From the NCBI GenBank assembly GCA_046563655.1, contig CM102287.1, positions 2,542,001-2,606,000 of the forward strand: DNA of 64,000 nucleotides, written 5' to 3'. This stretch comes from Yuukianura sp. NJ FZ-2021 (taxonomy: Eukaryota). Below the pieces are notes generated by a model that was not told the origin of the DNA, did not search any database, and worked only from the letters and a program-made list of their open reading frames with translations. The position numbers and the translations under genes are program-made. Below are positions 1 to 64,000 of the stretch, one piece after another; position 1 is the stretch's first letter; every line of letters starts with the position of its first letter.

Positions 1-21
1 TTTTGAAATTTTTGTTTATAG

Positions 22-616
22 TTGATAGAATGATAGCTCGTGCAGCGGAGGAAGAAAGAATCTGGGCTTTGGTGCGTAAATTCTTTTACCGCTGGTTGGA
101 CAACGTGCGAAAACGCAAAGCTCGACGACCAGACGAATTCCATCGCAGTTTCTGGGAGATTCGAGCAGAAGTGGAAGCTGCAGTGGTTCATCTTCGTCAA
201 GAATCTGGATACGGTATGATTTAAATCCGGTTTTCAAACCGGTACGGCCGGTTTTCAAACCGGTACTACTTAAAACTTTAAATTTTGGAATTGCAGAGAA
301 GTTTGACGACTTCATCATGAACATTGTGAAGTTGAAACGCGACATTATGGCTGAAATGGAGTCGGAGGAGCAGGCAGAAGCTGCTGCTGCTCTGGGATGG
401 GCCAAACATGAGGCGGAAGAGGCTGAAGCACAGTCGCAAAATGTCGCTGAAGGTGACAATGTCGCCAAAAGTGACAATGTCGCTGAAAGTGACCAAGGTC
501 AACGTCCAGCTGAAGGTCAACCGGGGTCAAATGCGGCTGAGCCGAGTGAAGTTCCAGTGGTAGCCTCCGTGCTTCCGCCTGAACCAACTCCGTCAGAAGA
601 AGATGAAGAGGATTGA
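22..616 (+). CDS. 3' end of an unknown gene (exons 22-213 and 297-616) with an acidic low-complexity C-terminus; 5' part lies outside the window
   Basis: GT at 214 and ttgcag acceptor at 296 join the two ORFs in frame (ESGY-E-KFDDFIMN). An 18-bp repeat encodes NVAEGD/NVAKSD/NVAESD. Stop at 614-616. Confidence 0.6.
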
Positions 617-770
617 TTCGCTGTCAAACCAAAAAGCACCGTTTTTTGAAACTTCAAAATTTAAAAATTCAGAATTTCTCAAAATTTCTAAAGAATAAAC
701 TCTCAAAATTGCCTGTTTTTGAAATTCTGGCATTTATCTAAAAATTCATAATGGGGAATGAACAAAACTC

Positions 771-784
771 GTCACCATGGTAAC
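771..784 (+). promoter_or_regulatory. RFX X-box-like palindrome GTCACCATGGTAAC upstream of a TCAGT initiator-like site (~851)
   Basis: Matches the GTNNCCATGGNAAC consensus and lies ~70 bp before the putative transcription start of the 1085 gene. Confidence 0.35.
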
Positions 785-1084
785 AGAAATCAAATTTTGT
801 TGTTTTTTTTTTTTCCAAATTTAGTCAACATTTGGCTTTTTTTTTTTTGCTCAGTCGCTGTTCGTCCGTCGCTGAGCGCAGTCGCTCTGAAAAGCTGAAG
901 TTTTCCGTCAAATTCAGCCGAATCGTCACCCTCTCGTCGCCTTCCAGCTAAAAAGTTTGTGACTTTCCACATTTCGGTTAGTTTAACTGCAATTAAACTT
1001 AAAATATTGCAAAAATTTGTTAGCCAAAAGTTAATGATGGTTTTGAAAGTTGCAGAGTGAAGATCTGTGTTGCGCATGGTTGAA

Positions 1085-1543
1085 ATGGCCTTATGTCAGG
1101 AGCAGTTGCTGATCGTGATGGTGGTGATCGTGGCTCTGATTGGTGGGCCTGCAGAGGGTGTTGGTGACACAAAGCCACCGAAAAGCAACATTCCGCCGAA
1201 CTTTCTGCTGGAAAATCGAGCATTCAGTGGTAAAAGAGACTTTTCTGTGGCGAAGATCTGCCAAGCGAACCCAGACTGTTGGTGGGAATTTCAAATGAAA
1301 GAAATGCCCTCATCCCCGTCACCAAGGCCCACCCCCATGCCAATGGAAACTGTACGACAAGGATACTTGGACGGTCTGAAAATGTGCTGCCGCACTCCGG
1401 AAATGCATAAGCAATGTTTCAACGACACAAAGCCAACAAATGGAAACGATGACGCACTACTGGACCACTGCGGAGGAGCAGCCACAAACCTTCCACTCAA
1501 ATTCATCTTTCCAACGTTACTCCTCGCATTCCTCAATTTTTAA
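1085..1543 (+). CDS. Secreted, putative GPI-anchored 6-Cys protein, family member 1 (in-frame ATG also at 1076)
   Basis: Signal peptide, C-x5-C...CC-x8-C-x17-C scaffold, small-residue omega region (CGGAA) and hydrophobic C-terminus. The 44-nt 5' leader is identical to that of the 16782 gene. Confidence 0.8.
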   Translation: MALCQEQLLIVMVVIVALIGGPAEGVGDTKPPKSNIPPNFLLENRAFSGKRDFSVAKICQANPDCWWEFQMKEMPSSPSPRPTPMPMETVRQGYLDGLKMCCRTPEMHKQCFNDTKPTNGNDDALLDHCGGAATNLPLKFIFPTLLLAFLNF

Positions 1544-1678
1544 AATATACTTCATTTCGTTACAAATTTTCAAAACACACTTCATTCACTGAAACGTTTG
1601 TTGTAAAAGTTTTTCTAAATTTCGAAAGTAAAATAAACTCTAAGCTCAACCTTGAAATTCTGTAAATTTGGAGACCAT

Positions 1679-2203
1679 TTATTGCTGCGTTGTGCAAGGA
1701 ATTACAGAAGGAATGAAGAGAAAGGCAAGAATTGCGAAGTGTTTGGATTTTGGGTGAGTTGACCTTTGACCTGACGTGCCCACGTAGACGCCATAGCCAT
1801 CATAAGCTCCTGGCCCACCAAGCCCACGTCTAGTCGAACTGTCCTCGGTTGTTGTTGGTGGGACGATGACGGTGGGATCCAGCACTTTCACACAGTACTG
1901 CTCCAGCTCAGCTTCATTTTGGTAGAGCATGGAGTTGAGTTCAACACACATGTGTTTTACTCCCAAGTAGCAGCATTTGTTATACGTTTTGCTGATGGCC
2001 AACGCCCAATCTTCACCTTCATCCCCGTGCTCTGGATGTTCTGGTGGCAAACACGTTTGGTTGATCCTAATTCCGTAACAAATTTCTGCTTTTCCAGTCT
2101 TTGGAGTTGTCTTTGGAGGTTGGTGGTCACAACAGATTCCTGACACTGCGCAGACAATTGCAAGCGATGTCCACAACTGCAAAGCATTTCGCTTCCACGT
2201 CAT
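1679..2203 (-). CDS. Secreted, putative GPI-anchored Cys-scaffold protein, family member 2
   Basis: Signal peptide, C-x8-C...KCC-x7-C...ELEQYC, Thr-rich stalk, RRGLGG motif and hydrophobic tail. Confidence 0.8.
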   Translation of the reverse strand: MTWKRNALQLWTSLAIVCAVSGICCDHQPPKTTPKTGKAEICYGIRINQTCLPPEHPEHGDEGEDWALAISKTYNKCCYLGVKHMCVELNSMLYQNEAELEQYCVKVLDPTVIVPPTTTEDSSTRRGLGGPGAYDGYGVYVGTSGQRSTHPKSKHFAILAFLFIPSVIPCTTQQ

Positions 2204-2468
2204 TCTTCAAGCGATTCTTCTACCGATTTTTAAGTTCCAGCAGCAACGCTGTGTCTCGGTTCACAATTTTCTCAAATTCCTCCCAAATTACTCAAATTTT
2301 AATATAATTGCTGGAAATTCTCCAGAAATTCGACAAAAAAAATTTTTTTTTTCCAGAAAATTGATCCAGCGAATTTCAAAGTTTCAAAAAAAATTTCTAA
2401 CCGAAAACTTACTCTTCTGTTTCTAGTAGCTGCAGTAAGGAAATTTTCTAAATTTTTCATTCTTTTTT

Positions 2469-2490
2469 GTGTGTGTGTGTGTGTGTGTGT
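2469..2490. repeat. (GT)11 microsatellite
   Basis: Read directly from the sequence. Confidence 0.95.
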
Positions 2491-2573
2491 TTTTGAAAAA
2501 TCGATGAATTTGGAGTTTTTTTCTTCAAATTTTGTACTTTTAAAAAACGATTTATTTTTGACTTGAACAGAAA

Positions 2574-3209
2574 CTACAAGTGAAAAACCAAAAGGACAAT
2601 AATCGTTGTAAATTTTTGTGGAAAGTCAGGTGACCTTTGACCTTTGGATCTACTGTGACTGTGACCTTTGAACTCTGCATAGCCTTCGTACTTCCCGCGT
2701 CCACCGAAGCCACCTCCTCTTCTTTTGGCTAGTTTTGTCGTAGTCGTTTTTGGCGTTGTCGTTTTTGTTGTTGTGCGTTTTGGTCCATCACGTTCATTAC
2801 AGAATGCTTGGTAGTATCCAGGATCGAGGTAGAAGCGCAAGGAGTCGAAACGATCACAACTCGCGTCAGATTTCCGATCTCTGCAGCATTTGTCCATCAT
2901 GTGAGTGAGGATGCTGGACCAGTTGTAACTGGATGCTTCCAGTATTTGTACTGCGTCAATTTGATCAATGTAGGCAATCAAACAGTCTTCCTTTCGAGGA
3001 GGGTAGAGTAGATTGACGCAAATGGCCATCATAGCATTGCTCACTTCACCTTTGACCTCCAGTCCTGGCGGTGCAAACGTGAAGTTGGTCAAAACCTTGT
3101 CCCAAAGTTCCGTCAAGTTCACATTGTCAGGTTGAGCAGTAACGATTCCAGCGATTGCGAAAACCAGCATCAGCGATGGCCAGAACTGCACAATTTTTGG
3201 TTCCGACAT
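2574..3209 (-). CDS. Secreted, putative GPI-anchored 6-Cys protein, family member 3
   Basis: Signal peptide, C...C...KCC-x8-C...AFCN, TTKTT mucin-like stalk, KRRGGG motif and hydrophobic tail. Confidence 0.8.
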   Translation of the reverse strand: MSEPKIVQFWPSLMLVFAIAGIVTAQPDNVNLTELWDKVLTNFTFAPPGLEVKGEVSNAMMAICVNLLYPPRKEDCLIAYIDQIDAVQILEASSYNWSSILTHMMDKCCRDRKSDASCDRFDSLRFYLDPGYYQAFCNERDGPKRTTTKTTTPKTTTTKLAKRRGGGFGGRGKYEGYAEFKGHSHSRSKGQRSPDFPQKFTTIIVLLVFHL

Positions 3210-5281
3210 GAGAAAATCAACGATTCTTAAAACTCCAGCCGAGGCTCAGTGAATTTTACAAGTTTTTTGTAACAGGAATTTAGAATTTTGAAAAATTAGT
3301 TCAAAAATTGAACTGTAGGAGAACTTTTAATAGAAAGTTTTGAAAAATTTCGAGTCATGAGATTTTGGAGGTTTTTTTTTAAAGCTTGTTTGTTACAGAA
3401 TTTAACATTTTTCGTGCGTCAGAGCTCCAGAGTTGCAATTTATTTAAAAAAAGTCAGAAATTTTGATTTTTGCAAGGATTTTCTTAGAAAAGTTACAATT
3501 TTTATTTCTTTTGAATAGTAACACAATTTTTTTTTTAAGTTAAGTTTTTTGAAAAGAAAAACTTTCTCACACTCACCAGCTTCTTTAACATAAAAAAAAA
3601 TGAAATTAGACTTTCAGAAAGTTTCACTTTTTCTTGCCTTTCTTTAGAAAGCGACAAGATTCTATGAATAGAAAAATTAGAAATGGCAAAATATTTGCAC
3701 GAGCCGATTTCTCTTACCCCGCCCCCGCCCCACTTTGACAATTTCTGTACTTTTGATACAAAGTCCCACCCGAGTGTGGGTAAAGCCCCACCCGAGTGTG
3801 GGTGGGGCCTTGGCATAAATGAGAAAAGGATTTCCGAACCATTTCCTTTGTTTCAAAGCACTTGGCGTAAACGCTCTGACAGCCCAAATCTCTCTCTTAT
3901 GATTTGTAGCTGGACTTTCTCCACGGCAAAAGAAAATTTCAAAAGAAATTCTCGCTTTTTTTAACGTCTTTGTATCATTCTTGTATCATAAAATTTTGAG
4001 ATAGAAAGCACGAGCGGAAGTGACAACGGTTTGCCAGCGATTAGATTTTGGCACAGTTTTCACGCTTCGCTGAAATTTACAATAAATCCTCATTTTTGGC
4101 TTTTCAAGGCGCTGATTTAATTTTAACTTAAAAAAAGCTTGACTTGAATTAATTGAAGCTTGAAATTTTTAAAAGATTTTCTAAAAAAAACGCTACAAAA
4201 GGAAATAGTGAAGTTTAGCTTGCACGGTGCAATTCACGGTTTCAGCTTCTTTCGAGGGAAAGACTCAAAAAAGTGCTTAAAATTAAGTTACACCCGCCGC
4301 AATTTAATATGCAAGTTTCCACTTTCACTGTTTTTGAAAAAGTGAAAGTCCCAAGAGACGAAACCCTGCTTTTCAAGTTTGTTTTTTTTTTGAAAAGGAG
4401 AAATCTGGTAGAAAATGTTCGTCAATTCATTAGGCTCCTTTTCTTGTGCAGAGGGAATTTTGAAATGAAATGCAGAGGGGAGGAGTAGAAAGCGTTTAAG
4501 ATGCAATATTCAAACGGAGGGAAATTTAAAAAGAGAAAGCAAAGCGGTTGGTTTTCTTTGATGAAAAGATTCAAAAAAGCCTCCTCAAAAATGTTTTCCG
4601 AGTTCCTTTAATTAAAAATTCTTGTAAACCGGGGTTTCTTTTTCCAGTTCAACTCAAACTCTGTTCTTTTAGTTGAATTTTGAAAATTTTAATTTTTTTG
4701 AAAACGGGAACATGAATTTTTAGTTTTTCTCTTTTTCAAACTTAACTAAATGTTAATGTTAATAGTTGGGACGCCAGCGAAAAATAATCTCATTTTTTTT
4801 AGCTATATAAATTTAAAATACCAGCAAAGAATCATGCAAAATTTTAGAAGACGTTGATACATTGCATTGAAGAAAAACATTTCGTTGTTTTTTATGAATT
4901 TGCATTTCGTAAACTTTTGCTTTAGAGGTCAAGCTAGGGTCGAAATCTACTAGAAAGTGACCTTGACCATTTCATTGCAACATTTCTTTCACAAAATACA
5001 CTTCTTATAATGTCTTGACGACACTGGCGACACTTTTAGTAAAATCAGCTTCTTGTTTTCACACATTCGCCAACTTTTCAGCATGTTGCGCTCTCTTCAC
5101 TATGCGTTTGCGCTTTAGCCCTCCTCGGTTGGTTTGCTGAAACTTGTGCCAATTTCAGCGAAAGCTTGTTCTCTTCCAGGTAAAACCAAAGTTTTAGAAA
5201 GAAACTTGAAACTTAAAAAAGTTGGTTAATTTTGAATTTGTTTCAAGTTCAAGATCTTTGTTGCTTGTGCGTCTGCTTGAA

Positions 5282-5968
5282 ATGGCTTTGTCGGGATCAG
5301 TTGCTGGTTGTGGGCATTGGATGCTTGCAGTTTTGGTTGTGGTTGGTGGAATTTGGATTGGTGGGGCTGTTGGAGCCACCACGAACACCACACTCGGTGG
5401 AGACGCAGGTCCTCGCTACCTCAACTCCACGATCTCTCTCTTTCAAAATAGAGCAAATCGTCGTAGAAGTTTTTATGATGAAAGTGAAAGTCCTTACGGT
5501 GAAAGTGGAAGTTCTTTCGGTGGAGGCGGAAGTTCCCACGGTGGGAGTGGCGGCGTAACTCTACGCAGCATTGCCTGTCCCCGTGCGACCTCTGACCCCG
5601 GCTGCATCGCTGACCTTACCTTGATTACAATGCAAAAGGACGCATACGAACGGGGAGAAACGTTTGATCATCCCTCCAACTTTCGTTACGGTATTGTGGA
5701 CTTCCTCAAAGAGTGTTGCAGTAAACCTCCTGGACCGTTCCAAAAATGCACCTCAATTGACAATCCAATGACCAAGGGCGATGATCTCTCCGTGGACACT
5801 TTCTGCAATAGTCGACACTCTTCAAACTACCGAAGTCCATTCGACTATCATTATCCTAAAGGAACCTACAAAGGACTACCAGTGCCGGAAGACCTATTGT
5901 CCCACGGCAGTCCACTTAAATCTACATTCACTCTACTTTCTCTCATTACTTTTTCACTTCTTATTTAA
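5282..5968 (+). CDS. Secreted, putative GPI-anchored 6-Cys protein, family member 4
   Basis: MALSG signal peptide, RRRS basic site, Gly/Ser linker, C-x8-C...GIVDFLKECC-x9-C...TFCN and hydrophobic tail. Confidence 0.85.
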   Translation: MALSGSVAGCGHWMLAVLVVVGGIWIGGAVGATTNTTLGGDAGPRYLNSTISLFQNRANRRRSFYDESESPYGESGSSFGGGGSSHGGSGGVTLRSIACPRATSDPGCIADLTLITMQKDAYERGETFDHPSNFRYGIVDFLKECCSKPPGPFQKCTSIDNPMTKGDDLSVDTFCNSRHSSNYRSPFDYHYPKGTYKGLPVPEDLLSHGSPLKSTFTLLSLITFSLLI

Positions 5969-6556
5969 ACAAAATATTCAAACTTGACATGAATTTTTAC
6001 AATAATTAATAAAATTTTCTGTTCACTGAAACTTTTTTTTTAAACTGAGAAACATGACATTTTAAAATATCAACGACTGGGGAAAGAGCGGAGTGCAAGT
6101 AAAAGTTACATTTTTTCGAAATGCATTTTGAAAAACATTTTAGTTTCTCTAGCCATGAATTTGAACTTTTCACCTTAAAGTTTTGCATTAGAGATCAACT
6201 TTGGGTGAGAATGTACTAAAAAGTGAGGTCAACGACCTTTGATCATGTTTCTTGTCACTTTCACTCAGAAAATTACACTTTTAACAATGTCTTGACGACA
6301 CTGGGGACACTTTTAGTAAAATCAACATCTTGTTTTCACACATTCACCAACTTTTCAGCATTTTGCTCTCTCTTCGCTACGAATGAATTTGCGCTTTAGC
6401 ACTCGGAGTTGCTAAAAACTTGTGCCAATTTCAGCGAAAGCTTGTTATCTTCCAGGTAAAACCAAACTTTTGGTTAGAAACTGAAAATTTTAAAAGTTGT
6501 CTAATTTCTAATTTGTTTCACGGTCAAGATCCTTGTTGCTTGTGCGTCTGCTTAAA

Positions 6557-7240
6557 ATGGCTTTGTCAGGAACAGTTGTTTGTCGTTGGCAATGGACGCT
6601 GGCACTTTTGGTTGTGATTGGTGGAGTTTGGATTGGTACAGTTGCACAATCTACGGAGTCTTCTAAAGCCAAAACTCAAAATTTGGCTAAAACTAAGCGG
6701 TTTGACATTGCCGCCATTTCTCGCATGATGAAAACTTCCCGTCGTAAGTTCAGGAACCGAGCTGCTGGACCAAACAGAAACATTCTGGAAGCGGCTTGTG
6801 ATGTGCACAAGTCAGATCCACATTGCCTTGTAGAATACTTTCTGATGACTCAACAAGTTTATGGAAAAGAAACGACCGTGGATGAAAATGACTACTTTCA
6901 AAGTGTGGATTTGATCTTTGACCTTTGCTGTACCCCGCCGCTTGGAGAAAACGAAGACTGCAGAAACCAGGGGTTGTCCACTTTGGCAACAGCAACAGAC
7001 GGAGGTGAAATCGACGACTTCTGCCTAACCCGAAAGCAGCCAAACTACCAAAACCCATTCAAAACACCTTACCAGCCCATTTCTGACTCTGGCCCATCCA
7101 ATGATCCGTCAAAAGACGGGTACGATGACTGGGCTGGCGGAGACACAAGATACAGCCGACGTAATCCAAATGCAACTAAAATGAACATCGGACTCAAGTT
7201 TCTTGTTCTTACTACTTTCTCTTTTCTACTGCTTTTTTAA
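6557..7240 (+). CDS. Secreted, putative GPI-anchored 6-Cys protein, family member 5
   Basis: MALSG signal, C-x8-C (SDPHC)...CC-x9-C...DFC and GLKFLVLT tail; tandem paralog of 5282. Confidence 0.85.
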   Translation: MALSGTVVCRWQWTLALLVVIGGVWIGTVAQSTESSKAKTQNLAKTKRFDIAAISRMMKTSRRKFRNRAAGPNRNILEAACDVHKSDPHCLVEYFLMTQQVYGKETTVDENDYFQSVDLIFDLCCTPPLGENEDCRNQGLSTLATATDGGEIDDFCLTRKQPNYQNPFKTPYQPISDSGPSNDPSKDGYDDWAGGDTRYSRRNPNATKMNIGLKFLVLTTFSFLLLF

Positions 7241-8097
7241 AAAGCAGTAGCTTTTTCAAATTCAAAGAATTTCAAAGTCAAAAAATTTCATATTCTAACA
7301 TTTTCAAACACACTTTTCACTAATTACATTCTCTAATTCTAAACTTTCAAAATTGTCTTACCAATAGTACTCAAAATCAATAAATTCACCAATAATAAAA
7401 TAATAAAATTTTCAAATCAATTTCAAAAAAATAAAATTAAAATAAATAAATTCAACTTGTCACTTTATACTTTTGCATTAGAGGTCAACCCTGGGTCATT
7501 TCTTTACAACATTTAATGCAAAATTCACTTTTTACAATGTCTTGACAACACTGGCAACGCTTTTAGTAAAAAATCAACATCTTGTTTTCACTCATTCACC
7601 AACTTTTTAGCATTTTTCTTTCTCTTCTTGCTACGCGTTTGCGGTTTTTAGCACTCGAAGTTTGCTACAAACTTGAGCCAATTTCAACGAAAGCTTGTTT
7701 TCGCCTTAAAATTTTGCATTATTTTACATCAACTTTGGGTCAAAATGTACTAAAAAGTGAGGTGAACGACCTTAATCATTTTCCGTGTAGCTATTCTGCT
7801 AGAAATACACATTTGAAAATTGTCTTGACGACACTGGCGACACTTTGAGTAAAATCAACATCTTGTTTTCACACACTCACCAACTTTTGACCTTGGTTGT
7901 TCAGTCGCAGTCAGTCAGTAGCTGGAGGTTGAGCCGACAGGAGTAGAAACTGAAGCTCTGCGTCAAGTTCATCAGAAACAGACTTTTCGTCATCTCAAGT
8001 AAGACTAAATTTCAGTTTAGTTAAAGTTAATTGAACTTTAAAGTGACTCTGGTCTGTTTTAGGTGGAAGATCTTTGTTGCTTGTGCGCCTGCTTGAA

Positions 8098-8652
8098 ATG
8101 GCTTTGTCAGGAACAGTCACTGGTGGTCGCTGGATGACTTTGGGTGTGGTGATGGTCATGTGTGGATTTGGACATCTTGAGTCACGAGAATTGGAAAATC
8201 ATCGAGATGTGCTGTGCGATGCTTTCGCCAAAAAGCCGGACTGCTACTTCGATTACGTGGATAAGACTAATGCTGCCAAGGGTGGTGAACCACAGGACAG
8301 GGACTACATGGGAAAACTGTTGGAGAAATGCTGTGGTGGCCTTGGAATTAGTGGATGCCGCCCGATCGACGACGCTGCGAATATCCAAGGCAGTTGGCCA
8401 GAGCTGGATGCGTGCAGATTCGATCCCACCACGACGACGGAGCCACCAAAAAAGGACGAGTCAAAACCGGACGATGAAACACGTCCGCACAGCTACAGCG
8501 GTAGTGAACCAGCGGTGGACTCAAATTTCTTGTTCTTACTATTTTTCTTCCACTCCTTTTCTAAAAATCTCCAAACATTTACATTCAAAATACTCAAAAC
8601 TTTCATAATCTCTTTCATAATTTTAAATACATACACACCAAAAGTCTGTTGA
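8098..8652 (+). CDS. 6-Cys family member 6; C-terminal tail appears frameshifted relative to paralogs
   Basis: MALSG signal and C-x8-C...CC-x7-C...C scaffold. The family tail GLKFLVLTIFLPLLF* is encoded at 8517-8564 in a different frame. Confidence 0.7.
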   Translation: MALSGTVTGGRWMTLGVVMVMCGFGHLESRELENHRDVLCDAFAKKPDCYFDYVDKTNAAKGGEPQDRDYMGKLLEKCCGGLGISGCRPIDDAANIQGSWPELDACRFDPTTTTEPPKKDESKPDDETRPHSYSGSEPAVDSNFLFLLFFFHSFSKNLQTFTFKILKTFIISFIILNTYTPKVC

Positions 8653-11600
8653 GATGAATTTTGAATTAAAATAAATTCAATCTAAATAAAATTCATCTGT
8701 TCGCTGAAACTTTTTCCTGACCTGAGAACCGTGGACTTTTAAAATATTTAACACTGGGGGAGGAACGGAGTGAAAGTAAAAGTAAACCAATAAATCCATT
8801 ATTCAGGACCACCAGAGTCTCGGTAGACAATGAACTTTCTTTTTCCTGTGCGTTCAACAAAACATGCTTTCTTACGCACAAACAGTGGGCATTTGAAAAG
8901 ATGAAGTTGAGAGTGAAAGCAGGAGATGAAAGTAAATAAAATTCTGATCCCTGGCGACATCTTTCTTTCTGAAGGCCCTGCTCAGCTGGAAAGAGGAAGC
9001 GGTGGATTCAATTTTAGAAAAAGAGAAGTTTAGTGTTCAAAGGAATTTAAAAAAAATTCAATTATGCTGCTTTCTAAAAATGATTTATTCATTACGCTCT
9101 CTCTTTACTGTTGCTTTCACTCATACATCAGAACAATCCTACCGGTTTTGGCTCATGTTCGACTCGGATGTTTACATTTCGGTTTTCAAGTTCAAAAAGC
9201 TCAACGCCGCTCAAAAAAATTTCTGCTGCTGAAAAGAAAAATTTTTTCTAAAATTACGCTTTTTTTCTTCAAGTTTTTGTCGTAGTGGCGTTCAGGAATG
9301 TCATTTTATTTTTTATTTTTTGATTTTTGTTGTTTTGCTGTTTGCTGTTTTATTTGCTTTTACCGTTTTATTTGCTGTTTGATGAAGTGAAAAAGTGAGT
9401 CATGATGGGAATAAATGGAAAAGTTTTGTGAAAGACGATGACAGGGGACTAGCGGATGGTTTTAGAAACTTTCACTCAACTTTCACTTTGTTCTGACACA
9501 ATGACACAAACACTCAACAATTATTTCGATCCACAGGAACCGTCACATTCAATCAAGCAATTATCAACATCCATAAAAAAAGAACAACTTTTTCAAAATT
9601 TGGGAAATACGGAAGAAATTTTTAGGTCGAGGTTGTAATTTTGTAGTTTTTGCACGACTGAAATCAGGGCTATTTTGGGGCAGAGTGAGAATCTTTCTCC
9701 CAAATAACTCTGCATCTCCGCAGATTTAATTAAACTTTGTCTGGTTTCCTTTTAGTTACTCCCTCCACTCGCTTTTTCCTTCAATTTGAAAGCGGGAATT
9801 TTAAGAAAGTCAAAGGAAATCACCGTGGTTCTTCTGGCCCATAAATCAGCCGCTCTCCAAGGAAACATCACAGACCAAGTGGGAATGTGCACATTAAAAG
9901 TCATTTCCATTCTGTTCTGCACCTCCTTTTTCTAAAAAACAGAAAAAGTTAAGGAATTTCAAAAAAAAATGTTGAACAAGCTTCTGCAAGATCCAAAAAC
10001 GTGTGTAATTAGTTGAAAAAAGAAATATGATTCGGGTTTTCTGCTAACGAGTCTCCATTTGATTCCTTAAGCTTCTTCCACCAGTCGTTTTCTTCAGCCT
10101 GCTCCAAATCCTGAGCAATAAAAACATTTGGAGGGAGTAACTATTTGCTCTTTGGAGGAAGTAACTATTTCCGCTCTCGCCTTATTCATAATACCCCAGC
10201 TAGAAAGAGAAAGTTCCAATTGTTGTTTTTGTGCAAGTGAATGAGAGTATTTTCCATTAGATTTAATTTAATGGCCACTTTTACTCTAACTTCTGGAAAC
10301 AAATTAAACAAGGCTTTTCCGTCTACCAAAAACTGATGAGCATAATAATAAGGAAGAAGAAAACAGAAGGAAACGACCAAAGAGTTTACAACTTTCCAAA
10401 TTAAGTAACCCGAGTGCCAATGGACTTTTACTTTTCAGGAAATTTTCAAAAAAAAAAAGAAGTTCAATTTTTTCAAAAAAAAAGTTTAAAATCTTGTTAA
10501 TTTTGGCCAGTCCAGTCGAGACTTTGTCCGAATTTCTACTTGTTTTTTAAGGAATTTTGAAAGTTTCTTCGTTGCAGCGGAAAATTTCGAGATTTTTGTT
10601 TGAAAAGTTTGAAATCCAAGTGGATCGTTTCTGATTGAGTGAGCAAAGGAGTGGGAAATTTTCTCTTATTCTTGTTAAATTTCAAAATTAAAAAGAGTTA
10701 AACCAAAATTAGAGTTTTCACTTTGATGAAATTTTGAGCTTAAGTGGACACAAGGGAGAAAGCAAACAGTGAGTGCCGGTTATCTGCGATAGCCAAACGC
10801 ACAGCTCCCTTCTAATTCCTGTCTAAAACACTTTTCAAAATCCTTTTCGATTTTTTTAAATCCTTAATCCGAGTGAAACATTGAATTGAAAATAAAGTTT
10901 GTTGTGCCCTCATCCATCACAGTCCACAGTCCTGTCCACTACCAGCATCCGCTGATTAACAACTTCTCTGCTCAAGGGGGTTTCTAAATCTCAGACTTCT
11001 CTGAAAATTTCAAACAGAAGAAGCAGCAGGGGGAGAAAGTGAAAGGAACCTTTTCGGTTCGTATGAAAAGAACCTTTTGAAAGTATGAAGATGGGGATCT
11101 TGCTTTGAAATTTACTCGAAATAAAGCAAAACGAAAGTTTTCAGAGAGAAATTGTTGGGAGAAAGAAACATTTCAACTTTTTCCAATTTAATTCAATTCC
11201 AGCTCCATGAGCATCAACAACAAAGAAACATATTGTAAACCTATCTAGCCTAATCTAAACCTAACTAAAACTTACACTCAAATACTCCAATAACGTAACA
11301 TTTCGAAAATTTTTATCACTTTTTGAAGAAGTACATTTTTAAAAATTTTTGATTTTTTTTCACTTTGTGCTAAATTGTCGCAGACTGTGGGGTGTGACTA
11401 AAAGTGAGAATCGGCGGAAACTGCTGGTTTGACGAGTGAAAGTCTGCGTTTGACTTATATTTATTTCCGAGTGGCTTTTAACAAACTTATTAGTTCTAGA
11501 ACTGAAAAGTAGGCGGAGAAAGGAGTAGGTTAGCCTAACCTTAACCTAACTGTGTGCTGATCCTGAGTGAAAGTAGGTGTAGGGATAATTTATTACGTTT

Positions 11601-13516
11601 TCGGAACTGGTCAACTGTGAGATGGAGTTAGGCTAACACTAACCTTAGTAGAATCTAATGGCAAGTCATCAATAAGGAATATCCTACAGCATATGGCGAC
11701 ACATAAAAATGACACTTCATTTCTCCCGTGCTGAAACGCTGGACAAGTGACCACACCAAAAGTGAAAAACGAGAAAGCACTGACCGAAAACGGCCCTCTT
11801 TTTAACAAAGTGCCTTTGACTTTCCTTTTCGTGCTAAACAAACCATAGCCTAACTAACACAATGTTAATTTTTTTAAAAATCTACTCAAAACCTTGAGTT
11901 CTTTTTGTTTACTTATCGAAAGTGCTGAAAGTTTACTTTTGGAACAGGAAGTGTTTAGCTCTCCAGAAAAACAAGCTTTCTTCACTTTAACTTTTTTCTA
12001 AAACTAAAAATTTTCATTTTCAGGAAAAAGTGAAATTCCAGCAGTTTCTTCTCTCCTCTCTTTCAAAATTCCAGAGTTGCTTTTTTCCTCATCTCCTATG
12101 CATATTTCCTCTTTCCTTAAAAATTCATGTTTTCGTGTGCAAACATTGGGAAGTTGCGTTTGGGAAATTGCATATTTGAGAATCCTAGCCCTGCGTATTT
12201 TTAGGTTGTTAACCTTACATGAGATGATGACTTGGTCTAACGTGAGTTGATGGTTAGGCTAACATTAGGTTAGCCTAACGTAACCTGGAGGAAGCAATTA
12301 ATTAAAGGAGGAAGGGGGAAGAGGTAAGCCAAGAGGCCTTTGATCCAGAGTGCATGGAGTGATCAATTTTTTAAAGACTTTCCCCGGGGGAAAGTGAAAC
12401 ACAAACAAGAACGGAATGCCCAGCAGTCATCCACTCCCCTCCACGTTCACAATTTCACTAATGGGCAGCAGCATCTCAAGATTCCGTGGTCGTTCCCTAG
12501 CAACGCAGTCTGACCATCCTAAACCTAACGTTAGCCTGACCTTAACCTAACCTTAGCCTAATGGAAAGCATGTCCGGACATTCTTACCTTCAAGAGCCTG
12601 TTGGTCTCCTGGGTCACTTTTCCAAAAACCCGCCAAATTGAGAACGAAACCGAAAAATAGTAAGGAATTTCTCTTTTTTGGGTTTTTTACTTTCACCTTC
12701 TAGAAACATACTAAAGTTAAGACAGATCCCATATTCGAAAAACTTTTTCGTTTTTGGATTTTGAAAGTCAAAAAATTGGAGAATGTAGAAGTTGGAATTC
12801 GGCTGGATCCGAGACTTTGTGATTTTGGGAGTGAAAGTTTGTTCCTCTTGTGCGTAACTTTCTTTTTTGTTTGGAAACACGAAGAGAGAGGAGTATAGTA
12901 GCGTAATGGGTGTCCCCAGGGCCTAAGTTGAATTCCATGTCGGAGGAAGTCATTCCATTCCACAATCCACAATCCATAGCAGATCCACAATCCACAGTCC
13001 ATTCCTTATTTAACAACAGTCAATATCCTCCCCTCATCCACTTTCTCCTTAACCAGCATCTTACACTCTCATCTCAATTCTAAATGGAATGGGACTCCCT
13101 AATAGTCAGAACAGGACGAGGGGCTACCTAATTCTCAGAACAGGCTGATTCAACAGACAACCCGAAATTTCGAACAGGGTTCCGCTTTCACCAAAACTGA
13201 ATTACATTTTTCAATTTAATGAAAATTTGAGAACTTAAACTCAGCAGGAAAAATGTTTTACTTCAATTTCTCCCGGGACAGACACGGTTGAAATTTTGCA
13301 AGTTATAAGTAATTCATGAAGTATTTCGTAATTACTGTGATTGTAATTACTTGATGAAGGACGCCTTTGAATTTTGCAGTTTCCAAAACTTTGCTGCCAA
13401 GAAAATGCAAATCTTTTGTCTATTTAGCAGCAGCTTAACCTATAAAGCTTGCATTTTGACTTTTAATTAGTGTAATTAGAAGTAGTTCGTCAAGTATTTC
13501 GTAATTATCAGTGTAA

Positions 13517-14320
13517 TTACTTGAACAAGAAAACAATTAGCAGAATGTAGAGCACGTGACCTTGAATTACTGGACTTCCGTTTCTGCATGTCTCTGTCTT
13601 GCCCTGGTAAAGCCACACGAGATCATCCATTTTGTCGATACTTTCACATCCGCTCAAATTCCTGTCGCGACAGCATCTCTCGAATTCTCTGACGAGCGGC
13701 TCTTTCAAATTTTGATTCTGCTTTTGGTTTTTCAAGATGCGTCCAAGTACTTTCGTAAAACAGGTTTTGTCCTGTGCCAATCTCAAGCACATTGCATCTC
13801 TGACGGACGGCGGAATTTTGACGATGAATGTTTCCGTCGTTTGTTCCGTTCCTCGGAGATGTTCCGATGTCGTCCGATTTTCAAAGGATTTTTCCGAAGT
13901 CAGATTTTCAAATGCTGGCGGTTGAAAAGTTGTGCCTTTTTGGGGTGGCGGTGTTGGAGTTGTGTGTTTTTGAGGTGGCGGTGCTCGCTGAACTGGGTCT
14001 GGGTTCGGGATGACCCAGCCTATTCCGGCACCCCGATTTTCCAAATTTGCTTTGGCTGCTTCTCTAGAGACATAGTAAATCGGTTTTCCTTGTGCTCGTC
14101 TCAGGGCTTTCAAGTTTTCTTGGGCTGCTCGCAGGGCCGTAACGTTTTCGGAGGATCGTTGCATCGTACGCAGCATTTTAGCAAATACGCGAAGCGCTTC
14201 TGGCGGTGGTTTGACGGTTGCTTTTGGCGGTTTTCGTGTTGGACGTCGAATTGCCAAAGATTCACTCATTAAAAGAAAAACGAAGAGAATCCAAAGACGA
14301 ACGGCGTTTGGTCCGGACAT
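13517..14320 (-). CDS. Secreted, putative GPI-anchored 6-Cys protein with a long basic, Pro/Thr-rich N-region, family member 7
   Basis: Signal peptide, C-x8-C...RCC-x7-C...TC, then NGS omega-like site and hydrophobic tail. Confidence 0.8.
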   Translation of the reverse strand: MSGPNAVRLWILFVFLLMSESLAIRRPTRKPPKATVKPPPEALRVFAKMLRTMQRSSENVTALRAAQENLKALRRAQGKPIYYVSREAAKANLENRGAGIGWVIPNPDPVQRAPPPQKHTTPTPPPQKGTTFQPPAFENLTSEKSFENRTTSEHLRGTEQTTETFIVKIPPSVRDAMCLRLAQDKTCFTKVLGRILKNQKQNQNLKEPLVREFERCCRDRNLSGCESIDKMDDLVWLYQGKTETCRNGSPVIQGHVLYILLIVFLFK

Positions 14321-16781
14321 GGCAACTTTTCACGTCAAAAGTTGTGGAAGACTGGTAAAAGTTGATACGAATGTCAAAGGTCAACAATTTGCTGTTTTTG
14401 TTCGAAAAAAAAAGAACAGAGTTTCAAAAATTTATTCAACATCTGAACTAATTTTTCAAACATTCAATTCACAGGGTAACAAAAAATACGTTTGAGAGAA
14501 AGTGCAAAAGTTTTCAGAAAATCTAAAATTTTGGAATATTTCTGAGTGTTTTGGCGTCGAAGTTATGCAAAAACCATTTTGTTTCTCCCCCAATTTTGCC
14601 CGCGGGAAAATTCTAAAAGGAAAACCACAATTTGAGTCGTTTGCTTTTACAACGCTTCTGATCATTTCCAAATTGTTTTGAATTATTTTGTGGTCCTGAA
14701 TTCAAATTGGTTTGAAATTTTTGAAATTTCGGGGTTTCATAAACTGGAGAAAGATGAAGAAAGTAATATTTGGGAGAATGTCAATTTGAGTTGAGTGGTT
14801 TCGGTTGTTCATAATTCAAAAGCGGGTGGAATGCCAAGTCCAGACAGATTTACAGAATCCCATTGTTTTCCAGGGGAAGATTTCCAGAAGAAGTGGTTTC
14901 TCTAATAGCCTAACGTAAAAGTACGTTTTCTCCATAACCTAACATGGTAAATGTACAAAATACTATGACTCTCCCCTCATAGTGCCTCGGAGCCACAATG
15001 AAGCAGGAGATTTGATTAAGGAGAAAGCAATAGGAACTCCACTTTCACTCTATTTCCGCCCTCACTACATTCCTTTACTAACAATTCACTCACTTATTTG
15101 TCAACGGCCATTTCAACTCTATGTATTACCGTAAATCTCCTAATAATGGACCACATTTGCTAAAAAATTAACATAAACTAACATTTCAAAGTTTTAAAAC
15201 TTATTTCAGAAAAAAAGTCACTTGCATTGATTTCTTGTGTAACTTTTGCGCGGTTTAAAAGAAAGACAAACTAAACTCTAAAAAAAATTATGTTTTAATT
15301 TTTGTCTCTTGTCTGATTCATTTATTTTTTCAGACGGCGTAGAATTCAAACATCAAAATATTCAAAAATTTTGAAATTTTTCACAATTGGCTATTAGAAA
15401 TTTTAAAAGTGTTAAAAATGAAAGTGTTTTTATTTGAAGTTTTACGGTACTTTTCAAATCTATTAAAGTAACACAGAAGATAAGCCGAGGAAAGTAATTT
15501 TTTAGGATTTGGATTCAGTTGTCGTTCGGAGAAAGTTTCAATTCATTCGATTCGGACATGGAGAAAGCACTTTCAAGCCAAAAAACTGTGATAACTTTTA
15601 GTCTCCAACTTTCTTTTTTGTTTACTCCAGCCTCTTTTTTGTTTCAAGTCATATTTTTAGACAAAAGTCAAGGATTGAGCAAGTTCTGAACAAGACTTTC
15701 ATAACTTACGATTCAAAATGTGCCGCCACAATTTTTGGTGGGATTAGACCCACCCTAGTCATACCCATCGTAATACATATTAATACACTTTCTCCAATTC
15801 CATCCAATTTCATTCAAGCGGATTACAAAAGTTGGAAAAACCGAATTTCGGATTTGGAAACTTTTTCCGTTTTTCTTAGAAAGATATTTGTTCTGGCTGT
15901 CATGTCGAAGCTGTCAAGGTTGCGGAAGCTCCGACTCTTGACAAATAATGCCCGCATTCCCCTGCCTGCCTGCCTGCTTGCCTGCATTCCCTGCCTGCCT
16001 GTCTGCGGAATGCAAAGGTGTGGGTGGAATAATGGTGGCAGAATTCAAAAAGACATTGGAGATAATGGTGGGACTTTGTTCACTGTCATGTCACTCGGAA
16101 CAAGGATATTGCACAAAATCCAATATCCTCTTTTACTTAGCCCCACCACGGCCCCACCGAGACCCACCACAGGAAACGCAGAACAGGAAGTCCACAGTTT
16201 GATATTCCGAACAGCTAGAGTCCTTCGACAGGACTTCAATTCACAAATTCCGCAAGGAATTGCAGCTCAGGTCAAAGGTCACCAAAGTCATGGAAAAAAC
16301 TCCAACTTTTTCTCTACACCAAAAATTTCAGTTTTTCTCTAAAAACTGAAACTCTGGAGGGAGAAAAAATTTTTTCGCACTTTCTACTTTCTCTCAAACA
16401 TTTTCTTTCAATTTTTGCCTCAAATTTTTAAAGAAAACTTGAATAAAAGTTGCAGCGTCCTGTTGTGTGTAGAAATCATGAAATCTTTCACTTTTTTTAA
16501 AAGCATTTTTTAAAATCTTTCCTAACAATTACCAAGAAAACCACGATGGTTAAAATCGCTAACAAAAATCTGTTTCTTGGCAATCCACTTTAATTTTTTT
16601 CGGAATCAAATTGCAATCCAAGTAAAAGTGTCGCTAAAGTCTCAGGTTAAATTCTGAAATACTTCAATTACTATAATATATAAATTTTATTTTTATAATC
16701 CATAATTTATAATTTTTATAATTTCTTCTATAATTCATTTGCACTGTTGCAGAGTGAAGATCTGTGTTGCGCATGGTTGAA

Positions 16782-17306
16782 ATGGCCTTGTCAGGAGGGG
16801 TTGCTGGTGGTCGTTGGATGGTGGCGTTGGTTTTGGTGGGTCTGGCCGGTGGGATCTTGGTTGGTGGGGCCGAGCCACCAATTCCAAGGAAGATGACAGG
16901 CTTAGAGATGTTTGCTATGGCCCTTCTGAACAACGCTTCTTTGATTCCTCCGAAGTTGGAACCTCGTAGTGTGAGTAGTTCGAAGGAAGATGTGCGTACA
17001 GCGGTGTGCCGAATGTACGGAACTGATCCGAAGAGTGTCATGAAAAAGCTGATCCTGGCCATACCTGAGCTCCAAGTGTTGGGAGAGGCGTACGTTGACA
17101 GGAACACTCAGAAGTGCTGTGCTAAACTGGGAGTCGCAGGGTGTGAACAGGTCGACAGAACTGCTAGCAAACAATACGATGGCTCCTTGGATCACCGCAA
17201 AACGGAAGGAAAGAGCGACAAATCCCCTCAAACCAAAATTAAAACAACGCTCAGCCTTCAGCTCAAATTTCTTGTTCTTACTGGTTTCTTAAAACTCCTC
17301 GTCTAA
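16782..17306 (+). CDS. Family member 8, 4-Cys variant with C2 and C6 lost
   Basis: MALSG signal, shared 5' leader, C...(S)...KCC-x7-C...LDH(R) and LKFLVLT tail. Confidence 0.75.
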   Translation: MALSGGVAGGRWMVALVLVGLAGGILVGGAEPPIPRKMTGLEMFAMALLNNASLIPPKLEPRSVSSSKEDVRTAVCRMYGTDPKSVMKKLILAIPELQVLGEAYVDRNTQKCCAKLGVAGCEQVDRTASKQYDGSLDHRKTEGKSDKSPQTKIKTTLSLQLKFLVLTGFLKLLV

Positions 17307-19479
17307 ATGAAAAAGATAGGAAAACTTTAAATAAAAGTGAAAAGTTTAAATAAAAACGACAAATTAAAAGAAAACCGAAACATTCCAGATTTCAGAAAAT
17401 GAAAGATTTTGAAAAGAAAATGTAAGGTCTTAGAAAGTGTGAGATTTTGGAAAGTAGAAAGTGTGAAATTTTTGAAAAATGGAAATGTAAGATTTTGAAA
17501 AGTAGAAAATGATTTCAGAAAGTGTAAAATTTTGAAAGTGGAGAGTGTATTATATGGAGTGGGGTGTGTTGGATTAGATTTGTGTAGAATAATGATAATT
17601 TAAGAGAGGGGAATGCAGTAGAAGATGAAGTTTATTCCCTCAATAGTCGTTTGTCTCAAATAACCAAACAAATGAATATGTTGATTTCCAGGGGCAAACT
17701 GCATCTCCTTTCTCCCTCTTTCTCTTTCTTTCTCTTGCGTAACGTTAGGTTATGTTCGTGTTAGACTTAGGTTTGCCTGGGAGGAATTGATGAAGGAACT
17801 GCATCCGATGCATCTCTTCTTCCAGAATCCAGCATCCCTCCAGCTCCCAAATCCTTTGATGTTTACGTCCTGGATTTACCTTCCTCCCTCTCTTCGTTTA
17901 CAAACGTGTTCAAACAAAATCCAAAACTAAAACACTATCTCTTCTCTCAAAATATAAACAACTATAATAGTCACTTCTGCTGAAAAATAGCAAAAAGAGC
18001 TAAAATTTTGGAAATTCTGATATTCGGTTTTTGAAAATCTAAAAAGTAGAAATGTAGAGTTGTTGAAAATTTGGGAATTGAACAAGTCCTTAGCTGGTTT
18101 CTTAGAAATTGTGTTAGGAAGAGAGAAAGTGGAGGGGAAAGTGGGAGTGACATGCGTGAGGTATTGAAGTCCTAAAACCTTGGGGCAGTTTCCCATTAAC
18201 TTTTTCAGATGCTGGATGCTGGATGCTGGTCCAAGTTTCAATTAACCTCTTCCGCTCTGCAAGCATCTTGGAAGAAGCCAAGAGAAGGGGGAGACAATTC
18301 CTCTGAAATCAAAGGAAACGCAATTTCTCCTCCATTTTCACTCATTTCCTTCTTCTTTCTTGGCAAAAGGAGGAATCTTCTAAAAAGAAGCCACAAACTG
18401 ATTCGATTTCAATTAAATTACAATCTCAATTTAATTACAAATTACAACTTCAATTACGAAGGCAGTCATGCGTTTTCTCAGCCAAATTGCAAATTCCACT
18501 TGATTCGAAACAGAAAAAAAAATTTCAAGTTTCGAAAAAAAAAGTTGCAAATCAAAATTTACTTTGGAATTTGATAAACTTTGCAGTTTGTGTCCACATG
18601 ATTTTTGTTTTGCTTTCACTTTTGATTTTTGGAATTTGAACTTGATGACAGGAAAATTACAAGCCTTTAATTTTTTTTCATTTAAAAACTTCACTTTTTC
18701 AAGTAGGTTGCGTGATACTTTTTTGAACAAGTTTTTGGAAACAGGTGGAACGATAAAAAGTAAAACTGATTAGCCCAGACGCTTTTTGCTAAAATTTGAT
18801 ACAAAAAAGTGTAAAAAGTACTTCAATTTTTCACTTGTTTTTAGTCTGAAGTGGAATTTCTAATCTGTGCAAAATCCAAGTGGACAAAGAGGTCAATGTG
18901 TTTTTGCAAAAGGAGAAAGTGATCTCTGACGACAGCGATTCACCTGTCAGCAGGTAGCTAAACTGATAACGAATTTTATAACGAAAAAATCGTGATTTTT
19001 TGCAAATTCCATTCTCTTCGTTCGTGAAATTCGCAACACCTGTCGATGCTTTCCAAAGTCCAAATTCCCCTGGAAACTATGTTTTAGTTCAGTTATTTTC
19101 ACAGTTAATCCAAATGACCTTGAAAATCAGAAGTTGACCTCAAAATTATTGCAGTTTGGAAAGTGATCATGCGCCTGCATGCGCTAATTCAGGGACGAAT
19201 TGAACAAATTTGTAATCTAATCTTAGCTAACTAACGAATTAACGTTGGTTTTATAACAAAAGTAAGCGATGGCACCTGTCCAAATCAACCTGTTGTCTAC
19301 TACTTTATGACGAATTAGTCATTTTATGAAATTTTGAAGTGTATTTGAAGCAGAGTCCAAGTGGTGAACCTCTCTCAGTCTGGAATTGGAAGTGGAGTCG
19401 GTGGGAAAAAGTTTTAAATTGAGATTGGTAATTGTTAATTGTGGTTTTATGTGCTGAATTAGTTCAAAAGTGAGAAATT

Positions 19480-22400
19480 ATGAGGAAATTGACACTTCAA
19501 AATCGTTTTGGCGACTATGGGGGGAAAACGACTCTATTTTCCTGGATTTCCATTGGCTTTCTTTTGGCGTCCTTCGGAATTTCTGTAAGTACAAATAATA
19601 ACTAAACTAAGCACCGCTTGAAATTTCCTGGCCTGAGCGGATATATAAAATGTGACGAATTTTTATGCAGATTTGTCACTGCTTTCTTGCATAACAATTT
19701 TTAAATGGTGTCGAAATCAGAAAATTTTCGTCACTAAAAATTGACATATTGTGGTCAGAAAATTTTTTGGTGAAGAAAAATTTTCTGATCTTGGAAATTT
19801 ATGGCCAGTGACATTCTTGGTCTTGGATTTTTTCGGTCGTTTCTTCGGAAAATGTTTGCTTCAGGAAATTTTTTACCAGGAATTTTTTTGTCAGAAACTT
19901 TCTCTCAGGCAATTTAGCGACCTCATCTCACTTTTTGCAGGTCAAAGGTCAAGAGGACAAGCAGATGTGTGTTGTGCATGGAAAATGTGCTCCGGAGGAA
20001 CCTGGCGGTGCACCGCACTATCTCTGTCTGTGGAACAAAGAACCGGAAGTTGTCGCAGAAACTACTGCGATAAACAAGTTGCGGGAATACTGTCCAGAAC
20101 TGGTCGAAAAATACGGAAACAAGTTATGCTGCAATGCTGCGCAGATCAATGACCTTGCAGCATCTTTTGACCTTTCACTGCCCATGTTCAAGCGATGTCC
20201 CACTTGCTTATATAACTTCAGACAAGCATACTGCGACTTCCCATGCTCACCTTATCAGTATCGTTTCATCAGCGTCAACGAAACAATCGTAGAGGGAAAA
20301 CAGGAGAGTGCGAAAAGTGTAAATTTTTACATTGGAAATGAATACGTTGAGGAAACTTACGACAGTTGCAAGGACGTTGTAATGAGCAGTACCAACGAGA
20401 AGGTCATGGCGTTCATGTGCGGACCATGGGGCACCTATCACTGTACTGCCCAAAGGTGGTACGAATTCATGGGAGATAGTACTTCCAACTCATTTACACC
20501 ATTTACAATCAACTACAAGTTCATGGATGTCGTGGACGAAGCAGTTACCGTACCGGGTACCGACGGTATCGTCGGATACAACAACGAAACTTTCGCCTGC
20601 TCCGATGTTGCTCCGGTAAGTTTTTCAAACCGGTAAATTTGAACGTTTGACCTTGAATGACCTTGGAATTTTTGTAGGGAGAGACGATAGCTTGCGGCTG
20701 CGTGGATTGTTTAGGAAGTTGTCCAGCACCGGCTCCGCCGCGAATCAAGACGGAATGGGCGTTTGAATTTGAGTTTGGACCGGAAGAGTTTTTCATTACC
20801 GTTGTGACGCTGATTGGTGTACTGATTATCGTTGTACTGGCATGTGCTTTCAAGAAACAACTGAAAGTACTTGGCGCAGTAATGGATGATGCTGGACTAG
20901 CATTTGAAGAATTCATCGAATTAGTCTTCACCCGATTGGCAACTTGTAAGATTTCACCAATTTTCGACCAGAAAATCGACAATTTTCATGTTTAAACCTT
21001 TTTTGTGTCGGTTTTTAGTTTCTGCCCAATTTCCGATTTTTGTCATAATTCCTGGAATTCTGGCGGTATGCGGTCTCGCAGTCGGATTCGCGTTTCTGCA
21101 AATCACGACGGATCCGGTCGAACTTTGGGCCGCACCAACTTCGCGATCCCGTATCGAAAAAGACTACTACGACACGACATTCGTACCGTTCTACCGAAAC
21201 GAACAGCTGATCGTCACGGCCGTCGGTTTGGGCACAATCGATCACCTGACTGCCACTGGACTAGAAAACTTCGGGCCAATTTTCAATCTAGACTTCATGA
21301 AGGAATTACTTGCACTTCAGGATGCGTTAGCCTACGAAGTCTATGGAATTGACCCAGATACGGGTGAACGCGTGTACCTAGACGACATTTGCTTCAAGCC
21401 ACTTGAACCCTTGAACTCAAAATGTGCCATCATGAGCTACCTGAACTACTGGCAAAATAATTACACAAATATCCTGACAACTGCGAATCGAACTGATGCC
21501 AACGGAGAACCGATAGAAGAAGTTGATAACTATCTGGACCATTTTGAATTTTGTTCGGTCAATACCGCGGCACCAGTTGATGCCACGATGTTACAGATGA
21601 GTTGCATGGGAGATTTCGGTGGACCAATCGAGCCGCGAGTCGTTCTTGGCGGATTTCTGAACTCCAGTAAGTTTACCGGTTTGTTTTATTCCGTACCGGT
21701 TTGACCGGAAACTGTAATGGCGTTTGGCAACAGTCCCATTTTTCCAAAACTGCCAAGAATTGAGATGTAGTGCCTGTTATGGTAGCCTTCCAATTCCATT
21801 TTTTAATTGGAACCTGATGGCTCAATGGTAAAGGTTTTTCCCGGAATGAAGAAAAGTGGGTTCGAGTCCCACTCGGATCATCAATTTTTCCGTACTGTTT
21901 TTCCTTATATTTTAATTCTGTTTTCTCTCCTTAGCCTATCTTCCACCGGATCCACCGTATCAAGATGCCAACACTGCCGTCATTACGTTTATCGTCAACA
22001 ATCATGTGGACAAGCAGAAACAAAGAAAAGCAAAAGCATGGGAAGCTGCCTATATCGAGTACATGAAATCCTATGTTCAGAAAGACGGTCCAATGAAGGC
22101 CAACATGGCCATAGCATTCAGCGCTGAGCGGAGTATCGAAGATGAACTGGAGCGACAAAGCCGGAGCGACGTTGTCACCGTCATGGCGTCCTACATCATC
22201 ATGTTCCTCTACATCGCCGTTGCCCTCGGAGAGCAACATAGCTGGAAGCGACTTTTGGTAAGTCAATTCCAAAAGTTAGAAAGGTCAAATGTCAAAGGTC
22301 AAAATTTGACCTCAACTTACTTTGTTTAGGTGGACAGCAAAGTGTCTCTGGGTCTCGTTGGAGTGTCCATTGTGTTGATGTCAGTCGTGGCATCAATTGG

Positions 22401-24830
22401 ACTCTACGGATTCATTGGGGTCAAGGCAACTCTGATTGTGATTGAGGTCATTCCGTTCCTTGTACTGGCTGTCGGAGTGGACAATATTTTCATCATGGTC
22501 CAGACGCTCCAAAGAACTGAACGAAAACCAACAGAGTCAAGGCCAGAACACATCGGACGGGTCATTGGCCACGTCGCTCCTTCCATGATGCTCAACTCCG
22601 TCACTGATTCTGCGTCGTTTTTCTTGGGTAAGTGACTTTAAATTTCAAAAACTTAAATTTTCAAAAATTTGGGGTCAAAGGTCAGCATTTCAACAAATTT
22701 AAAATTTTTGTTTAGGCGGACTTTCTGGAATGCCGGCAGTACAAGCGTTTGCTTTCTACGCTGGAGCAGCGCTGCTTTTCAATTTCATGTTGCAATTCAC
22801 AGTTTTCATTGCTTTCCTGTCGCTGGATTTGAAGCGCCAAGAAGCTGGACGGTGGGACATCCTTTGCTGGTAAGTGAAAAAGCAATTACGAATTACATAA
22901 ATTACGAATTACTAATGAATTACATCCAATTACTTTGAATTTTTTCAGTATTCCTCAAAAAAGTGCTGAGAAGCCTGTGCACAAAGATGGTTGGCTGTTC
23001 AAAATTTTCAAGAACTTTTACGCTCCGTTCCTCCTGTCGTTCCCTGTTCGGATCTTCGTTCTGATTGGGTTCATCTTGTGGCTGGGTGCTTCCATGATCA
23101 TGATTCCAAAGATCGAGGTGGGGCTGGACCAGCAGTTGTCCATGCCAGAAGACTCCTATGTCCTCACCTACTTCGAAGCCATGCTCAACTACTTGTCAGT
23201 GGGGCCTCCGGTATACTTTGTTGTCAAGGATACGGGGTTTCCATACCATTTGAACCCAGAAACCCAGGATTTGATCAGAGGAGGCCAGAATCCATACTCT
23301 CTTGTGTCCCAAATCTACTCTGCCAGTAGAAGTTCCAATACTTCCTATATTGCCAAACCCGCTGCTTCATGGATCGACGACTATCGTGATTGGGCAGCCA
23401 TAGATGGATGTTGTCTGTTCAACGGAACACGGGAGTACTCCATGTTTTGTCCCAGCGGAGATCCAGATTCGAGGTAAATATGACCTTTGACCTGCTAGTT
23501 TCCTTTGAAAGTTTTTCAAGGTCATTGTTTTTTTTTTCAGGAAATGCCGACCTTGTGAGATGACTTTGGATGAGAACACTGGATTTATTTTGCCAGAGGA
23601 TTTTGAAAAGTACTTGACCTACTTTTTGCGTGACAATCCACACGAGAGTTGTCCAAAAGCAGGTCACTCGGCTTATGGTGACGCAGTGAGATACGACGAG
23701 TCAGAGGATGGGCATGTCCCAACTGCATCGTACTTCATGACCTACCACACCATTCTCAAGACTTCTGCAGATTACATTCAAGCACTGGAAGAAGCGAGGC
23801 TTCTCTCTGCAAACTTGTCTGATACACTCAACACAGGTAAAAACTTTGAAAAAATGCTATTTTTTTAGATTTTGAATTTTGGAAATTTTGAATTTCAGGG
23901 ACAAATTCCACCGTGCATGAAGTTTTTCCGTACTCCATTTTCTACGTGTACTACGAACAATATCTGACCATGTGGAGAGACACAATTCAGTCAGTCGGAA
24001 TCAGTTTCGCAGCCATTTTTGTCGTAACCTTCCTGCTGACAGGGTTCAACATCTTTTCGGCCCTGATTATTCTGCTAACTGTGGCCATGATCATCATTGA
24101 CATCGGAGGACTCATGTACTACTGGGACATTCCACTCAACGCCATTTCTCTCGTCAATCTCGTCATGGTGAGAAGAATTTCAAAAAATCTAGAATTTTGA
24201 AGAGTTTTAGAATTTCCGGGAAATTTTAACCGGGAATTACCGGGAAATGAAATGTGGAGAGTTTTTTTTTTCATTTTGAAACCTGAATTTTTGCCATCGT
24301 GTGCAACCAGAATTTCAACAAATCTAAAACTTCTAAGAATTTCGAATTTTCTGGGAAATACTCTGGGAATTACCGGGAATGTCAACTAGAGAGTTTTTGT
24401 ACCGTTTTTAAACCCTGAATTTTTTTAAATCAATTTTTTTGGTTTCTAGGCAGTTGGAATTGGTGTAGAGTTTTGTACCCATTTGACCCATGAGTTCACG
24501 GTGTCAGAGAAGGAGAGTCGCCTGGCCAGAGCTGCCGACAGTCTCGTCCACATCGGAATCTCCGTTTTCACGGGCATTACCCTCACAAAGCTCGGAGGAA
24601 TCCTCTGTCTCGGATTGGCCAAGTCACAGATCTTCCGGGTATTCTACTTCCGCATGTACTTGGCCATCGTCCTCTTCGGAGCTGCTCATGGCCTCATCTT
24701 CCTCCCTGTTCTCTTGTCTTTCATTGGGCCACCGTCCAGGAGACGCAGAAGGGCTCAGGGGACCCTTAGACCTCCACTGGACAAGGCATTCGTCTTTCAA
24801 GGGCTCCCCCCAACACCCTCCTCTTCCTAA
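19480..24830 (+). CDS. NPC1: Niemann-Pick C1 family sterol transporter, ~1313 aa; exons 19480-19584, 19941-20615, 20678-20945, 21019-21666, 21935-22257, 22330-22627, 22716-22869, 22949-23473, 23541-23836, 23899-24167, 24450-24830
   Basis: Cys-rich NPC1 N-domain ([14 protein letters not shown]), TTDPVELW, sterol-sensing domain ([17 protein letters not shown]), [23 protein letters not shown] and [11 protein letters not shown]. All GT-AG joins are in frame. Confidence 0.95.
21811..21880 (+). pseudogene. tRNA-like element (tRNA pseudogene or SINE head) in NPC1 intron 4
   Basis: A-box TGGCTCAATGG, perfect T-arm GTGGG-TTCGAGT-CCCAC, anticodon stem TTTTC/GAAGA with loop CCGGAAT, imperfect acceptor and D stems, and a T5 run just downstream. 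Confidence 0.65.
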
Positions 24831-26513
24831 ATTCAAAAATTACATTTTCACTTTCGCTGATCTTGTTAAATCTGTAATAACATTAACTTTCTCCCAAATT
24901 TATTTATTTTATGTTAGTACTTTTTAGTGTAATTTTGAATTTTGTCTTTCACTAGGAATCGAAAGTGTCAAATTAAACTAAAATGTAATCAACTTAAAAC
25001 TGTTTGTAAAGCTCTCCAGCGCTGTTCCAGCGACTTAGAAGTTGTTTCCAGCGTTTTCTCCAGCGATTGTACAAATTCCAGCGTGTAACCAAGCCTGAAC
25101 TGCCCTGGAGGAAGAACTGTCAGTAGGAAATGGATGGTTTGTGTGAAGTTTTGGGCTGTGAGGCTTAGGATGTGAATTTTCCCAGGGAATTAGCAAACTC
25201 TTTCCTCAACTTTCACTCTGCAGGATTTCTTGAGTGGAGAGATGGTTGGCAGCATATGGAAAAGTTGTGGATGAGGAAGTGAGGTAATCTGGCCTGGAGG
25301 AGGAGGAGGAGGAGGAGGGAGGAGGATGCCTCCGAATGTCCAGAAGACGGGAGGCTTAATTCCAATTCATTAGTGTCGACAGAGTCTTTTGAGAGAAGGA
25401 GAAAGTTGGAGTGAAAGGAAGATGATTCCAATCTCTCTCGTTCCATTTACTTTCTCTTTTCCAACATACGCAGCATTACATAAGAAACGTATTTGGGTTA
25501 ACACACAATTTCATCTGAGAGTTGCTAAGGATAAAACTCATCTCATCCTTCAAAGTGACACAAACACGGGTATTCTAAAACCCAGAAACGGCAGAAATCT
25601 CGGGGATCATGTTTGTCATAATTTGAATTTTGAATCTTTTCACAAACTTTCAAAATCTCCAAGATGAGGCTAATCAATCTTGCTAAAATTTCAAAAGTTT
25701 GCGAAAAGTGTAAACCGGGCTTAAGTTTTCACTTTAATAACTCCGTGTGAACTAGGCTTAAGCCCAAACTTTTCCACTTCGGTGTGAACCCGGCTTAAGT
25801 TCAGATTTTTTCTCAAACTTAAATTTTCCAAAATACTAAAAATTTCCACTTTTTAGTTTACAAAAACTCCGCAAATGCTCAAAAATTCAGTTTTTGAGCA
25901 TTTCCTTTCACTTTCTGACAAAACTAGAATTTTTTCTAGAGAGAGGAAATTCTGTTTCAGTGAAAGTGGAGAATTTGTGTGCTTAGTTTTAGAAATCTTG
26001 GGAGCGTGAACCCGTTTCGGTGTAGGATTTAAATTGGATTTTGTGGGAAGCTGAAGACGTGGTTGGTCTGCTTTTCGTTTGTTAAGGTTTAATGTCTCTC
26101 TTAAGTGAATCATTAAGGCTTACTATCATGTCCACCGAGAAACAACAACTTTCGTTTAAACGAAAGTCAAGTTGATATCAGTGGAGGAAGCGTCAGACTT
26201 AGTTTGTGGAATGGGTGGAACAAAAAGAAAATGAGTCTTAGACGGGCTTAAGAGAAAGCACTTTGGTTAGTGAAAGTGAAACGACGCTCATGGGTCAAGT
26301 AATTCCCTTCTTCTCATATCGCTTAATGGCCAAGGGCTGCTCCACACCACAAGAATCGCTGAAAAAAGCGCTGGAAAAAATTCTAGAAGCTCGAATTTCA
26401 GCGATTGGGGGAAAAGAGAGCGCTCGTTGTGTTATCAGCGATCGAGTTTCATTTGCGGTCTTTTGCTCTCGTGTCTATCGACGACTTGGTTAAGCACTTT
26501 GGAAAGCGTAACT

Positions 26514-26669
26514 GGATGCTGCCAGCATCCTACAAACTTGTGGTCAGTTCTAGGATGCTGCCAGCATTCTAGAAACATGTGGTCAGTTCTAGGATGCTGC
26601 CAGCATTCTCGAAACTGGCGGTCAGTTTTACGATGCTGCCAGCATTCTAGAAACTAGTGGTCAGTTTTA
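26514..26669. repeat. 39-bp minisatellite, 4 copies
   Basis: Units start at 26514, 26553, 26592 and 26631 (ggatgctgccagcattctagaaacNNgtggtcagttcta). Confidence 0.9.
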
Positions 26670-29600
26670 AGATCCAGCAGCGCCTAGATTTCTAGAATTC
26701 TTAGAATTTTAGAAAATGAAGAAAGCACGAAACTCGTATCTTCTCGAACAGAATTCCGAATGTAATGAACTGAAATTGGACGCTGAATTAGCGCTGCGGC
26801 TGGAATTCAAACTCTGGAGCTGGAAGGCTAGAGAAGTAGGTCGACCGCAAATATCAGACAGTGACATTAAGCGTTGCAGCGATTCTGGACGCTGATCAGC
26901 GATTCTGTGACCTTTAACAAAATGAGACACGAGTGAAACCAGTACACCCCCGGGGGAAAAGCGTACCTGCCTAATACACTTTTAGGAAAAAAGGAGAAAC
27001 CAATTGAGGTCAGAGTTGAAGTGGATTGGAATTGGACGAAGTGAAAGTTGTTTGAACAAATTGAAGTGGAATTTGAAACTACTTAGGAACTCCTGTGTTC
27101 AAACCACTTGAAATAAAAGTTGTACTTTTAAAGTTGTTCACTTTTTAGTTTTCAATTTAAGTCAGAATGAGGGTAATTCAAATGGAAAAGTTCAATTTCG
27201 CATTAAAAATTTAGACTGTTCGTCAGAAATTCGAATTTAGCGGTTTGAATCATCCGAGTACTTTTACTTTTACCGAAGTTTGAAAATTTGAGTGAAACTA
27301 AAAATTTGTTTTTGTTTTGAAATGAACAGTTTAAGTTAGTTTTTCGTTTTGAAGTGAAACAATTTGGAATGTTATGTTTTTTAAGTTTTTTTGTTATGTT
27401 GGATTGAGTGGATTGGAATGGTTTTAAGTTGAGTGTTATGTGAAGGAGGGAAGTAATTGAATTAAGTGCTTCTTGTCCCGTCTGTTTTGTGCTCCTGCTT
27501 TCACTGCTCCTCTATTCATCCACAACTTTCTAATGGAGACTCATATGTTAATGTCAAACCCTCCATCCTACCCTATTTTTCCTCCTCCTCCCTCCTCCGG
27601 AGGAAGTGGAGGAGCTTTATTCCTCCCATGCACAATTTCATCTGTCCAACCTAACTTAATAGAAAGCTCCGTCTTTTCAAACAACCTTCTTCAAAAGAGA
27701 GATTTTGAAAAAGAAAGTCTCAAGACGCGAGTTCAATTGAACAGACGATTTCCAAATTGACGACAACCATTAGATTTTAAACGAGAGAAAGTGAAAAGAA
27801 AACGAGAAAAGTGAAAGTGATGAAACCTTCTTCATTCTCTTTCAAGTGCCGATTTCTTCAATCTCAAAAGTTTCAAAAACAATTTTTTTGATGTCTTGTC
27901 ATTCGTAATTTCAAACTTTCAAAAAACCTTGTTTTTTTCAGTGGTGAAAGTTTCGCTTGTAAATGTTACAAAAGACATTGTTTTGTAGCTTTCAAATTAT
28001 CTAAACCGCGAAATTCATTTGTTCCACTCTCATCCTGCTTCTTTTGTTACAAAAACCTAAGTTTTGTGCTGAAAAGTCTAACTTTAGCCTAACGTAAACC
28101 TAATGTTAGCCTAACTTTAGCCTAAACTTAGTACTATGTCCACTTTAGTCCAAAAACAATAAGGTTTCTTTTACTTTTGTTCAGTAACAGACAGAAGGAC
28201 TTTCACTTTGTTCTTTTTCTTAGTTTTTGGCAAAGGAAATCCATTGAAAAAACAATGGAAATGTGCATTAGGCTTCTGTGATAAGATTCAGCTAAGCTTT
28301 TAGCTTTTGTTCTCCACAAAACTTTTACTTTTAGAACAACTTTCTCTACATTTGAGTTTTACCAGATTTGAGTTTCAACTTAACAAAAAAACCTTACGTT
28401 AGGTTGCACCTTTTCTAAAAGTAAAAGTGTAATGGGAATGATTCATAGGAAAATGCCGACAAGTCACCGCCATTTCCTTGTTATCTTTCTCCAGCAGAAA
28501 AAAGAGTGAAATCTACGTTAGGTTTTACGTTTTTACGTTAGGCTAGAACGTGTTAGGCTATTTTTTTAGCTCGAAAGTTGAAAATGGAGTGAAAGTTTTC
28601 AATTTTGGAGCCTTTCCGCATTTTCTTCTTCTCTTTTTTGTTGGAAAGATGAAGTTGGAGACATCAATTGGTTCTGCCAGAGAAAGAAACCGATTTGGTT
28701 CAAATCAATTCCTTTTAGGTTAGGTTTATGTTAGGCTAAAAGTTAGGTTTTAGGTTGACGTGATGCCAAGACAAGATTCCACCAAAAGTTATAATTCTAC
28801 ACACAAGGAGAAAGTGGAAGGAAAAGACACTTTTCTTTCTCTTTTTTAAAAGAACCCAAATTGAAGTCACGTTTGAGGACGAAGCGTGTTGGATTTTGAC
28901 ATTTTTGAATTCCCGCGTTTCCATAAACTTTGAATTTTTTAGTTCCCGCTTTCTCTTTTGCTTTCACCGAGGGACTTTTTGCTTCCTTTTCAGTGAAAGT
29001 GAAGCTACAGCGCAACCTTTAAAAAAAAACTTTTTTGTAGTGAAAGCAGAGCAATTCCTTTGGGAAAATGTAAAACACTAGGAACACAATGCCCTCAGTT
29101 TTTTAGAACCTCGCGAATGTCGCGTTCGTAGATTTCGAAAACTTTCACGCTTTCAAAATTTTCACGTTTTCGTTTTCTAGTGTTTCAAAATGAAATTTTT
29201 TAAAAACTAAGACCACATTTGTTGTTGTTTGTGTAATTTTTGTTTGAATTTAAGCAAGCCACTTGAGAAAGTAAATTTCAAGCCAAATTCCAGCAGGAAA
29301 AGCGCGTTTTTATGAAAGAAAAAAGAACAGGAAGAAAGGAATTCTGGAAGCAAAAGACTTTTGGCTGTGTGAAATTGAAAGCAACTTCTGAAAAAAATTC
29401 TTTTGGAAAAAAAATTCCAAGTTTTGCTAAAAAATTCCTCTTTCTGTGGAATTCTCATCTTATGAACTTCTGTTGTTGTTGGTGGTTGTGGAAAGTAGTT
29501 TTTTAGTCTTCAAAAGCCTTTTCTTCCTGCTCCTGTCACTTTCCTGTCACATCCAGCTTTTTAACTTTCTAAAAATTCTTAAGGACTAAGGCTAAAACCT

Positions 29601-31156
29601 AACACAAGTCAAAAGTTAAAGTTCAAAATCTGCAACATAACCGTATTCAGACAATTCATAATTCAGAGACTAAACTTCTTGATGAAGTCTTCATGAGAAC
29701 TCCTAATTCAATTTCCGTCACATTTTGAAGAAATTTGTGCCAAAATTTTGAAAAGGGGAAAATTTTGTTGAAGTTGGGAGTTGACTGGATTCGTTTTATG
29801 AGAGTTAATGGAGCAGTGGAGTATTTGAGCAGAAAGGCTTATGATTTGATTCAAAAGAATTAATTTGGTGGTCGTAATTTGAAGTTGACTTGTTCCTTTG
29901 ACAGTGTAGAGTCCAAAGTTGTGGAAGGAGAAAGTGGTGAACGTTATGAATAGAACTTTCCTTTTGGTGAAAACCTAAGATTCATGCATGAGGAAGATCA
30001 AGGAACCAGTCAAATAGAAAGAGAAAGTCATTCAAGGGAAAGCAAAAAGGAGGAAAAGTAATAGAACTACCAATTCAAGCAGATTTTGTAAAGTTTTCGC
30101 CGAATTTCACCCGAGTTTTCGCGACTTTTGCCAAATTTCACCTGAATTTCGTTATATTTTCAATTCATTTTGCCAAATTTCAGCCGAGTTTCTGCAATTT
30201 TCACCAAAGCTCTTCATGTCAGCGATTTTAGCATTTTTCTTGAGATTTTTCCCAAATTTTGTCCGAATTTTGGTAAATTCTTCCTCTATTTGGCGATTTT
30301 CCACGAGGTTCAACTGAGTTTTACTGAAAAATCAGCGGAACTTGAATTAGAGAAAGAAAAAAGTTGGGAAATTGAGATTTTTATTGCAAGAGTGAAATCA
30401 GTTGAGGATTTAAAGTTGAGCGAGATTTGGTTTTTTGGCGCTCTTTCTTCTCCAGACTTTTCTCCAGCCATGAGTTTTGTGAATTTGAGAATGTTGGGCA
30501 CAGACGGACGGAAGAAACGAAGGAAAAATCGGTGGAGAAGAAAGAAAATCGGAGAGGCTGGAATGGCTGAAAGAGAAAGTGTAAAAATCCGTTCAAAAGA
30601 AAAGAGAGGAGTGTGGCGCGTACTTTCTTTTGAATTTCTCCTGACGCAGGAAAGTTTGGAGCAAAGAAGAGGCAGAACAAATAACTTTTTATGCAAGAAA
30701 GATTGGAAAGCGAAAAAGCACTTTGGTCCCTCTCCGCTCAGTTCCATTACAGTAATTGATCAGTGACGGACTTTTTTGTACAAAATTAAATTGTTTCAAA
30801 ATAGAGCATTTTTCGAAATTTGGACATCTTCAAACACAAAATTTTGAAACAAAAATTTCACTTCAAAGCTCAAATCTGGTTCTCTTGGAATTTTATTTTT
30901 TCGCAAGGTATCGTATCGTAAAAATCGTAAACCATAAAAATTTTGGTTTTACCCTAAATTCCACAAAAATTTTAAGAATCGGGTTTAATTTGAACAAAAT
31001 CTCTTTACTCCAGCAAAATTATCGGGAATTTTCATTTCACAATTCAAATCGGGATATGCAATTTTATTTTTTTGGAAGTTCTTGAATTTTTGAAAAACAT
31101 TTTGGTTTTTAGAGTATACTAAGTGTATGGAAATATTTTTGGTGTATAAAAAATTT

Positions 31157-31696
31157 TTAGAAAAACTTGATTGCTGCTGCTGCAAGAAGAGCAGCGATTC
31201 CATTTTGTAGGACAGCGGTGACCTTTGCGTTAGTGTTGTCTCTTCCACCAAAAACAGCAGCCAAGGTCACGACCCAACCGACATTCAATGTCGCCGCTCC
31301 AGATCCAGGAGGAGCACGGTCCATCTTGACCCCCTTCTCTATGATCTCCTTGATCCTTTCATCCGTGCACTTCGTCAAGACGGTGTTTTGTCCAGTCCAC
31401 TTTTTCCCCTTCTCGCAACATTCCTTGATCAGATCTTCAGCAGTCGGCCAAATTTTGCCCAAATACACTTGTCTGCTGTGGAAGGTGAAACCACTGTCCG
31501 GACCTGCTTTCATCTCGGCATTCGTTTTTGCGTAGTCCTCCGGATCTGAGCAACCACTGTTCGCATATCCGAAAGCAATCCTTTCCACGGTGCCTCCACT
31601 GTACTTTGGCCCTGCTCTTTCCGTTTGGCCACTACAGCTGGAAAAGCAGACGACGGCAACAAAACCACTGATCAGCTTCATTCTGCCCACAATCAT
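31157..31696 (-). CDS. Secreted membrane-tethered 4-Cys protein, family subtype B, member 9
   Basis: Start MIVGRMK, signal peptide, GCSDP...IKECC...KCTDERIKE and two C-terminal hydrophobic segments. Confidence 0.8.
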   Translation of the reverse strand: MIVGRMKLISGFVAVVCFSSCSGQTERAGPKYSGGTVERIAFGYANSGCSDPEDYAKTNAEMKAGPDSGFTFHSRQVYLGKIWPTAEDLIKECCEKGKKWTGQNTVLTKCTDERIKEIIEKGVKMDRAPPGSGAATLNVGWVVTLAAVFGGRDNTNAKVTAVLQNGIAALLAAAAIKFF

Positions 31697-32696
31697 CGGA
31701 ACACGCAAGACGAACAGAAACGAGCGTAACCGATCTAGAGACAGAGATCGGCACTTTAGTAGAGAACAACATAAACGAAAGTTACACATTTGTCTTAGCA
31801 GTGTTGTTTGTTACCAAAGTTAATGACAATTAGTCCGTGACCTCTTGACCTCCTCCAGAAATCCAAATTCCACAAGAGCAGTTTTTGAAGAAGACTGCTT
31901 TCTTCCGCGTCCAAACTACAAGTGGTTGAAACTGGCGACATTTTGAGTGAAAATGGTTTCTCAGATTGTTTGTTCTTTAAACAAAAATTTCACTTCAAAG
32001 TTCAACGCGGGTTGTCATGACGTTTTACTTTTATTTTTTTTCGTAAATTCGTAAAAATCGGTAATTATTGTAAAAATTTTGGTTTCTACCCTAAATTCTA
32101 GAAAAATTGGGTTTGCAGCAAGGTAAATAGAATACTACTTGGTAGTGCGAATGGAAAGTTTGTTTGGTTGCCATGTGGAAAAGGAAACCTAAAATAATGA
32201 CGTCACCCGCTGAAAATACCGGAATTCTGCCAATTATTGGTGGTGTCCTATAGAAACCCGTAAGACACATCTTGTTTACATAAATGCCAGGGGGTTCCAA
32301 TTTCACGATTACGGTATTTTTCAGCTGGTGACGTCACAAACAAAAAATTGCGTTGGTTGCTATGGGCGCCATTTGCAGGGGACTGGGTTTGCAGTAAATA
32401 ATTTACTTTAAGTAAATTAATATTATTATTAAGTAAGTTTACTTTATTTAAGTAATAATTTACTTTTAGAGTAAAATTTTAATTTTTAATTAATTTTAAT
32501 TTAAGTAACATTTTAAAATTTAGTAAAATTTAAATCTGATCACTCCAGAAGTGTTGAAAATTTCAATTTTAGAATTCAAATCGAGTTGTAATATTTGAGT
32601 TTTATTTGTTTCGAAAGTTCTTAAGATATTTGAACATTTGTATTTCGGTTTTTAGCGTAATAATGTGTGTAAAAATAATTTTTGTGTATAAGAATT

Positions 32697-33260
32697 TTAG
32701 AAGAAGTTGATTGCTGCTGCTCCAAGGAGACCAGCGATTACAGCGATTCCATTTTGTAGGACAGCGGTGACCTTTGCGTTAGTGTTGTCTCTTCCCCCAA
32801 AAACGGTCGCCAAGGTCACGACCCAGGCGACATTCAATGTCGCCACTAAAGACCCAGCACCGCTTCGGTCCATCTTGACCCCCTTCTCCACAATTTCCTT
32901 GATCCTTTTATCCGTACACTTCCACAAGCTGTTAGTGTTCTCACCCTTTATCCATTTAAAGTCCTTGTCACAACATTCCTTGATCAGATCATCAGCAGTC
33001 GGCATAATTTTCCCCAAATAGTCTGCTCTTGTGAATCTCCCCTTTTCAAAAACACTGTCCGGAGCTGCTTTGAGGGCCTGCCAGCCAGATTCGTGCTCTT
33101 TCGGATTTAGGCAACCAGTATTCCCGGCACCCAAAGCCTCCCTTTCAATGGTGCCTGAAGCGTACTTTGGCAATTCCCTTCCCTTGGTTTGACCTCTGGT
33201 GCTCCCGATGCAGACGACGGCAACAACAGCCACGATCACCTTCATTCTTCCAACAATCAT
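32697..33260 (-). CDS. Tandem paralog of the 31157 gene, member 10
   Basis: Same start motif, IKECC...KCTDKRIKE and a near-identical C-terminus; flanking DNA is also duplicated. Confidence 0.8.
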   Translation of the reverse strand: MIVGRMKVIVAVVAVVCIGSTRGQTKGRELPKYASGTIEREALGAGNTGCLNPKEHESGWQALKAAPDSVFEKGRFTRADYLGKIMPTADDLIKECCDKDFKWIKGENTNSLWKCTDKRIKEIVEKGVKMDRSGAGSLVATLNVAWVVTLATVFGGRDNTNAKVTAVLQNGIAVIAGLLGAAAINFF

Positions 33261-33493
33261 CACAACACGCACCACGAACAGAACGGAGAGTAACCGACAA
33301 GCCGATCTAGAGACAGAGGAACTTTAGTAGACAACGACATAAACGAAATTTAGACATTTGCATTAGCTGTGTTGTTTAGTTACCAAAGTTAATGACGATT
33401 AGTGCCTGACCTCTTGACCTCCTCCACAAACGTAAATTACACAAGAGAAGCTTTTGAAAAAGACCACTTTCTTCCGTGTCCAAACTGCAAGTG

Positions 33494-34055
33494 CACTGTG
33501 GTTGTTTTCTTATTTTTTTGGTTCTCATGGAATCAAATAAATTTTGTAAACAAACTAACTTATCAGCGTATTTTGACCCAAAAATTGACGTACCGATTGA
33601 TTTGTTGCCTCAAAATGCCTCACCCTCTAATGACAAACCCAATGACAATTAACGTACTTGAAGACTTGGTCTTCGACATTTTCTTGCGGAAATCCCCGGA
33701 AAATGCTCAGTTATGACACAAGGCTTATCCAAAGTACATCCAAATTCTTGTTGATTTCCTTGGTTGCAATAATCATAATTTGCGAATTTGTGATTTTGCA
33801 TTCATAACTGAACTTTATATTGAGATTTGGCGTCACCACTTTCGACACGCTAAATCCTTATTTTCAAAAAGGAAACTCGGTGAATTTAAACTATTCTTTG
33901 TCTTTTGTGTCTTTCTGGCCGGTCGTCAATTAAGTAAATGGGTACACTGTTCACTGGTTTATTCTTTCAACCGACTCAGTTGTCAACGGCAACCTTGTGA
34001 TTAAAGTTTGTTACAAAAGACGACCGAACTTTTTGCTTCGAATCCGACCACTGTG
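33494..34055. mobile_element. 562-bp non-autonomous Transib-like DNA transposon
   Basis: Ends CACTGTGGT and (reverse) CACAGTGGT. 5-bp TSD AAGTG at 33489-33493 and 34056-34060. The paralogous empty site has a single AAGTG at 31920-31924. Confidence 0.85.
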
Positions 34056-36810
34056 AAGTGGTTGAAACTGACGACGACAGAATTTTTGAGTGAAAATGGT
34101 TTCTCAAATTGTTTGTTCTTTAAACAAAAAATTACGTCTGAAAATTTGAATTGAGTTATCATGGAATTTTTTTTTTTCGTAAGTTCGTAAGAATCGTAAC
34201 ACGTACAAATTTTGGTTTTATAAACCAAAACCCTGCCAGAATGTGAATTTAAAAGTAAAAACCAACCACATTTCCAAAGTAGAAACTAAAAAATCTGGAG
34301 AAAGTTTTATTTCAAAATGTTTGAGCCGTCCGCAGTTTTAAAAATTTTGGTTCAAACTGTTTGAGGTGTTGGCGGTTTTAAAAATTTTGTTTTAAATTTT
34401 GTGTTCAAACAGCTCGTTCTCACATAAGGTGCCGGAAGAGGTAAAAGTGAAAGTAAAAGTTTGGAGTTGAAATGAGACCGCGGTGGTTCCGTGGTGAAAG
34501 GGGGAGGATATGATATGTGGATGCTTTTAAGCAACTCAAGGATCAACCTTCTCCTAAACTTTTCCAAAAAGACCATAGCGGACTCTAAATTTTTGAAAAG
34601 TTGAGTCAGAACTGCCATGCTACGATGGTGGGGCAATGGAGCCACCACGGTGGGGCCTTTTGCCTATTGACTCAGAGGAATAAAGAGAAGTTAGAAATTA
34701 TGCTGCATAATTAACAGCGTAATCGGAAATCAATACTTCTCTCCTAATTCACTTTCTAACAAACTCCACAAAAACTCTCAGTCTCACTCCACACTTTCAC
34801 CGACTCTCACTTCCTTTAATTTCAAAAAAAAAACTTTTAATTTTCCAAAATTTCAAAATAGGAACTGTGAAGTCGTTTTGGTTTTCAAATTTCAGGTAAG
34901 TCTAAAGCAAATTTTTGTAACACGACAGCTCCCCTGCTCAAAAATTCTGAATTTGAGAATTCGTTCAAGATTTTTTTTGGTGTAAAAGTTTGGTGCAACT
35001 TGAAAATTTTCACTAAAATTCATGCATACACTAAGAAGTGTAAAAATCAGTTTGGACGTTGCTTTCGTGCTAAAAATTGCAATTTTTTTTTGTAATTCCG
35101 TTGAGACTCCTCGTGCAATATTAATTAACGGAGCCAGTAACTAGCTGACGCTCAGTTTGCAAAAAACGGTGGGTTTCAGTCGTAACTTATTGAAACTTCA
35201 GCTTGATTTGAAAGTTTCAATAGCTGGAAGTTCTCGTCAGTTTTTTGTATTTCCATTGAAGATTTGGGAAACTCCTGAAGGTTTTGGAGTTTGGAGTGCG
35301 CAGACTTAGCACAAATTCGGATATTCTTCCCTTGAAAACTTCTGAGTAGAAGAAGAGCGATCCCGGCAGTTCTCACTCTCAGTTTGTTCTCTAAAGCTGT
35401 CTGGAAACGTCACTTTCCAGTAGTGCCAATAGTTCCTAAAATATTCTAAGTACTACAAAAGACTTTCAATAAGTTTTTCCAAAAGTGAAGGATTTTTGAA
35501 AATACAAAATTGGAAATGAAGTTCAAACTCTAGATTGATCAATCGACATTAACTAATAAACGACTTTCTCTAATTCGTGTTCCAGAGTAAAAATCTCATT
35601 CGGCTTAGAGCCGTGGCGGCCGAAAAATCGTCGTAAACTTCAGAAAGGTGTGACAATAGCCGCCGTTTGCAAGAATTACACGAAATTGCTGTTAGATTTT
35701 GCTTAATTTGTAAGCTACAAAACCAGTCTCAGGCATCACTCTTCATTTTAAAAAAAATCTTGAAACAAAACCACTATTGTCCATTGTCCTTAAAAATTTT
35801 ATGGAACTTTTGTACTCCAATTTTTGGTTTGAGACTCACGCGGGAAAGTAATTCAAAACTTTACTTACTTCCATTTTGTTTTGTTTACTTCCATTCTTTG
35901 TTCTTTCCTTCTTGTTTTTCAAAATTTTCATCAAAATATTCAAAAAATCGTTTTACTCTTTCAGAATAATTTTTTTCGAAGCTAAAAATCCTGAAATCTT
36001 TTTGCAAAAACGAACAAAGTTGCTGTTTCTCTAACGCCCTCATTTCATAAATTTTGATCTCTCTTTTATCAGATTCTGTGACACTCCAAATTCAATTTGA
36101 AATCCATTTAAAACCCATCATCCAACAGATATTTTTTGAATACTTCCAACATCATCAGGTAAGTTCAAATACAGAGTGAAAGTTTAACATAGTGTTCAAA
36201 TTTAGCATAATGTTAAAATTTTAGTATTCAACTGAATGTATCCTGTGACTAGCTGTTATTCCTAAACGAAAAGTATGAAATAGAAATGTGAGAGGCTGAT
36301 TTGGTTCATCTTGTCCCAAAATCTCATCATGTTCTTTCTATTTTCCAGATCCAAGAGAATCCATTTCTCCGGCAGAGAAAGCGGGAGAAAGCGAAGTCTT
36401 AGAAGCCTTTCCAATTCTAATATAAAATTATGTTCATCTGCCACACTTTCAGAGTTTCAGAAAAGGAAATTGGACTAACTGAGAACTGCTGAGCCCATCT
36501 ACAACTTTGGTGTCATTTTCCCTAATAAGACGTCTCTCCAGCCTCTCTTTCAAGTCTTCCGGGAATAACCGAGAAATGTGACACTTTGGCAGTCCAAAAG
36601 AAGAACAAAGTCCAAGATATCCACAAATTCTGGACGAGAAGCAAAAATTTCAGAAATTTCACCAATTCAGACGCCAAATTTCTGGACCAGAAAGAAGAGT
36701 TTCAGAAATTTCACAAATTCAGAAGTTGAAGTTCCAGAAATTGTAGTCCAGAAAGAAGAATTTCAGAATTGAAAAGTCGAAACTCCAGCAATTCTGCAGC
36801 AGCCAACAGA

Positions 36811-36875
36811 AGAAATTCAGAAATTTCAGAAATTTCAGAAATTTCAGAAATTTCAGAAATTTCAGAAATTCAGAA
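36811..36875. repeat. 9-bp tandem repeat (aatttcaga)n just upstream of the Toll ATG
   Basis: About 7 units read directly from the sequence. Confidence 0.85.
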
Positions 36876-36923
36876 AAATGTTGGTGTCGTTGGAAAATCT
36901 AAATTGAACATAACAGTTCAATC

Positions 36924-39900
36924 ATGGGCCCTAAAATGTCAACTTTACTTTTGATCTTGGTGACCTTGGTGACCTGGGACAGAGGTCAAACAGAGGTCAA
37001 GGCCAATCTGGACATTGAAGGTTGTCACCTACAGTCATCAGGTCATCATCAACATCATCTTCAAAGTGATTCAGCAGTTGACACTTCAAAAACAGAAAGT
37101 GACTACGCAGACTCCGTTTTATGTCAAATCAGAACTTTACAGAGTGACCTTGACTTTGACAACTTGACTCTTCACTTGGCCGTCCCCATGGAGAAGGTCA
37201 CAACTCTCAAGGTCATGTGCAATGACCTTTTGTTCTTCGAATCAGTGCTGAGTCCAGGTCAACTCAGTGGATTCTCCGAGGTCATTGACCTGTCAATTGA
37301 GCAGTGCAAACTCAAGGTCATCACGGCAGACGCTTTTCTTGGTCTGGACAATTTGAAACACCTAAAAATCAATACTGGCAACTCAGACTGGGCTGCCAGG
37401 TCACTCGAACTGTCCAGTTCAGCTTTTGAAACTGTGAAATCTCTCCAGAGTCTCCATCTAGGCTACAATCACATGTGGGCCCTTCCACAAAAACTTCTGT
37501 GTCCCTTAGAGGCCCTTAAAGTCCTCAACTTGACCCACAATCTATTAAGTGACATTGATGACCTTGGCCTCTCCGGCTCAAATCCACCGCAATCCAGGAA
37601 AAGTACTCCAGGAATTTTCAGAAGTTCGGCTGGAAGCGACATTTTAGCGGCGACATTTCAGCCGACGTGTCTCTCTGAGCTCAAAAAGCTGGACATTTCG
37701 CACAACAGTCTGCGCCGACTCGGATCTCGTCGGTTTGAGAACCTAAAGCGCCTGGAAGATCTGCGTCTCCATGACAACTGGCTGGAGGAAGTCCATGACC
37801 TCACGCTTTTCGGTCTCTCAGGACTCAAATCGCTGAATTTGTCGTCCAATCGCTTAATCGCTCTTCCTTCTACGCTGTTCCAGCATTCCCCGCAACTTAG
37901 AAACCTTGATTTAAGAAATAACTCACTTTCTTCACTTTCTCCCGCGCTTTTCGCGCGTCTTGAGTTTTTAGTCGTTTTGGATCTCAGTAGAAATAGTTTA
38001 TCTAGCCAGTGGATGACAGTAGAAAGTTTCCGAGGATTAGTGCGATTAGTGATTCTCAATTTAAGTCACAATCAACTAACGCACTTGACCCCTGCGACAT
38101 TCAGTGACCTCTACACTTTGCAAGTGCTTGACCTTAGTAATAACTTGATTTCGTCAATTGCCGACTCCACTTTTACGCCAATGAGTAACCTCCATGAGCT
38201 CAATTTGGCCAGAAATAAGCTCGTTTCAATTGAAAGCAAGATGTTCAATGGGCTATACGTTCTGCACAAACTCAGCTTGGATTATAATCAGATCACGCGA
38301 ATTGATTTAGAAGCGATGAAAAATTGCACAAGCTTGAGTGACCTCGGATTGGTCGGAAATTTATTAACGGAAGTTCCCGAAGCTCTCCGAGGACTCCAGT
38401 ACTTGAAAACGCTTGATTTAGGTAACAAATCCTAAGTTTTAAAGAAATTCTGAATTTTGAAGAAAGTTCTGAATTTTTCTTAAGAAAGTTCTGAATTCGT
38501 CTTTTTTGTATTTTTTTTCTGAAGAAAATTCTCAATTTGTCCTCTTTTTTTTGTCTTTTTTTTTAGGAGAAAACCGAATTTCTAGAGTTTCTAACGACTC
38601 TTTCTCTGGGATGAGTCAACTGCACTCTGTTCGTTTGGTGGAGAATGACCTTGAGGAGATTCCTTCTGGACTGTGTGACCCCGTGAGTGACCTCCGTGTG
38701 TTGAATGTTGGTCAGAACAAAATCAAGAGAGTTGGGTCAAAAGCATTCGTGTCATGTCCAGAACTGAGAGTACTTCGACTGGACTCCAATGCCCTGGACA
38801 GTCTCCCGTCCAACTTGGTTCCACAGTTACCAAACCTCATCTGGCTCAATGTCTCTCAAAATCAGATTCAAACTGCACACTACTCAGCACTTCCGCCATC
38901 ACTCGAGTGGTTCGGTAAGAAAATTCAAAAAAGTAGGACTATTTTAACAAAAAAAAAATTCTGAAAAAAAAATTCTGAATTTCTTTTAAATATTAGTTCA
39001 CTTTCTGCTTTCACGAGAAGAGAAAACAAAACAAATGAAAATGACAATTTTTTTTCAGATGTGAGTCACAATCGATTGGTGGCTCTCGGTGGAGCTTCGG
39101 GTTCTGGAAGTGGAGCCACCATGGGAAAAAGTGGACTTTCTCCTGGTCATGTCCACCGCTCTAGTCATCATAATGCTAAACTCCGTTTCGTAGATGCTTC
39201 ACATAACCTTTTGACCCAACTTGACCTCAATTCAGTTCCAGCATCACTCGAAAAACTTGTGGTCAGTCATAATCGTTTGACCAAAATTCTGCCAGACACT
39301 TTTAGTCGCTCGACTCATTTGCATCGTGTGGATTTGATTGGAAATCAGCTGGAAACTATTCCATTAGCAGCACTCAGGTTCCACCAAATTCCTATGTCCA
39401 AACCACTTCCTCAATTTTCTCTAGGTAATCAAAATTTTTAAATTTTTTGAATTTTTTAAACATTTTCGAGCCAATTTCAATCTTCCATCGCGTAAAGCTG
39501 TATTAATCCAAATTCATCCGAAAACGAAAGTCTAAGAGAAAGATTTCTGCAAATATTCTCAGGAATTCCGAATTCGGTCAATATTCTCAGGAATTCTGAA
39601 GAATTCTGTGAAAATTTTTTGAAAAAGTGATTTTTTTTTGAAATTGTAGGTGGAAATCCGTTTTTGTGTGACTGTGACATGGAGTACTTGATGCGCATAA
39701 CACAACTGAGTGCAACACGTCAGTATCCAGTCGTCCTTGACCTGGATGCCATCGTCTGTCGTCTCACCTACTCTCGATCTGTGTCACACATTCCTCTTCC
39801 GGAAATGAAACCTCAAAACTTCTTATGTCCTTACACCTTCCACTGCTTCCAAACTTGCCAGTGCTGCGAATTTGACGCCTGCGGTAACTCAAATTTAAAA

Positions 39901-42900
39901 TTTCTCAACAAATTTTGAAGAAAAAGAAAATTTTGAAGAAAAATGTTGTCAAAAGAAAAGTCGTTCAGAAAAACTTGAGTTCTATCAATAGCTCTAAAAT
40001 TCATTTGAAAGTTCACTACTGCACACAGTGTCGTGAGATCCACTCAAAGTGGAAATTTTTTGTCGAATTTTTTTGTTGTATTCGATCCTAAACTGCTAGT
40101 AATGGACCAAATTGACCATAAAAAATGACCTGGACCGAAATTTTTCAAAAAAAACGAAAAATCCGAAATTCGGAGTTTTCATTTATCCGGAGCTATTTCT
40201 CGGAGTTTCTCAACCAGAAGCAATAGTTCACTGCAAAAAACGCTTAAGTTTTGAATTTCAGCCCATTCGGTTGCAAAATGGCGGAGTTATAGCGAATTAT
40301 CCGAATTTCGGGGTCAACTTTGCGAGGGTCTCCCGGGTGTTCCAAAGGGATATTCGAAGTATGCAAGGTGGCGTTGGAAAGGCATTCCCTTGGGCTACAA
40401 ATTATACCTTAACACTTTTTCGAATATACCTTTGGAAATTGAGATATGTCGCCCGGAATGAAAGCGACAATTCATGGGGGGATAAACATAGCTTATAGAA
40501 TACCGTAAAAAAATTAATGCCGAAATAGTGCAACCGATGTAGTCAATTAATGCTTACGTATTGATTGACACTAGTATTATGTATTCTGAAATAATCTGAG
40601 TTCAATCTGAACCAAGTTGATTTGTAGAATCAATTATAAATTTGTAGCTTAATGCTAATGGACCAAAGTTCCCCCCATGAATTGTCGCTTTCATTCCGGG
40701 CGACATATCTCAATTTCCAAAGGTATATTCGAAAAAGTGTTAAGGGATAATTTGTAGCCCAAGGGAATGCCTTTCCAACGCCACCTTGCATACTTCGAAT
40801 ATCCCTTTGGAACACCCGGGAGACCCTCGCAAAGTTGACCCCGAAATTCGGATAATTCGCTATAACTCCGCCATTTTGCAACCGATTGGGCTGAAATTCA
40901 AAACTTAAGCGTTTTTTGCAGTGAACTATTGCTTCTAGTTGAGAAACTCCGAGAAATAGCTCCGGATTTAAGAAAACTCCGAATTTCGGATTTTTCGGTT
41001 TTTTTTGCGAAATTTCGGTCCAAATTATTTTTTATGGCCAATTTGGTCCATTACTAGCAGTTTAAGATCGAATACAACAAAAAAATTCGACAAAAAATTT
41101 CATTTCCACTTTGAGTGGATCTCACGACACTGTGCTGCAGCCGAAATGACATTTTGATTTTGATTTCTAGACTGCTCCATGACGTGTCCCACCAACTGCA
41201 CTTGTTACCATGGTGACTCCTGGACAGCCAATGTCGTGGACTGCGCAAATTCAAACTTAACTTCCGTCCCACCGCGCATTCCAATGGACTCCACCGCTGT
41301 TAACTTAGATGGCAATTTTATCCCGGTTTTAAAAAGTCACAGTTTCATTGGTCGAAAAACTTTGAGAAGTTTATATCTCAACTCCTCCAGAATCGACTCC
41401 ATCAGCAACAAATCTTTCAATGGACTCCAGTCTCTCGAGTATCTCCATCTCCAGGGAAATCTTCTTCGCCATCTCCATGGATACGAATTTGAGCATCTCA
41501 ACAAATTAAAAGAACTTTATCTCCAGGATAACCTTATCCAGACTATCTCCAACTCTACTTTCTTATCTTTGAAAGAACTGGAAATTTTAAGACTCGATGG
41601 AAACCGAATTTCGGTTTTTACCGTTTGGCAGCTCAGTTTGAATCCATATTTGGTTGAAATCGGACTCGGAAGGAATCCATGGTCATGCGACTGTCACTAT
41701 TTCAATCAACTCCATGGCTGGGTCATTGACAACAAAAACAAGGTCATTGACCTCAGTGACATTCGGTGTGTCTGGAATGTGACAAATCAGGTTGGGCCAT
41801 ATTTGGTTCAGTACAATTCAACTTGCGAAGGGCCCTGGGCCCTTATTCAAGGGGAGCCCTTTGACCTTCAAGGGCTCCTGTCCCTTGGAGCACTTCTTCT
41901 GACGATTCTGGTGACCTTGACCTCTGCGATTTTAGTTTTCGTCTGTCGAGACAATTTAAGATTTTGGTTTCATAAAAAGTTTGGGCTTAGATTGTGTTCT
42001 GGACGAGATGATTTCAGTGAAAGTGAAAAGTGTTATGATGCTTACTTTCTCTACAGCCAAAAAGATGAAGAATTTGTGACAACAAGAGTCGTTGACGAGA
42101 TGGAAACGGTGGAAAACTTTCGGTTTTGTCTCCACTATCGTGATTTACTTTTTGAAAGTGGTGACCTCAAGGAGGTCATGACCTCGGCGCTGGACAGTTC
42201 TAAAAGTTTAGTCTTTTTCTTGTCAAGGAATTTGTTCCAGGGAGAGTGGACAAACGCAGAGTACCGTTCAGCGTTTCAAGCTCTGCTAAAAACCAGTGCT
42301 AAAAAGCTCCCCGAGGGGGTCAAGACTATGGTAATTGTGTATATTGAACCAATTCCAGAACATGAAATGATGCTGGACGTTTCGTCATGGCTAAAAAATG
42401 GCACTAACACTCTCGTTTTAAAGTGGGCAGACAAAAAATTCTGGTCAAAGTTCAAATTCGCACTGCCGGATCCGTCAGTAAGTCATTATCATTCGAACAT
42501 CACGACTTCTTCGGCAGCATCGAGTGACCGTGCCTCAAGTGGTCTCAAATTTTACACTCCTTCTGGTGGTGACCCCAACTTGACCTTTGACCCAGCTCAA
42601 AAGTACTGGCAGTACAATCACAAGTCGGACTTTGTGCAACCAGCATATAGTGAGGGGTACACTCAGAATGAAGATGACGAAAATGAAATGCCGCCGTTTC
42701 TGTTTCAGCCGAACTCCAAATCGCCAGTACCGCTCGGGAATTTTGCCAAACCGAGTTCCAGCGGAACCTCCGGGGGTTCAAGCTACTTGAATCTGGAGGG
42801 GGAACATGTTTACTCGACCTTGGACCCCCCAAGTCCCACCGCCAACATTCAAATGCCTGGTGGATACACTGGCCCCACCCAGCATCAGTACCACTGGCAG

Positions 42901-42996
42901 CCCCACCCCTCACCCAGAAGGGCCCCACCAAGGAGAAAGTCAACTAAAGAAGGCTCAGCTCCACCCGGTGGGACAGTTCAAACTTATTTGGTCTAA
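36924..42996 (+). CDS. Multiple-cysteine-cluster Toll-like receptor of the long-Toll class (Toll-2/6/7/8; closest in motifs to Toll-7/18w), ~1423 aa; exons 36924-38421, 38567-38914, 39059-39424, 39650-39883, 41171-42996
   Basis: Signal peptide, many LRRs, internal NPFLCDC...CQCCEFDACDCSMTCP cluster, PPRIPMD, second NPWSCDC cap, TM helix, TIR (YDAYFLYS, CLHYRD, FWSKFKFALP), EHVYSTLD and C-terminal TYLV. Splices are in frame. Confidence 0.93.
40024..41134. mobile_element. 1111-bp foldback, non-autonomous Transib-like element in Toll intron 4
   Basis: About 460-bp inverted arms (40024-~40482 and ~40670-41134), both starting CACAGTG. 5-bp TSD CTGCA at 40019-40023 and 41135-41139. Confidence 0.9.
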
Positions 42997-43756
42997 ATTC
43001 AAATGTGATATGATACCCCCAAGGGGACACAGCCACTTCCAAGGTCAAGGTCATCAATGTTCTTCTATAAATTACGAAACCTCTTTTCTCTTTTTCAGAA
43101 ATCTAAAGTTTCAATTTTCTAAAATTTCAAATTGTTCTATTTTTGTATTTCTCCTTCACGAAAAACTTGTATTCAGTTTTTGAAAAATGAGCGGCAAGGA
43201 GGCCTCTGTTAACTCTAATTTAATGAATTACATTAATTTATTAAATTGTATTAATTAAAGTAATTTATACAAATTAGGATTGTTAATTAATGCATCTAAG
43301 ACTTTTCCAGAGACTGACACCCTCTCATTAAATTAACAGTTATTAAAGTTAAATATTTAATTTGAAGTTAAATAAAATAATTCAGTCTTAATCTTAATTA
43401 AATAATTTAAAACTCAATCTTTAAAAAAAATAGAAAATGATTTTTTCTTTCTTTTGCTACTCTTCAACGCAACATAAAGTTTTTTTATCTGTTTTGCTTG
43501 GAATTTTTAAAAATCGATCCAAGATTCAAATTGCAGTTGTATGTCGGCTTTCAACTTCACTCAGTGAAAATTTTCAAAAGAGAAACAATGAAGAAAAACA
43601 TTTTTTTTTTCATTTTCAAAATTCAAATTTTAGTAAAATGTCATGCCGAATTTGGTGAATCGTAGGCGCTTAAGGTTGTAAAACAACCGGAATTCTGCTC
43701 TGCTCTTTCCGCATTTTCTAAAAAAGTAAGTTTTTGAAGTTTAGGTTTTTTGAAAA

Positions 43757-46256
43757 ATGGATAATTTTTTATATTTCTCTTTTTGCTTTTTTGTGGTATT
43801 TGTGATGATATGCGGGAGAATTTCAGCACAAGACGAAGGGAATCAAACAACAGCGATTCAAAATGGCGGCGGACCGACTGATATTCAAAATGATCCAAAA
43901 TCTGGAGATGTTTCAGCAAGTGCTAAGCAAAACACGCGGCATTTGAAGTTTACCGGTTAGATTCTAAAAAAACACTAATCAAAATGGGTCTAGTTTTTCA
44001 CTTTTCTAAAAAAAATTGAAATTTTCAAAATTTGGAAACCAGACGACTGGTCCTCAGAGTTCCCGAAATGCAGCCCGGGCAATACCTTTGGGTCACCGAT
44101 TGACCTTAACACGTCCAAGGTCATTCACGTTAAGAAGCATCTACGGACACTGATGCTCTACTCCTTTGAACCAATCAAAACTTACTTCTTGCAAACATGG
44201 TACAACGACACCGAGAACAACATTGTCATGAGTGCATGTAAGGTCAAAGGTCAAAGGTCAAATTCAAGTCAAAGGTCAAAGGTCAACCTTATTTTTGATT
44301 TCAGTGACCATAACCCTCCTGGACAGCATTTTCTTTGAAGCAACTTACATCAATGGCCTTGGATTCAACGAGTTTCAGCTTTTTCAGCGTGCAGTTTTTT
44401 TCATGTCCAAGAGTCCACTGGCTCCTGCGCAATCGCATCATCGCATCAACGGAACCCGATTTCCAATGGAACTCATGTTGACTTTCACAAATCGACTTCC
44501 AGACAACGGCACAATTCGAAACACAACTCAAATTTTCATTATGATCAAGGTTTGAAAAAGAAAAAACACATTTTTTTTTTCAAAAAAGTTCAAAATCCAA
44601 AATTTTGTTTAGATTCAAAAAGATGACAATCCAAACTACTTTCCTGTAATCGACGCAGCCAAGAAAATTTTGAAAATGAAATCGAAATCGGCACAACTCA
44701 AAAATTTAACAGAAACGCTTGCAGCTCTAACCAAAAACCTCACAAAATTGACTCAGCAGTACAGTCAAAGTGGTCGTGGAGGCTCAGTAGAAGTGGTAAG
44801 CAATTTTCAAAATTTCGGAAAAAACTAGTTTTTGGAATTTTTTTTTCAAAATTTCAGCTTGAGCCTGTAATTGGCACAGTGAAACTTGCATTGAAAAAGT
44901 TGTTGAAAAACGAACGCATGCGTACGGGACTGGAGTACATCACTGGCGTCACAAAGAAGGAACTTGAAATAGAAAATTATAAACCACAGCTTGTTAATCT
45001 GACCTCCGAATTTGAATCTTGGAAGACAAAATACGAAACTTTGACTTCAACAGTGAAATCGAATCCAAATGATTTGGAACTTCTGGATGACAAGGCAGAA
45101 AATGATGAGCAAATGAATTTGTACCAAAAGAGATTGACGAGTTTGCGTAAAGTGGTTGGCGCTGTTTCTCAAAAACTTCGCTTTTATGACTCAACTGTTC
45201 AAAAATCAATTGAAGAAGACCGTCAATTGAACAGCACAATTCAAAGCATCACGAGTCAAATTACGGGCGACGAAAAAGTGGAGTCGGGCTCTCAACTTTT
45301 GAATTTCTACCAAAAACAGTTCAAACTCTGGAAACAAATTAAGGAACTCCAGGTAAAATTTTGAAACACGATTTTGAAAACAAATGGTACAAAATTTTGA
45401 AAAACAATTTCGAAAAATTCTGAAAAATGACTACATTTTTCAAAAACTCGACGGTATGAATTTTTATGTTTTCAGAAAAAAGTAAACGAAACGTCAGCGG
45501 AACTGGACAAAACAAAAGACGCTAAAGGCTGGAAGCAGAAGCTGGACACTTTCCAGGTACTTTGGAAAAGTTGTGAAAATTTTGGTTTCTTAGAAATTTT
45601 GAAAAGTGAATTTTTTCAAAATTTTGAAATGAGGTGACATGGCTGTTTCCTGATGGCGGTGGAGTGTACTTCTACAACGGTTCGAGTCCACTTCCACCAT
45701 GTCACCGATTTCGCACGACAATTGTACTGGAACAACCAGTCGGAATTTCTCAAGCGCAGTACAATACGCTGGCAGCGATTTCAGCGTATGAAGGTTACGA
45801 ACAAGTAGCGGATCGCGTGGCTCCAAAATTGGCACAAAGAGGAAACAGACCAGTTTGGTTCAACTCTAAAACGATCCAGTGGATGAGAGACGACGGTGAG
45901 TGACCTTCAAGGGTCAAAGGTCATGAACAAAATTCAAAATTTTGAAATTTTGAATTCATTTTGGTTTTTTTTTTTCAGGAGTTCACATGAAATCAATCGT
46001 TCGGAAGAAGTGGAAAGATGAAATGCGGGAAGAGTGGTCAACGAGTGGAGCTGCTTGTGTTTCTGTTGACGGAAAGAGCAAAATTAACCGGAAAAAGCTA
46101 ATCATTTCCAACATTTTGCTTTTGACTGTTCTAATTATCACGGAATCACTCATTATTCAGTGGACTTTCCTCTGGAATTTTAGACGCACCACAGACACAT
46201 TACGCACGTTGTCACAATTAGCCGCTGAAGCACTTGACCAGTTGGCACAATCCTAG
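43757..46256 (+). CDS. Acatalytic alpha-carbonic-anhydrase-like type I membrane protein with coiled-coil insert, ~645 aa; exons 43757-43955, 44043-44237, 44305-44549, 44613-44795, 44858-45352, 45476-45556, 45634-45895, 45979-46256
   Basis: Signal peptide, WSSEFPKC...SPIDL, SHHRINGTRFPMEL, YFYNGSSPLPPC, GNRPV and a C-terminal TM. Joins keep frame; the acceptor at 45633 is weak. Confidence 0.75.
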
Positions 46257-46305
46257 TTGACACAATTGCAGTTGATACAATTGCAGTTGACACAATTCAG
46301 TTGAC
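46255..46305. repeat. 15-bp tandem repeat (agttgacacaattgc), ~3.5 copies
   Basis: Read directly, immediately after the CA-like stop codon. Confidence 0.7.
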
Positions 46306-46789
46306 AAGATGGCGTGGCGTAGTCCTCACATTCTATCGTTCATTTTCTAAAAAGAAAACCTAAAAATTCCTCGATTTTGTGTAAAATTGTCTTCTTGTGA
46401 AAATTTTAAAAAAAATCAAAAATCGGGACCGATTTCTGTCGGAACTTTGAAAATCAGAAAATTTTTCTAGAATTTTTTCATAGAATTTCCGCTGTTTTCA
46501 TGGTACCATTTGGAAGGGTTAGGTAACTCTTGTTTGTTTCTTAGAGGTTGTCAAGTTTTCCTTGAAATTGCTTGTGGCGCAAAATATTGAAATGATTTTG
46601 AAGTTTGATCGCATCGCTGGAGAACCGAGAATTGTCAAATCATAGACTTTCTGGAACGTTCTGGAAGAAACGCAGTCACTTTTGGCCCAAATCCGGAGAA
46701 AATAGGTGAAAATCAAGAGAAAATCGGAGTAATCAGGAGAAAATCGGGGTAAATTCCTAAAAAATCGGATTTCCGTGAACTCCTTGACC

Positions 46790-47338
46790 ATGAAACGATT
46801 GTTCTGTGCCGTCTTCGTCGTTTCCGTGGTCACCGCAATGCTGGAGGCCAATGACACAACCACCGATGCCCCACCTAGAGAGAGCATCGTAGAACCGATG
46901 GTGGCTCTCGTGAATCCGAATGCCACCGAGAGGCCCTTGGTGGCTCCTCCACCAGAAACAGGAATGTACGTGATCTGGTCACTTGCAATGAAGGCCTGTG
47001 CCAATCCCCACCCTCGGGGGAGGTTCAGTGACCTCGCGAAGTTGAACGAGGTCAAAGGTCACCGCTTCCCCCACAAAGCATTTTGGCTGTTCATGGACGG
47101 AGTGAAGGGCGTGGTCAGAGAATGCTGCGATGGGAAGGGCTTGTACAAGTGCACGGAGGACGAACTGGAGGAACTCACGGCAGAATATGCTAAAATTGCA
47201 AATGCTGAACTGGAGAGAAGAATTGCAGAGAAAATGGCCAAGAAAACTTCAAATGCTGGCAGTACCAAGCACTTTCTTTCTGGAATTTTTGAAATTTTGG
47301 TCATTCCTCTCTATAAGCTGTTCAAAATCTTATTTTGA
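46790..47338 (+). CDS. Secreted, putative GPI-anchored 4-Cys protein, member 11
   Basis: Signal peptide, ACANP...GVVRECC-x7-CTEDEL, SNAG omega-like site and hydrophobic tail. Confidence 0.8.
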   Translation: MKRLFCAVFVVSVVTAMLEANDTTTDAPPRESIVEPMVALVNPNATERPLVAPPPETGMYVIWSLAMKACANPHPRGRFSDLAKLNEVKGHRFPHKAFWLFMDGVKGVVRECCDGKGLYKCTEDELEELTAEYAKIANAELERRIAEKMAKKTSNAGSTKHFLSGIFEILVIPLYKLFKILF

Positions 47339-49378
47339 AAGCTGGATCGCCTAAAGTTAAGTTTCTGCTAGAAAGTAGGAAATTTTGAAAATCTTTCTAA
47401 AAATGTACTAATTTTTACTATTTATTGATTATCTATTGTATTTAATTCTAAATGCTTTTGTTTTTCCTGAAATTGGTTAATTAAAAATCTTATAATTTAC
47501 TTTGAAACTTACGTTTTTTCAAATTTAACTATGAATTTTTTGGAAAGAAAGTTGATTTTTTTGAAAAGTAAGAGCAGTTTTGAAGTTGAAGATTTCGACG
47601 CCATCTGAACAAAATTTCTTCACTTTCAACTCCTCCAGTTTCTCTTTTCCGCTGAACGACGCGAGGGCACTGTACTTTCATTTCAAAACTTAAAGTTGTA
47701 ATTAGTTAATCTTATTATTATAATTGTATTAAATATTTAATTATTATAATTATATAAAATAAGTTACGTGTGGATGATGGTGACTGGTGGACCACCAGGA
47801 ATGATGAAAGCCTTCAACATTTTAATTGCAGCTTCTGTGATGGCTCTATTTACACAAAATTGTAAGATTGGAGTTGAAAGGTCAATTAACTCCCTTCATC
47901 TGCTTTTTCCTTCAGGCAAATGAGATAATTGCTCCAATTTCAAAATTTCGAAATTTGGAAATGCATGTTTTCATGTCTCCATGTTCATTCGACTCTGTTT
48001 ATGTAAGGTCAAAGGTCAAGTGAAAATTTTCACTGCAATGATTTTAATAACTTTTGTGCCTTTCCAGTGCGTGACAAATAATATTTTGATTTAAAGTTAC
48101 GGTGCGTGACACGCCCAAAAATACTTTTTTCATAGTAAATCCAATCTTTATTGCAGCGCAGCGTTCGCTTCCAGCGGTTTGGCTCGAAATCACAACAAAA
48201 ACTAAAATCTGAAATCCAATTCTGGAAATGTCACTTTTTCAAAATTTAATTCACTCGATGTCTTCGGCTTCAAAATTATGACTCTGTTTTCCAAAATGTG
48301 AAAACCTAAATTAATAATTTCAATTCCATAAGAATAAGAACATATTTGAGCATAAATTAGAATTCTACTGTTTCTAGTTTCATTAGTTTGGATCGTAACT
48401 GGTGACACTGATGAAGGTCGTTAGTCACTTCCACTTGTCCTTAAGGGCACCCTTATGGGGACTTAAGGGTACCTTCTACTGGTCCTTAAGGGGACTTAAG
48501 AGCCTATCTTAGGTGGACATGACATGTTGAAATGTGGACTGCGTGTTCATGTCACATCTTGAAGAACCAACGCCCTTGCACCCAGCAGAGCATCAAATGT
48601 CATTTTCCTTTTAATTTAATGAAGGTGGAGCAGAGTGCGTGAACATGCGTTAATTGAGTCCTTAATAAATTATAGCCTCAGTCAATTGATTCCTTGTCTT
48701 AGTAGTTGACATCTTCCTAAGGGCCCTCTCAATAAGGGCCCACTGGACAGTTGACATCAGGGCACCTCCATTCTAGGACTGACAGATTTATGACAACCAC
48801 TTTCACGAAAACTAAACCCGTAACGTTCTTGTCAAATTTTTCGATTTTTCTTTTCTTTTCACTTTTTTTCAATGTTTTTAGCCATTTCCAATCGTTTCTC
48901 GCAAAAATTTCTTGTTGGTATGAAGGGCCCCCCTTTGAAGCGAAGGGGGGACTTTTTGACATAACCTTTGAAATTGTTAAAAAACTTGTTTAGTTTTTTA
49001 GTTTTCAAACATCATGACGTGGACTTAAGGGTGCAAGAGCTTGAAGGTTTAATTAGCTTCCTTCGATCCAATTTCAAAACGTTGTTTAGTTTAGAACTGC
49101 GTTTTCCAAAAAGAAAATTTCTTATTACAAATGTTGATTTTGGGCTCAATTTGGTAAATGCGTGGATACACTTCGGACACTCCCACTTCCTGGACAGGAG
49201 CCCTTAAGGCCTCACCCTTCAAAAAGTTAATGAGCTCCAAGGGCCCATGTCACTGAGCACCCTAATAAAATTGAACTCAGTTTCTCAAAAAGTTAAACAA
49301 AATCTTTATTTTTACACAATTTCATTCCTTCAAAATTTCAAAATTATTCAGCATTTGAATAAGTTTTTACCATTTTGT

Positions 49379-50299
49379 CTAAGAATCCATGACGTCTATG
49401 CCAAGGTCTTCATCGCCCCTTGTCCCGTCACTGCGCAAGGCATTGATGAGGTGACATTTTGGCCGACCATGTTTGTCCGGTGCGAAACAGTGCACTCCGA
49501 ACTCCGGTGTATTCGCCTGTCGTCGTATTCGGGGTTTCCCGGTACCGGTTTTGTGCTTCCGGTACGACTTTTTGTCGAATCCCAATGTCGCCTGTGCCTT
49601 GTACCGATTTTTACTAACTTTGTCCAGATTGATGACGACTGCAATTCCATGGTAGCATAAAAACTCACAGTCGCGTGAATTTGGAGTAATGTAGTATGGA
49701 TTGTGTTTGTAAGGTCCTGTGCGCAGAATCTCTTCTTTCGTGAATTCAGAAAAGTAGAGTTGACCAAAGTGGTCGTGACCTCTGACCTTGACATTCAAGT
49801 GGATGTGACTCGTTCTGCCTCTGATCCAGCCAGGAAACACTGTCGTGAACCGAACAACTCCTTTGTCGTTCGACACTTGATACCCACGAAGAAACTTCCG
49901 TCCGGTACGTTCCGAACGGCAATCACGAAAACCGGATCGGCAATCCGGATTATCCATTGGGCCTTCAGCAGAAGGAAGCGGCGCTTCGCTCCAAGTTTTA
50001 AAAGTGGAGTAATTCCCCACTGCATCTGCATGCCACAGTTCAACTTTGACTCCAGAAATGGTGGAACACGATCCGAGGTCAAGCAAGGTCAACTTCAGGT
50101 CAATCCGAACTCCGGCCGATCCGTCTCGAATGTCACTGCGTTTTGGAGAGTTCGGTAAGTAGTGTTGACCCTTAAGGGTACGCGGGTACAGGGATCGCCC
50201 GCGGCAATAACCCTTTTTGTAACGCACTGCTGCAGAGAACTTCAAATGATAAACGAAAATTACTAAAAATTGGACGAAAACTAAAAATTTCGTTGGCAT
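49379..50299 (-). CDS. Secreted intradiol ring-cleavage dioxygenase-like protein (intronless)
   Basis: Signal peptide; DIRDG..GV, VELWHADAVGNYS, FLRGYQVSN..G.V.FTTVFPGW.RGRTSHIH and GQLYF motifs. Confidence 0.85.
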   Translation of the reverse strand: MPTKFLVFVQFLVIFVYHLKFSAAVRYKKGYCRGRSLYPRTLKGQHYLPNSPKRSDIRDGSAGVRIDLKLTLLDLGSCSTISGVKVELWHADAVGNYSTFKTWSEAPLPSAEGPMDNPDCRSGFRDCRSERTGRKFLRGYQVSNDKGVVRFTTVFPGWIRGRTSHIHLNVKVRGHDHFGQLYFSEFTKEEILRTGPYKHNPYYITPNSRDCEFLCYHGIAVVINLDKVSKNRYKAQATLGFDKKSYRKHKTGTGKPRIRRQANTPEFGVHCFAPDKHGRPKCHLINALRSDGTRGDEDLGIDVMDS

Positions 50300-53200
50300 T
50301 TTTTAGAAAATTGCTAGAAGCGCTAAAACTACAAGAATTAGAATTGCAACGGAATGGAACACACTTCAACAACAACTAAGACCATCAGTGTTAATGTTTT
50401 AATTAAAATTTTCACACCTTTTCCACAAGTGGGCTCTGATTGGTTCTTTATGCTAATTCGTATTTAGAGAGGTCAGTGACTTCTTGAGCCAACACATCCT
50501 ATTGCTTTTGTGTTGGTCATAATTATTTTGGCGAAAAACACTAAAATTAAGTCCACGATGCTTTTTAGTATGCAAATAATAGTTTTATTTTTACTATTTT
50601 TCAAATTTTTATATTCATTTGTCATAAGAAAAAGCAAGAAAAAAAGAATTTTTCACTCATTTAACAATTTTTTTCATGTCAGAGTAAAACGCCAGCTAAA
50701 CTTTTTTCCAATCACACAAAGTGAAAAATCACAATTTCTGGAAGTTCTTCTTAAAATGGCGTAAAAGTTTATCAAAAAATTCGACTTTAGTGGACATTAA
50801 AATTTTGAAATTTGAATTTTGGTGTTTTTGAGAAGTGGTTGGATGTAAGTTGAGTGTGATTATGTTTTGGACTACTGCGGTGGAAGATGGTAGTGGATCC
50901 TGCTTGGTCCAGAGGAATGCAGACACATAACAATATTTTAGGGACCCTGGAGAGACACAGTGCTCCTCCACTGGAGTCAGTTCGAGAGCCCTTAAGGGTC
51001 CCCTTGGCCAAGTGACATTGTGGCAGTGGTCCTTGGCCCTCCAGGGCCCCTGTCCCTTAGCAGTAGGTGTCTCATGCTGTGATGCTTGTGCAATTTGTGA
51101 AACTGGAGACACAGGACATTCAAAACCTTATCACATTCCAACCATCTACACAAAACAATTGAAATGTTTAGATCCAAAAGACACCGATTTAGTATCATTT
51201 GTCACAGAGCCAAAAAAAATTAAATTCAGTGTTTCGAAATTTTGGACAAAACTTTTCTTTTTCAGTTTTCCCGGCAATTACTAGAGTGTTTTGTGTCCAT
51301 TTGCGTTCCGTGTGACATTTTGATTAAGTTGAGAATCTTGAGGAGCCACGCCCTGCTGGACATCTCTGTTTTGTAACTTAATCTTTATGGCGGTGGATGC
51401 TGCTGGAATGGGACTGAGTGAGGGTGTGTTCTAAATCAGACTCTTTAGGTTGTAACCTAATCTTAGCCTAATCTCAACCTAATCCAGCATCTCCTCGTCT
51501 CTATTTGGCTAATCATGCTCCTAATTCACCTCTACAATGTCACCCGCTCCCCAGAAAACTTAATTTACTAAAACGAAATACTTAGATTGCAACAAAAACT
51601 AAGGCTGGTTACAGGTTTTAAAAAAATTATCACTTCTTTAATGAAAACTTTCATTTCAAAATTTTTGTAAAGCCGAGATTGAAAAACTGAGCCAGTTTTC
51701 AGTAAAACTTTGTTTTTTCGTTCAAATCGGGTTGTCTGGTTTCTGATTTTTTTCGGATTTTGAATTTTTCTTCTTCTTTTGGTAACCTTTTTGACTTGTA
51801 GAATTTGAATCTTGGAGTTTGATCAGTGTTGTTCAAATGTCAGGAAGCAACAAAAGAGGAAGCTTTTTGTATCAGTAGTATGGAAAACGGAGCACTTAAA
51901 AATTCCAAAGTAAATCCGAAGATGTCTGGAAGATAACTTCAATTTTGAAATTGATTTGGATTTGGAAGTTTCTTTTTGAAAGAAAGTGCTCTCCATTTCA
52001 AAGTAAAACTGACACTTCCAGGTCCAGTGTCAGAAACAATTAATGCATGTCAATCTCACACCTAACCCAACTAACATAATGCATTTGCAACGTGCTATCA
52101 AAATTATAGTATATCAAGAATACATGAGCTTCAGAAAAATTTAAAAAAAAACGAAACTTTGAAATTTGGAAAAGTTAAGCGCGACTAAAGCTTTTAGTGA
52201 AATGGGATGCCGTAATGAGTGGGTTCTTTGAGGCGGAAAGCGTCGGCAATTCACACCTTGTAATTAAGTAAACAACAGGATCAGGCACAAATTGCTTTCA
52301 ATTAAACACTTTTACTCACTTTCACACTTTAACTAACTAAAAACTAACCTAGTCTGCTCAAAAAACCTAACTTTTCATTTTCCTTGTTAAGCACCAAAAG
52401 CTACTTCATAGTCTCATTCATGTCTGTCCGTCTGTCAGTCAGTCTGTCCGTCTGTACTTGTGAATTTTACTATGTAATATTTTTTTTTTTTGGAAATTAT
52501 AGTGTTTAAAATGTAAAAGGCTAAAACTTAGAGGTCTATAAAAGACTAAATTCTAAAAAGTCTAAAAACGAAGACGAGATGTTACCTTGTCGCTCTCTTT
52601 TGAAAAAGTTAGCTCACTTTTCCACTTCTGTGAGCACCAACTTTTACTTTCTAAAGCTTCAAATTAACTCCTTCATTTTCTTAATTCGACACACTCCTTT
52701 TGCTCCAGTGCTCCAAAAAAGAAACAAAAATCAGACGAATAGTGATGCTCTTTTGAATTTTTTTCGCTTTAGAGTCCCTTAAGGTCCTTCGCAGGCAGTC
52801 AAAAGTCTTTGGAGGGCCCTTTGAAAGTCATTTAGGAATAGGACTTGGTTTAGGTTTTAAAAAATGAGTTGCAGAGTTGAAAAGCTTTTTTTTAAACTTC
52901 GTGAATGATCTTTTTAATTTCCAGACCGGTACAACCCCTTCTCTTTCTAAATTGAAAAAGGTTTGGTTCAATTTCCTTTTTTAGACAAAGTTTTTTCTAA
53001 ATACTTTTTTAAAAGCTGCCCATGAAGTAATTTGGATTTAAAATTTTGAACAGGGTGGATCCAATTTTCAATAAATTGAACGCTAAGCTTTAAAAGTGAA
53101 AGTCACCCATATCTTTTGTTTTCGGATTTTTTTTTTGTGAAATTTCAAAATCCTTTTGATTTTTTGTTTTGGCTTAAAATCGGATTATGGATTTGCTTGA

Positions 53201-54841
53201 ATTCACTTTTGTCTTTTTTAAATTCAAAATTTCAAATTGAAACAGTTGGATTTTCGGGATTAGATGCATCGCGTGACGCCTCATGCGCAGGCAGTGTTCA
53301 AATTTCAATTTTCTTTTATTTGAAATTCGTTTTTTAGACATGTTTCTTGAATCTTCATTTTTAGAACATGTTTGAACACAAGGAGTTAATTTTCTTGAGT
53401 TGAGAATCTTTTGTGTCAACATTGAAGTTAAGAATGGAGGTGACAATTGGTGGATTTTGTGTTTAGAGTGGAGGTGTGAAACCCGGGAGTTTTCAAAATG
53501 GAGTTCATTCAAATGCATTCCATCTGCACAGTTCTTTTGTTAAACAACAATGGACGACTCTTCAGTCGATAATTTACTCCGCATATTTGACTTTTGGAAC
53601 ACACTGTACAATTCCATCTCTCCATCGAATGTATCACAACACAATTGAGTTTCATGAACTTTTTAGTATTTAGCATTACAGTTAGCAGACTGTACAATTT
53701 TACTTTCTTGTTCCAAATTTTGAAAAGCAGAAATAAAATTTTGAAAATTCAAATAATACACAATATGAAACGTCGCCCAGCCTTTAGATGGAGGCGGAAT
53801 ATTGTTCGGAAGTGGATTCTCGGGAAATAAATTAGTTTTTTTTTGTAAGTGGGGATCTTCAGGGGTAATTAGAAATAAATAAATCAAGGGCCCAGTGACC
53901 CTTCATTGGATTTGATGCATTTAATTCCCAGGGTCCCTTAACTTTTTGCAGTTTAAGCTTAATGGTCCATTCACAAATGGTGTAGTCACTGCTGCTAAGG
54001 GGTGGTTGCTCATCCTTTTGTTTGGAGACAACATGTGGCGGATTTAAGGGATCTCCACGTCCGTCCCTTAATGGACCAAAGGGCCCAGGGACCCTTCACC
54101 AAAATTAAACACACCAATACCCTCCACAAATCTTCTCAAATCAACTGAAATTCATTTAAAAAAAAGTATAAAATTCTGAAACTTCCTAAAAGTTCTTAAT
54201 TTTTCAATTGTTAAGCCCAACTTTAATACATAACCTGAAAAATAAGCTTAAACCGAAAATTCTGGCCTAACTTTCGCCCAAGTCTGAAAAAGCGGAAGAA
54301 AGTGTCACCGTCAATTGGTTACCAAATTACTCAAAAACTAATTTGGAACAAATGTGAGAGAACTTAAAAGCGGAACTGGGGCATTGGATTTCTAAACATC
54401 TCCACATGGTCACATGGTTGATGAGGGGGAAGAGCATGACCTTTGACCTTGTCAAAGTTTTCAAATTGACTCCAAGTCCTCCCCATCCCTCAAGGGACGC
54501 CCAAATCCCAAATGAACTCCAACCACGCCCTCCTTCGGTTTATAGCAGGATGAGTTTCAATTGTTTCTTTAACAAAAGTTTCTTTGTTCTTAATTGCATC
54601 TTCCCTCTGATCTCTAATCCAGAATTTACCTGATTACGATCCATAATGTACAAAAAAGTTTCACTTTAAGAAAAAATTTCACGCCCTAACTAACTTTGTT
54701 AACTTTAGATTATAATTAACTTTCATTTAAACCAGATTCAGCTAAGCGGATTTTTGTCTTGTGCGTTAAATTTGGCTCCTCTAATGAAAAATTGTCTGGA
54801 AAGAAGATGATTTTTGTTCAAAAATATTTTTTAACTTTTAC

Positions 54842-54855
54842 GTTGCCATGGAAAC
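54842..54855 (+). promoter_or_regulatory. RFX X-box GTTGCCATGGAAAC upstream of F-box-like copy 1
   Basis: Consensus match ~160 bp before the ATG; degenerate versions occur at the same position in copies 2-4. Confidence 0.45.
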
Positions 54856-55010
54856 CCAGTTTGTTCAGTGCACAAAGTTTGCTTTCAAATGTTTTTAAAA
54901 ATGTGACCTTGAGGTCATCATCATCGCAGCAGCAGTGACCTCATAATTCTGTGTTGTAAACTGATGAGTCACGATCACGCAGTAACTCTGCTCAAATTGT
55001 GAACCTAAAA

Positions 55011-56444
55011 ATGGGAAACGGCCAGAGCCAGGACGTGAACCGGTCGGTATTCGTCGCTACCCATGCGGATTTGGTTTTTGCCAATTTCGAGGTAATTTGT
55101 AATGAAATTTTTTTAAAGTTGAGGTCAAAGGTCAACTTTTTATTTTGGTCTGAAGATCATTTGGAACATCCTTGGAATGCTGGAGAATGAAGAAATTCAA
55201 AGAAGTCGCCGAGTGAACAAGACGATCAATTTGATCGCATGTAAAATTTTGAGTCGGAGGAAAAATGGAGCCGCAAGATTTTACGGGTCAAAGGCCATCG
55301 CAGATTTTGTGAATCGAATGGAAACGAGACTGGAAGAAACAATTCCATATTCTGCGTTCACCTTTGACCTCGCCAGAATTCCGGTTTCAGAAGTCAAACG
55401 GTTCGGAACGAACTTCGGTCAGGAAGTTCGCAAGGTAACACTCAACCTGGACTTCGAACCGCCGTCTCCCACAACTTGGTTTTCTTTCATTGCAACACTC
55501 TTGGGTTAAACTCTTTGACTTAAAGCCTAGTTTTAACCGTATTTTAGCCGGATTTAGCCGGATTTTAACCAGATTTCATACTTCCAGACCCGTTGAGCAG
55601 TCCCAAGGCCAAAGCACTTTTACTCCTGACCTTCACCCCAAACCTGGAACACCTCTGCTTGAAGTTCAAAGATCGGAAGGAAAATGTGTTGACCTTGAAT
55701 GACCTTGCTCGGCTTCCGATTTTGCCGAAACTTAAAATTTTGGAAATTTGTGACCTGGAGGACCGCTGCCCCTTCACCACTGTGAATCTGAGGTCTCCGT
55801 TGCTTTGGCTTGAAGTTAAGGACGAACACCAAAGTCACATGACTTTTATGACGGCATTAATGCAAAAAGCGCCATCTCTGGACAAAATCAAAATCAGCAG
55901 AGTTGACCGCTACCTGTGCCCAATGCTGAAGCACCTTCCGACTCTTTTCTCTGAAATGAACAGAACACCTCCAGCACTGACCCTTGACCTCCACTTTATG
56001 CTGAGTGGTGACACGAACTGGGACTCCTACTTCAGTCACCGGGATTTCATGAATGAGTTGAAGGATCAAGGCTATAATCAACTGCATGAACTCAGTGTGA
56101 CCATTTTAGAACCGACCAATGACCTAATGGCAGAATTTTGGGAGTTCATTGACCTCCAGGCTCAGAGTCTACAGAAACTGCAACTCTTTTTCCTTTTCCT
56201 ACCGATTCCCTTTCCCGGTACTCTGGTTCGGTTTCCGGCCATGCCGAACTTGACCTCACTTGACCTCTACGTGTACCACTGGGGGTTCTTTCCGATTCCA
56301 CCGATTACCTTAAACCCAGCACTTTATCCGAAACTGGGACCCTTGAGAACAGAGAACAAAACTGACTACATTTTGGTAAGTAATAGCCGCGCTCATATTC
56401 GAATTATTAGCAGCAATAGTAATAGCACCAACTTGAAACCCTAA
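55011..56444 (+). CDS. F-box-like/LRR-like protein copy 1, ~433 aa; exons 55011-55091, 55156-55504, 55573-56444
   Basis: MGNGQS N-myristoylation motif, F-box-like EIIWNILGML..EEIQRSRRVNKT and LRR-like strands (PNLEHLCL, PNLTSLDL). Splices are in frame. Confidence 0.75.
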
Positions 56445-56898
56445 TTTGGTTAACCAACATAAGACAAAACCGAAAAAAAAATGAAAATATTAAAAAAAAA
56501 TTTCAAAATTGTGAAAGTTTCTTTTCTCTTTGTTGTAAATCAAACAATGCGAGGGATTGTGTGAAGTGTTGTCGAATAATTAAAGGAACCAACTTCGACG
56601 TAGATATAGTTTCTTATAGAATAACTTTCTTTTAAACCAGATTAAGCTAAGCTGTTTTTAGTCTCGTGCGTTGAATTCCGTTCCGATTAAAAAAATTCAC
56701 AGCAAGACGACCATTTTTGTTCCAAAATATTTTTAACTTTTGCATTTCCATGGAAACCCAGTCCGTTCGGTGCATAAAGTTTGCTTTTAAAAGTTTTTGT
56801 GAAAGTGTGACCTTGAGGTCATCGCAGTGACCTCAAAATTCTGCGTGGTAAACTGAAGCGAGGTCACGCAGTAAAGCAGCTCAAATTGTCAAACTAAA

Positions 56899-58334
56899 AT
56901 GGGAAACGGCCAAAGTCGGAATGTGGACCGCTGGAGAACTCCTACACATGCGGATTTGGTTTTTGCCAATTTCGAGGTAATGTTGAAAAGAGAAAAGTTG
57001 AGGTCAAAGGTCAACTTTTGTTTTTTTTATTTTGGTGTGAAGATCATTTGGAACATCCTTGGAATGCTGGAGAATGAAGACATTCAAAGAAGTCGCCGAG
57101 TGAACAAGACGATCAATTTCATCGCATGTAAAATTTTGAGTCGGCGGAAAAATGGAGCCGCAAGATTTTACGGGTCAAAGGCCATCGCAGATTTCGTGGA
57201 TCGAATGAACGCGCGACTGGAAGAAACAATTCCATACTCTGCGTTCACCTTTGACCTAGCCGGAATTCCGGTTTCACAAGTCAAACGGTTTGGAACGAAC
57301 TTCGGACCGAAAGTTCGTAAGGTCACGCTCAATCTGGACTTCGAACCGCCGTCTCCCACAACTTGGTTTTCTTTCATTGCAAGTCTAACGGGTTAAAATT
57401 TTTGACTTAAAACCTAGTTTTAGCCGGATTTTAACCGGATTTAGCCACTTTTTAACCGGATTTCATACTTTCAGACCTGTTGAGCAGTCCCAAGGCCAAA
57501 GCACTTTTACTCCTGACGTTCACCCCAAACCTGGAACAACTCTGCTTAAAGTTCAAAGATCGGAAGGAAAATGTGTTGACCTTGAATGACCTTGGTCAGC
57601 TGCCGATTTTGCCGAAACTTAAAACTTTGGAAATTTGTGACCTTGAGGACCGTTGCCCCCTCACTAGTGTGAATGTGATGACTGCGTTCCCACCGCCTGT
57701 TCTGGACCACCACCAAAGTCACATGACTTTTTTGACCGCCGTGATGCAAAAAGCGCCCTCTCTGGACAAAATCAAAATCAGCAGAGTTGATCGCTACCTG
57801 TGCCCGATTCTGAAGCATCTTCCGACTCTTTTCTCAGAAATGGACAGAACACCTCCAGCACTGACCCTTGACCTCCACTTTATGCTGAGTGGTGACACGA
57901 ACTGGTACTCCGTCTACTCCAGTCACCGGGATTTCATGAATGAGTTGACAGATCAAGGCTACAACCAACTGCATGAACTCAGTGTGACGATTTTAGAACC
58001 GACCGTTGACCTCATGGCAGAATTTTGGGAGTTCATTCACCTCCAGGCTCAAAGTCTACAAAAACTGCAACTCTACTTTGTCTTTTATCTAACGTTTCAG
58101 TTTCCCGGTACTCTGGTTCAGTTTCCGGCCATGCCGAACTTGACCTCACTTGACCTCAGCGTGTACTTCTTGTGGGACCCTCCGATTCCATGGATTAGCC
58201 TAACGTCGGCACTTTTTCCGAAACTAGGACGCTTGAGAACAGAGAACAAAACTGGCTACATTTCAGGAAGTCGCATCCCCGCAAATATTGGAATCATTAG
58301 CAGCAATAGTAATAACAGCAACTTGAACCCGTAA
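56899..58334 (+). CDS. F-box-like/LRR-like protein copy 2, ~428 aa; exons 56899-56976, 57043-57391, 57475-58334
   Basis: Paralog of copy 1 with the same exon structure and a shifted last acceptor. Confidence 0.75.
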
Positions 58335-58536
58335 TTTGATTAACCAACGCATAAGACATAACCAACCGAAAAAAAATGAAAGTAAAAAAAAAAGTTTTTC
58401 AAAATTTTGAAAGTTTCTTTTTAACTTTTCTATTTCTGTAAATCAAACAAAGTGAGGATTATGATGAACTTTATTTTAACTCCGATTAATGTCTGGATGG
58501 ACAAATTCGTTTAGATTCGATTTTCTGTAGGGCTTT

Positions 58537-58844
58537 TGGTGCACTTCCTGCGTGATTGGTACGACGCTCAGAAAACTACGACCACACTTTTCGTAGTAGC
58601 AGACGCTGCTAACTGGGACAGGGGACACCTTTTTCCCGAAAACTTAACTTTACCTCCAGAAATCAAAGGATTTCTGGGAGAATTTCAGAAATCATCGAAT
58701 TTTTGCCTTACTTTGCCTCCTATAAAAAAGCAAGTGAAAATTCGTAAAAAAGCTGTCCGCTGCATTAATTAGCAGCTTATGCTAATGCGAAAAGTGTGGT
58801 CGTAGTTTTCTGAGCGTCGTACCAATCACGTAGGAAGTGCACCA
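58537..58844. mobile_element. ~308-bp MITE-like palindrome
   Basis: About 57-bp near-perfect terminal inverted repeats (TGGTGCACTTCCT.CGTGATTGGTACGACGCTCAGAAAACTACGACCACACTTTTCG), with decayed similarity to ~110 bp. No clear TSD. Confidence 0.8.
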
Positions 58845-59436
58845 TAAGATTGGGTCAAAGTTCATGACTTTCTTGTTTACAGTTTATTGTTCACAGAGTG
58901 TGTAACTGTAAGCTGGGGCGAGTTGAGAATCTAGTGGGAATTTTGATTTTGAAAATTCAAAAGAAGGCAGTTTTGTTCTTTGTTCTTTTATTCACTCTCT
59001 CGTCAGTCAGTTGTCAGTTAGACAGCGATTGGCGAGTTATCATGGGTTGTGCGAAATTTCAGTCGTAAAGAATCCATCCGTTGGGGTTTTGCATGATTAC
59101 GTGGTGTGTAAATTCTAAATTCTCAGTCGTTGCCATGTCTACGAAACGTTTTTTGGCGTTATTTTTATTGACCTCCAGTCTCTCCTTAAGCTATGCCGTT
59201 TTTAGTCTTGTTTTTTGATTTTCAAAAAATTCTCCGGAAAGAAGATGATTTTTGTTCAAAAATATTTTAACTTTTACGTTGTTATGAAAACACAGTTCGT
59301 TCGGCGCATAAAGTTTGCTTTTAAATGTTTTTGAAAGTGTGACCTTGAGGTCATCGCAGCGCAGTGACCTCAAAATTCTGCGTAGTAAACGGAGGCGAGG
59401 TCGCGCAACAAAGCAGCTCTCATTGTCAAACGAAAA

Positions 59437-60856
59437 ATGGGAAACGGCCAAAGTCGGAATGCGGACAGCTGGAGAACTCCTACACATGCAGATTTGGTTT
59501 TTGCCAATTTTGAGGTAATGCTAAAATGAAATTTTTAAAAGTGAGGTCAAAGGTCAACTTTTGTTTGCTTGAAGATCATTTGGAACATTCTTGGAATGCT
59601 GGAGAATGAAGAAATTCAAAAAAGTCGCCGAGTGAACAAGACGATCAATTTCATCGCTTGTAAAATTTTGAGTCGGCGGAAAAATGGAGCCGCAAGATTT
59701 TACGGATCGAAGGCCATCGCAGATTTTGTGGATCGAATGGACACGAGACTGGAAGAAACAATTCCATACTCCACTTTCACCTTTGACCTCGCCAGAATTC
59801 CGGTTTCAGAAGTCGAACGGTTCGGAACGAACTTCGGACCGGTAGTTCGCAAGGTCACGCTCAATCTGGACTTCGAACCGCCTTCTCCTACAACTTGGTC
59901 TTCTTTCCTTTCACGTCTAACGGGTAAAAATTTTGACTTAAAACCTAGTTTTAGCCGGATTTTAGCCGGATTCGGCCGGATTTTAGCCATTTTAACCATT
60001 TTAACTGTTTTAACCAGATTTCACACCTCCTAATCAGCTGACGAGTGCCAAGGCCAAAGCCGTTTCACTGTTGACCTTGACCCCAAACCTGGAGGAACTT
60101 CGGCTGCACTTCAAAGATCGGGAAGAAAATGTGTTGACCTCGGATGACCTCGCGGGGCTTCCGGAGTTTCCGAAACTCAAAACTTTTGAAATTTGTGACC
60201 TTGAGAACCGTTTGCCCATGACCAGTGTGCGTCTCTTAGCTCCGCCTCCGGTTCAGGACGAACACCAAAGTCACCTCACTTTTTTGACCGCCGTGATGCA
60301 AAAAGCGCCCTCTCTGGACAAAATCAAAATCAGCAGAGTTGACCGCTACCTGTGCCCGATTCTGAAGCATCTTCCGACTCTTTTCTCTGCGCTCGACAGA
60401 ACACCTCCAGCACTGACCCTTGACCTCCACTTTATGCTGAGTGGAGTCATCGAAATGTACAACAGTCACTGGGATTTTATGAATGAATTGACCAATCAAA
60501 ACTACGATCAGCTGAGCGAACTCTGCGTCACGATTTTAGTACCGACGGTTGAGCTCATGGCAGATTTTTGGGAGTTCATTGAACTCCAGGCTCAGACTCT
60601 CCAAAAACTGCAACTCTACTTTGTTTTTCTTGAACCAAACATCATGCAGGGTAATTTTGTGCGGTTTCCGGACATGCCGAACTTGACCTCGCTTGACCTC
60701 GCTGTGTACAACTGGGGGGCACTTCCGATTCAACCGATTACTGTAAACCCAGCACTTTTTCCGAAACTGGGACCCTTGAGAACTGAATACAACACGGACT
60801 TCATTGCAAGAGTTCGCCGCGGTCAAATTGTGATTAGCAGCAACTTGAACTCGTAA
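59437..60856 (+). CDS. F-box-like/LRR-like protein copy 3, ~421 aa; exons 59437-59514, 59575-59923, 60018-60856
   Basis: Paralog with in-frame splices. Confidence 0.75.
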
Positions 60857-61349
60857 TTGGGCTAACCCTTAAAACTTAACCGAAATGTAAACCTCAAAAA
60901 AAGAAAGTATTAAAAAGTTATTGGAAATTTGCAAATCCTGCTCAATTGTAGCCAATTTTCTGTCTATCGTATGTTTTGAATTTAAAACTTTTCTAAAATA
61001 CCGTAAATTTGGTCCAAAATGGGCAAAAAACATAAACATTTTCTAAAAACCCCGAAATATTTAGTAAATATTTTCTTTTTTCGTCAATATTTACAGAAAA
61101 AAATTATATATAAAAAATTGTGCTTTGAATTCGCTTCCTCAAAAAAGTCGTGAAAGAAGATTTTGTAAAAAAAAAAAATATTCTCAACTTTTACGTTGTT
61201 ATGAAACTTCCACTGGATCAACAAATATGTTTATTTTTGAAACTTTTTGAAAAGTTTGATTTGCAGAGGTCATCGCATCGCAATGACCTCAAAATTTTTG
61301 TGACAAGCTAAAGGTCACGCAACTAGCAGCTTAAATTGTCAAACTAAAA

Positions 61350-62758
61350 ATGGGAAACAACCAAAGTCAGAATGTGGACAGCTGGAGAACCCCTACCCAT
61401 GCGGACTTGGTTTTTGCCAATTCAGAGGTATTTTGAAATGAATTTTTTAAAGTTGAGGTCAAAGGTCAATTTTTTTTTTGGTGTGAAGATCATTTGGAAC
61501 ATTCTTGGAATGCTGGAGAATGAAGAAATTCAAAAAAGTCGCCGAGTGAACAAGACGATCAATTTCATCGCTAGTAAAGTTTTGAGTCGGCGGAAAAATG
61601 GAGCCGCAAGATTTTACGGATCGAAGGCTATCGCAGAATTTGTGGAGCGAATGGACATGAGACTGGAGGAAACAATTCCATATTCGGCTTTCACCTTTGA
61701 CCTCGCCAGAATTCCGGTTTCAGGAGTCGAACGGTTCGGAACGAACTTCGGACCGGAAGTACGCAAGGTCACGCTCAATCTGGACTTTGACCCGCCGCCT
61801 CCGACAACTTGGTCGTCATTTCTTTCACGTCTAACAGGTGAAAAGTTTTAACTTAAAACCTAGTTTTAGCCAGATTTTAGCCGGATTTTAACCATTTTAA
61901 CTGTTTTGACCAGATTTCACACTTCCCGGCCAGACTAGTGCCAAGGTCAAAGCCATTTTTTTGCTAACCATGACCCCAAATCTAGAAGAACTTCGCCTGG
62001 AATTCAAAGATCGGCAGGAAAATGTGTTGACCTTGGATGACCTCGCGGGGCTTCCGAATTTTCCAAAACTCAAAAATTTTGAAATTTGTGACCTGGAGAA
62101 CCGTTGTCCAATGGGCACTCTGCGCCTGTTGGTTCCGCCCCCAATTCAAGACGAACACCAAAGTCACATGACTTTCTTGACTGCAGTGATGCAAAAAGCG
62201 CCATCTTTGGACAAAATCAAAATCAGCAGAGTTGACCGCTACCTGTGCCCGATTCTGCAGCACATTCCAACTCTTTTCTCAGAAATGGATAGAACACCTC
62301 CAGCACTGACCCTTGACCTTCACTTTATGCTGAGTGGTCACCCTAACCTGTACTCCAGTCACTGGGATTTCATGAATGAGTTGACCCGTCAAGGCTACAC
62401 TCAACTGACTCAACTCTGTGTAACGATTTTAATACCGACGTTTACTCTGATGCTAGATTTTTGGGACTTCGTTCACCTTCAGGCTCTGCGACTACAAAAA
62501 CTGGCACTCTACATTGTTTTTCTTGACGCGAACCTCTTTCCTTGGCGGTTGTTACGGTTTCCGGTCATGCCGAACTTGACCTCATTTGACCTCGTCGTGT
62601 ACAACTTTGGGGACTTACCGCTCATGCCGATTGACGTCAACCCAGCACTTTTTCCCAAACTGGGACCCTTGACCACAGAGTACAACACTGACTTGATTCC
62701 AAGACTTCGGTTCGGTCAGGTTGTAGTTACGAGCAACTCAAACCGAAACGAACAGTGA
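61350..62758 (+). CDS. F-box-like/LRR-like protein copy 4, ~423 aa; exons 61350-61427, 61489-61837, 61914-62758
   Basis: Paralog (MGNNQS start) with in-frame splices. Confidence 0.75.
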
Positions 62759-64000
62759 CCTCGAAATGAAAATTTAAAAAAAAATTTGAAAAAGTTGTGT
62801 GAAGTGTCGTCGCATAATTTGGGGCCAATTTCGACTCCCCACTTTTGAATAAAACCGGAATTAAAATAAATTTTTGTAAAACTGGTTCATAAATTATTCG
62901 AAAGTTGCGTTAAAGTCAAAAAATTGTCAAAACATTTGGTCAACCCCTGCTGGATTTTGGGTTTTATGAAACATTCCTACGAGCATCAGCCACAGCATCT
63001 TCAGAGATGAACATCAGTAGCAGCATCCCTGGTCCATCATCTGAACTGAAATGACCTCACAAGACGCCTTCCGGAGTGGCCCCATTGTCATGCTCCTCAT
63101 GTCCACTTTTAAGTGTCACACTTTTATAAGGGTCCACCAGTCACTAGGGTACTTAAGTCCCCTCGAAATGTCCAGTATTCAAAGACTTCAAGTACCTCCG
63201 GAGGTCATAACTTTAGAAAACGACAATCTCGTGACCTCTGACCTCCCGGACACAAAAGTTTTATAGAGTGACGATGATAAAAGTGACAAGATTGCACAGA
63301 AGCAACTGTTGATTCAAAAGTGAAGACTTCTTTTTCCATTGAATTCGGCCCCAATTTTGAAAAATTTTCACTCCTTCTCCAAAGATTGTCTTTTTCGGGT
63401 TCCCTTTTTTTAACCCCGAGAAACTCAAATGTCAAGGTCACTTTTTCAAAATTTAAAAAGTGAAATGCTCTTTTTAAAAATTTTGAATAGATTTTAATTC
63501 GTAGTAATCAAGTGTAAAATCTGTTTAGTCAGCGTGACCTGTTAGAATTGTGTTCTCCAGAATCCATCTGCTTGTGACTTGTAATTAGCTCTTCACTTTT
63601 AGTCATCCAAGCGTTTGACATTTGAATTGTCCCGCTCTCTCTCTGCGTTTCGCACCGAAGTTTGAATTGTCCCGTTCTCTTTGCATTCCTCTTCCACTGC
63701 AGTTCTGTGTTTTGTATTTTAATTCCTCATTTGGAATCTCATTTCGAAATTTGAGATGATTCAATTTGGAAATCGGAATGAGAGAGATGAGAGTGGAGTC
63801 ACAATTACTAAAATGTCAATCAACTCCCGCCTCAGAGGACAGATCATTTATTCACACTCTCATCTTCACAAGATCAGCAGCATCCATGGACCAAAACTTT
63901 CTTCTCATGCTGTACATTTAAATTAGATTTGCTACACTCTTGAATCCATAAACTCCTAAACTTAATCCTTTCCATTTCAAATGTCTGTCAAATCAAAACT

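Follow-up and report, generated by a model that had tools for sequence, protein, structure and literature searches.

Eleven open reading frames (ORFs), clustered in a 64-kb stretch of springtail DNA, hereafter the window, form one gene family of small proteins, which share a cysteine core and carry hydrophobic segments at both ends. We favor, at about even probability, the view that this is a lineage-restricted springtail family evolving by birth and death, whose members are surface proteins, with ectodomains recognising variable partners at a microbe-facing or partner-facing surface.

Organization of the cluster

The window is animal DNA, 39% GC, and contains intron-bearing NPC1 and Toll genes, along with a gene for an intradiol-type dioxygenase. 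All 11 ORFs reported by the first-pass annotation are present, each unbroken between hydrophobic N- and C-termini; they have no coding introns, as read from the open frames, not from RNA. Base composition of these ORFs is coding-like: GC and GC3 equal those of the Toll and dioxygenase exons, while the flanks are AT-rich. A profile scan of the 64-kb window found no twelfth member (next segment, E 0.058 among 1587). Members, named after their lowest coordinate, and upstream cassettes are the following:

1085..1543, plus strand: member 1085, 152 aa; six-Cys core, short GPI-type tail
1679..2203, minus strand: member 1679, 174 aa; six-Cys core, stalk rich in Thr, Pro and Gly, tail that a late frameshift has probably lengthened
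2574..3209, minus strand: member 2574, 211 aa, sister of 1679; six-Cys core, Thr/Lys-rich stalk, GPI-type tail
4870..5281, plus strand: conserved upstream cassette of 5282, comprising promoter region, leader and a putative intron in the 5' UTR
5282..5968, plus strand: member 5282, 228 aa; six-Cys core
6130..6556, plus strand: conserved upstream cassette of 6557; 85% identity to the 5282 cassette over 400 bases
6557..7240, plus strand: member 6557, 227 aa; acidic six-Cys core, GPI-type tail
7448..8097, plus strand: upstream cassette of 8098, with an additional partial copy at about 7497-7702
8098..8652, plus strand: member 8098, 184 aa; six-Cys core, family tail out of frame
13517..14320, minus strand: member 13517, 267 aa; N-terminal region long, basic and rich in Pro, six-Cys core immediately preceding the tail
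16782..17306, plus strand: member 16782, 174 aa; core reduced to four Cys by loss of Cys2 and Cys6
31157..31696, minus strand: member 31157, 179 aa when counted from the start matched to its paralog; four-Cys core, two C-terminal hydrophobic stretches
32697..33260, minus strand: member 32697, 187 aa; four-Cys core, 64-66% identity to 31157
46790..47338, plus strand: member 46790, 182 aa; four-Cys core with a long helix after it, GPI-type tail

The Toll gene (about 36.9-43.0 kb), located between 32697 and 46790, encodes a conserved receptor of the Toll-6/7 type, 53-55% identical to those of other springtails. Among 120 matches listed for its C-terminal half, the best named ones are from Orchesella dallaii (55%), Allacma fusca (53%) and Orchesella cincta (53%), and insects rank after these three springtail proteins, at 45% or less. 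Three unnamed proteins (53-68%) also rank among the springtail and insect top matches of the same 120. These matches make it most probable that the host is a springtail, though not one near the annotated species.

The position of this gene could suggest that the family provides co-receptors or ligands of the adjoining Toll receptor, a reading which we regard as extremely improbable: the NPC1 gene and a small coiled-coil gene also sit within the cluster, the receptor is conserved in other springtails, where the family has no detectable counterpart, and no Spaetzle-type match was found in Pfam. A functional link to the Toll gene is not supported.

A shared cysteine core

Seven of the 11 members feature six core cysteines, spaced as C-x5-11-C-x25-36-CC-x7-9-C-x17-20-C. 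Cys2 and Cys6 are absent from all four remaining ones (16782, 31157, 32697 and 46790), two of which also show a longer gap, 15 and 17 residues, between the doublet and the next cysteine, while Cys1, the doublet and Cys5 are invariant across the 11 cores. The single scaffold previously proposed, including its four-Cys variants and the longer gap in two of them, is recovered; only the range given for the first gap, 5-10 residues, is slightly exceeded in 2574, where the gap is 11.

Of the 27 ORFs of 140-281 aa found on both strands, 11 feature the motif, and hydrophobic segments at both ends occur in these same 11 and in no other. In 60 simulated copies of the window (fourth-order Markov model), ORFs of this size numbered 1.02 on average, those featuring the motif 0.05, and those hydrophobic at both ends 0, the thresholds for size, motif and hydrophobic ends having been set after the members were seen. 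Similarity beyond the cysteines was evaluated with a profile of the core, as had been suggested, built without the tested member and its closest sister, by comparing each real core to 300 shuffles with fixed cysteines. Nine of the 11 cores were recognised, 0 to 5 of 300 shuffles reaching the real score; 31157 was marginal (17 of 300), and 1679 did not rise above its shuffles (223 of 300). The latter is joined to the family through 2574 (blastp E 1.6e-7). The four-Cys member 16782 has leader and signal peptide in common with the six-Cys members 1085, 5282, 6557 and 8098.

AlphaFold predicts five helices for the 5282 core (pLDDT 80; 77-80 in the five models). The first three helices, around Cys1 and the doublet, recur in the model of the 46790 core, but this second model is weak (pLDDT 66, pTM 0.41) and was obtained from an alignment in common with the 5282 model; for these reasons, a fold common to six-Cys and four-Cys cores is only suggested. 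Structure prediction, as proposed at the outset, has thus given a helical model for one core and a matching start for another, less reliable one. The paired loss of Cys2 and Cys6 leads us to infer a disulfide between them, while Cys1-Cys4 and Cys3-Cys5 disulfides would be expected by analogy with albumin-type doublets.

Search for relatives

No relatives were found by a word-based search of 5.8 billion proteins, nor in Pfam, NCBIfam, PDB sequences or the ESM Atlas. A profile search of 1.84 billion representatives matched one junk repeat; since a 90-position profile of such divergent sequences is weak in huge libraries, this result indicates the absence of close relatives only. That no family was recognised at first agrees with the lack of matches to described families in the libraries searched. 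The scaffold was not found described in the open-access literature, although gene tables and supplements of springtail genomes might list such proteins. As a kind, fast-turnover clusters of small GPI-type cysteine scaffolds are well known; the helical scaffold found here is undescribed in the literature searched.

Several known systems share some of these features. Ly6/three-finger proteins are small, carry a signal peptide and a GPI tail, occur in tandem clusters and display variable loops on a cysteine scaffold, but have 8-10 cysteines and a beta-sheet fold. They are ruled out by the 4-6 core cysteines, the all-helical models and the lack of a Pfam match. Classic odorant-binding proteins, whose six cysteines include a C-x3-C step but lack a doublet, are ruled out by the core spacings and, again, by the lack of a Pfam match. 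The cysteine pattern and the helical model therefore uphold the initial exclusion of both groups. The insulin/relaxin A-chain is spaced CC-x3-C-x8-C, which the CC-x7-9-C-x17-20-C found here does not fit, although the inferred order of disulfide pairing would match.

A closer likeness is to the repeat unit of serum albumin and alpha-fetoprotein, which is helical, with a cysteine doublet closing a helix. Its upstream cysteine lies about 46 residues before the second cysteine of the doublet and the downstream one about 10 after, as in our family: in the 5282 core, 46 residues separate Cys1 from Cys4 and 9 separate Cys4 from Cys5. In albumin, the downstream partner is Cys 448. The 392-438 disulfide is reported in published papers. 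The spacings fall within the albumin ranges (partners about 44-46 residues upstream and 7-10 downstream), spacing alone being weak evidence, and the model weakly matches helices 1-4 of albumin subdomain IIIA, over the corresponding range. On this basis, the family might be composed of remote, membrane-tethered relatives of a single albumin repeat, binding small hydrophobic ligands or proteins. However, Pfam listed no albumin family at E up to 1 for full-length members, or at E up to 10 for cores, and albumin has a soluble three-domain architecture, while a single unit is present here in proteins of 152-267 aa; we consider this kinship distinctly unlikely. To the bolder version, in which albumin/alpha-fetoprotein "double-loop" units, free-standing in a hexapod, would serve as a variable recognition scaffold, with ectodomains swapped behind promoter-leader-signal cassettes, we assign an equally low probability.

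The CC domain of RECK is also small and all-helical, with six cysteines and a doublet followed by a cysteine after 7-8 residues; it tolerates sequence change and belongs to a GPI-anchored protein, according to passages of PMC12842694, PMC11107207 and PMC7502776. The RECK motif, given in a passage of PMC12842694 as C2-X7-8-C-X3-C-X12-22-C-X9-12-C, starts with the doublet and contains a C-x3-C step; in our family the doublet is in the middle and no such step is present, so that the core spacings do not fit the motif and membership was rejected. The RECK four-helix bundle was not among the structural matches listed, and RECK is a single-copy multidomain gene, unlike the cluster described here.

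Signal peptides and C-terminal tails

All 11 members feature a hydropathy peak of 2.2-3.8 within the first 40 residues, as predicted for the N-terminal signal peptide of GPI-anchored proteins. By hydropathy and a simple omega-site rule, the C-terminal layout is of the GPI type in nine of them; the rule is permissive, yields candidate sites in all 11 and hence has little discriminating power. GPI-type tails, originally assigned to the whole set, are therefore clean in nine members, the tails of 8098 and, probably, 1679 being frameshifted. Member 8098 retains the DNA of the family tail (83% identity to 6557 over 54 bases), but reads it in another frame, out of register with 6557 and 16782, and the ORF continues into the former 3' UTR. 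One contig of sequencing run X1 spans 8088-8794 without a gap, so that this is not obviously an assembly slip. The product, as it stands, is probably not GPI-anchored. In a weak alignment, the 1679 tail similarly seems to run past the position of the 2574 stop, probably through a late frameshift.

In 1085, the signal peptide differs from its paralogs by a two-base insertion and a five-base deletion, which together restore the frame; such compensation suggests that selection maintains the product. The 31157 ORF has an upstream ATG at 31789, but comparison with 32697 indicates 31696 as the likely start.

Evolution of the cluster

The intron proposed for the 5' UTR in the 5282 cassette would have its GT at -102 and its AG at -34; candidate splice signals for such a short intron, predicted from DNA, recur in 5282, 6557, 8098, 31157 and 32697. 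Divergence along the genes is patchy. Members 5282 and 6557 share 85% identity over 400 upstream bases, and dS between their signal peptides is 0.11, while silent sites are saturated in the core (pS 0.78). Between 31157 and 32697, dS is 0.58 in the core, 0.11 in the tail and 0.14 in 150 upstream bases. Since silent sites follow the same patchy pattern, the simplest account is that the ends have been homogenised by gene conversion, or swapped by unequal crossover, while the cores would be old. The high upstream identity could alternatively reflect strong constraint on regulatory DNA rather than conversion.

The ratio dN/dS was measurable for 31157 and 32697 only, the remaining pairs being saturated at silent sites too. 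It is 0.64 over 179 codons (95% interval 0.43-0.97) and 0.68 in the mature part (0.39-1.21): this pair is under weak purifying selection, with no proof of positive selection. The description of the family as "rapidly diversifying", in the sense of positive selection, is not borne out by the sole measurable pair.

Read contigs, compared over the first 20 kb of the window, which hold 8 of the 11 members, favor gene turnover in the cluster; three of the four runs are from one sample. One 5.1-kb contig of run X3 joins 1570-4746 to 6269-7416 with 265 letters between, close to the 246 predicted by the paralogous register of the two promoters, so that a deletion haplotype without member 5282 exists in X3. 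The X1 contig over 5282 has a depth of 76, versus about 220 for five other listed contigs. Several X1 and X2 contigs also switch between the starts of two members, foreign or unknown letters lying in the middle, which points to further copies or alleles, the two not being separable here.

A comparable evolutionary signature is described for mussel CRP-I, where passages of PMC10138031 report clustered paralogs and pseudogenes, a conserved signal, a variable cysteine-framed mature region and presence/absence variation. The structure is different, CRP-I being secreted knottins, short and cationic, whose genes have coding introns, while our family features larger helical domains, GPI-type tails and single-exon coding regions.

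Proposed function

Taken together, the members would start with a signal peptide and a variable N-terminal region, followed by a helical domain of 80-90 residues with two or three bracing disulfides, then by a variable stalk and, finally, a tail of the GPI type. An [LF]-[EQR]-x-R motif precedes the core in six of the 11 members, 9-13 residues before Cys1 in four; the pattern was chosen after seeing it, and its chance by shuffling is 0.03-0.34 per member. It may be a processing site.

If so, the proteins could be precursors of released peptides, used as signals, pheromones or in defence, with the core cut at the Arg motif and shed, and the membrane stage being transient. The motif in six members and the CRP-I-like layout of conserved signal and variable mature region (seen in passages of PMC10138031) are in line with this possibility; five members, however, have no motif, no consistent cleavage site lies between core and tail, and most cores, being neutral or acidic, differ from cationic antimicrobial peptides. 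We judge it very unlikely.

Unlikely, in our opinion, is that these are structural or barrier coat proteins, of the gut lining, a cuticle-facing epithelium or the surface of eggs or spermatophores, whose ectodomains drift under relaxed constraint, diversity being a by-product of duplication and not related to recognition. A dN/dS of 0.64 is compatible with relaxed purifying selection, several members have Ser/Thr/Pro-rich stalks, and two degenerate tails and presence/absence variation are tolerated. On the other hand, a tandem low-complexity core is absent, and a compact, disulfide-braced helical domain, with a core net charge of -13 to +4, looks more like a binding scaffold.

According to the recognition reading, which we favor, the proteins would enter the ER, receive a GPI anchor and be displayed at the cell surface, with trimming at the Arg motif possible in six members. 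The conserved 5' cassettes would allow unequal crossover and gene conversion to add, remove and re-promote copies, so that the same cells may display old and very different ectodomains. Their variable helix surfaces would bind outside partners, microbes or other individuals, most likely at an epithelial or haemocyte surface. The degeneration of two of the 11 tails and the absence of any sign of positive selection speak against this reading.

Small GPI-anchored cysteine scaffolds expanding in clusters, such as Ly6 proteins and gamete or immune receptors, are where animals place fast-changing recognition. Among mobile extracellular modules, all-helical disulfide domains are uncommon (PMC7502776), and the helical scaffold used by the family described here has no detectable relatives. 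For now, the family counts among the many orphan surface families of invertebrate genomes. Should the albumin likeness be true, it would be an invertebrate one-unit relative of the albumin repeat, bearing on the origin of that repeat, and a new natural binder scaffold; a true immune or mate-recognition repertoire would provide a handle on springtail biology.

Genes and repeats in and around the family cluster

The small GPI-tail-type proteins with a cysteine scaffold are encoded among, or close to, genes of other kinds and repeated sequences, as follows.

19965-24927, + strand: NPC1 (Niemann-Pick C1) gene, inside the family cluster
31157-31290 and 32697-32850, - strand: double hydrophobic C-termini of family members 31157 and 32697
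36924-42996, + strand: gene for a Toll-6/7-type receptor, with several introns
40052-41101: inverted repeat within an intron of the Toll gene
43757-46256, + strand: multi-exon gene with a coiled-coil exon, between Toll and family member 46790
49379-50299, - strand: single-exon intradiol ring-cleavage dioxygenase of secreted type (Pfam Dioxygenase_C)
55177-62758, + strand: unnamed gene in four tandem copies

The NPC1 gene carries an internal duplication of 119 bases (24174-24292 and 24309-24424), and the C-terminal half of the Toll receptor is 53-55% identical to Tolls of other springtails. The inverted repeat is long and young, with arms (40147-40482 and 40670-41005) that are 98% complementary, and continues outward beyond them at 92%; it looks like an insertion of the foldback or MITE type. 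Several short elements rich in CCTAAC, found at 11520-12560 along with numerous loose read ends, are probably small mobile repeats.

The start of the coiled-coil gene resembles a signal peptide, and its Pfam scores are Snapin/SNARE-like, weak and below cut-off. For the dioxygenase a single relative was found, metagenome-derived and 31% identical; genes of this type were acquired horizontally in mites and springtails. Copies of the tandem gene share about 65% identity in the exons compared; a Pfam scan of one exon gave no significant match, and the gene is F-box/LRR-like by appearance only.

Ends and leader of family members

At the C-terminus of members 31157 and 32697, a short polar linker lies between two hydrophobic stretches. 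This end is highly conserved between the two proteins (dN 0.10 C-terminal of the cysteine core) and may consist of an old tail with a new one behind it. At member 1085, a 5.5-kb contig from sequencing run X3 matches the window (1-1075) as far as the conserved 5' leader and then diverges, which suggests a different gene or allele behind this leader.

Follow-up and report, generated by a model that had tools for sequence, protein, structure and literature searches.

A tandem family of fast-diverging, probably GPI-anchored precursor proteins with a predicted albumin-subdomain-like helical domain in Yuukianura sp.

Positions 16,782 to 17,306 of the stretch analysed here (64,000 nucleotides of Yuukianura sp. 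NJ FZ-2021 contig CM102287.1, hereafter the window) encode a four-Cys variant of an apparently lineage-restricted tandem family of prepro-proteins, for which 12 six-Cys-type genes were found. We consider it probable, at about 0.6, that these are fast-diverging, probably GPI-anchored prepro-proteins carrying a helical module like an albumin B subdomain, and that they act in recognition or binding rather than as hormones. Each precursor would run from a signal peptide through a pro-region ending near [LF]xxR, an all-helical domain of ~70 residues and a short or Ser/Thr/Pro-rich stalk to a hydrophobic tail, most likely a signal for GPI anchoring. The domain would be built as one serum-albumin B subdomain (C-x30-45-CC-x7-9-C, a double loop closed by C1-C4 and C3-C5), in which the last helix folds back and is held to the second by an extra C2-C6 bridge; the gene at 16782 would have lost this accessory bridge as a pair. 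The features of this focal gene are as follows.

16750..16752, plus strand: candidate splice acceptor (cag) before the coding exon, read from sequence only
16782..17306, plus strand: focal gene, an intact single-exon ORF of 174 aa, four-Cys variant of the six-Cys family
16782..16871, plus strand: predicted signal peptide, residues 1-30 (hydropathy peak 2.74 at residue 16; cleavage site placed by eye)
16956..16967, plus strand: LEPR, the conserved [LF]xxR motif 5' of Cys1, a candidate propeptide cleavage site
16989..17198, plus strand: predicted helical Cys-braced domain, albumin-B-subdomain-like by alignment, the model of a paralog and profile and structure matches (C1 at 17007, Ser for C2 at 17034, C3-C4 at 17115-17120, C5 at 17142, Arg for C6 at 17196)
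17259..17303, plus strand: hydrophobic C-terminal tail, GPI-signal-like, without a cytoplasmic part

The Cys residues of the focal gene are 76, 112, 113 and 121 (codons at 17007, 17115, 17118 and 17142). The sequence-only reading had placed Ser85 (AGT, 17034-17036) and Arg139 (CGC, 17196-17198) at the second and sixth Cys positions, and the alignment bears this out, with Cys at both positions in 11/11 six-Cys paralogs. Codon reading also upheld the claim that each of the two codons is one base off a Cys codon; the same holds for 29/170 non-Cys codons of the gene, and the chance that both codons would be of this kind, computed from that fraction, is ~3%. A second in-frame ATG lies at 16773, and paralogs 5282, 6557 and 8098 begin at the Met of MALSG. 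Gene 1085 is preceded by the same leader as the focal gene, with its candidate splice acceptor. The window holds seven further members.

1085..1543, plus strand: six-Cys paralog
1679..2203, minus strand: six-Cys paralog
2574..3209, minus strand: six-Cys paralog
5282..5968, plus strand: six-Cys paralog
6557..7240, plus strand: six-Cys paralog
8098..8652, plus strand: six-Cys paralog, domain modelled (pLDDT 81.6), tail longer than those of the others
13517..14320, minus strand: six-Cys paralog with a long pro-region

The 12-domain alignment comprises these eight window members, the focal gene included, and four from elsewhere on the same contig, namely three upstream genes (two in locus L006, one in L007) and L002, which lies 4.5 Mb away (~7.075 Mb). 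Twelve is a lower bound, as the own-genome search (98.7 Mb, 22 contigs) scores best candidates only; an additional 200 kb of flanking DNA contained no further six-Cys genes. All six Cys columns are invariant across the 12 members save in the focal gene, where column 2 holds S and column 6 holds R. Its closest paralog, L002 (28-32% identity), retains both Cys and aligns without gaps beside them, so the assignment of Ser and Arg to C2 and C6 is secure. Spacings are C1-x8-C2 in 9/11 paralogs (x5 in one, x11 in one), CC-x7-9-C5 and C5-x17-21-C6, with C1-C3 gaps of 30-45 and C2-C3 gaps of 21-36 residues. Each gene has one ~70-residue unit, in precursors of 149-267 aa. In genes 5282 and 6557 the leader is 87% identical over 121 bases, yet synonymous sites in the domain are saturated; in the closest six-Cys pair, domain dN is 0.28 and dS 0.27, with every Cys kept. 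Conserved leaders beside diverging domains would be consistent with diversifying or relaxed selection on a family of surface proteins for recognition or binding. Gene 8098 extends beyond the points where the tails of its paralogs end (8520-8652) and has a less typical tail, possibly through a lost stop or a small frameshift.

Hydrophobic N- and C-termini are present in 11/11 window genes, and GPI anchoring of the family appears likely from these sequence features. A loose, uncontrolled omega-site rule is satisfied in 13/15 proteins, the exceptions being 8098 and the focal gene. The last 15 aa of the focal gene have a mean KD of 1.63 and 2 charged residues. The [LF]xxR motif, which was defined after the sequences had been seen, occurs 8-41 residues before C1 in 10/12 members, against a shuffle mean of 2.95 and 0/5000 shuffles reaching 10; its conservation suggests removal of a pro-peptide.

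A second group of genes in the window has four Cys, and its kinship to the six-Cys group is unproven.

31157..31696, minus strand: four-Cys group member, C-x43-CC-x15-C
32697..33260, minus strand: four-Cys group member, C-x45-CC-x17-C
46790..47338, plus strand: four-Cys group member, C-x41-CC-x7-C, modelled (pLDDT 71.6)

These three had been taken as further members that likewise keep one N-terminal Cys plus CC..C and lack the last Cys. The C..CC..C pattern is there, and C1, C3, C4 and C5 are invariant in 18/18 domains. The gap from the first Cys to CC (41-45) lies inside the C1-C3 range of the six-Cys genes (30-45) and above their C2-C3 range (21-36), so the retained N-terminal Cys fits C1, not C2. 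As support for a recurrent loss the group falls short: the three genes and three related domains from locus L052, which has four such domains 23-27 kb past the window, form one clade (100/99, bootstrap not converged, in a tree that left out the L052 domain with a doubled CC), and four-Cys and six-Cys profiles do not match each other (hhalign probability 1.7% and 4.1%), so the group adds at most one loss event. Within L052, a single ORF at 2582-3550 (contig ~2,628,600-2,629,550) contains two four-Cys domains, the first with the doubled CC (ECCECC), and between them hydrophobic segments that resemble a tail and a signal; a four-Cys gene at 4882-5513 is split over two frames just past its C5 (frameshift or assembly error), and another copy lies at 6065-6667. 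About 10 kb from L002, an ORF at L012:9302-9901 (~7.084 Mb) has a signal peptide, C..CC..C and a hydrophobic tail, and matched neither the family profiles nor Pfam at cut-off.

Other genes share the window. An NPC1-like gene (~19,800-24,900, plus strand; Pfam NPC1_N E 3e-51 on one exon) lies between the six-Cys and four-Cys genes, and a Toll-like receptor (LRR + TIR) is encoded at 36,924-42,996 (plus strand), with two more Toll-like ORFs <50 kb downstream (L051, L054); their adjacency is no evidence of a function shared with the family. A coiled-coil ORF at 44,918-45,364 (plus strand) matches Snapin/Pallidin weakly, with an E of 3e-4 that falls below cut-off. The intronless ORF at 49,379-50,299 (minus strand) has a signal peptide and a Dioxygenase_C match (Pfam, E 1.8e-6); genes of this type in soil arthropods are generally taken to have come by horizontal transfer. 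An uncharacterised multi-exon gene is present in four tandem copies at ~55,100-62,800 (plus strand; one exon scanned, no Pfam match at cut-off), and a short tandem repeat at ~26,500-26,660, probably non-coding, has one frame that would encode a peptide repeat containing CC.

When the 12-member profile was searched against PDB sequences, albumin ranked top (best nominal E 0.021). Albumin-superfamily structures (PDB 1j78, 5okl, 8x1n and 1ysx) were compared, and structural alignment too placed that superfamily first, as a tentative ranking. The sequence and structure searches selected the same residues of vitamin D-binding protein (DBP). The domain model of gene 8098 (pLDDT 81.6) has helices at 6-16, 18-31, 39-49, 59-64 and 72-79 and no sheet; albumin domains are described as all-alpha, without sheet, in a passage of PMC8508759. 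A seven-member subset of the profile, picked after the fact, gave 0 matches, and two single members searched alone returned no albumin. As a profile, three four-Cys genes matched afamin (E 0.035), a match that was gone with seven domains. Pfam scans of single members never returned PF00273, nor ECM1 (PF05782) in any member, and no ECM1 structure was among the matches of the structure and profile searches; own-genome searches with PF00273 and PF05782 gave nothing and are uninformative, the controls being equally silent. The albumin signal is consistent in place and borderline in size. The tools favour, at borderline significance, the albumin/ECM1 CC-xn-C module that had been offered as an alternative to insulin. 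We regard fold-level likeness to an albumin subdomain as a good probability; that the family descends with vertebrate albumins and ECM1 from a common ancestor, as a free-standing GPI-tethered B subdomain diversified in an invertebrate, is a more tentative proposal that we would not bet on.

The best-surviving competitor is an orphan helical disulfide domain of independent origin whose albumin likeness is convergent, an account that we judge possible and rather doubtful. An amphipathic helix that ends in CC and is followed, after a loop of 7 residues, by the next Cys is a double-loop arrangement of a generic kind; however, the half of the profile lacking CC..C still put DBP first, at the matching Cys, and the agreement of sequence and structure searches on the same DBP residues likewise argues against convergence. 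The control points the same way: an insulin A-chain profile from the same genome, also CC-bearing and helical, had no albumin in the best 60 of its 71 matches.

Outside this genome no relatives were found, and the collections searched may hold none of its close allies. The protein database yielded 0/2064 candidates of near length at E<=0.01 and 0/7997 of longer length at E<=10, and an exact look-up found 0/10 proteins present; the ESM Atlas gave no usable match, and a metagenome scan with L002 confirmed 0/233 pattern matches. The sole match in the representatives library, a 3904-aa repetitive protein, was rejected as spurious, and a genome-wide Cys-spacing DNA pattern proved too loose, returning satellite noise. 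In the open literature that was searched, we found no report of invertebrate or arthropod albumin-domain proteins, and nothing on the present family among collembolan GPI-anchored Cys-rich families. Passages of PMC8508759 and PMC5480655 describe the albumin family as vertebrate-only, and the PF00273 survey of 290 animal species in PMC5480655 has one mosquito sequence, ascribed to transfer, as its only insect match.

Six Cys can be paired in 15 ways, of which 12 do not join the vicinal C3 and C4 to each other; C2-C6 occurs in just two of these 12, either with C1-C3/C4-C5 or with C1-C4/C3-C5. From the paired loss of C2 and C6 in the focal gene, one event among 12 six-Cys-type genes, we infer that these two pair with each other. 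The pairing of Cys124 with Cys169 in albumin is established. The C1, CC and C5 of the family profile align to albumin Cys124, Cys168/169 and Cys177, and to Cys of subdomain IIB as well, which points to C1-C4 and C3-C5; passages of PMC11200609 and PMC4582931 give, respectively, the Cys168-Cys177 disulfide and the Cys124/Cys169 bridge as a constraint on albumin subdomain IB. C2 aligns to a non-Cys albumin position, and the helix bearing C6 (72-79) lies outside the structural matches (model residues 4-67 aligned). In the simplest reading, C2-C6 would be an added, dispensable bridge that the focal gene has lost. The likeliest map is probably C1-C4, C2-C6 and C3-C5, as drawn from these patterns rather than from coordinates. 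This is the map that the sequence-only reading had proposed; it is probably right, on the different grounds of paired loss and albumin Cys alignment.

Were the focal gene instead a decaying copy, its two Cys losses would be unlinked, neutral and uninformative on pairing. We think this improbable: the loss is indeed a single event with one substitution per change, and the frameshift in the neighbouring four-Cys gene (L052 ~5300) indicates that decay occurs in the cluster, but the gene has an intact ORF, signal peptide, LxxR motif and tail, and at 10-28% identity to its paralogs it still carries the remaining four Cys. Were two of the six Cys lost at random, moreover, they would form a true pair in only 3/15 cases, and C2 and C6 are also, on separate grounds, the two Cys that find no counterpart in the albumin alignment.

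The sequence-only reading had gone further and proposed an insulin fold, which would make these genes highly divergent membrane-anchored insulin/IGF proteins, with C1-C2 as the B chain and CC-C5-C6 as the A chain. Insulin disulfide connectivity is the same map by label, and this agreement is worth a coin toss (one bit), since only two pairings are left once C2-C6 is fixed. The A-chain-like strings quoted from genes 5282, 1679 and 46790 are present, each in a single member. The insulin-family spacings, CC-x3-C-x8-C in the A chain and C-x11-C in the B chain, occur in 0/15 proteins and in 1/11 members (x8 in nine, x5 in one), respectively; the family has CC-x7-9-C-x17-21-C, in keeping with the earlier remark that its spacings are unlike those of insulin. 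Basic sites (KR/RR) between C1 and CC are found in 2/12 six-Cys-type members, although C-peptide processing sites are not required in IGF-type single chains. In contrast, the same genome contains four canonical insulin-like A-chain exons (contig C8, ~9.726-9.732 Mb and ~3.40 Mb; L023-L026), with CC-x3-C-x8-C in 4/4 and RxxR before the A chain in 4/4. As a positive control, a four-sequence A-chain profile retrieved 71 PDB sequences, the best 60 of them all insulin-family (best E 1.3e-6), and one of the genome's insulin-like peptides matched PF00049 at E 8.3e-7, whereas our family profiles retrieved no insulin from PDB sequences, Pfam scans of family members gave no PF00049 match, and hhalign against the A chains of this genome gave 1.1% and 8.2%, aligned at CC only. 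The insulin fold thus finds no support in spacing, motifs, processing sites or profile searches; the fold searches were neutral on it. In arthropod gonadulins, according to a passage of PMC7357564, the placement of the Cys is all that is conserved, which makes these peptides difficult to identify from sequence, and because divergence of this kind could escape sequence detection we retain the insulin reading as a very slim chance. The claim of a membrane-anchored insulin should be dropped. Odorant-binding proteins, nsLTP, the RECK/DB module and GFRalpha were rejected on their familiar Cys patterns.

On the albumin-subdomain-like reading, the family would most likely consist of cell-surface proteins that diversify while their disulfide scaffold stays fixed, with a role in binding or recognition and not as hormones. 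Recognition of proteins or microbes has, to our mind, an even prospect of being the function; binding of a hydrophobic ligand, by analogy with albumin IB, seems unlikely, and some other role equally so. If the family is homologous to albumins, the unit from which albumins are built would be older than the vertebrates and might have started out as one subdomain bound to the surface; a stand-alone invertebrate subdomain of this type would then be a testable precursor for the origin of albumin, and the module would be seen to function by itself in a small protein of the surface. Should the likeness be convergent, the genes would still form an unannotated fast-evolving surface family in which a natural Cys-pair deletion maps one disulfide.

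Among known systems, Ly6/uPAR proteins offer a functional analogy, with a signal peptide, one disulfide domain, a GPI-type tail and tandem expansion, but they have a three-finger beta domain whereas the domain here is predicted to be all-helical. The insulin/IGF/relaxin/gonadulin superfamily (PF00049) shares six Cys with a CC doublet, the same pairing by label, secretion and helical structure; it differs in Cys spacing and in its conserved C-peptide sites, which the family lacks, and there is no profile similarity. ECM1 is a multi-repeat soluble protein. It is secreted and, like the domain proposed here, has albumin-type CC-xn-C double loops (PF05782; a passage of PMC5480655). The closest likeness is to the albumin B subdomains (IB/IIB/IIIB, DBP, afamin and alpha-fetoprotein; PF00273), which have the C..CC..C unit, called the best-conserved albumin feature in a passage of PMC6965021, and are all-helical, as the family is predicted to be; the gaps are x43 and x7 in albumin and x30-45 and x7-9 here. 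Albumin has three ~190-residue domains of A and B subdomains, a full A+B domain spanning ~176-195 residues and usually occurring in three copies (passages of PMC5480655 and PMC8508759), whereas the family, below Pfam detection as albumin, has one stand-alone subdomain and, in addition, a putative C2-C6 pair, a folded-back last helix, a pro-region, a GPI-like tail and an invertebrate host. Because the full A+B domain is absent, we do not class the family as albumins; it is probably an albumin-subdomain-like variant.

What the first reader, a model, noticed from the sequence alone, without database searches (positions are those of the whole stretch)
33494..34055. Transib-like insertion with a 12-RSS-like end, with its empty site in a neighbouring paralog
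Seen: read inward from 34055 the end is CACAGTG-gtcggattcgaa-GCAAAAAGT. This is the exact V(D)J heptamer, a 12-nt spacer and a 6/9 match to the nonamer ACAAAAACC including the A5 core. The other end is CACTGTGGT with no nonamer. The TSD is AAGTG, and the duplicated region at 31911-31935 shows the uninterrupted site. Established: Transib and RAG-like transposons have CAC-initiated RSS-like TIRs and 5-bp TSDs. Inference: a RAG1-related transposase was active after the gene duplication.
Basis: partly seen in the sequence, partly recalled or inferred. Interest (0 to 1): 0.7.

Follow-up and report, generated by a model that had tools for sequence, protein, structure and literature searches.

The report
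Non-autonomous Transib with an unusual parent
This is a short, non-coding copy of a Transib cut-and-paste transposon (a known relative of the RAG1 immune recombinase) whose recombination-signal-like end is ordinary for that group, although its full-length parent carries an unexplained second gene and a repeated RNA-like motif.

Summary
In detail: a 562-bp insertion (33494-34055), TSD AAGTG, empty site in three paralogous loci. It is one of 27 two-ended copies in the genome (24 with an exact 5-bp TSD) and an internal-deletion derivative of a 6.1-kb element with the same ends (80-83% identity) that encodes a coding-intact, three-intron Transib transposase (D-E spacing 211 aa, closest structure HzTransib) and no RAG2. 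The 12-RSS reading is weak: the 'nonamer' is an A-tract without fixed register, its C occurs in 4 of 23 copies, the other end has no 23-spaced nonamer, and the transposase lacks the GRP nonamer-contacting motif. RSS-like Transib ends are in print since 2005, and this scan very probably met this family before on other DNA (e1-7495219). What I did not find in print lies in the parent: a second, same-strand, ATG-less reading frame under selection, and a roughly 50-nt motif placed 167-219 nt before the splice acceptor of both genes, repeated at the same places in a 45%-identical relative from a metagenome. Its function is untested; no RNA data were available.

The parts
33494..34055 (+). Non-autonomous Transib element, 562 bp; longest ATG frame 50 aa; built from the left ~385 bp, a ~40-bp inner piece and the right ~115 bp of the parent type
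33489..33493 (+). Left target-site duplication AAGTG
34056..34060 (+). Right target-site duplication AAGTG
33494..33504 (+). Left terminal inverted repeat CACTGTGGTTG (family majority CACAGTGGTTG; C1 A2 C3 T6 G8 invariant in 23 of 23)
33505..33519 (+). Left T-rich tract (positions 12-26), at the same distance from the end as the right-end A-tract; T13, T14, T17, T18, T25 invariant in 23 of 23
33542..33555 (+). Left subterminal motif TTTTGTAAACAAAC, shared with the right end but 11-12 nt further in
34006..34018 (-). Right subterminal motif TTTTGTAACAAAC
34028..34036 (-). 'Nonamer-like' GCAAAAAGT; in the family an A-tract (A22-A24 invariant in 23 of 23; C21 in 4 of 23)
34037..34048 (-). 12-nt 'spacer'; its first bases GTCG continue the inverted repeat and are conserved, unlike a free RSS spacer
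34049..34055 (-). Heptamer CACAGTG at the right end (20 of 23 copies; CACTATG in 3)
31920..31924 (+). Empty site (single AAGTG) in the promoter region of paralogue A
32697..33260 (-). Host gene B, intact 187-aa frame with an apparent signal peptide and hydrophobic tail, no Pfam hit; the insertion lies 234 bp upstream of its ATG
31157..31696 (-). Host gene A, 179-aa paralogue of gene B, no Pfam hit

Best explanation
The 562-bp piece is a non-autonomous Transib DNA transposon made by internal deletion of a roughly 6-kb element of the L042/L033 type. It codes for nothing and was moved in trans by a RAG1-core-like Transib transposase without RAG2. Shown: ends, TSDs, family, shared ends with a coding-intact transposase gene, DDE triad. 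Inferred from HzTransib/RAG biochemistry: the enzyme pairs the two ends, cuts at the CAC border by nicking and hairpin formation, and inserts with a 5-bp stagger that host repair fills in, giving AAGTG twice. Inferred here: end recognition rests on the heptamer plus the next four bases, an A/T-only tract at positions 12-26 of both ends (T-rich left, A-rich right), and probably a subterminal TTTTG..AAACAAAC motif set 11-12 nt deeper on the left; it is not RAG-style nonamer reading, since the transposase has lost the GRP motif. The insertion landed upstream of host gene B after the gene duplication and left its frame intact. L042 itself need not be the mobiliser: it is only 80-83% like this copy, so a sister element not in the assembly may have been the parent.
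For: 27 two-ended copies, 24 with exact 5-bp TSD; end-pattern searches add no further two-ended copy (25 left ends, 32 right ends). L042 (G000:C1:1812728-1818833, 6106 bp, TSD CGATA) matches element bases 1-384 at 83% and 448-557 at 80%. Three GT-AG introns of 66, 59 and 76 bp give an open 688-aa frame with D267, D373, E584; D-E spacing 211 lies in the Transib range 206-214 and not at RAG1's 253 (PMC1131882 section 7). Exon 1 hits HzTransib 6pqn at E 3.4e-37; its model (pLDDT 89) matches HzTransib first and RAG1 next. L033 (3971 bp, TSD CACTG) is a longer deletion derivative with transposase remnants. L009 and L010 are identical over the 330 and 110 end bases compared but have different TSDs, so the family moved recently. 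GRP is present in 83 of 113 homologues that span the region, absent in L042, L071, P0003 and P0004, which group at support 0.988.
Against: No parent closer than 83% to this copy was found in the assembly. TSDs are not GC-rich (0.40 against 0.38 in flanks), whereas Transib targets are described as GC-rich (PMC1131882). [quoted passage not shown] Splicing and activity of L042 are predicted, not observed.
Confidence: 0.9

Rival explanations
1. The right end is a functional 12-RSS equivalent, read as RAG1 reads the nonamer, and the element is part of a 12/23-type or RAG-like (RAG1L-RAG2L) transposon.
For: Exact heptamer in 20 of 23 right ends; A22-A24 invariant; 7 of 9 match in L002, L003, L028; Transib families with RSS12/RSS23 ends are described (PMC1131882); NBD-like helices in the model.
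Against: No nonamer at spacer 22-24 on the left end (at most 4 of 9); register not fixed (spacer 11 as good in 18 of 23); nonamer positions 8 and 9 are C in 1 of 23 each; GRP absent; no CCGHC tail; no long opposite-strand frame in L042.
Confidence: 0.06
2. The element belongs to another CAC-ended superfamily (CACTA/EnSpm or Chapaev), since this copy starts with CACTG.
For: Left end CACTG in L001 and L002.
Against: The family majority is CACAG (18 of 23 left ends); TSD is 5 bp, not the 2-4 bp recalled for those groups; both long copies carry a Transib transposase.
Confidence: 0.01
3. The element inserted before the gene duplication and was lost cleanly from the other paralogues.
For: One of the three empty sites has an extra A next to the target, which could be a footprint.
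Against: It would need loss from three of four sites; the element is 96% like copies elsewhere while the paralogous flanks are 76.5-86% alike.
Confidence: 0.03

Closest known systems
Transib superfamily, including the RSS12/RSS23-ended families Transib5 (D. melanogaster), Transib2_AG and TransibN1-N3_AG (Kapitonov and Jurka 2005, PMC1131882; passages and section 7 read)
   Same: CAC-initiated heptamer ends, A-rich tract inside the end, 5-bp TSD, about 700-aa DDE transposase with D-E spacing 211, non-autonomous derivatives outnumbering the parent.
   Different: Only one end has an A-tract (about 12 nt in) and the other has no 23-spaced nonamer; targets are not GC-rich; the transposase lacks the GRP motif; the parent is 6.1 kb rather than 3-4 kb and carries further coding exons.
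HzTransib (Helicoverpa zea; PDB 6pqn; PMC4840297 passages read)
   Same: Best sequence and structure match of the partner transposase; RAG2-independent; heptamer-like ends with little true nonamer likeness; 5-bp TSD.
   Different: The partner has a 150-aa helical N-terminal part absent from the solved HzTransib chain, three introns, short asymmetric ends and a second gene.
Nozomi/Kodama and Transib-6 of Drosophila (bioRxiv 10.64898/2026.08.26.747230; passages and section 8 read)
   Same: Internally deleted, MITE-like derivatives of a Transib that pile up at one size; here 19 of 27 two-ended copies are 559-576 bp.
   Different: Kodama copies share one deletion and measure 1.4 kb; here at least four different internal junctions give nearly the same length.
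RAG/RSS and RAGL-A/RAGL-B transposons (bioRxiv 10.1101/2023.08.20.553239; PMC8355894; passages read)
   Same: Heptamer CACAGTG, 5-bp TSD, RAG1-core fold, and an 11-12 nt offset of a motif between the two ends.
   Different: No RAG2L, no GRPR/K, no CCGHC tail, no 12/23 nonamer pair; the offset motif lies 30 and 41 nt inside the heptamer.

Membership tests
Transib superfamily | 5-bp target-site duplication | tested here: met
   24 of 27 two-ended copies exact, 2 with one mismatch, 1 with 4 bp; L019 and L020 are one insertion duplicated with its flanks
Transib superfamily | Ends begin with CAC and a CACAGTG/CACAATG-like heptamer | tested here: met
   CAC in 23 of 23 left and right ends
Transib superfamily | Linked RAG1-core-like DDE transposase, second D to E 206-214 aa | tested here: met
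   L042: D267, D373, E584, spacing 211; HzTransib best hit; splicing predicted in a script
Transib superfamily | A-rich nonamer-like tract 23 (or 12/23) nt after the heptamer | tested here: inconclusive
   A-tract at 11-13 nt on the right end only; T-tract at the same place on the left
Transib superfamily | Preference for GC-rich targets (typical, not defining) | tested here: not met
   TSD GC 0.40 in 22 TSDs against 0.38 in flanks
Transib superfamily | Nick-hairpin cleavage and transposition activity | not testable with these tools
   Needs a biochemical or cell assay
Transib families with 12/23 ends (Transib5 type) | RSS12-like end paired with an RSS23-like end | tested here: not met
   Left end at most 4 of 9 at spacers 22-24 in 23 copies
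RAG-like (RAGL) transposons | RAG2-like gene convergent with RAG1-like gene | tested here: not met
   No opposite-strand frame over 114 aa inside L042 and no kelch or PHD hit in its exons
RAG-like (RAGL) transposons | GRPR/K motif (RAGL-A, RAG1) or CCGHC tail (RAG1L) | tested here: not met
   Neither pattern in the 688-aa protein; GRP in 83 of 113 spanning homologues but not in this clade
Hammerhead ribozyme (motif in the parent element) | Core N3-U4-G5-A6-N7-N8-A9 with a 3-8 pair, stem II, GAAA, stems I and III and a cleavage triplet | tested here: inconclusive
   All 7 copies fit a relaxed core with A3-U8 (scan written after seeing the motif); stems I and III with a triplet can be drawn by eye for L101, but no such strand exists in L042 or L033; no Rfam hammerhead hit
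HDV-like ribozyme (relative L103) | Double-pseudoknot fold reaching the Rfam cut-off | tested here: inconclusive
   RF02682 at L103 4238-4302, 30.9 bits, E 0.015, below the gathering score of 44

The most novel reading that the evidence does not exclude
The parent of this element defines a GRP-less Transib lineage that builds its proteins from cassettes. One short start exon (ending ATG|GT in L042 and L033) is spliced, in cis or in trans, onto alternative acceptors that each open a frame in phase 0: the transposase, an acidic accessory protein and a basic one. A conserved structured RNA of about 50 nt, sitting on a 5' splice-site-like GT 167-219 nt ahead of the transposase and acidic cassettes, controls this choice and may be self-cleaving (hammerhead-like core in L101/L102; an HDV-like fold at the matching place in L103). 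That would be a cut-and-paste DNA transposon regulating its transposase through an RNA switch or ribozyme. The same lineage would read its ends through a subterminal motif offset by one helical turn, an independent route to RSS-like asymmetry.
Probability: 0.17. Interest if true: 0.75.

Novelty: new variant of a known kind. Interest (0 to 1): 0.36.

Why it matters
For the 562-bp insertion itself, little: it is a clean new member of a known superfamily, and RSS-like Transib ends are the founding observation of that field. It does give a natural test pair for how Transib ends are read, because the same genome holds GRP-bearing elements with symmetric A-tract ends (L040, L072) and a GRP-less lineage with asymmetric ends (L042). 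If the parent's second gene and repeated RNA motif prove functional, they would show an RNA-level control of transposase production and an accessory protein other than RAG2 in a Transib, which bears on how a one-gene Transib could take up a partner gene. The novelty class refers to the parent lineage; the short element alone would be a new member of a known kind.

Tried and rejected
Expression: no RNA holder listed for L042, so nothing is concluded on splicing or expression. Insertion polymorphism: contigs of four DNA runs (two samples at most) laid on 32600-35000 show joints across the element in X2, X3 and X4, but these fit the empty paralogues (the inserted letters of one X4 joint match the fourth paralogue) and prove no empty allele; one X3 contig joins a flank with 10 differences to the left end, unexplained; depth on the element is far above the flanks, as for a repeat. 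RAG2 family search of the genome found nothing, but its control rang nowhere, so it shows no absence. First metagenome scan with the L042 exon found no relative; the second, with alignment A4, gave 7 loci, none with both ends. Second gene: no homologue by word search, no Atlas hit, only L042 and L033 in the genome, no Pfam hit over a cut-off (one sub-threshold Cauli_DNA-bind hit, E 0.0017; none); the acidic frames of L101 and L102 are homologous to each other (42%, E 1e-22) but not detectably to that of L042 (E 0.58) or L071 (E 1.8). RNA motif: single-sequence folding gave no support (z -0.30, -1.05, 0.66); no Rfam match of note; absent from viral and prokaryote contigs by exact pattern; a model built from the 7 copies found no further convincing copy in 15 loci, L071 and L103 included (one 12.9-bit hit). 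Twister, pistol and HDV readings of the motif were tried by eye from recall and did not fit. The N-terminal 80 residues of the transposase model had no clear fold match (best Z 5.0). The first tree run did not finish; FastTree on 144 rows and 235 columns was used. Literature: searches Transib+TIR+nonamer+heptamer, Transib+Collembola, Transib+second ORF (55), Transib+HzTransib+nonamer-binding, Transib+subterminal+MITE, ribozyme+DNA transposon+hammerhead, Transib+ribozyme, hammerhead core variants: no listing described a Transib with a second same-strand gene or a ribozyme-like motif; for only listings were seen. Repbase, most subscription papers, the figure alignments of PMC1131882 and bioRxiv supplements were not seen and could hold such a family.

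Full report
Observation. The insertion runs from 33494 to 34055 (562 bp) between two copies of AAGTG (33489-33493, 34056-34060). The right end read inward is CACAGTG, a 12-nt stretch, then GCAAAAAGT, 6 of 9 against the RSS nonamer; the left end is CACTGTGGTTG. The paralogous promoter has a single AAGTG at 31920-31924, and two more paralogous sites about 55 kb away on the same contig are also empty, one with an extra A. The element has no ATG frame over 50 aa and lies 234 bp upstream of the ATG of an intact 187-aa host gene without Pfam hit.

The family. A genome search gave 46 matching pieces at 71-100% identity. I could delimit 27 copies with both ends: 24 have an exact 5-bp duplication, two have one mismatch and one has 4 bp; L019 and L020 are one insertion duplicated with its flanks. 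A 5-bp match is expected by chance at 0.0012. Pattern searches for the ends (25 left, 32 right) added no two-ended copy, though the patterns came from the known copies. TSDs are not GC-rich (0.40 against 0.38). L009 and L010 are identical over the 330 and 110 end bases compared and have different TSDs, so the family moved recently. Nineteen of the 27 copies measure 559-576 bp although at least four different internal junctions are visible; the query was itself 562 bp, but copies of 727-6106 bp were found as well. A similar pile-up of deleted Transib derivatives at one size is described for Nozomi/Kodama (bioRxiv 10.64898/2026.08.26.747230, passages and section 8).

The partner. Two long copies share both ends. 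L042 (G000:C1:1812728-1818833, 6106 bp, TSD CGATA) matches the element at 83% over bases 1-384 and 80% over 448-557. With three GT-AG introns (66, 59, 76 bp) it gives an open 688-aa frame with D267, D373 and E584 (splicing predicted in a script). The D-E spacing of 211 lies in the Transib range of 206-214 and not at the 253 of RAG1 (PMC1131882, section 7 read). Exon 1 hits HzTransib at E 3.4e-37, and its AlphaFold model (mean pLDDT 89) matches HzTransib first and RAG1 next. L033 (3971 bp, TSD CACTG) holds a broken, partly deleted transposase. No parent closer than 83% to the 562-bp copy is in the assembly, so the mobiliser may have been a sister of L042. The timing claim stands as an inference: paralogues A and B are 76.5% identical over 808 nt and the flank is 86% like a third paralogue, while the element is 96% like its nearest copies, and 3 of 4 paralogous sites are empty.

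Is the end a 12-RSS? In 23 non-redundant copies (L010 and L020 dropped as duplicates; L024 and L027 not included) the nonamer score at spacer 12 is 5 in ten copies, 6 in ten and 7 in three, and spacer 11 scores as well or better in 18. The C of the nonamer is found in 4 of 23, all in this subfamily, and the final CC in 1 of 23 at each place. It is an A-tract. In its favour, A22-A24 are invariant. The left end has a T-rich tract at the same positions, followed like the right one by GTTC, and scores at most 4 of 9 at spacers 22-24, so there is no 12/23 pair. In the window 1.5% of nine-mers reach 6 of 9 with A5A6. The transposase has no GRP motif, which in RAG1 contacts the nonamer (bioRxiv 10.1101/2023.08.20.553239, passages), and no CCGHC tail; GRP is present in 83 of 113 homologues spanning the region, while L042, L071, P0003 and P0004 lack it and group at support 0.988. 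Against over-reading this: the model keeps helices that align to RAG1 from residue 405, and HzTransib responds to the nonamer although it lacks most of that domain (PMC4840297, passages). RSS-like Transib ends, with true RSS12/RSS23 pairs in five families, are in print (PMC1131882; PMC8355894, passages). The real asymmetry lies deeper: TTTTG..AAACAAAC starts 41 nt inside the heptamer on the left and 30 nt on the right, an offset of 11-12; it was the best left-right match, reached by 0 of 200 block shuffles (a simple null).

How it works. Shown: ends, TSDs, family, linkage to a coding-intact Transib gene. Inferred from HzTransib and RAG: the transposase, made from a full-length element elsewhere, pairs the two ends, cuts at the CAC border through a nick and hairpin, and joins them to a target with a 5-bp stagger that repair turns into the duplication. 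Inferred here and untested: binding uses the 11-nt terminal repeat, the A/T tracts and the offset subterminal motif, perhaps through the N-terminal helical part (no clear fold match). Confidence that it is a non-autonomous Transib moved in trans: 0.9.

What the parent adds. Behind the transposase stop, L042 and L033 carry a same-strand acidic frame that opens at a splice acceptor without an ATG; its first 26 codons differ between the two by 8 silent changes and 1 amino-acid change, and three basic exons follow. No homologue or family was found. A motif of about 50 nt, beginning at a GT that looks like a 5' splice site, lies 205 nt before the transposase acceptor and 167 nt before the acidic acceptor in L042, and 175 nt before it in L033; the genome has only these three copies. 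A relative from a metagenome contig, L101 (45% identical transposase, breaks at the same places), has the motif at the same two places, 204 and 213 nt before the acceptors, and L102 has two copies; their acidic frames are homologous to each other but not detectably to that of L042, and neither contig shows the element ends. L042 and L033 share an upstream exon ending ATG|GT, which would supply a start in the right phase to all cassettes; L101 has no such exon, though an in-frame ATG directly precedes its acceptor and an upstream ATG exon of the right phase can be read by eye. The 7 motif copies share a 9-pair structure, 98% of cells paired, with 2 pairs changed on both sides; they stand for about two lineages, so this is weak, and single-sequence folding gave no support. 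The core AGUA-hairpin-GAA fits a loop-E motif (recalled). It also fits a hammerhead-like core with an A3-U8 pair in all 7 copies, against 1 hit in 128 kb of window (scan written after seeing the motif); a U3-A8 covariation is in print (PMC4209133, passages), A3-U8 I did not see (PMC3088659, passages), Rfam gave no hammerhead hit, and L042 and L033 lack a cleavage strand. A third relative, L103, lacks the motif but has an HDV-like fold about 100 nt after its stop (30.9 bits, below the cut-off of 44), which may belong to another insertion. L071, in the same clade, has neither motif nor this gene. The 562-bp element keeps none of these parts.

Verdict. The insertion is real and is a non-autonomous Transib; its 12-RSS likeness is ordinary Transib anatomy, partly flattered by two substitutions in this subfamily. 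It works like HzTransib and is a member of Transib; it is not a RAG-like transposon and not a 12/23 family. The parent's second gene and repeated motif were not found in my literature searches (listings only; Repbase and supplements unseen) and are the reason for the class 'new variant' and for an interest of 0.36.

Noticed in passing
L042 5574-5524 and 2741-2691 (- strand); L033 4057-4108; L101 632-700 and 3512-3580; L102 2154-2222 and 3168-3236: Conserved motif of about 50 nt on a 5' splice-site-like GT, 167-219 nt before the acceptors of the transposase and acidic cassettes; loop-E-like or hammerhead-like core; no Rfam family.
   Followed up: partly
L042 2571-2185, 1861-1832, 1754-1650, 1595-1470 (- strand); L033 4236-4634, 4970-5432: Second gene inside the parent element: an acidic exon under purifying selection and three basic exons, none with its own start; no homologue found.
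   Followed up: partly
L103 4238-4302: HDV-like ribozyme fold (RF02682, 30.9 bits, below cut-off) about 100 nt after the stop of a related Transib transposase; a GC-rich, possibly structured stretch also lies at L103 1410-1500 upstream of the gene.
   Followed up: partly
L001-L027 (G000, 19 loci): Nineteen of 27 two-ended copies are 559-576 bp long although at least four different internal junctions occur; left-end and right-end trees disagree, so several copies look mosaic.
   Followed up: partly
L040 3217-6708 (G000:C4): Separate Transib, 3492 bp, TSD CGGAG, symmetric ends with an A-tract 13 nt after CACTATG, transposase with a GRPK motif.
   Followed up: partly
L072 2712-5774 (G000:C8): Separate Transib, 3063 bp, TSD CCTGG, both ends with a 6 of 9 nonamer match at spacer 22, uninterrupted 626-aa frame with GRP.
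   Followed up: partly
L071 3074-8150 (G000:C2): GRP-less Transib of the same clade as L042, 5077 bp, TSD AGCCG, 7 of 9 nonamer match at spacer 12 on one end, and a 99-aa acidic frame on the opposite strand (7165-6866); it sits 45 bp from copy L005 of the family studied here.
   Followed up: partly
L038 4075-4698 (G000:C8): A 433-bp element with L071-type ends inserted in the right end of a copy of this family.
   Followed up: no
L004 (G000:C6:6515735-6517210) and L028 (G000:C3:8300488-8301630): Copies of the family interrupted by nested insertions of about 900 and 580 bp.
   Followed up: no
L042 6269-5865: Tandem array with a 51-bp period in the 5' region of the parent element.
   Followed up: no
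window 1061-17306, 31157-33260, 46733-47338: Many short single-exon frames for proteins with apparent signal peptides, cysteine pairs and hydrophobic tails, in tandem; genes A and B have no Pfam hit.
   Followed up: no
window 19745-24830; 36903-42996; 49379-50302 (-); 55123-62758: By eye from the frame list (names recalled, not searched): an NPC1-like gene, a Toll-like receptor gene, an intron-free intradiol-dioxygenase-like frame that may be of bacterial origin, and four tandem F-box-like genes.
   Followed up: no
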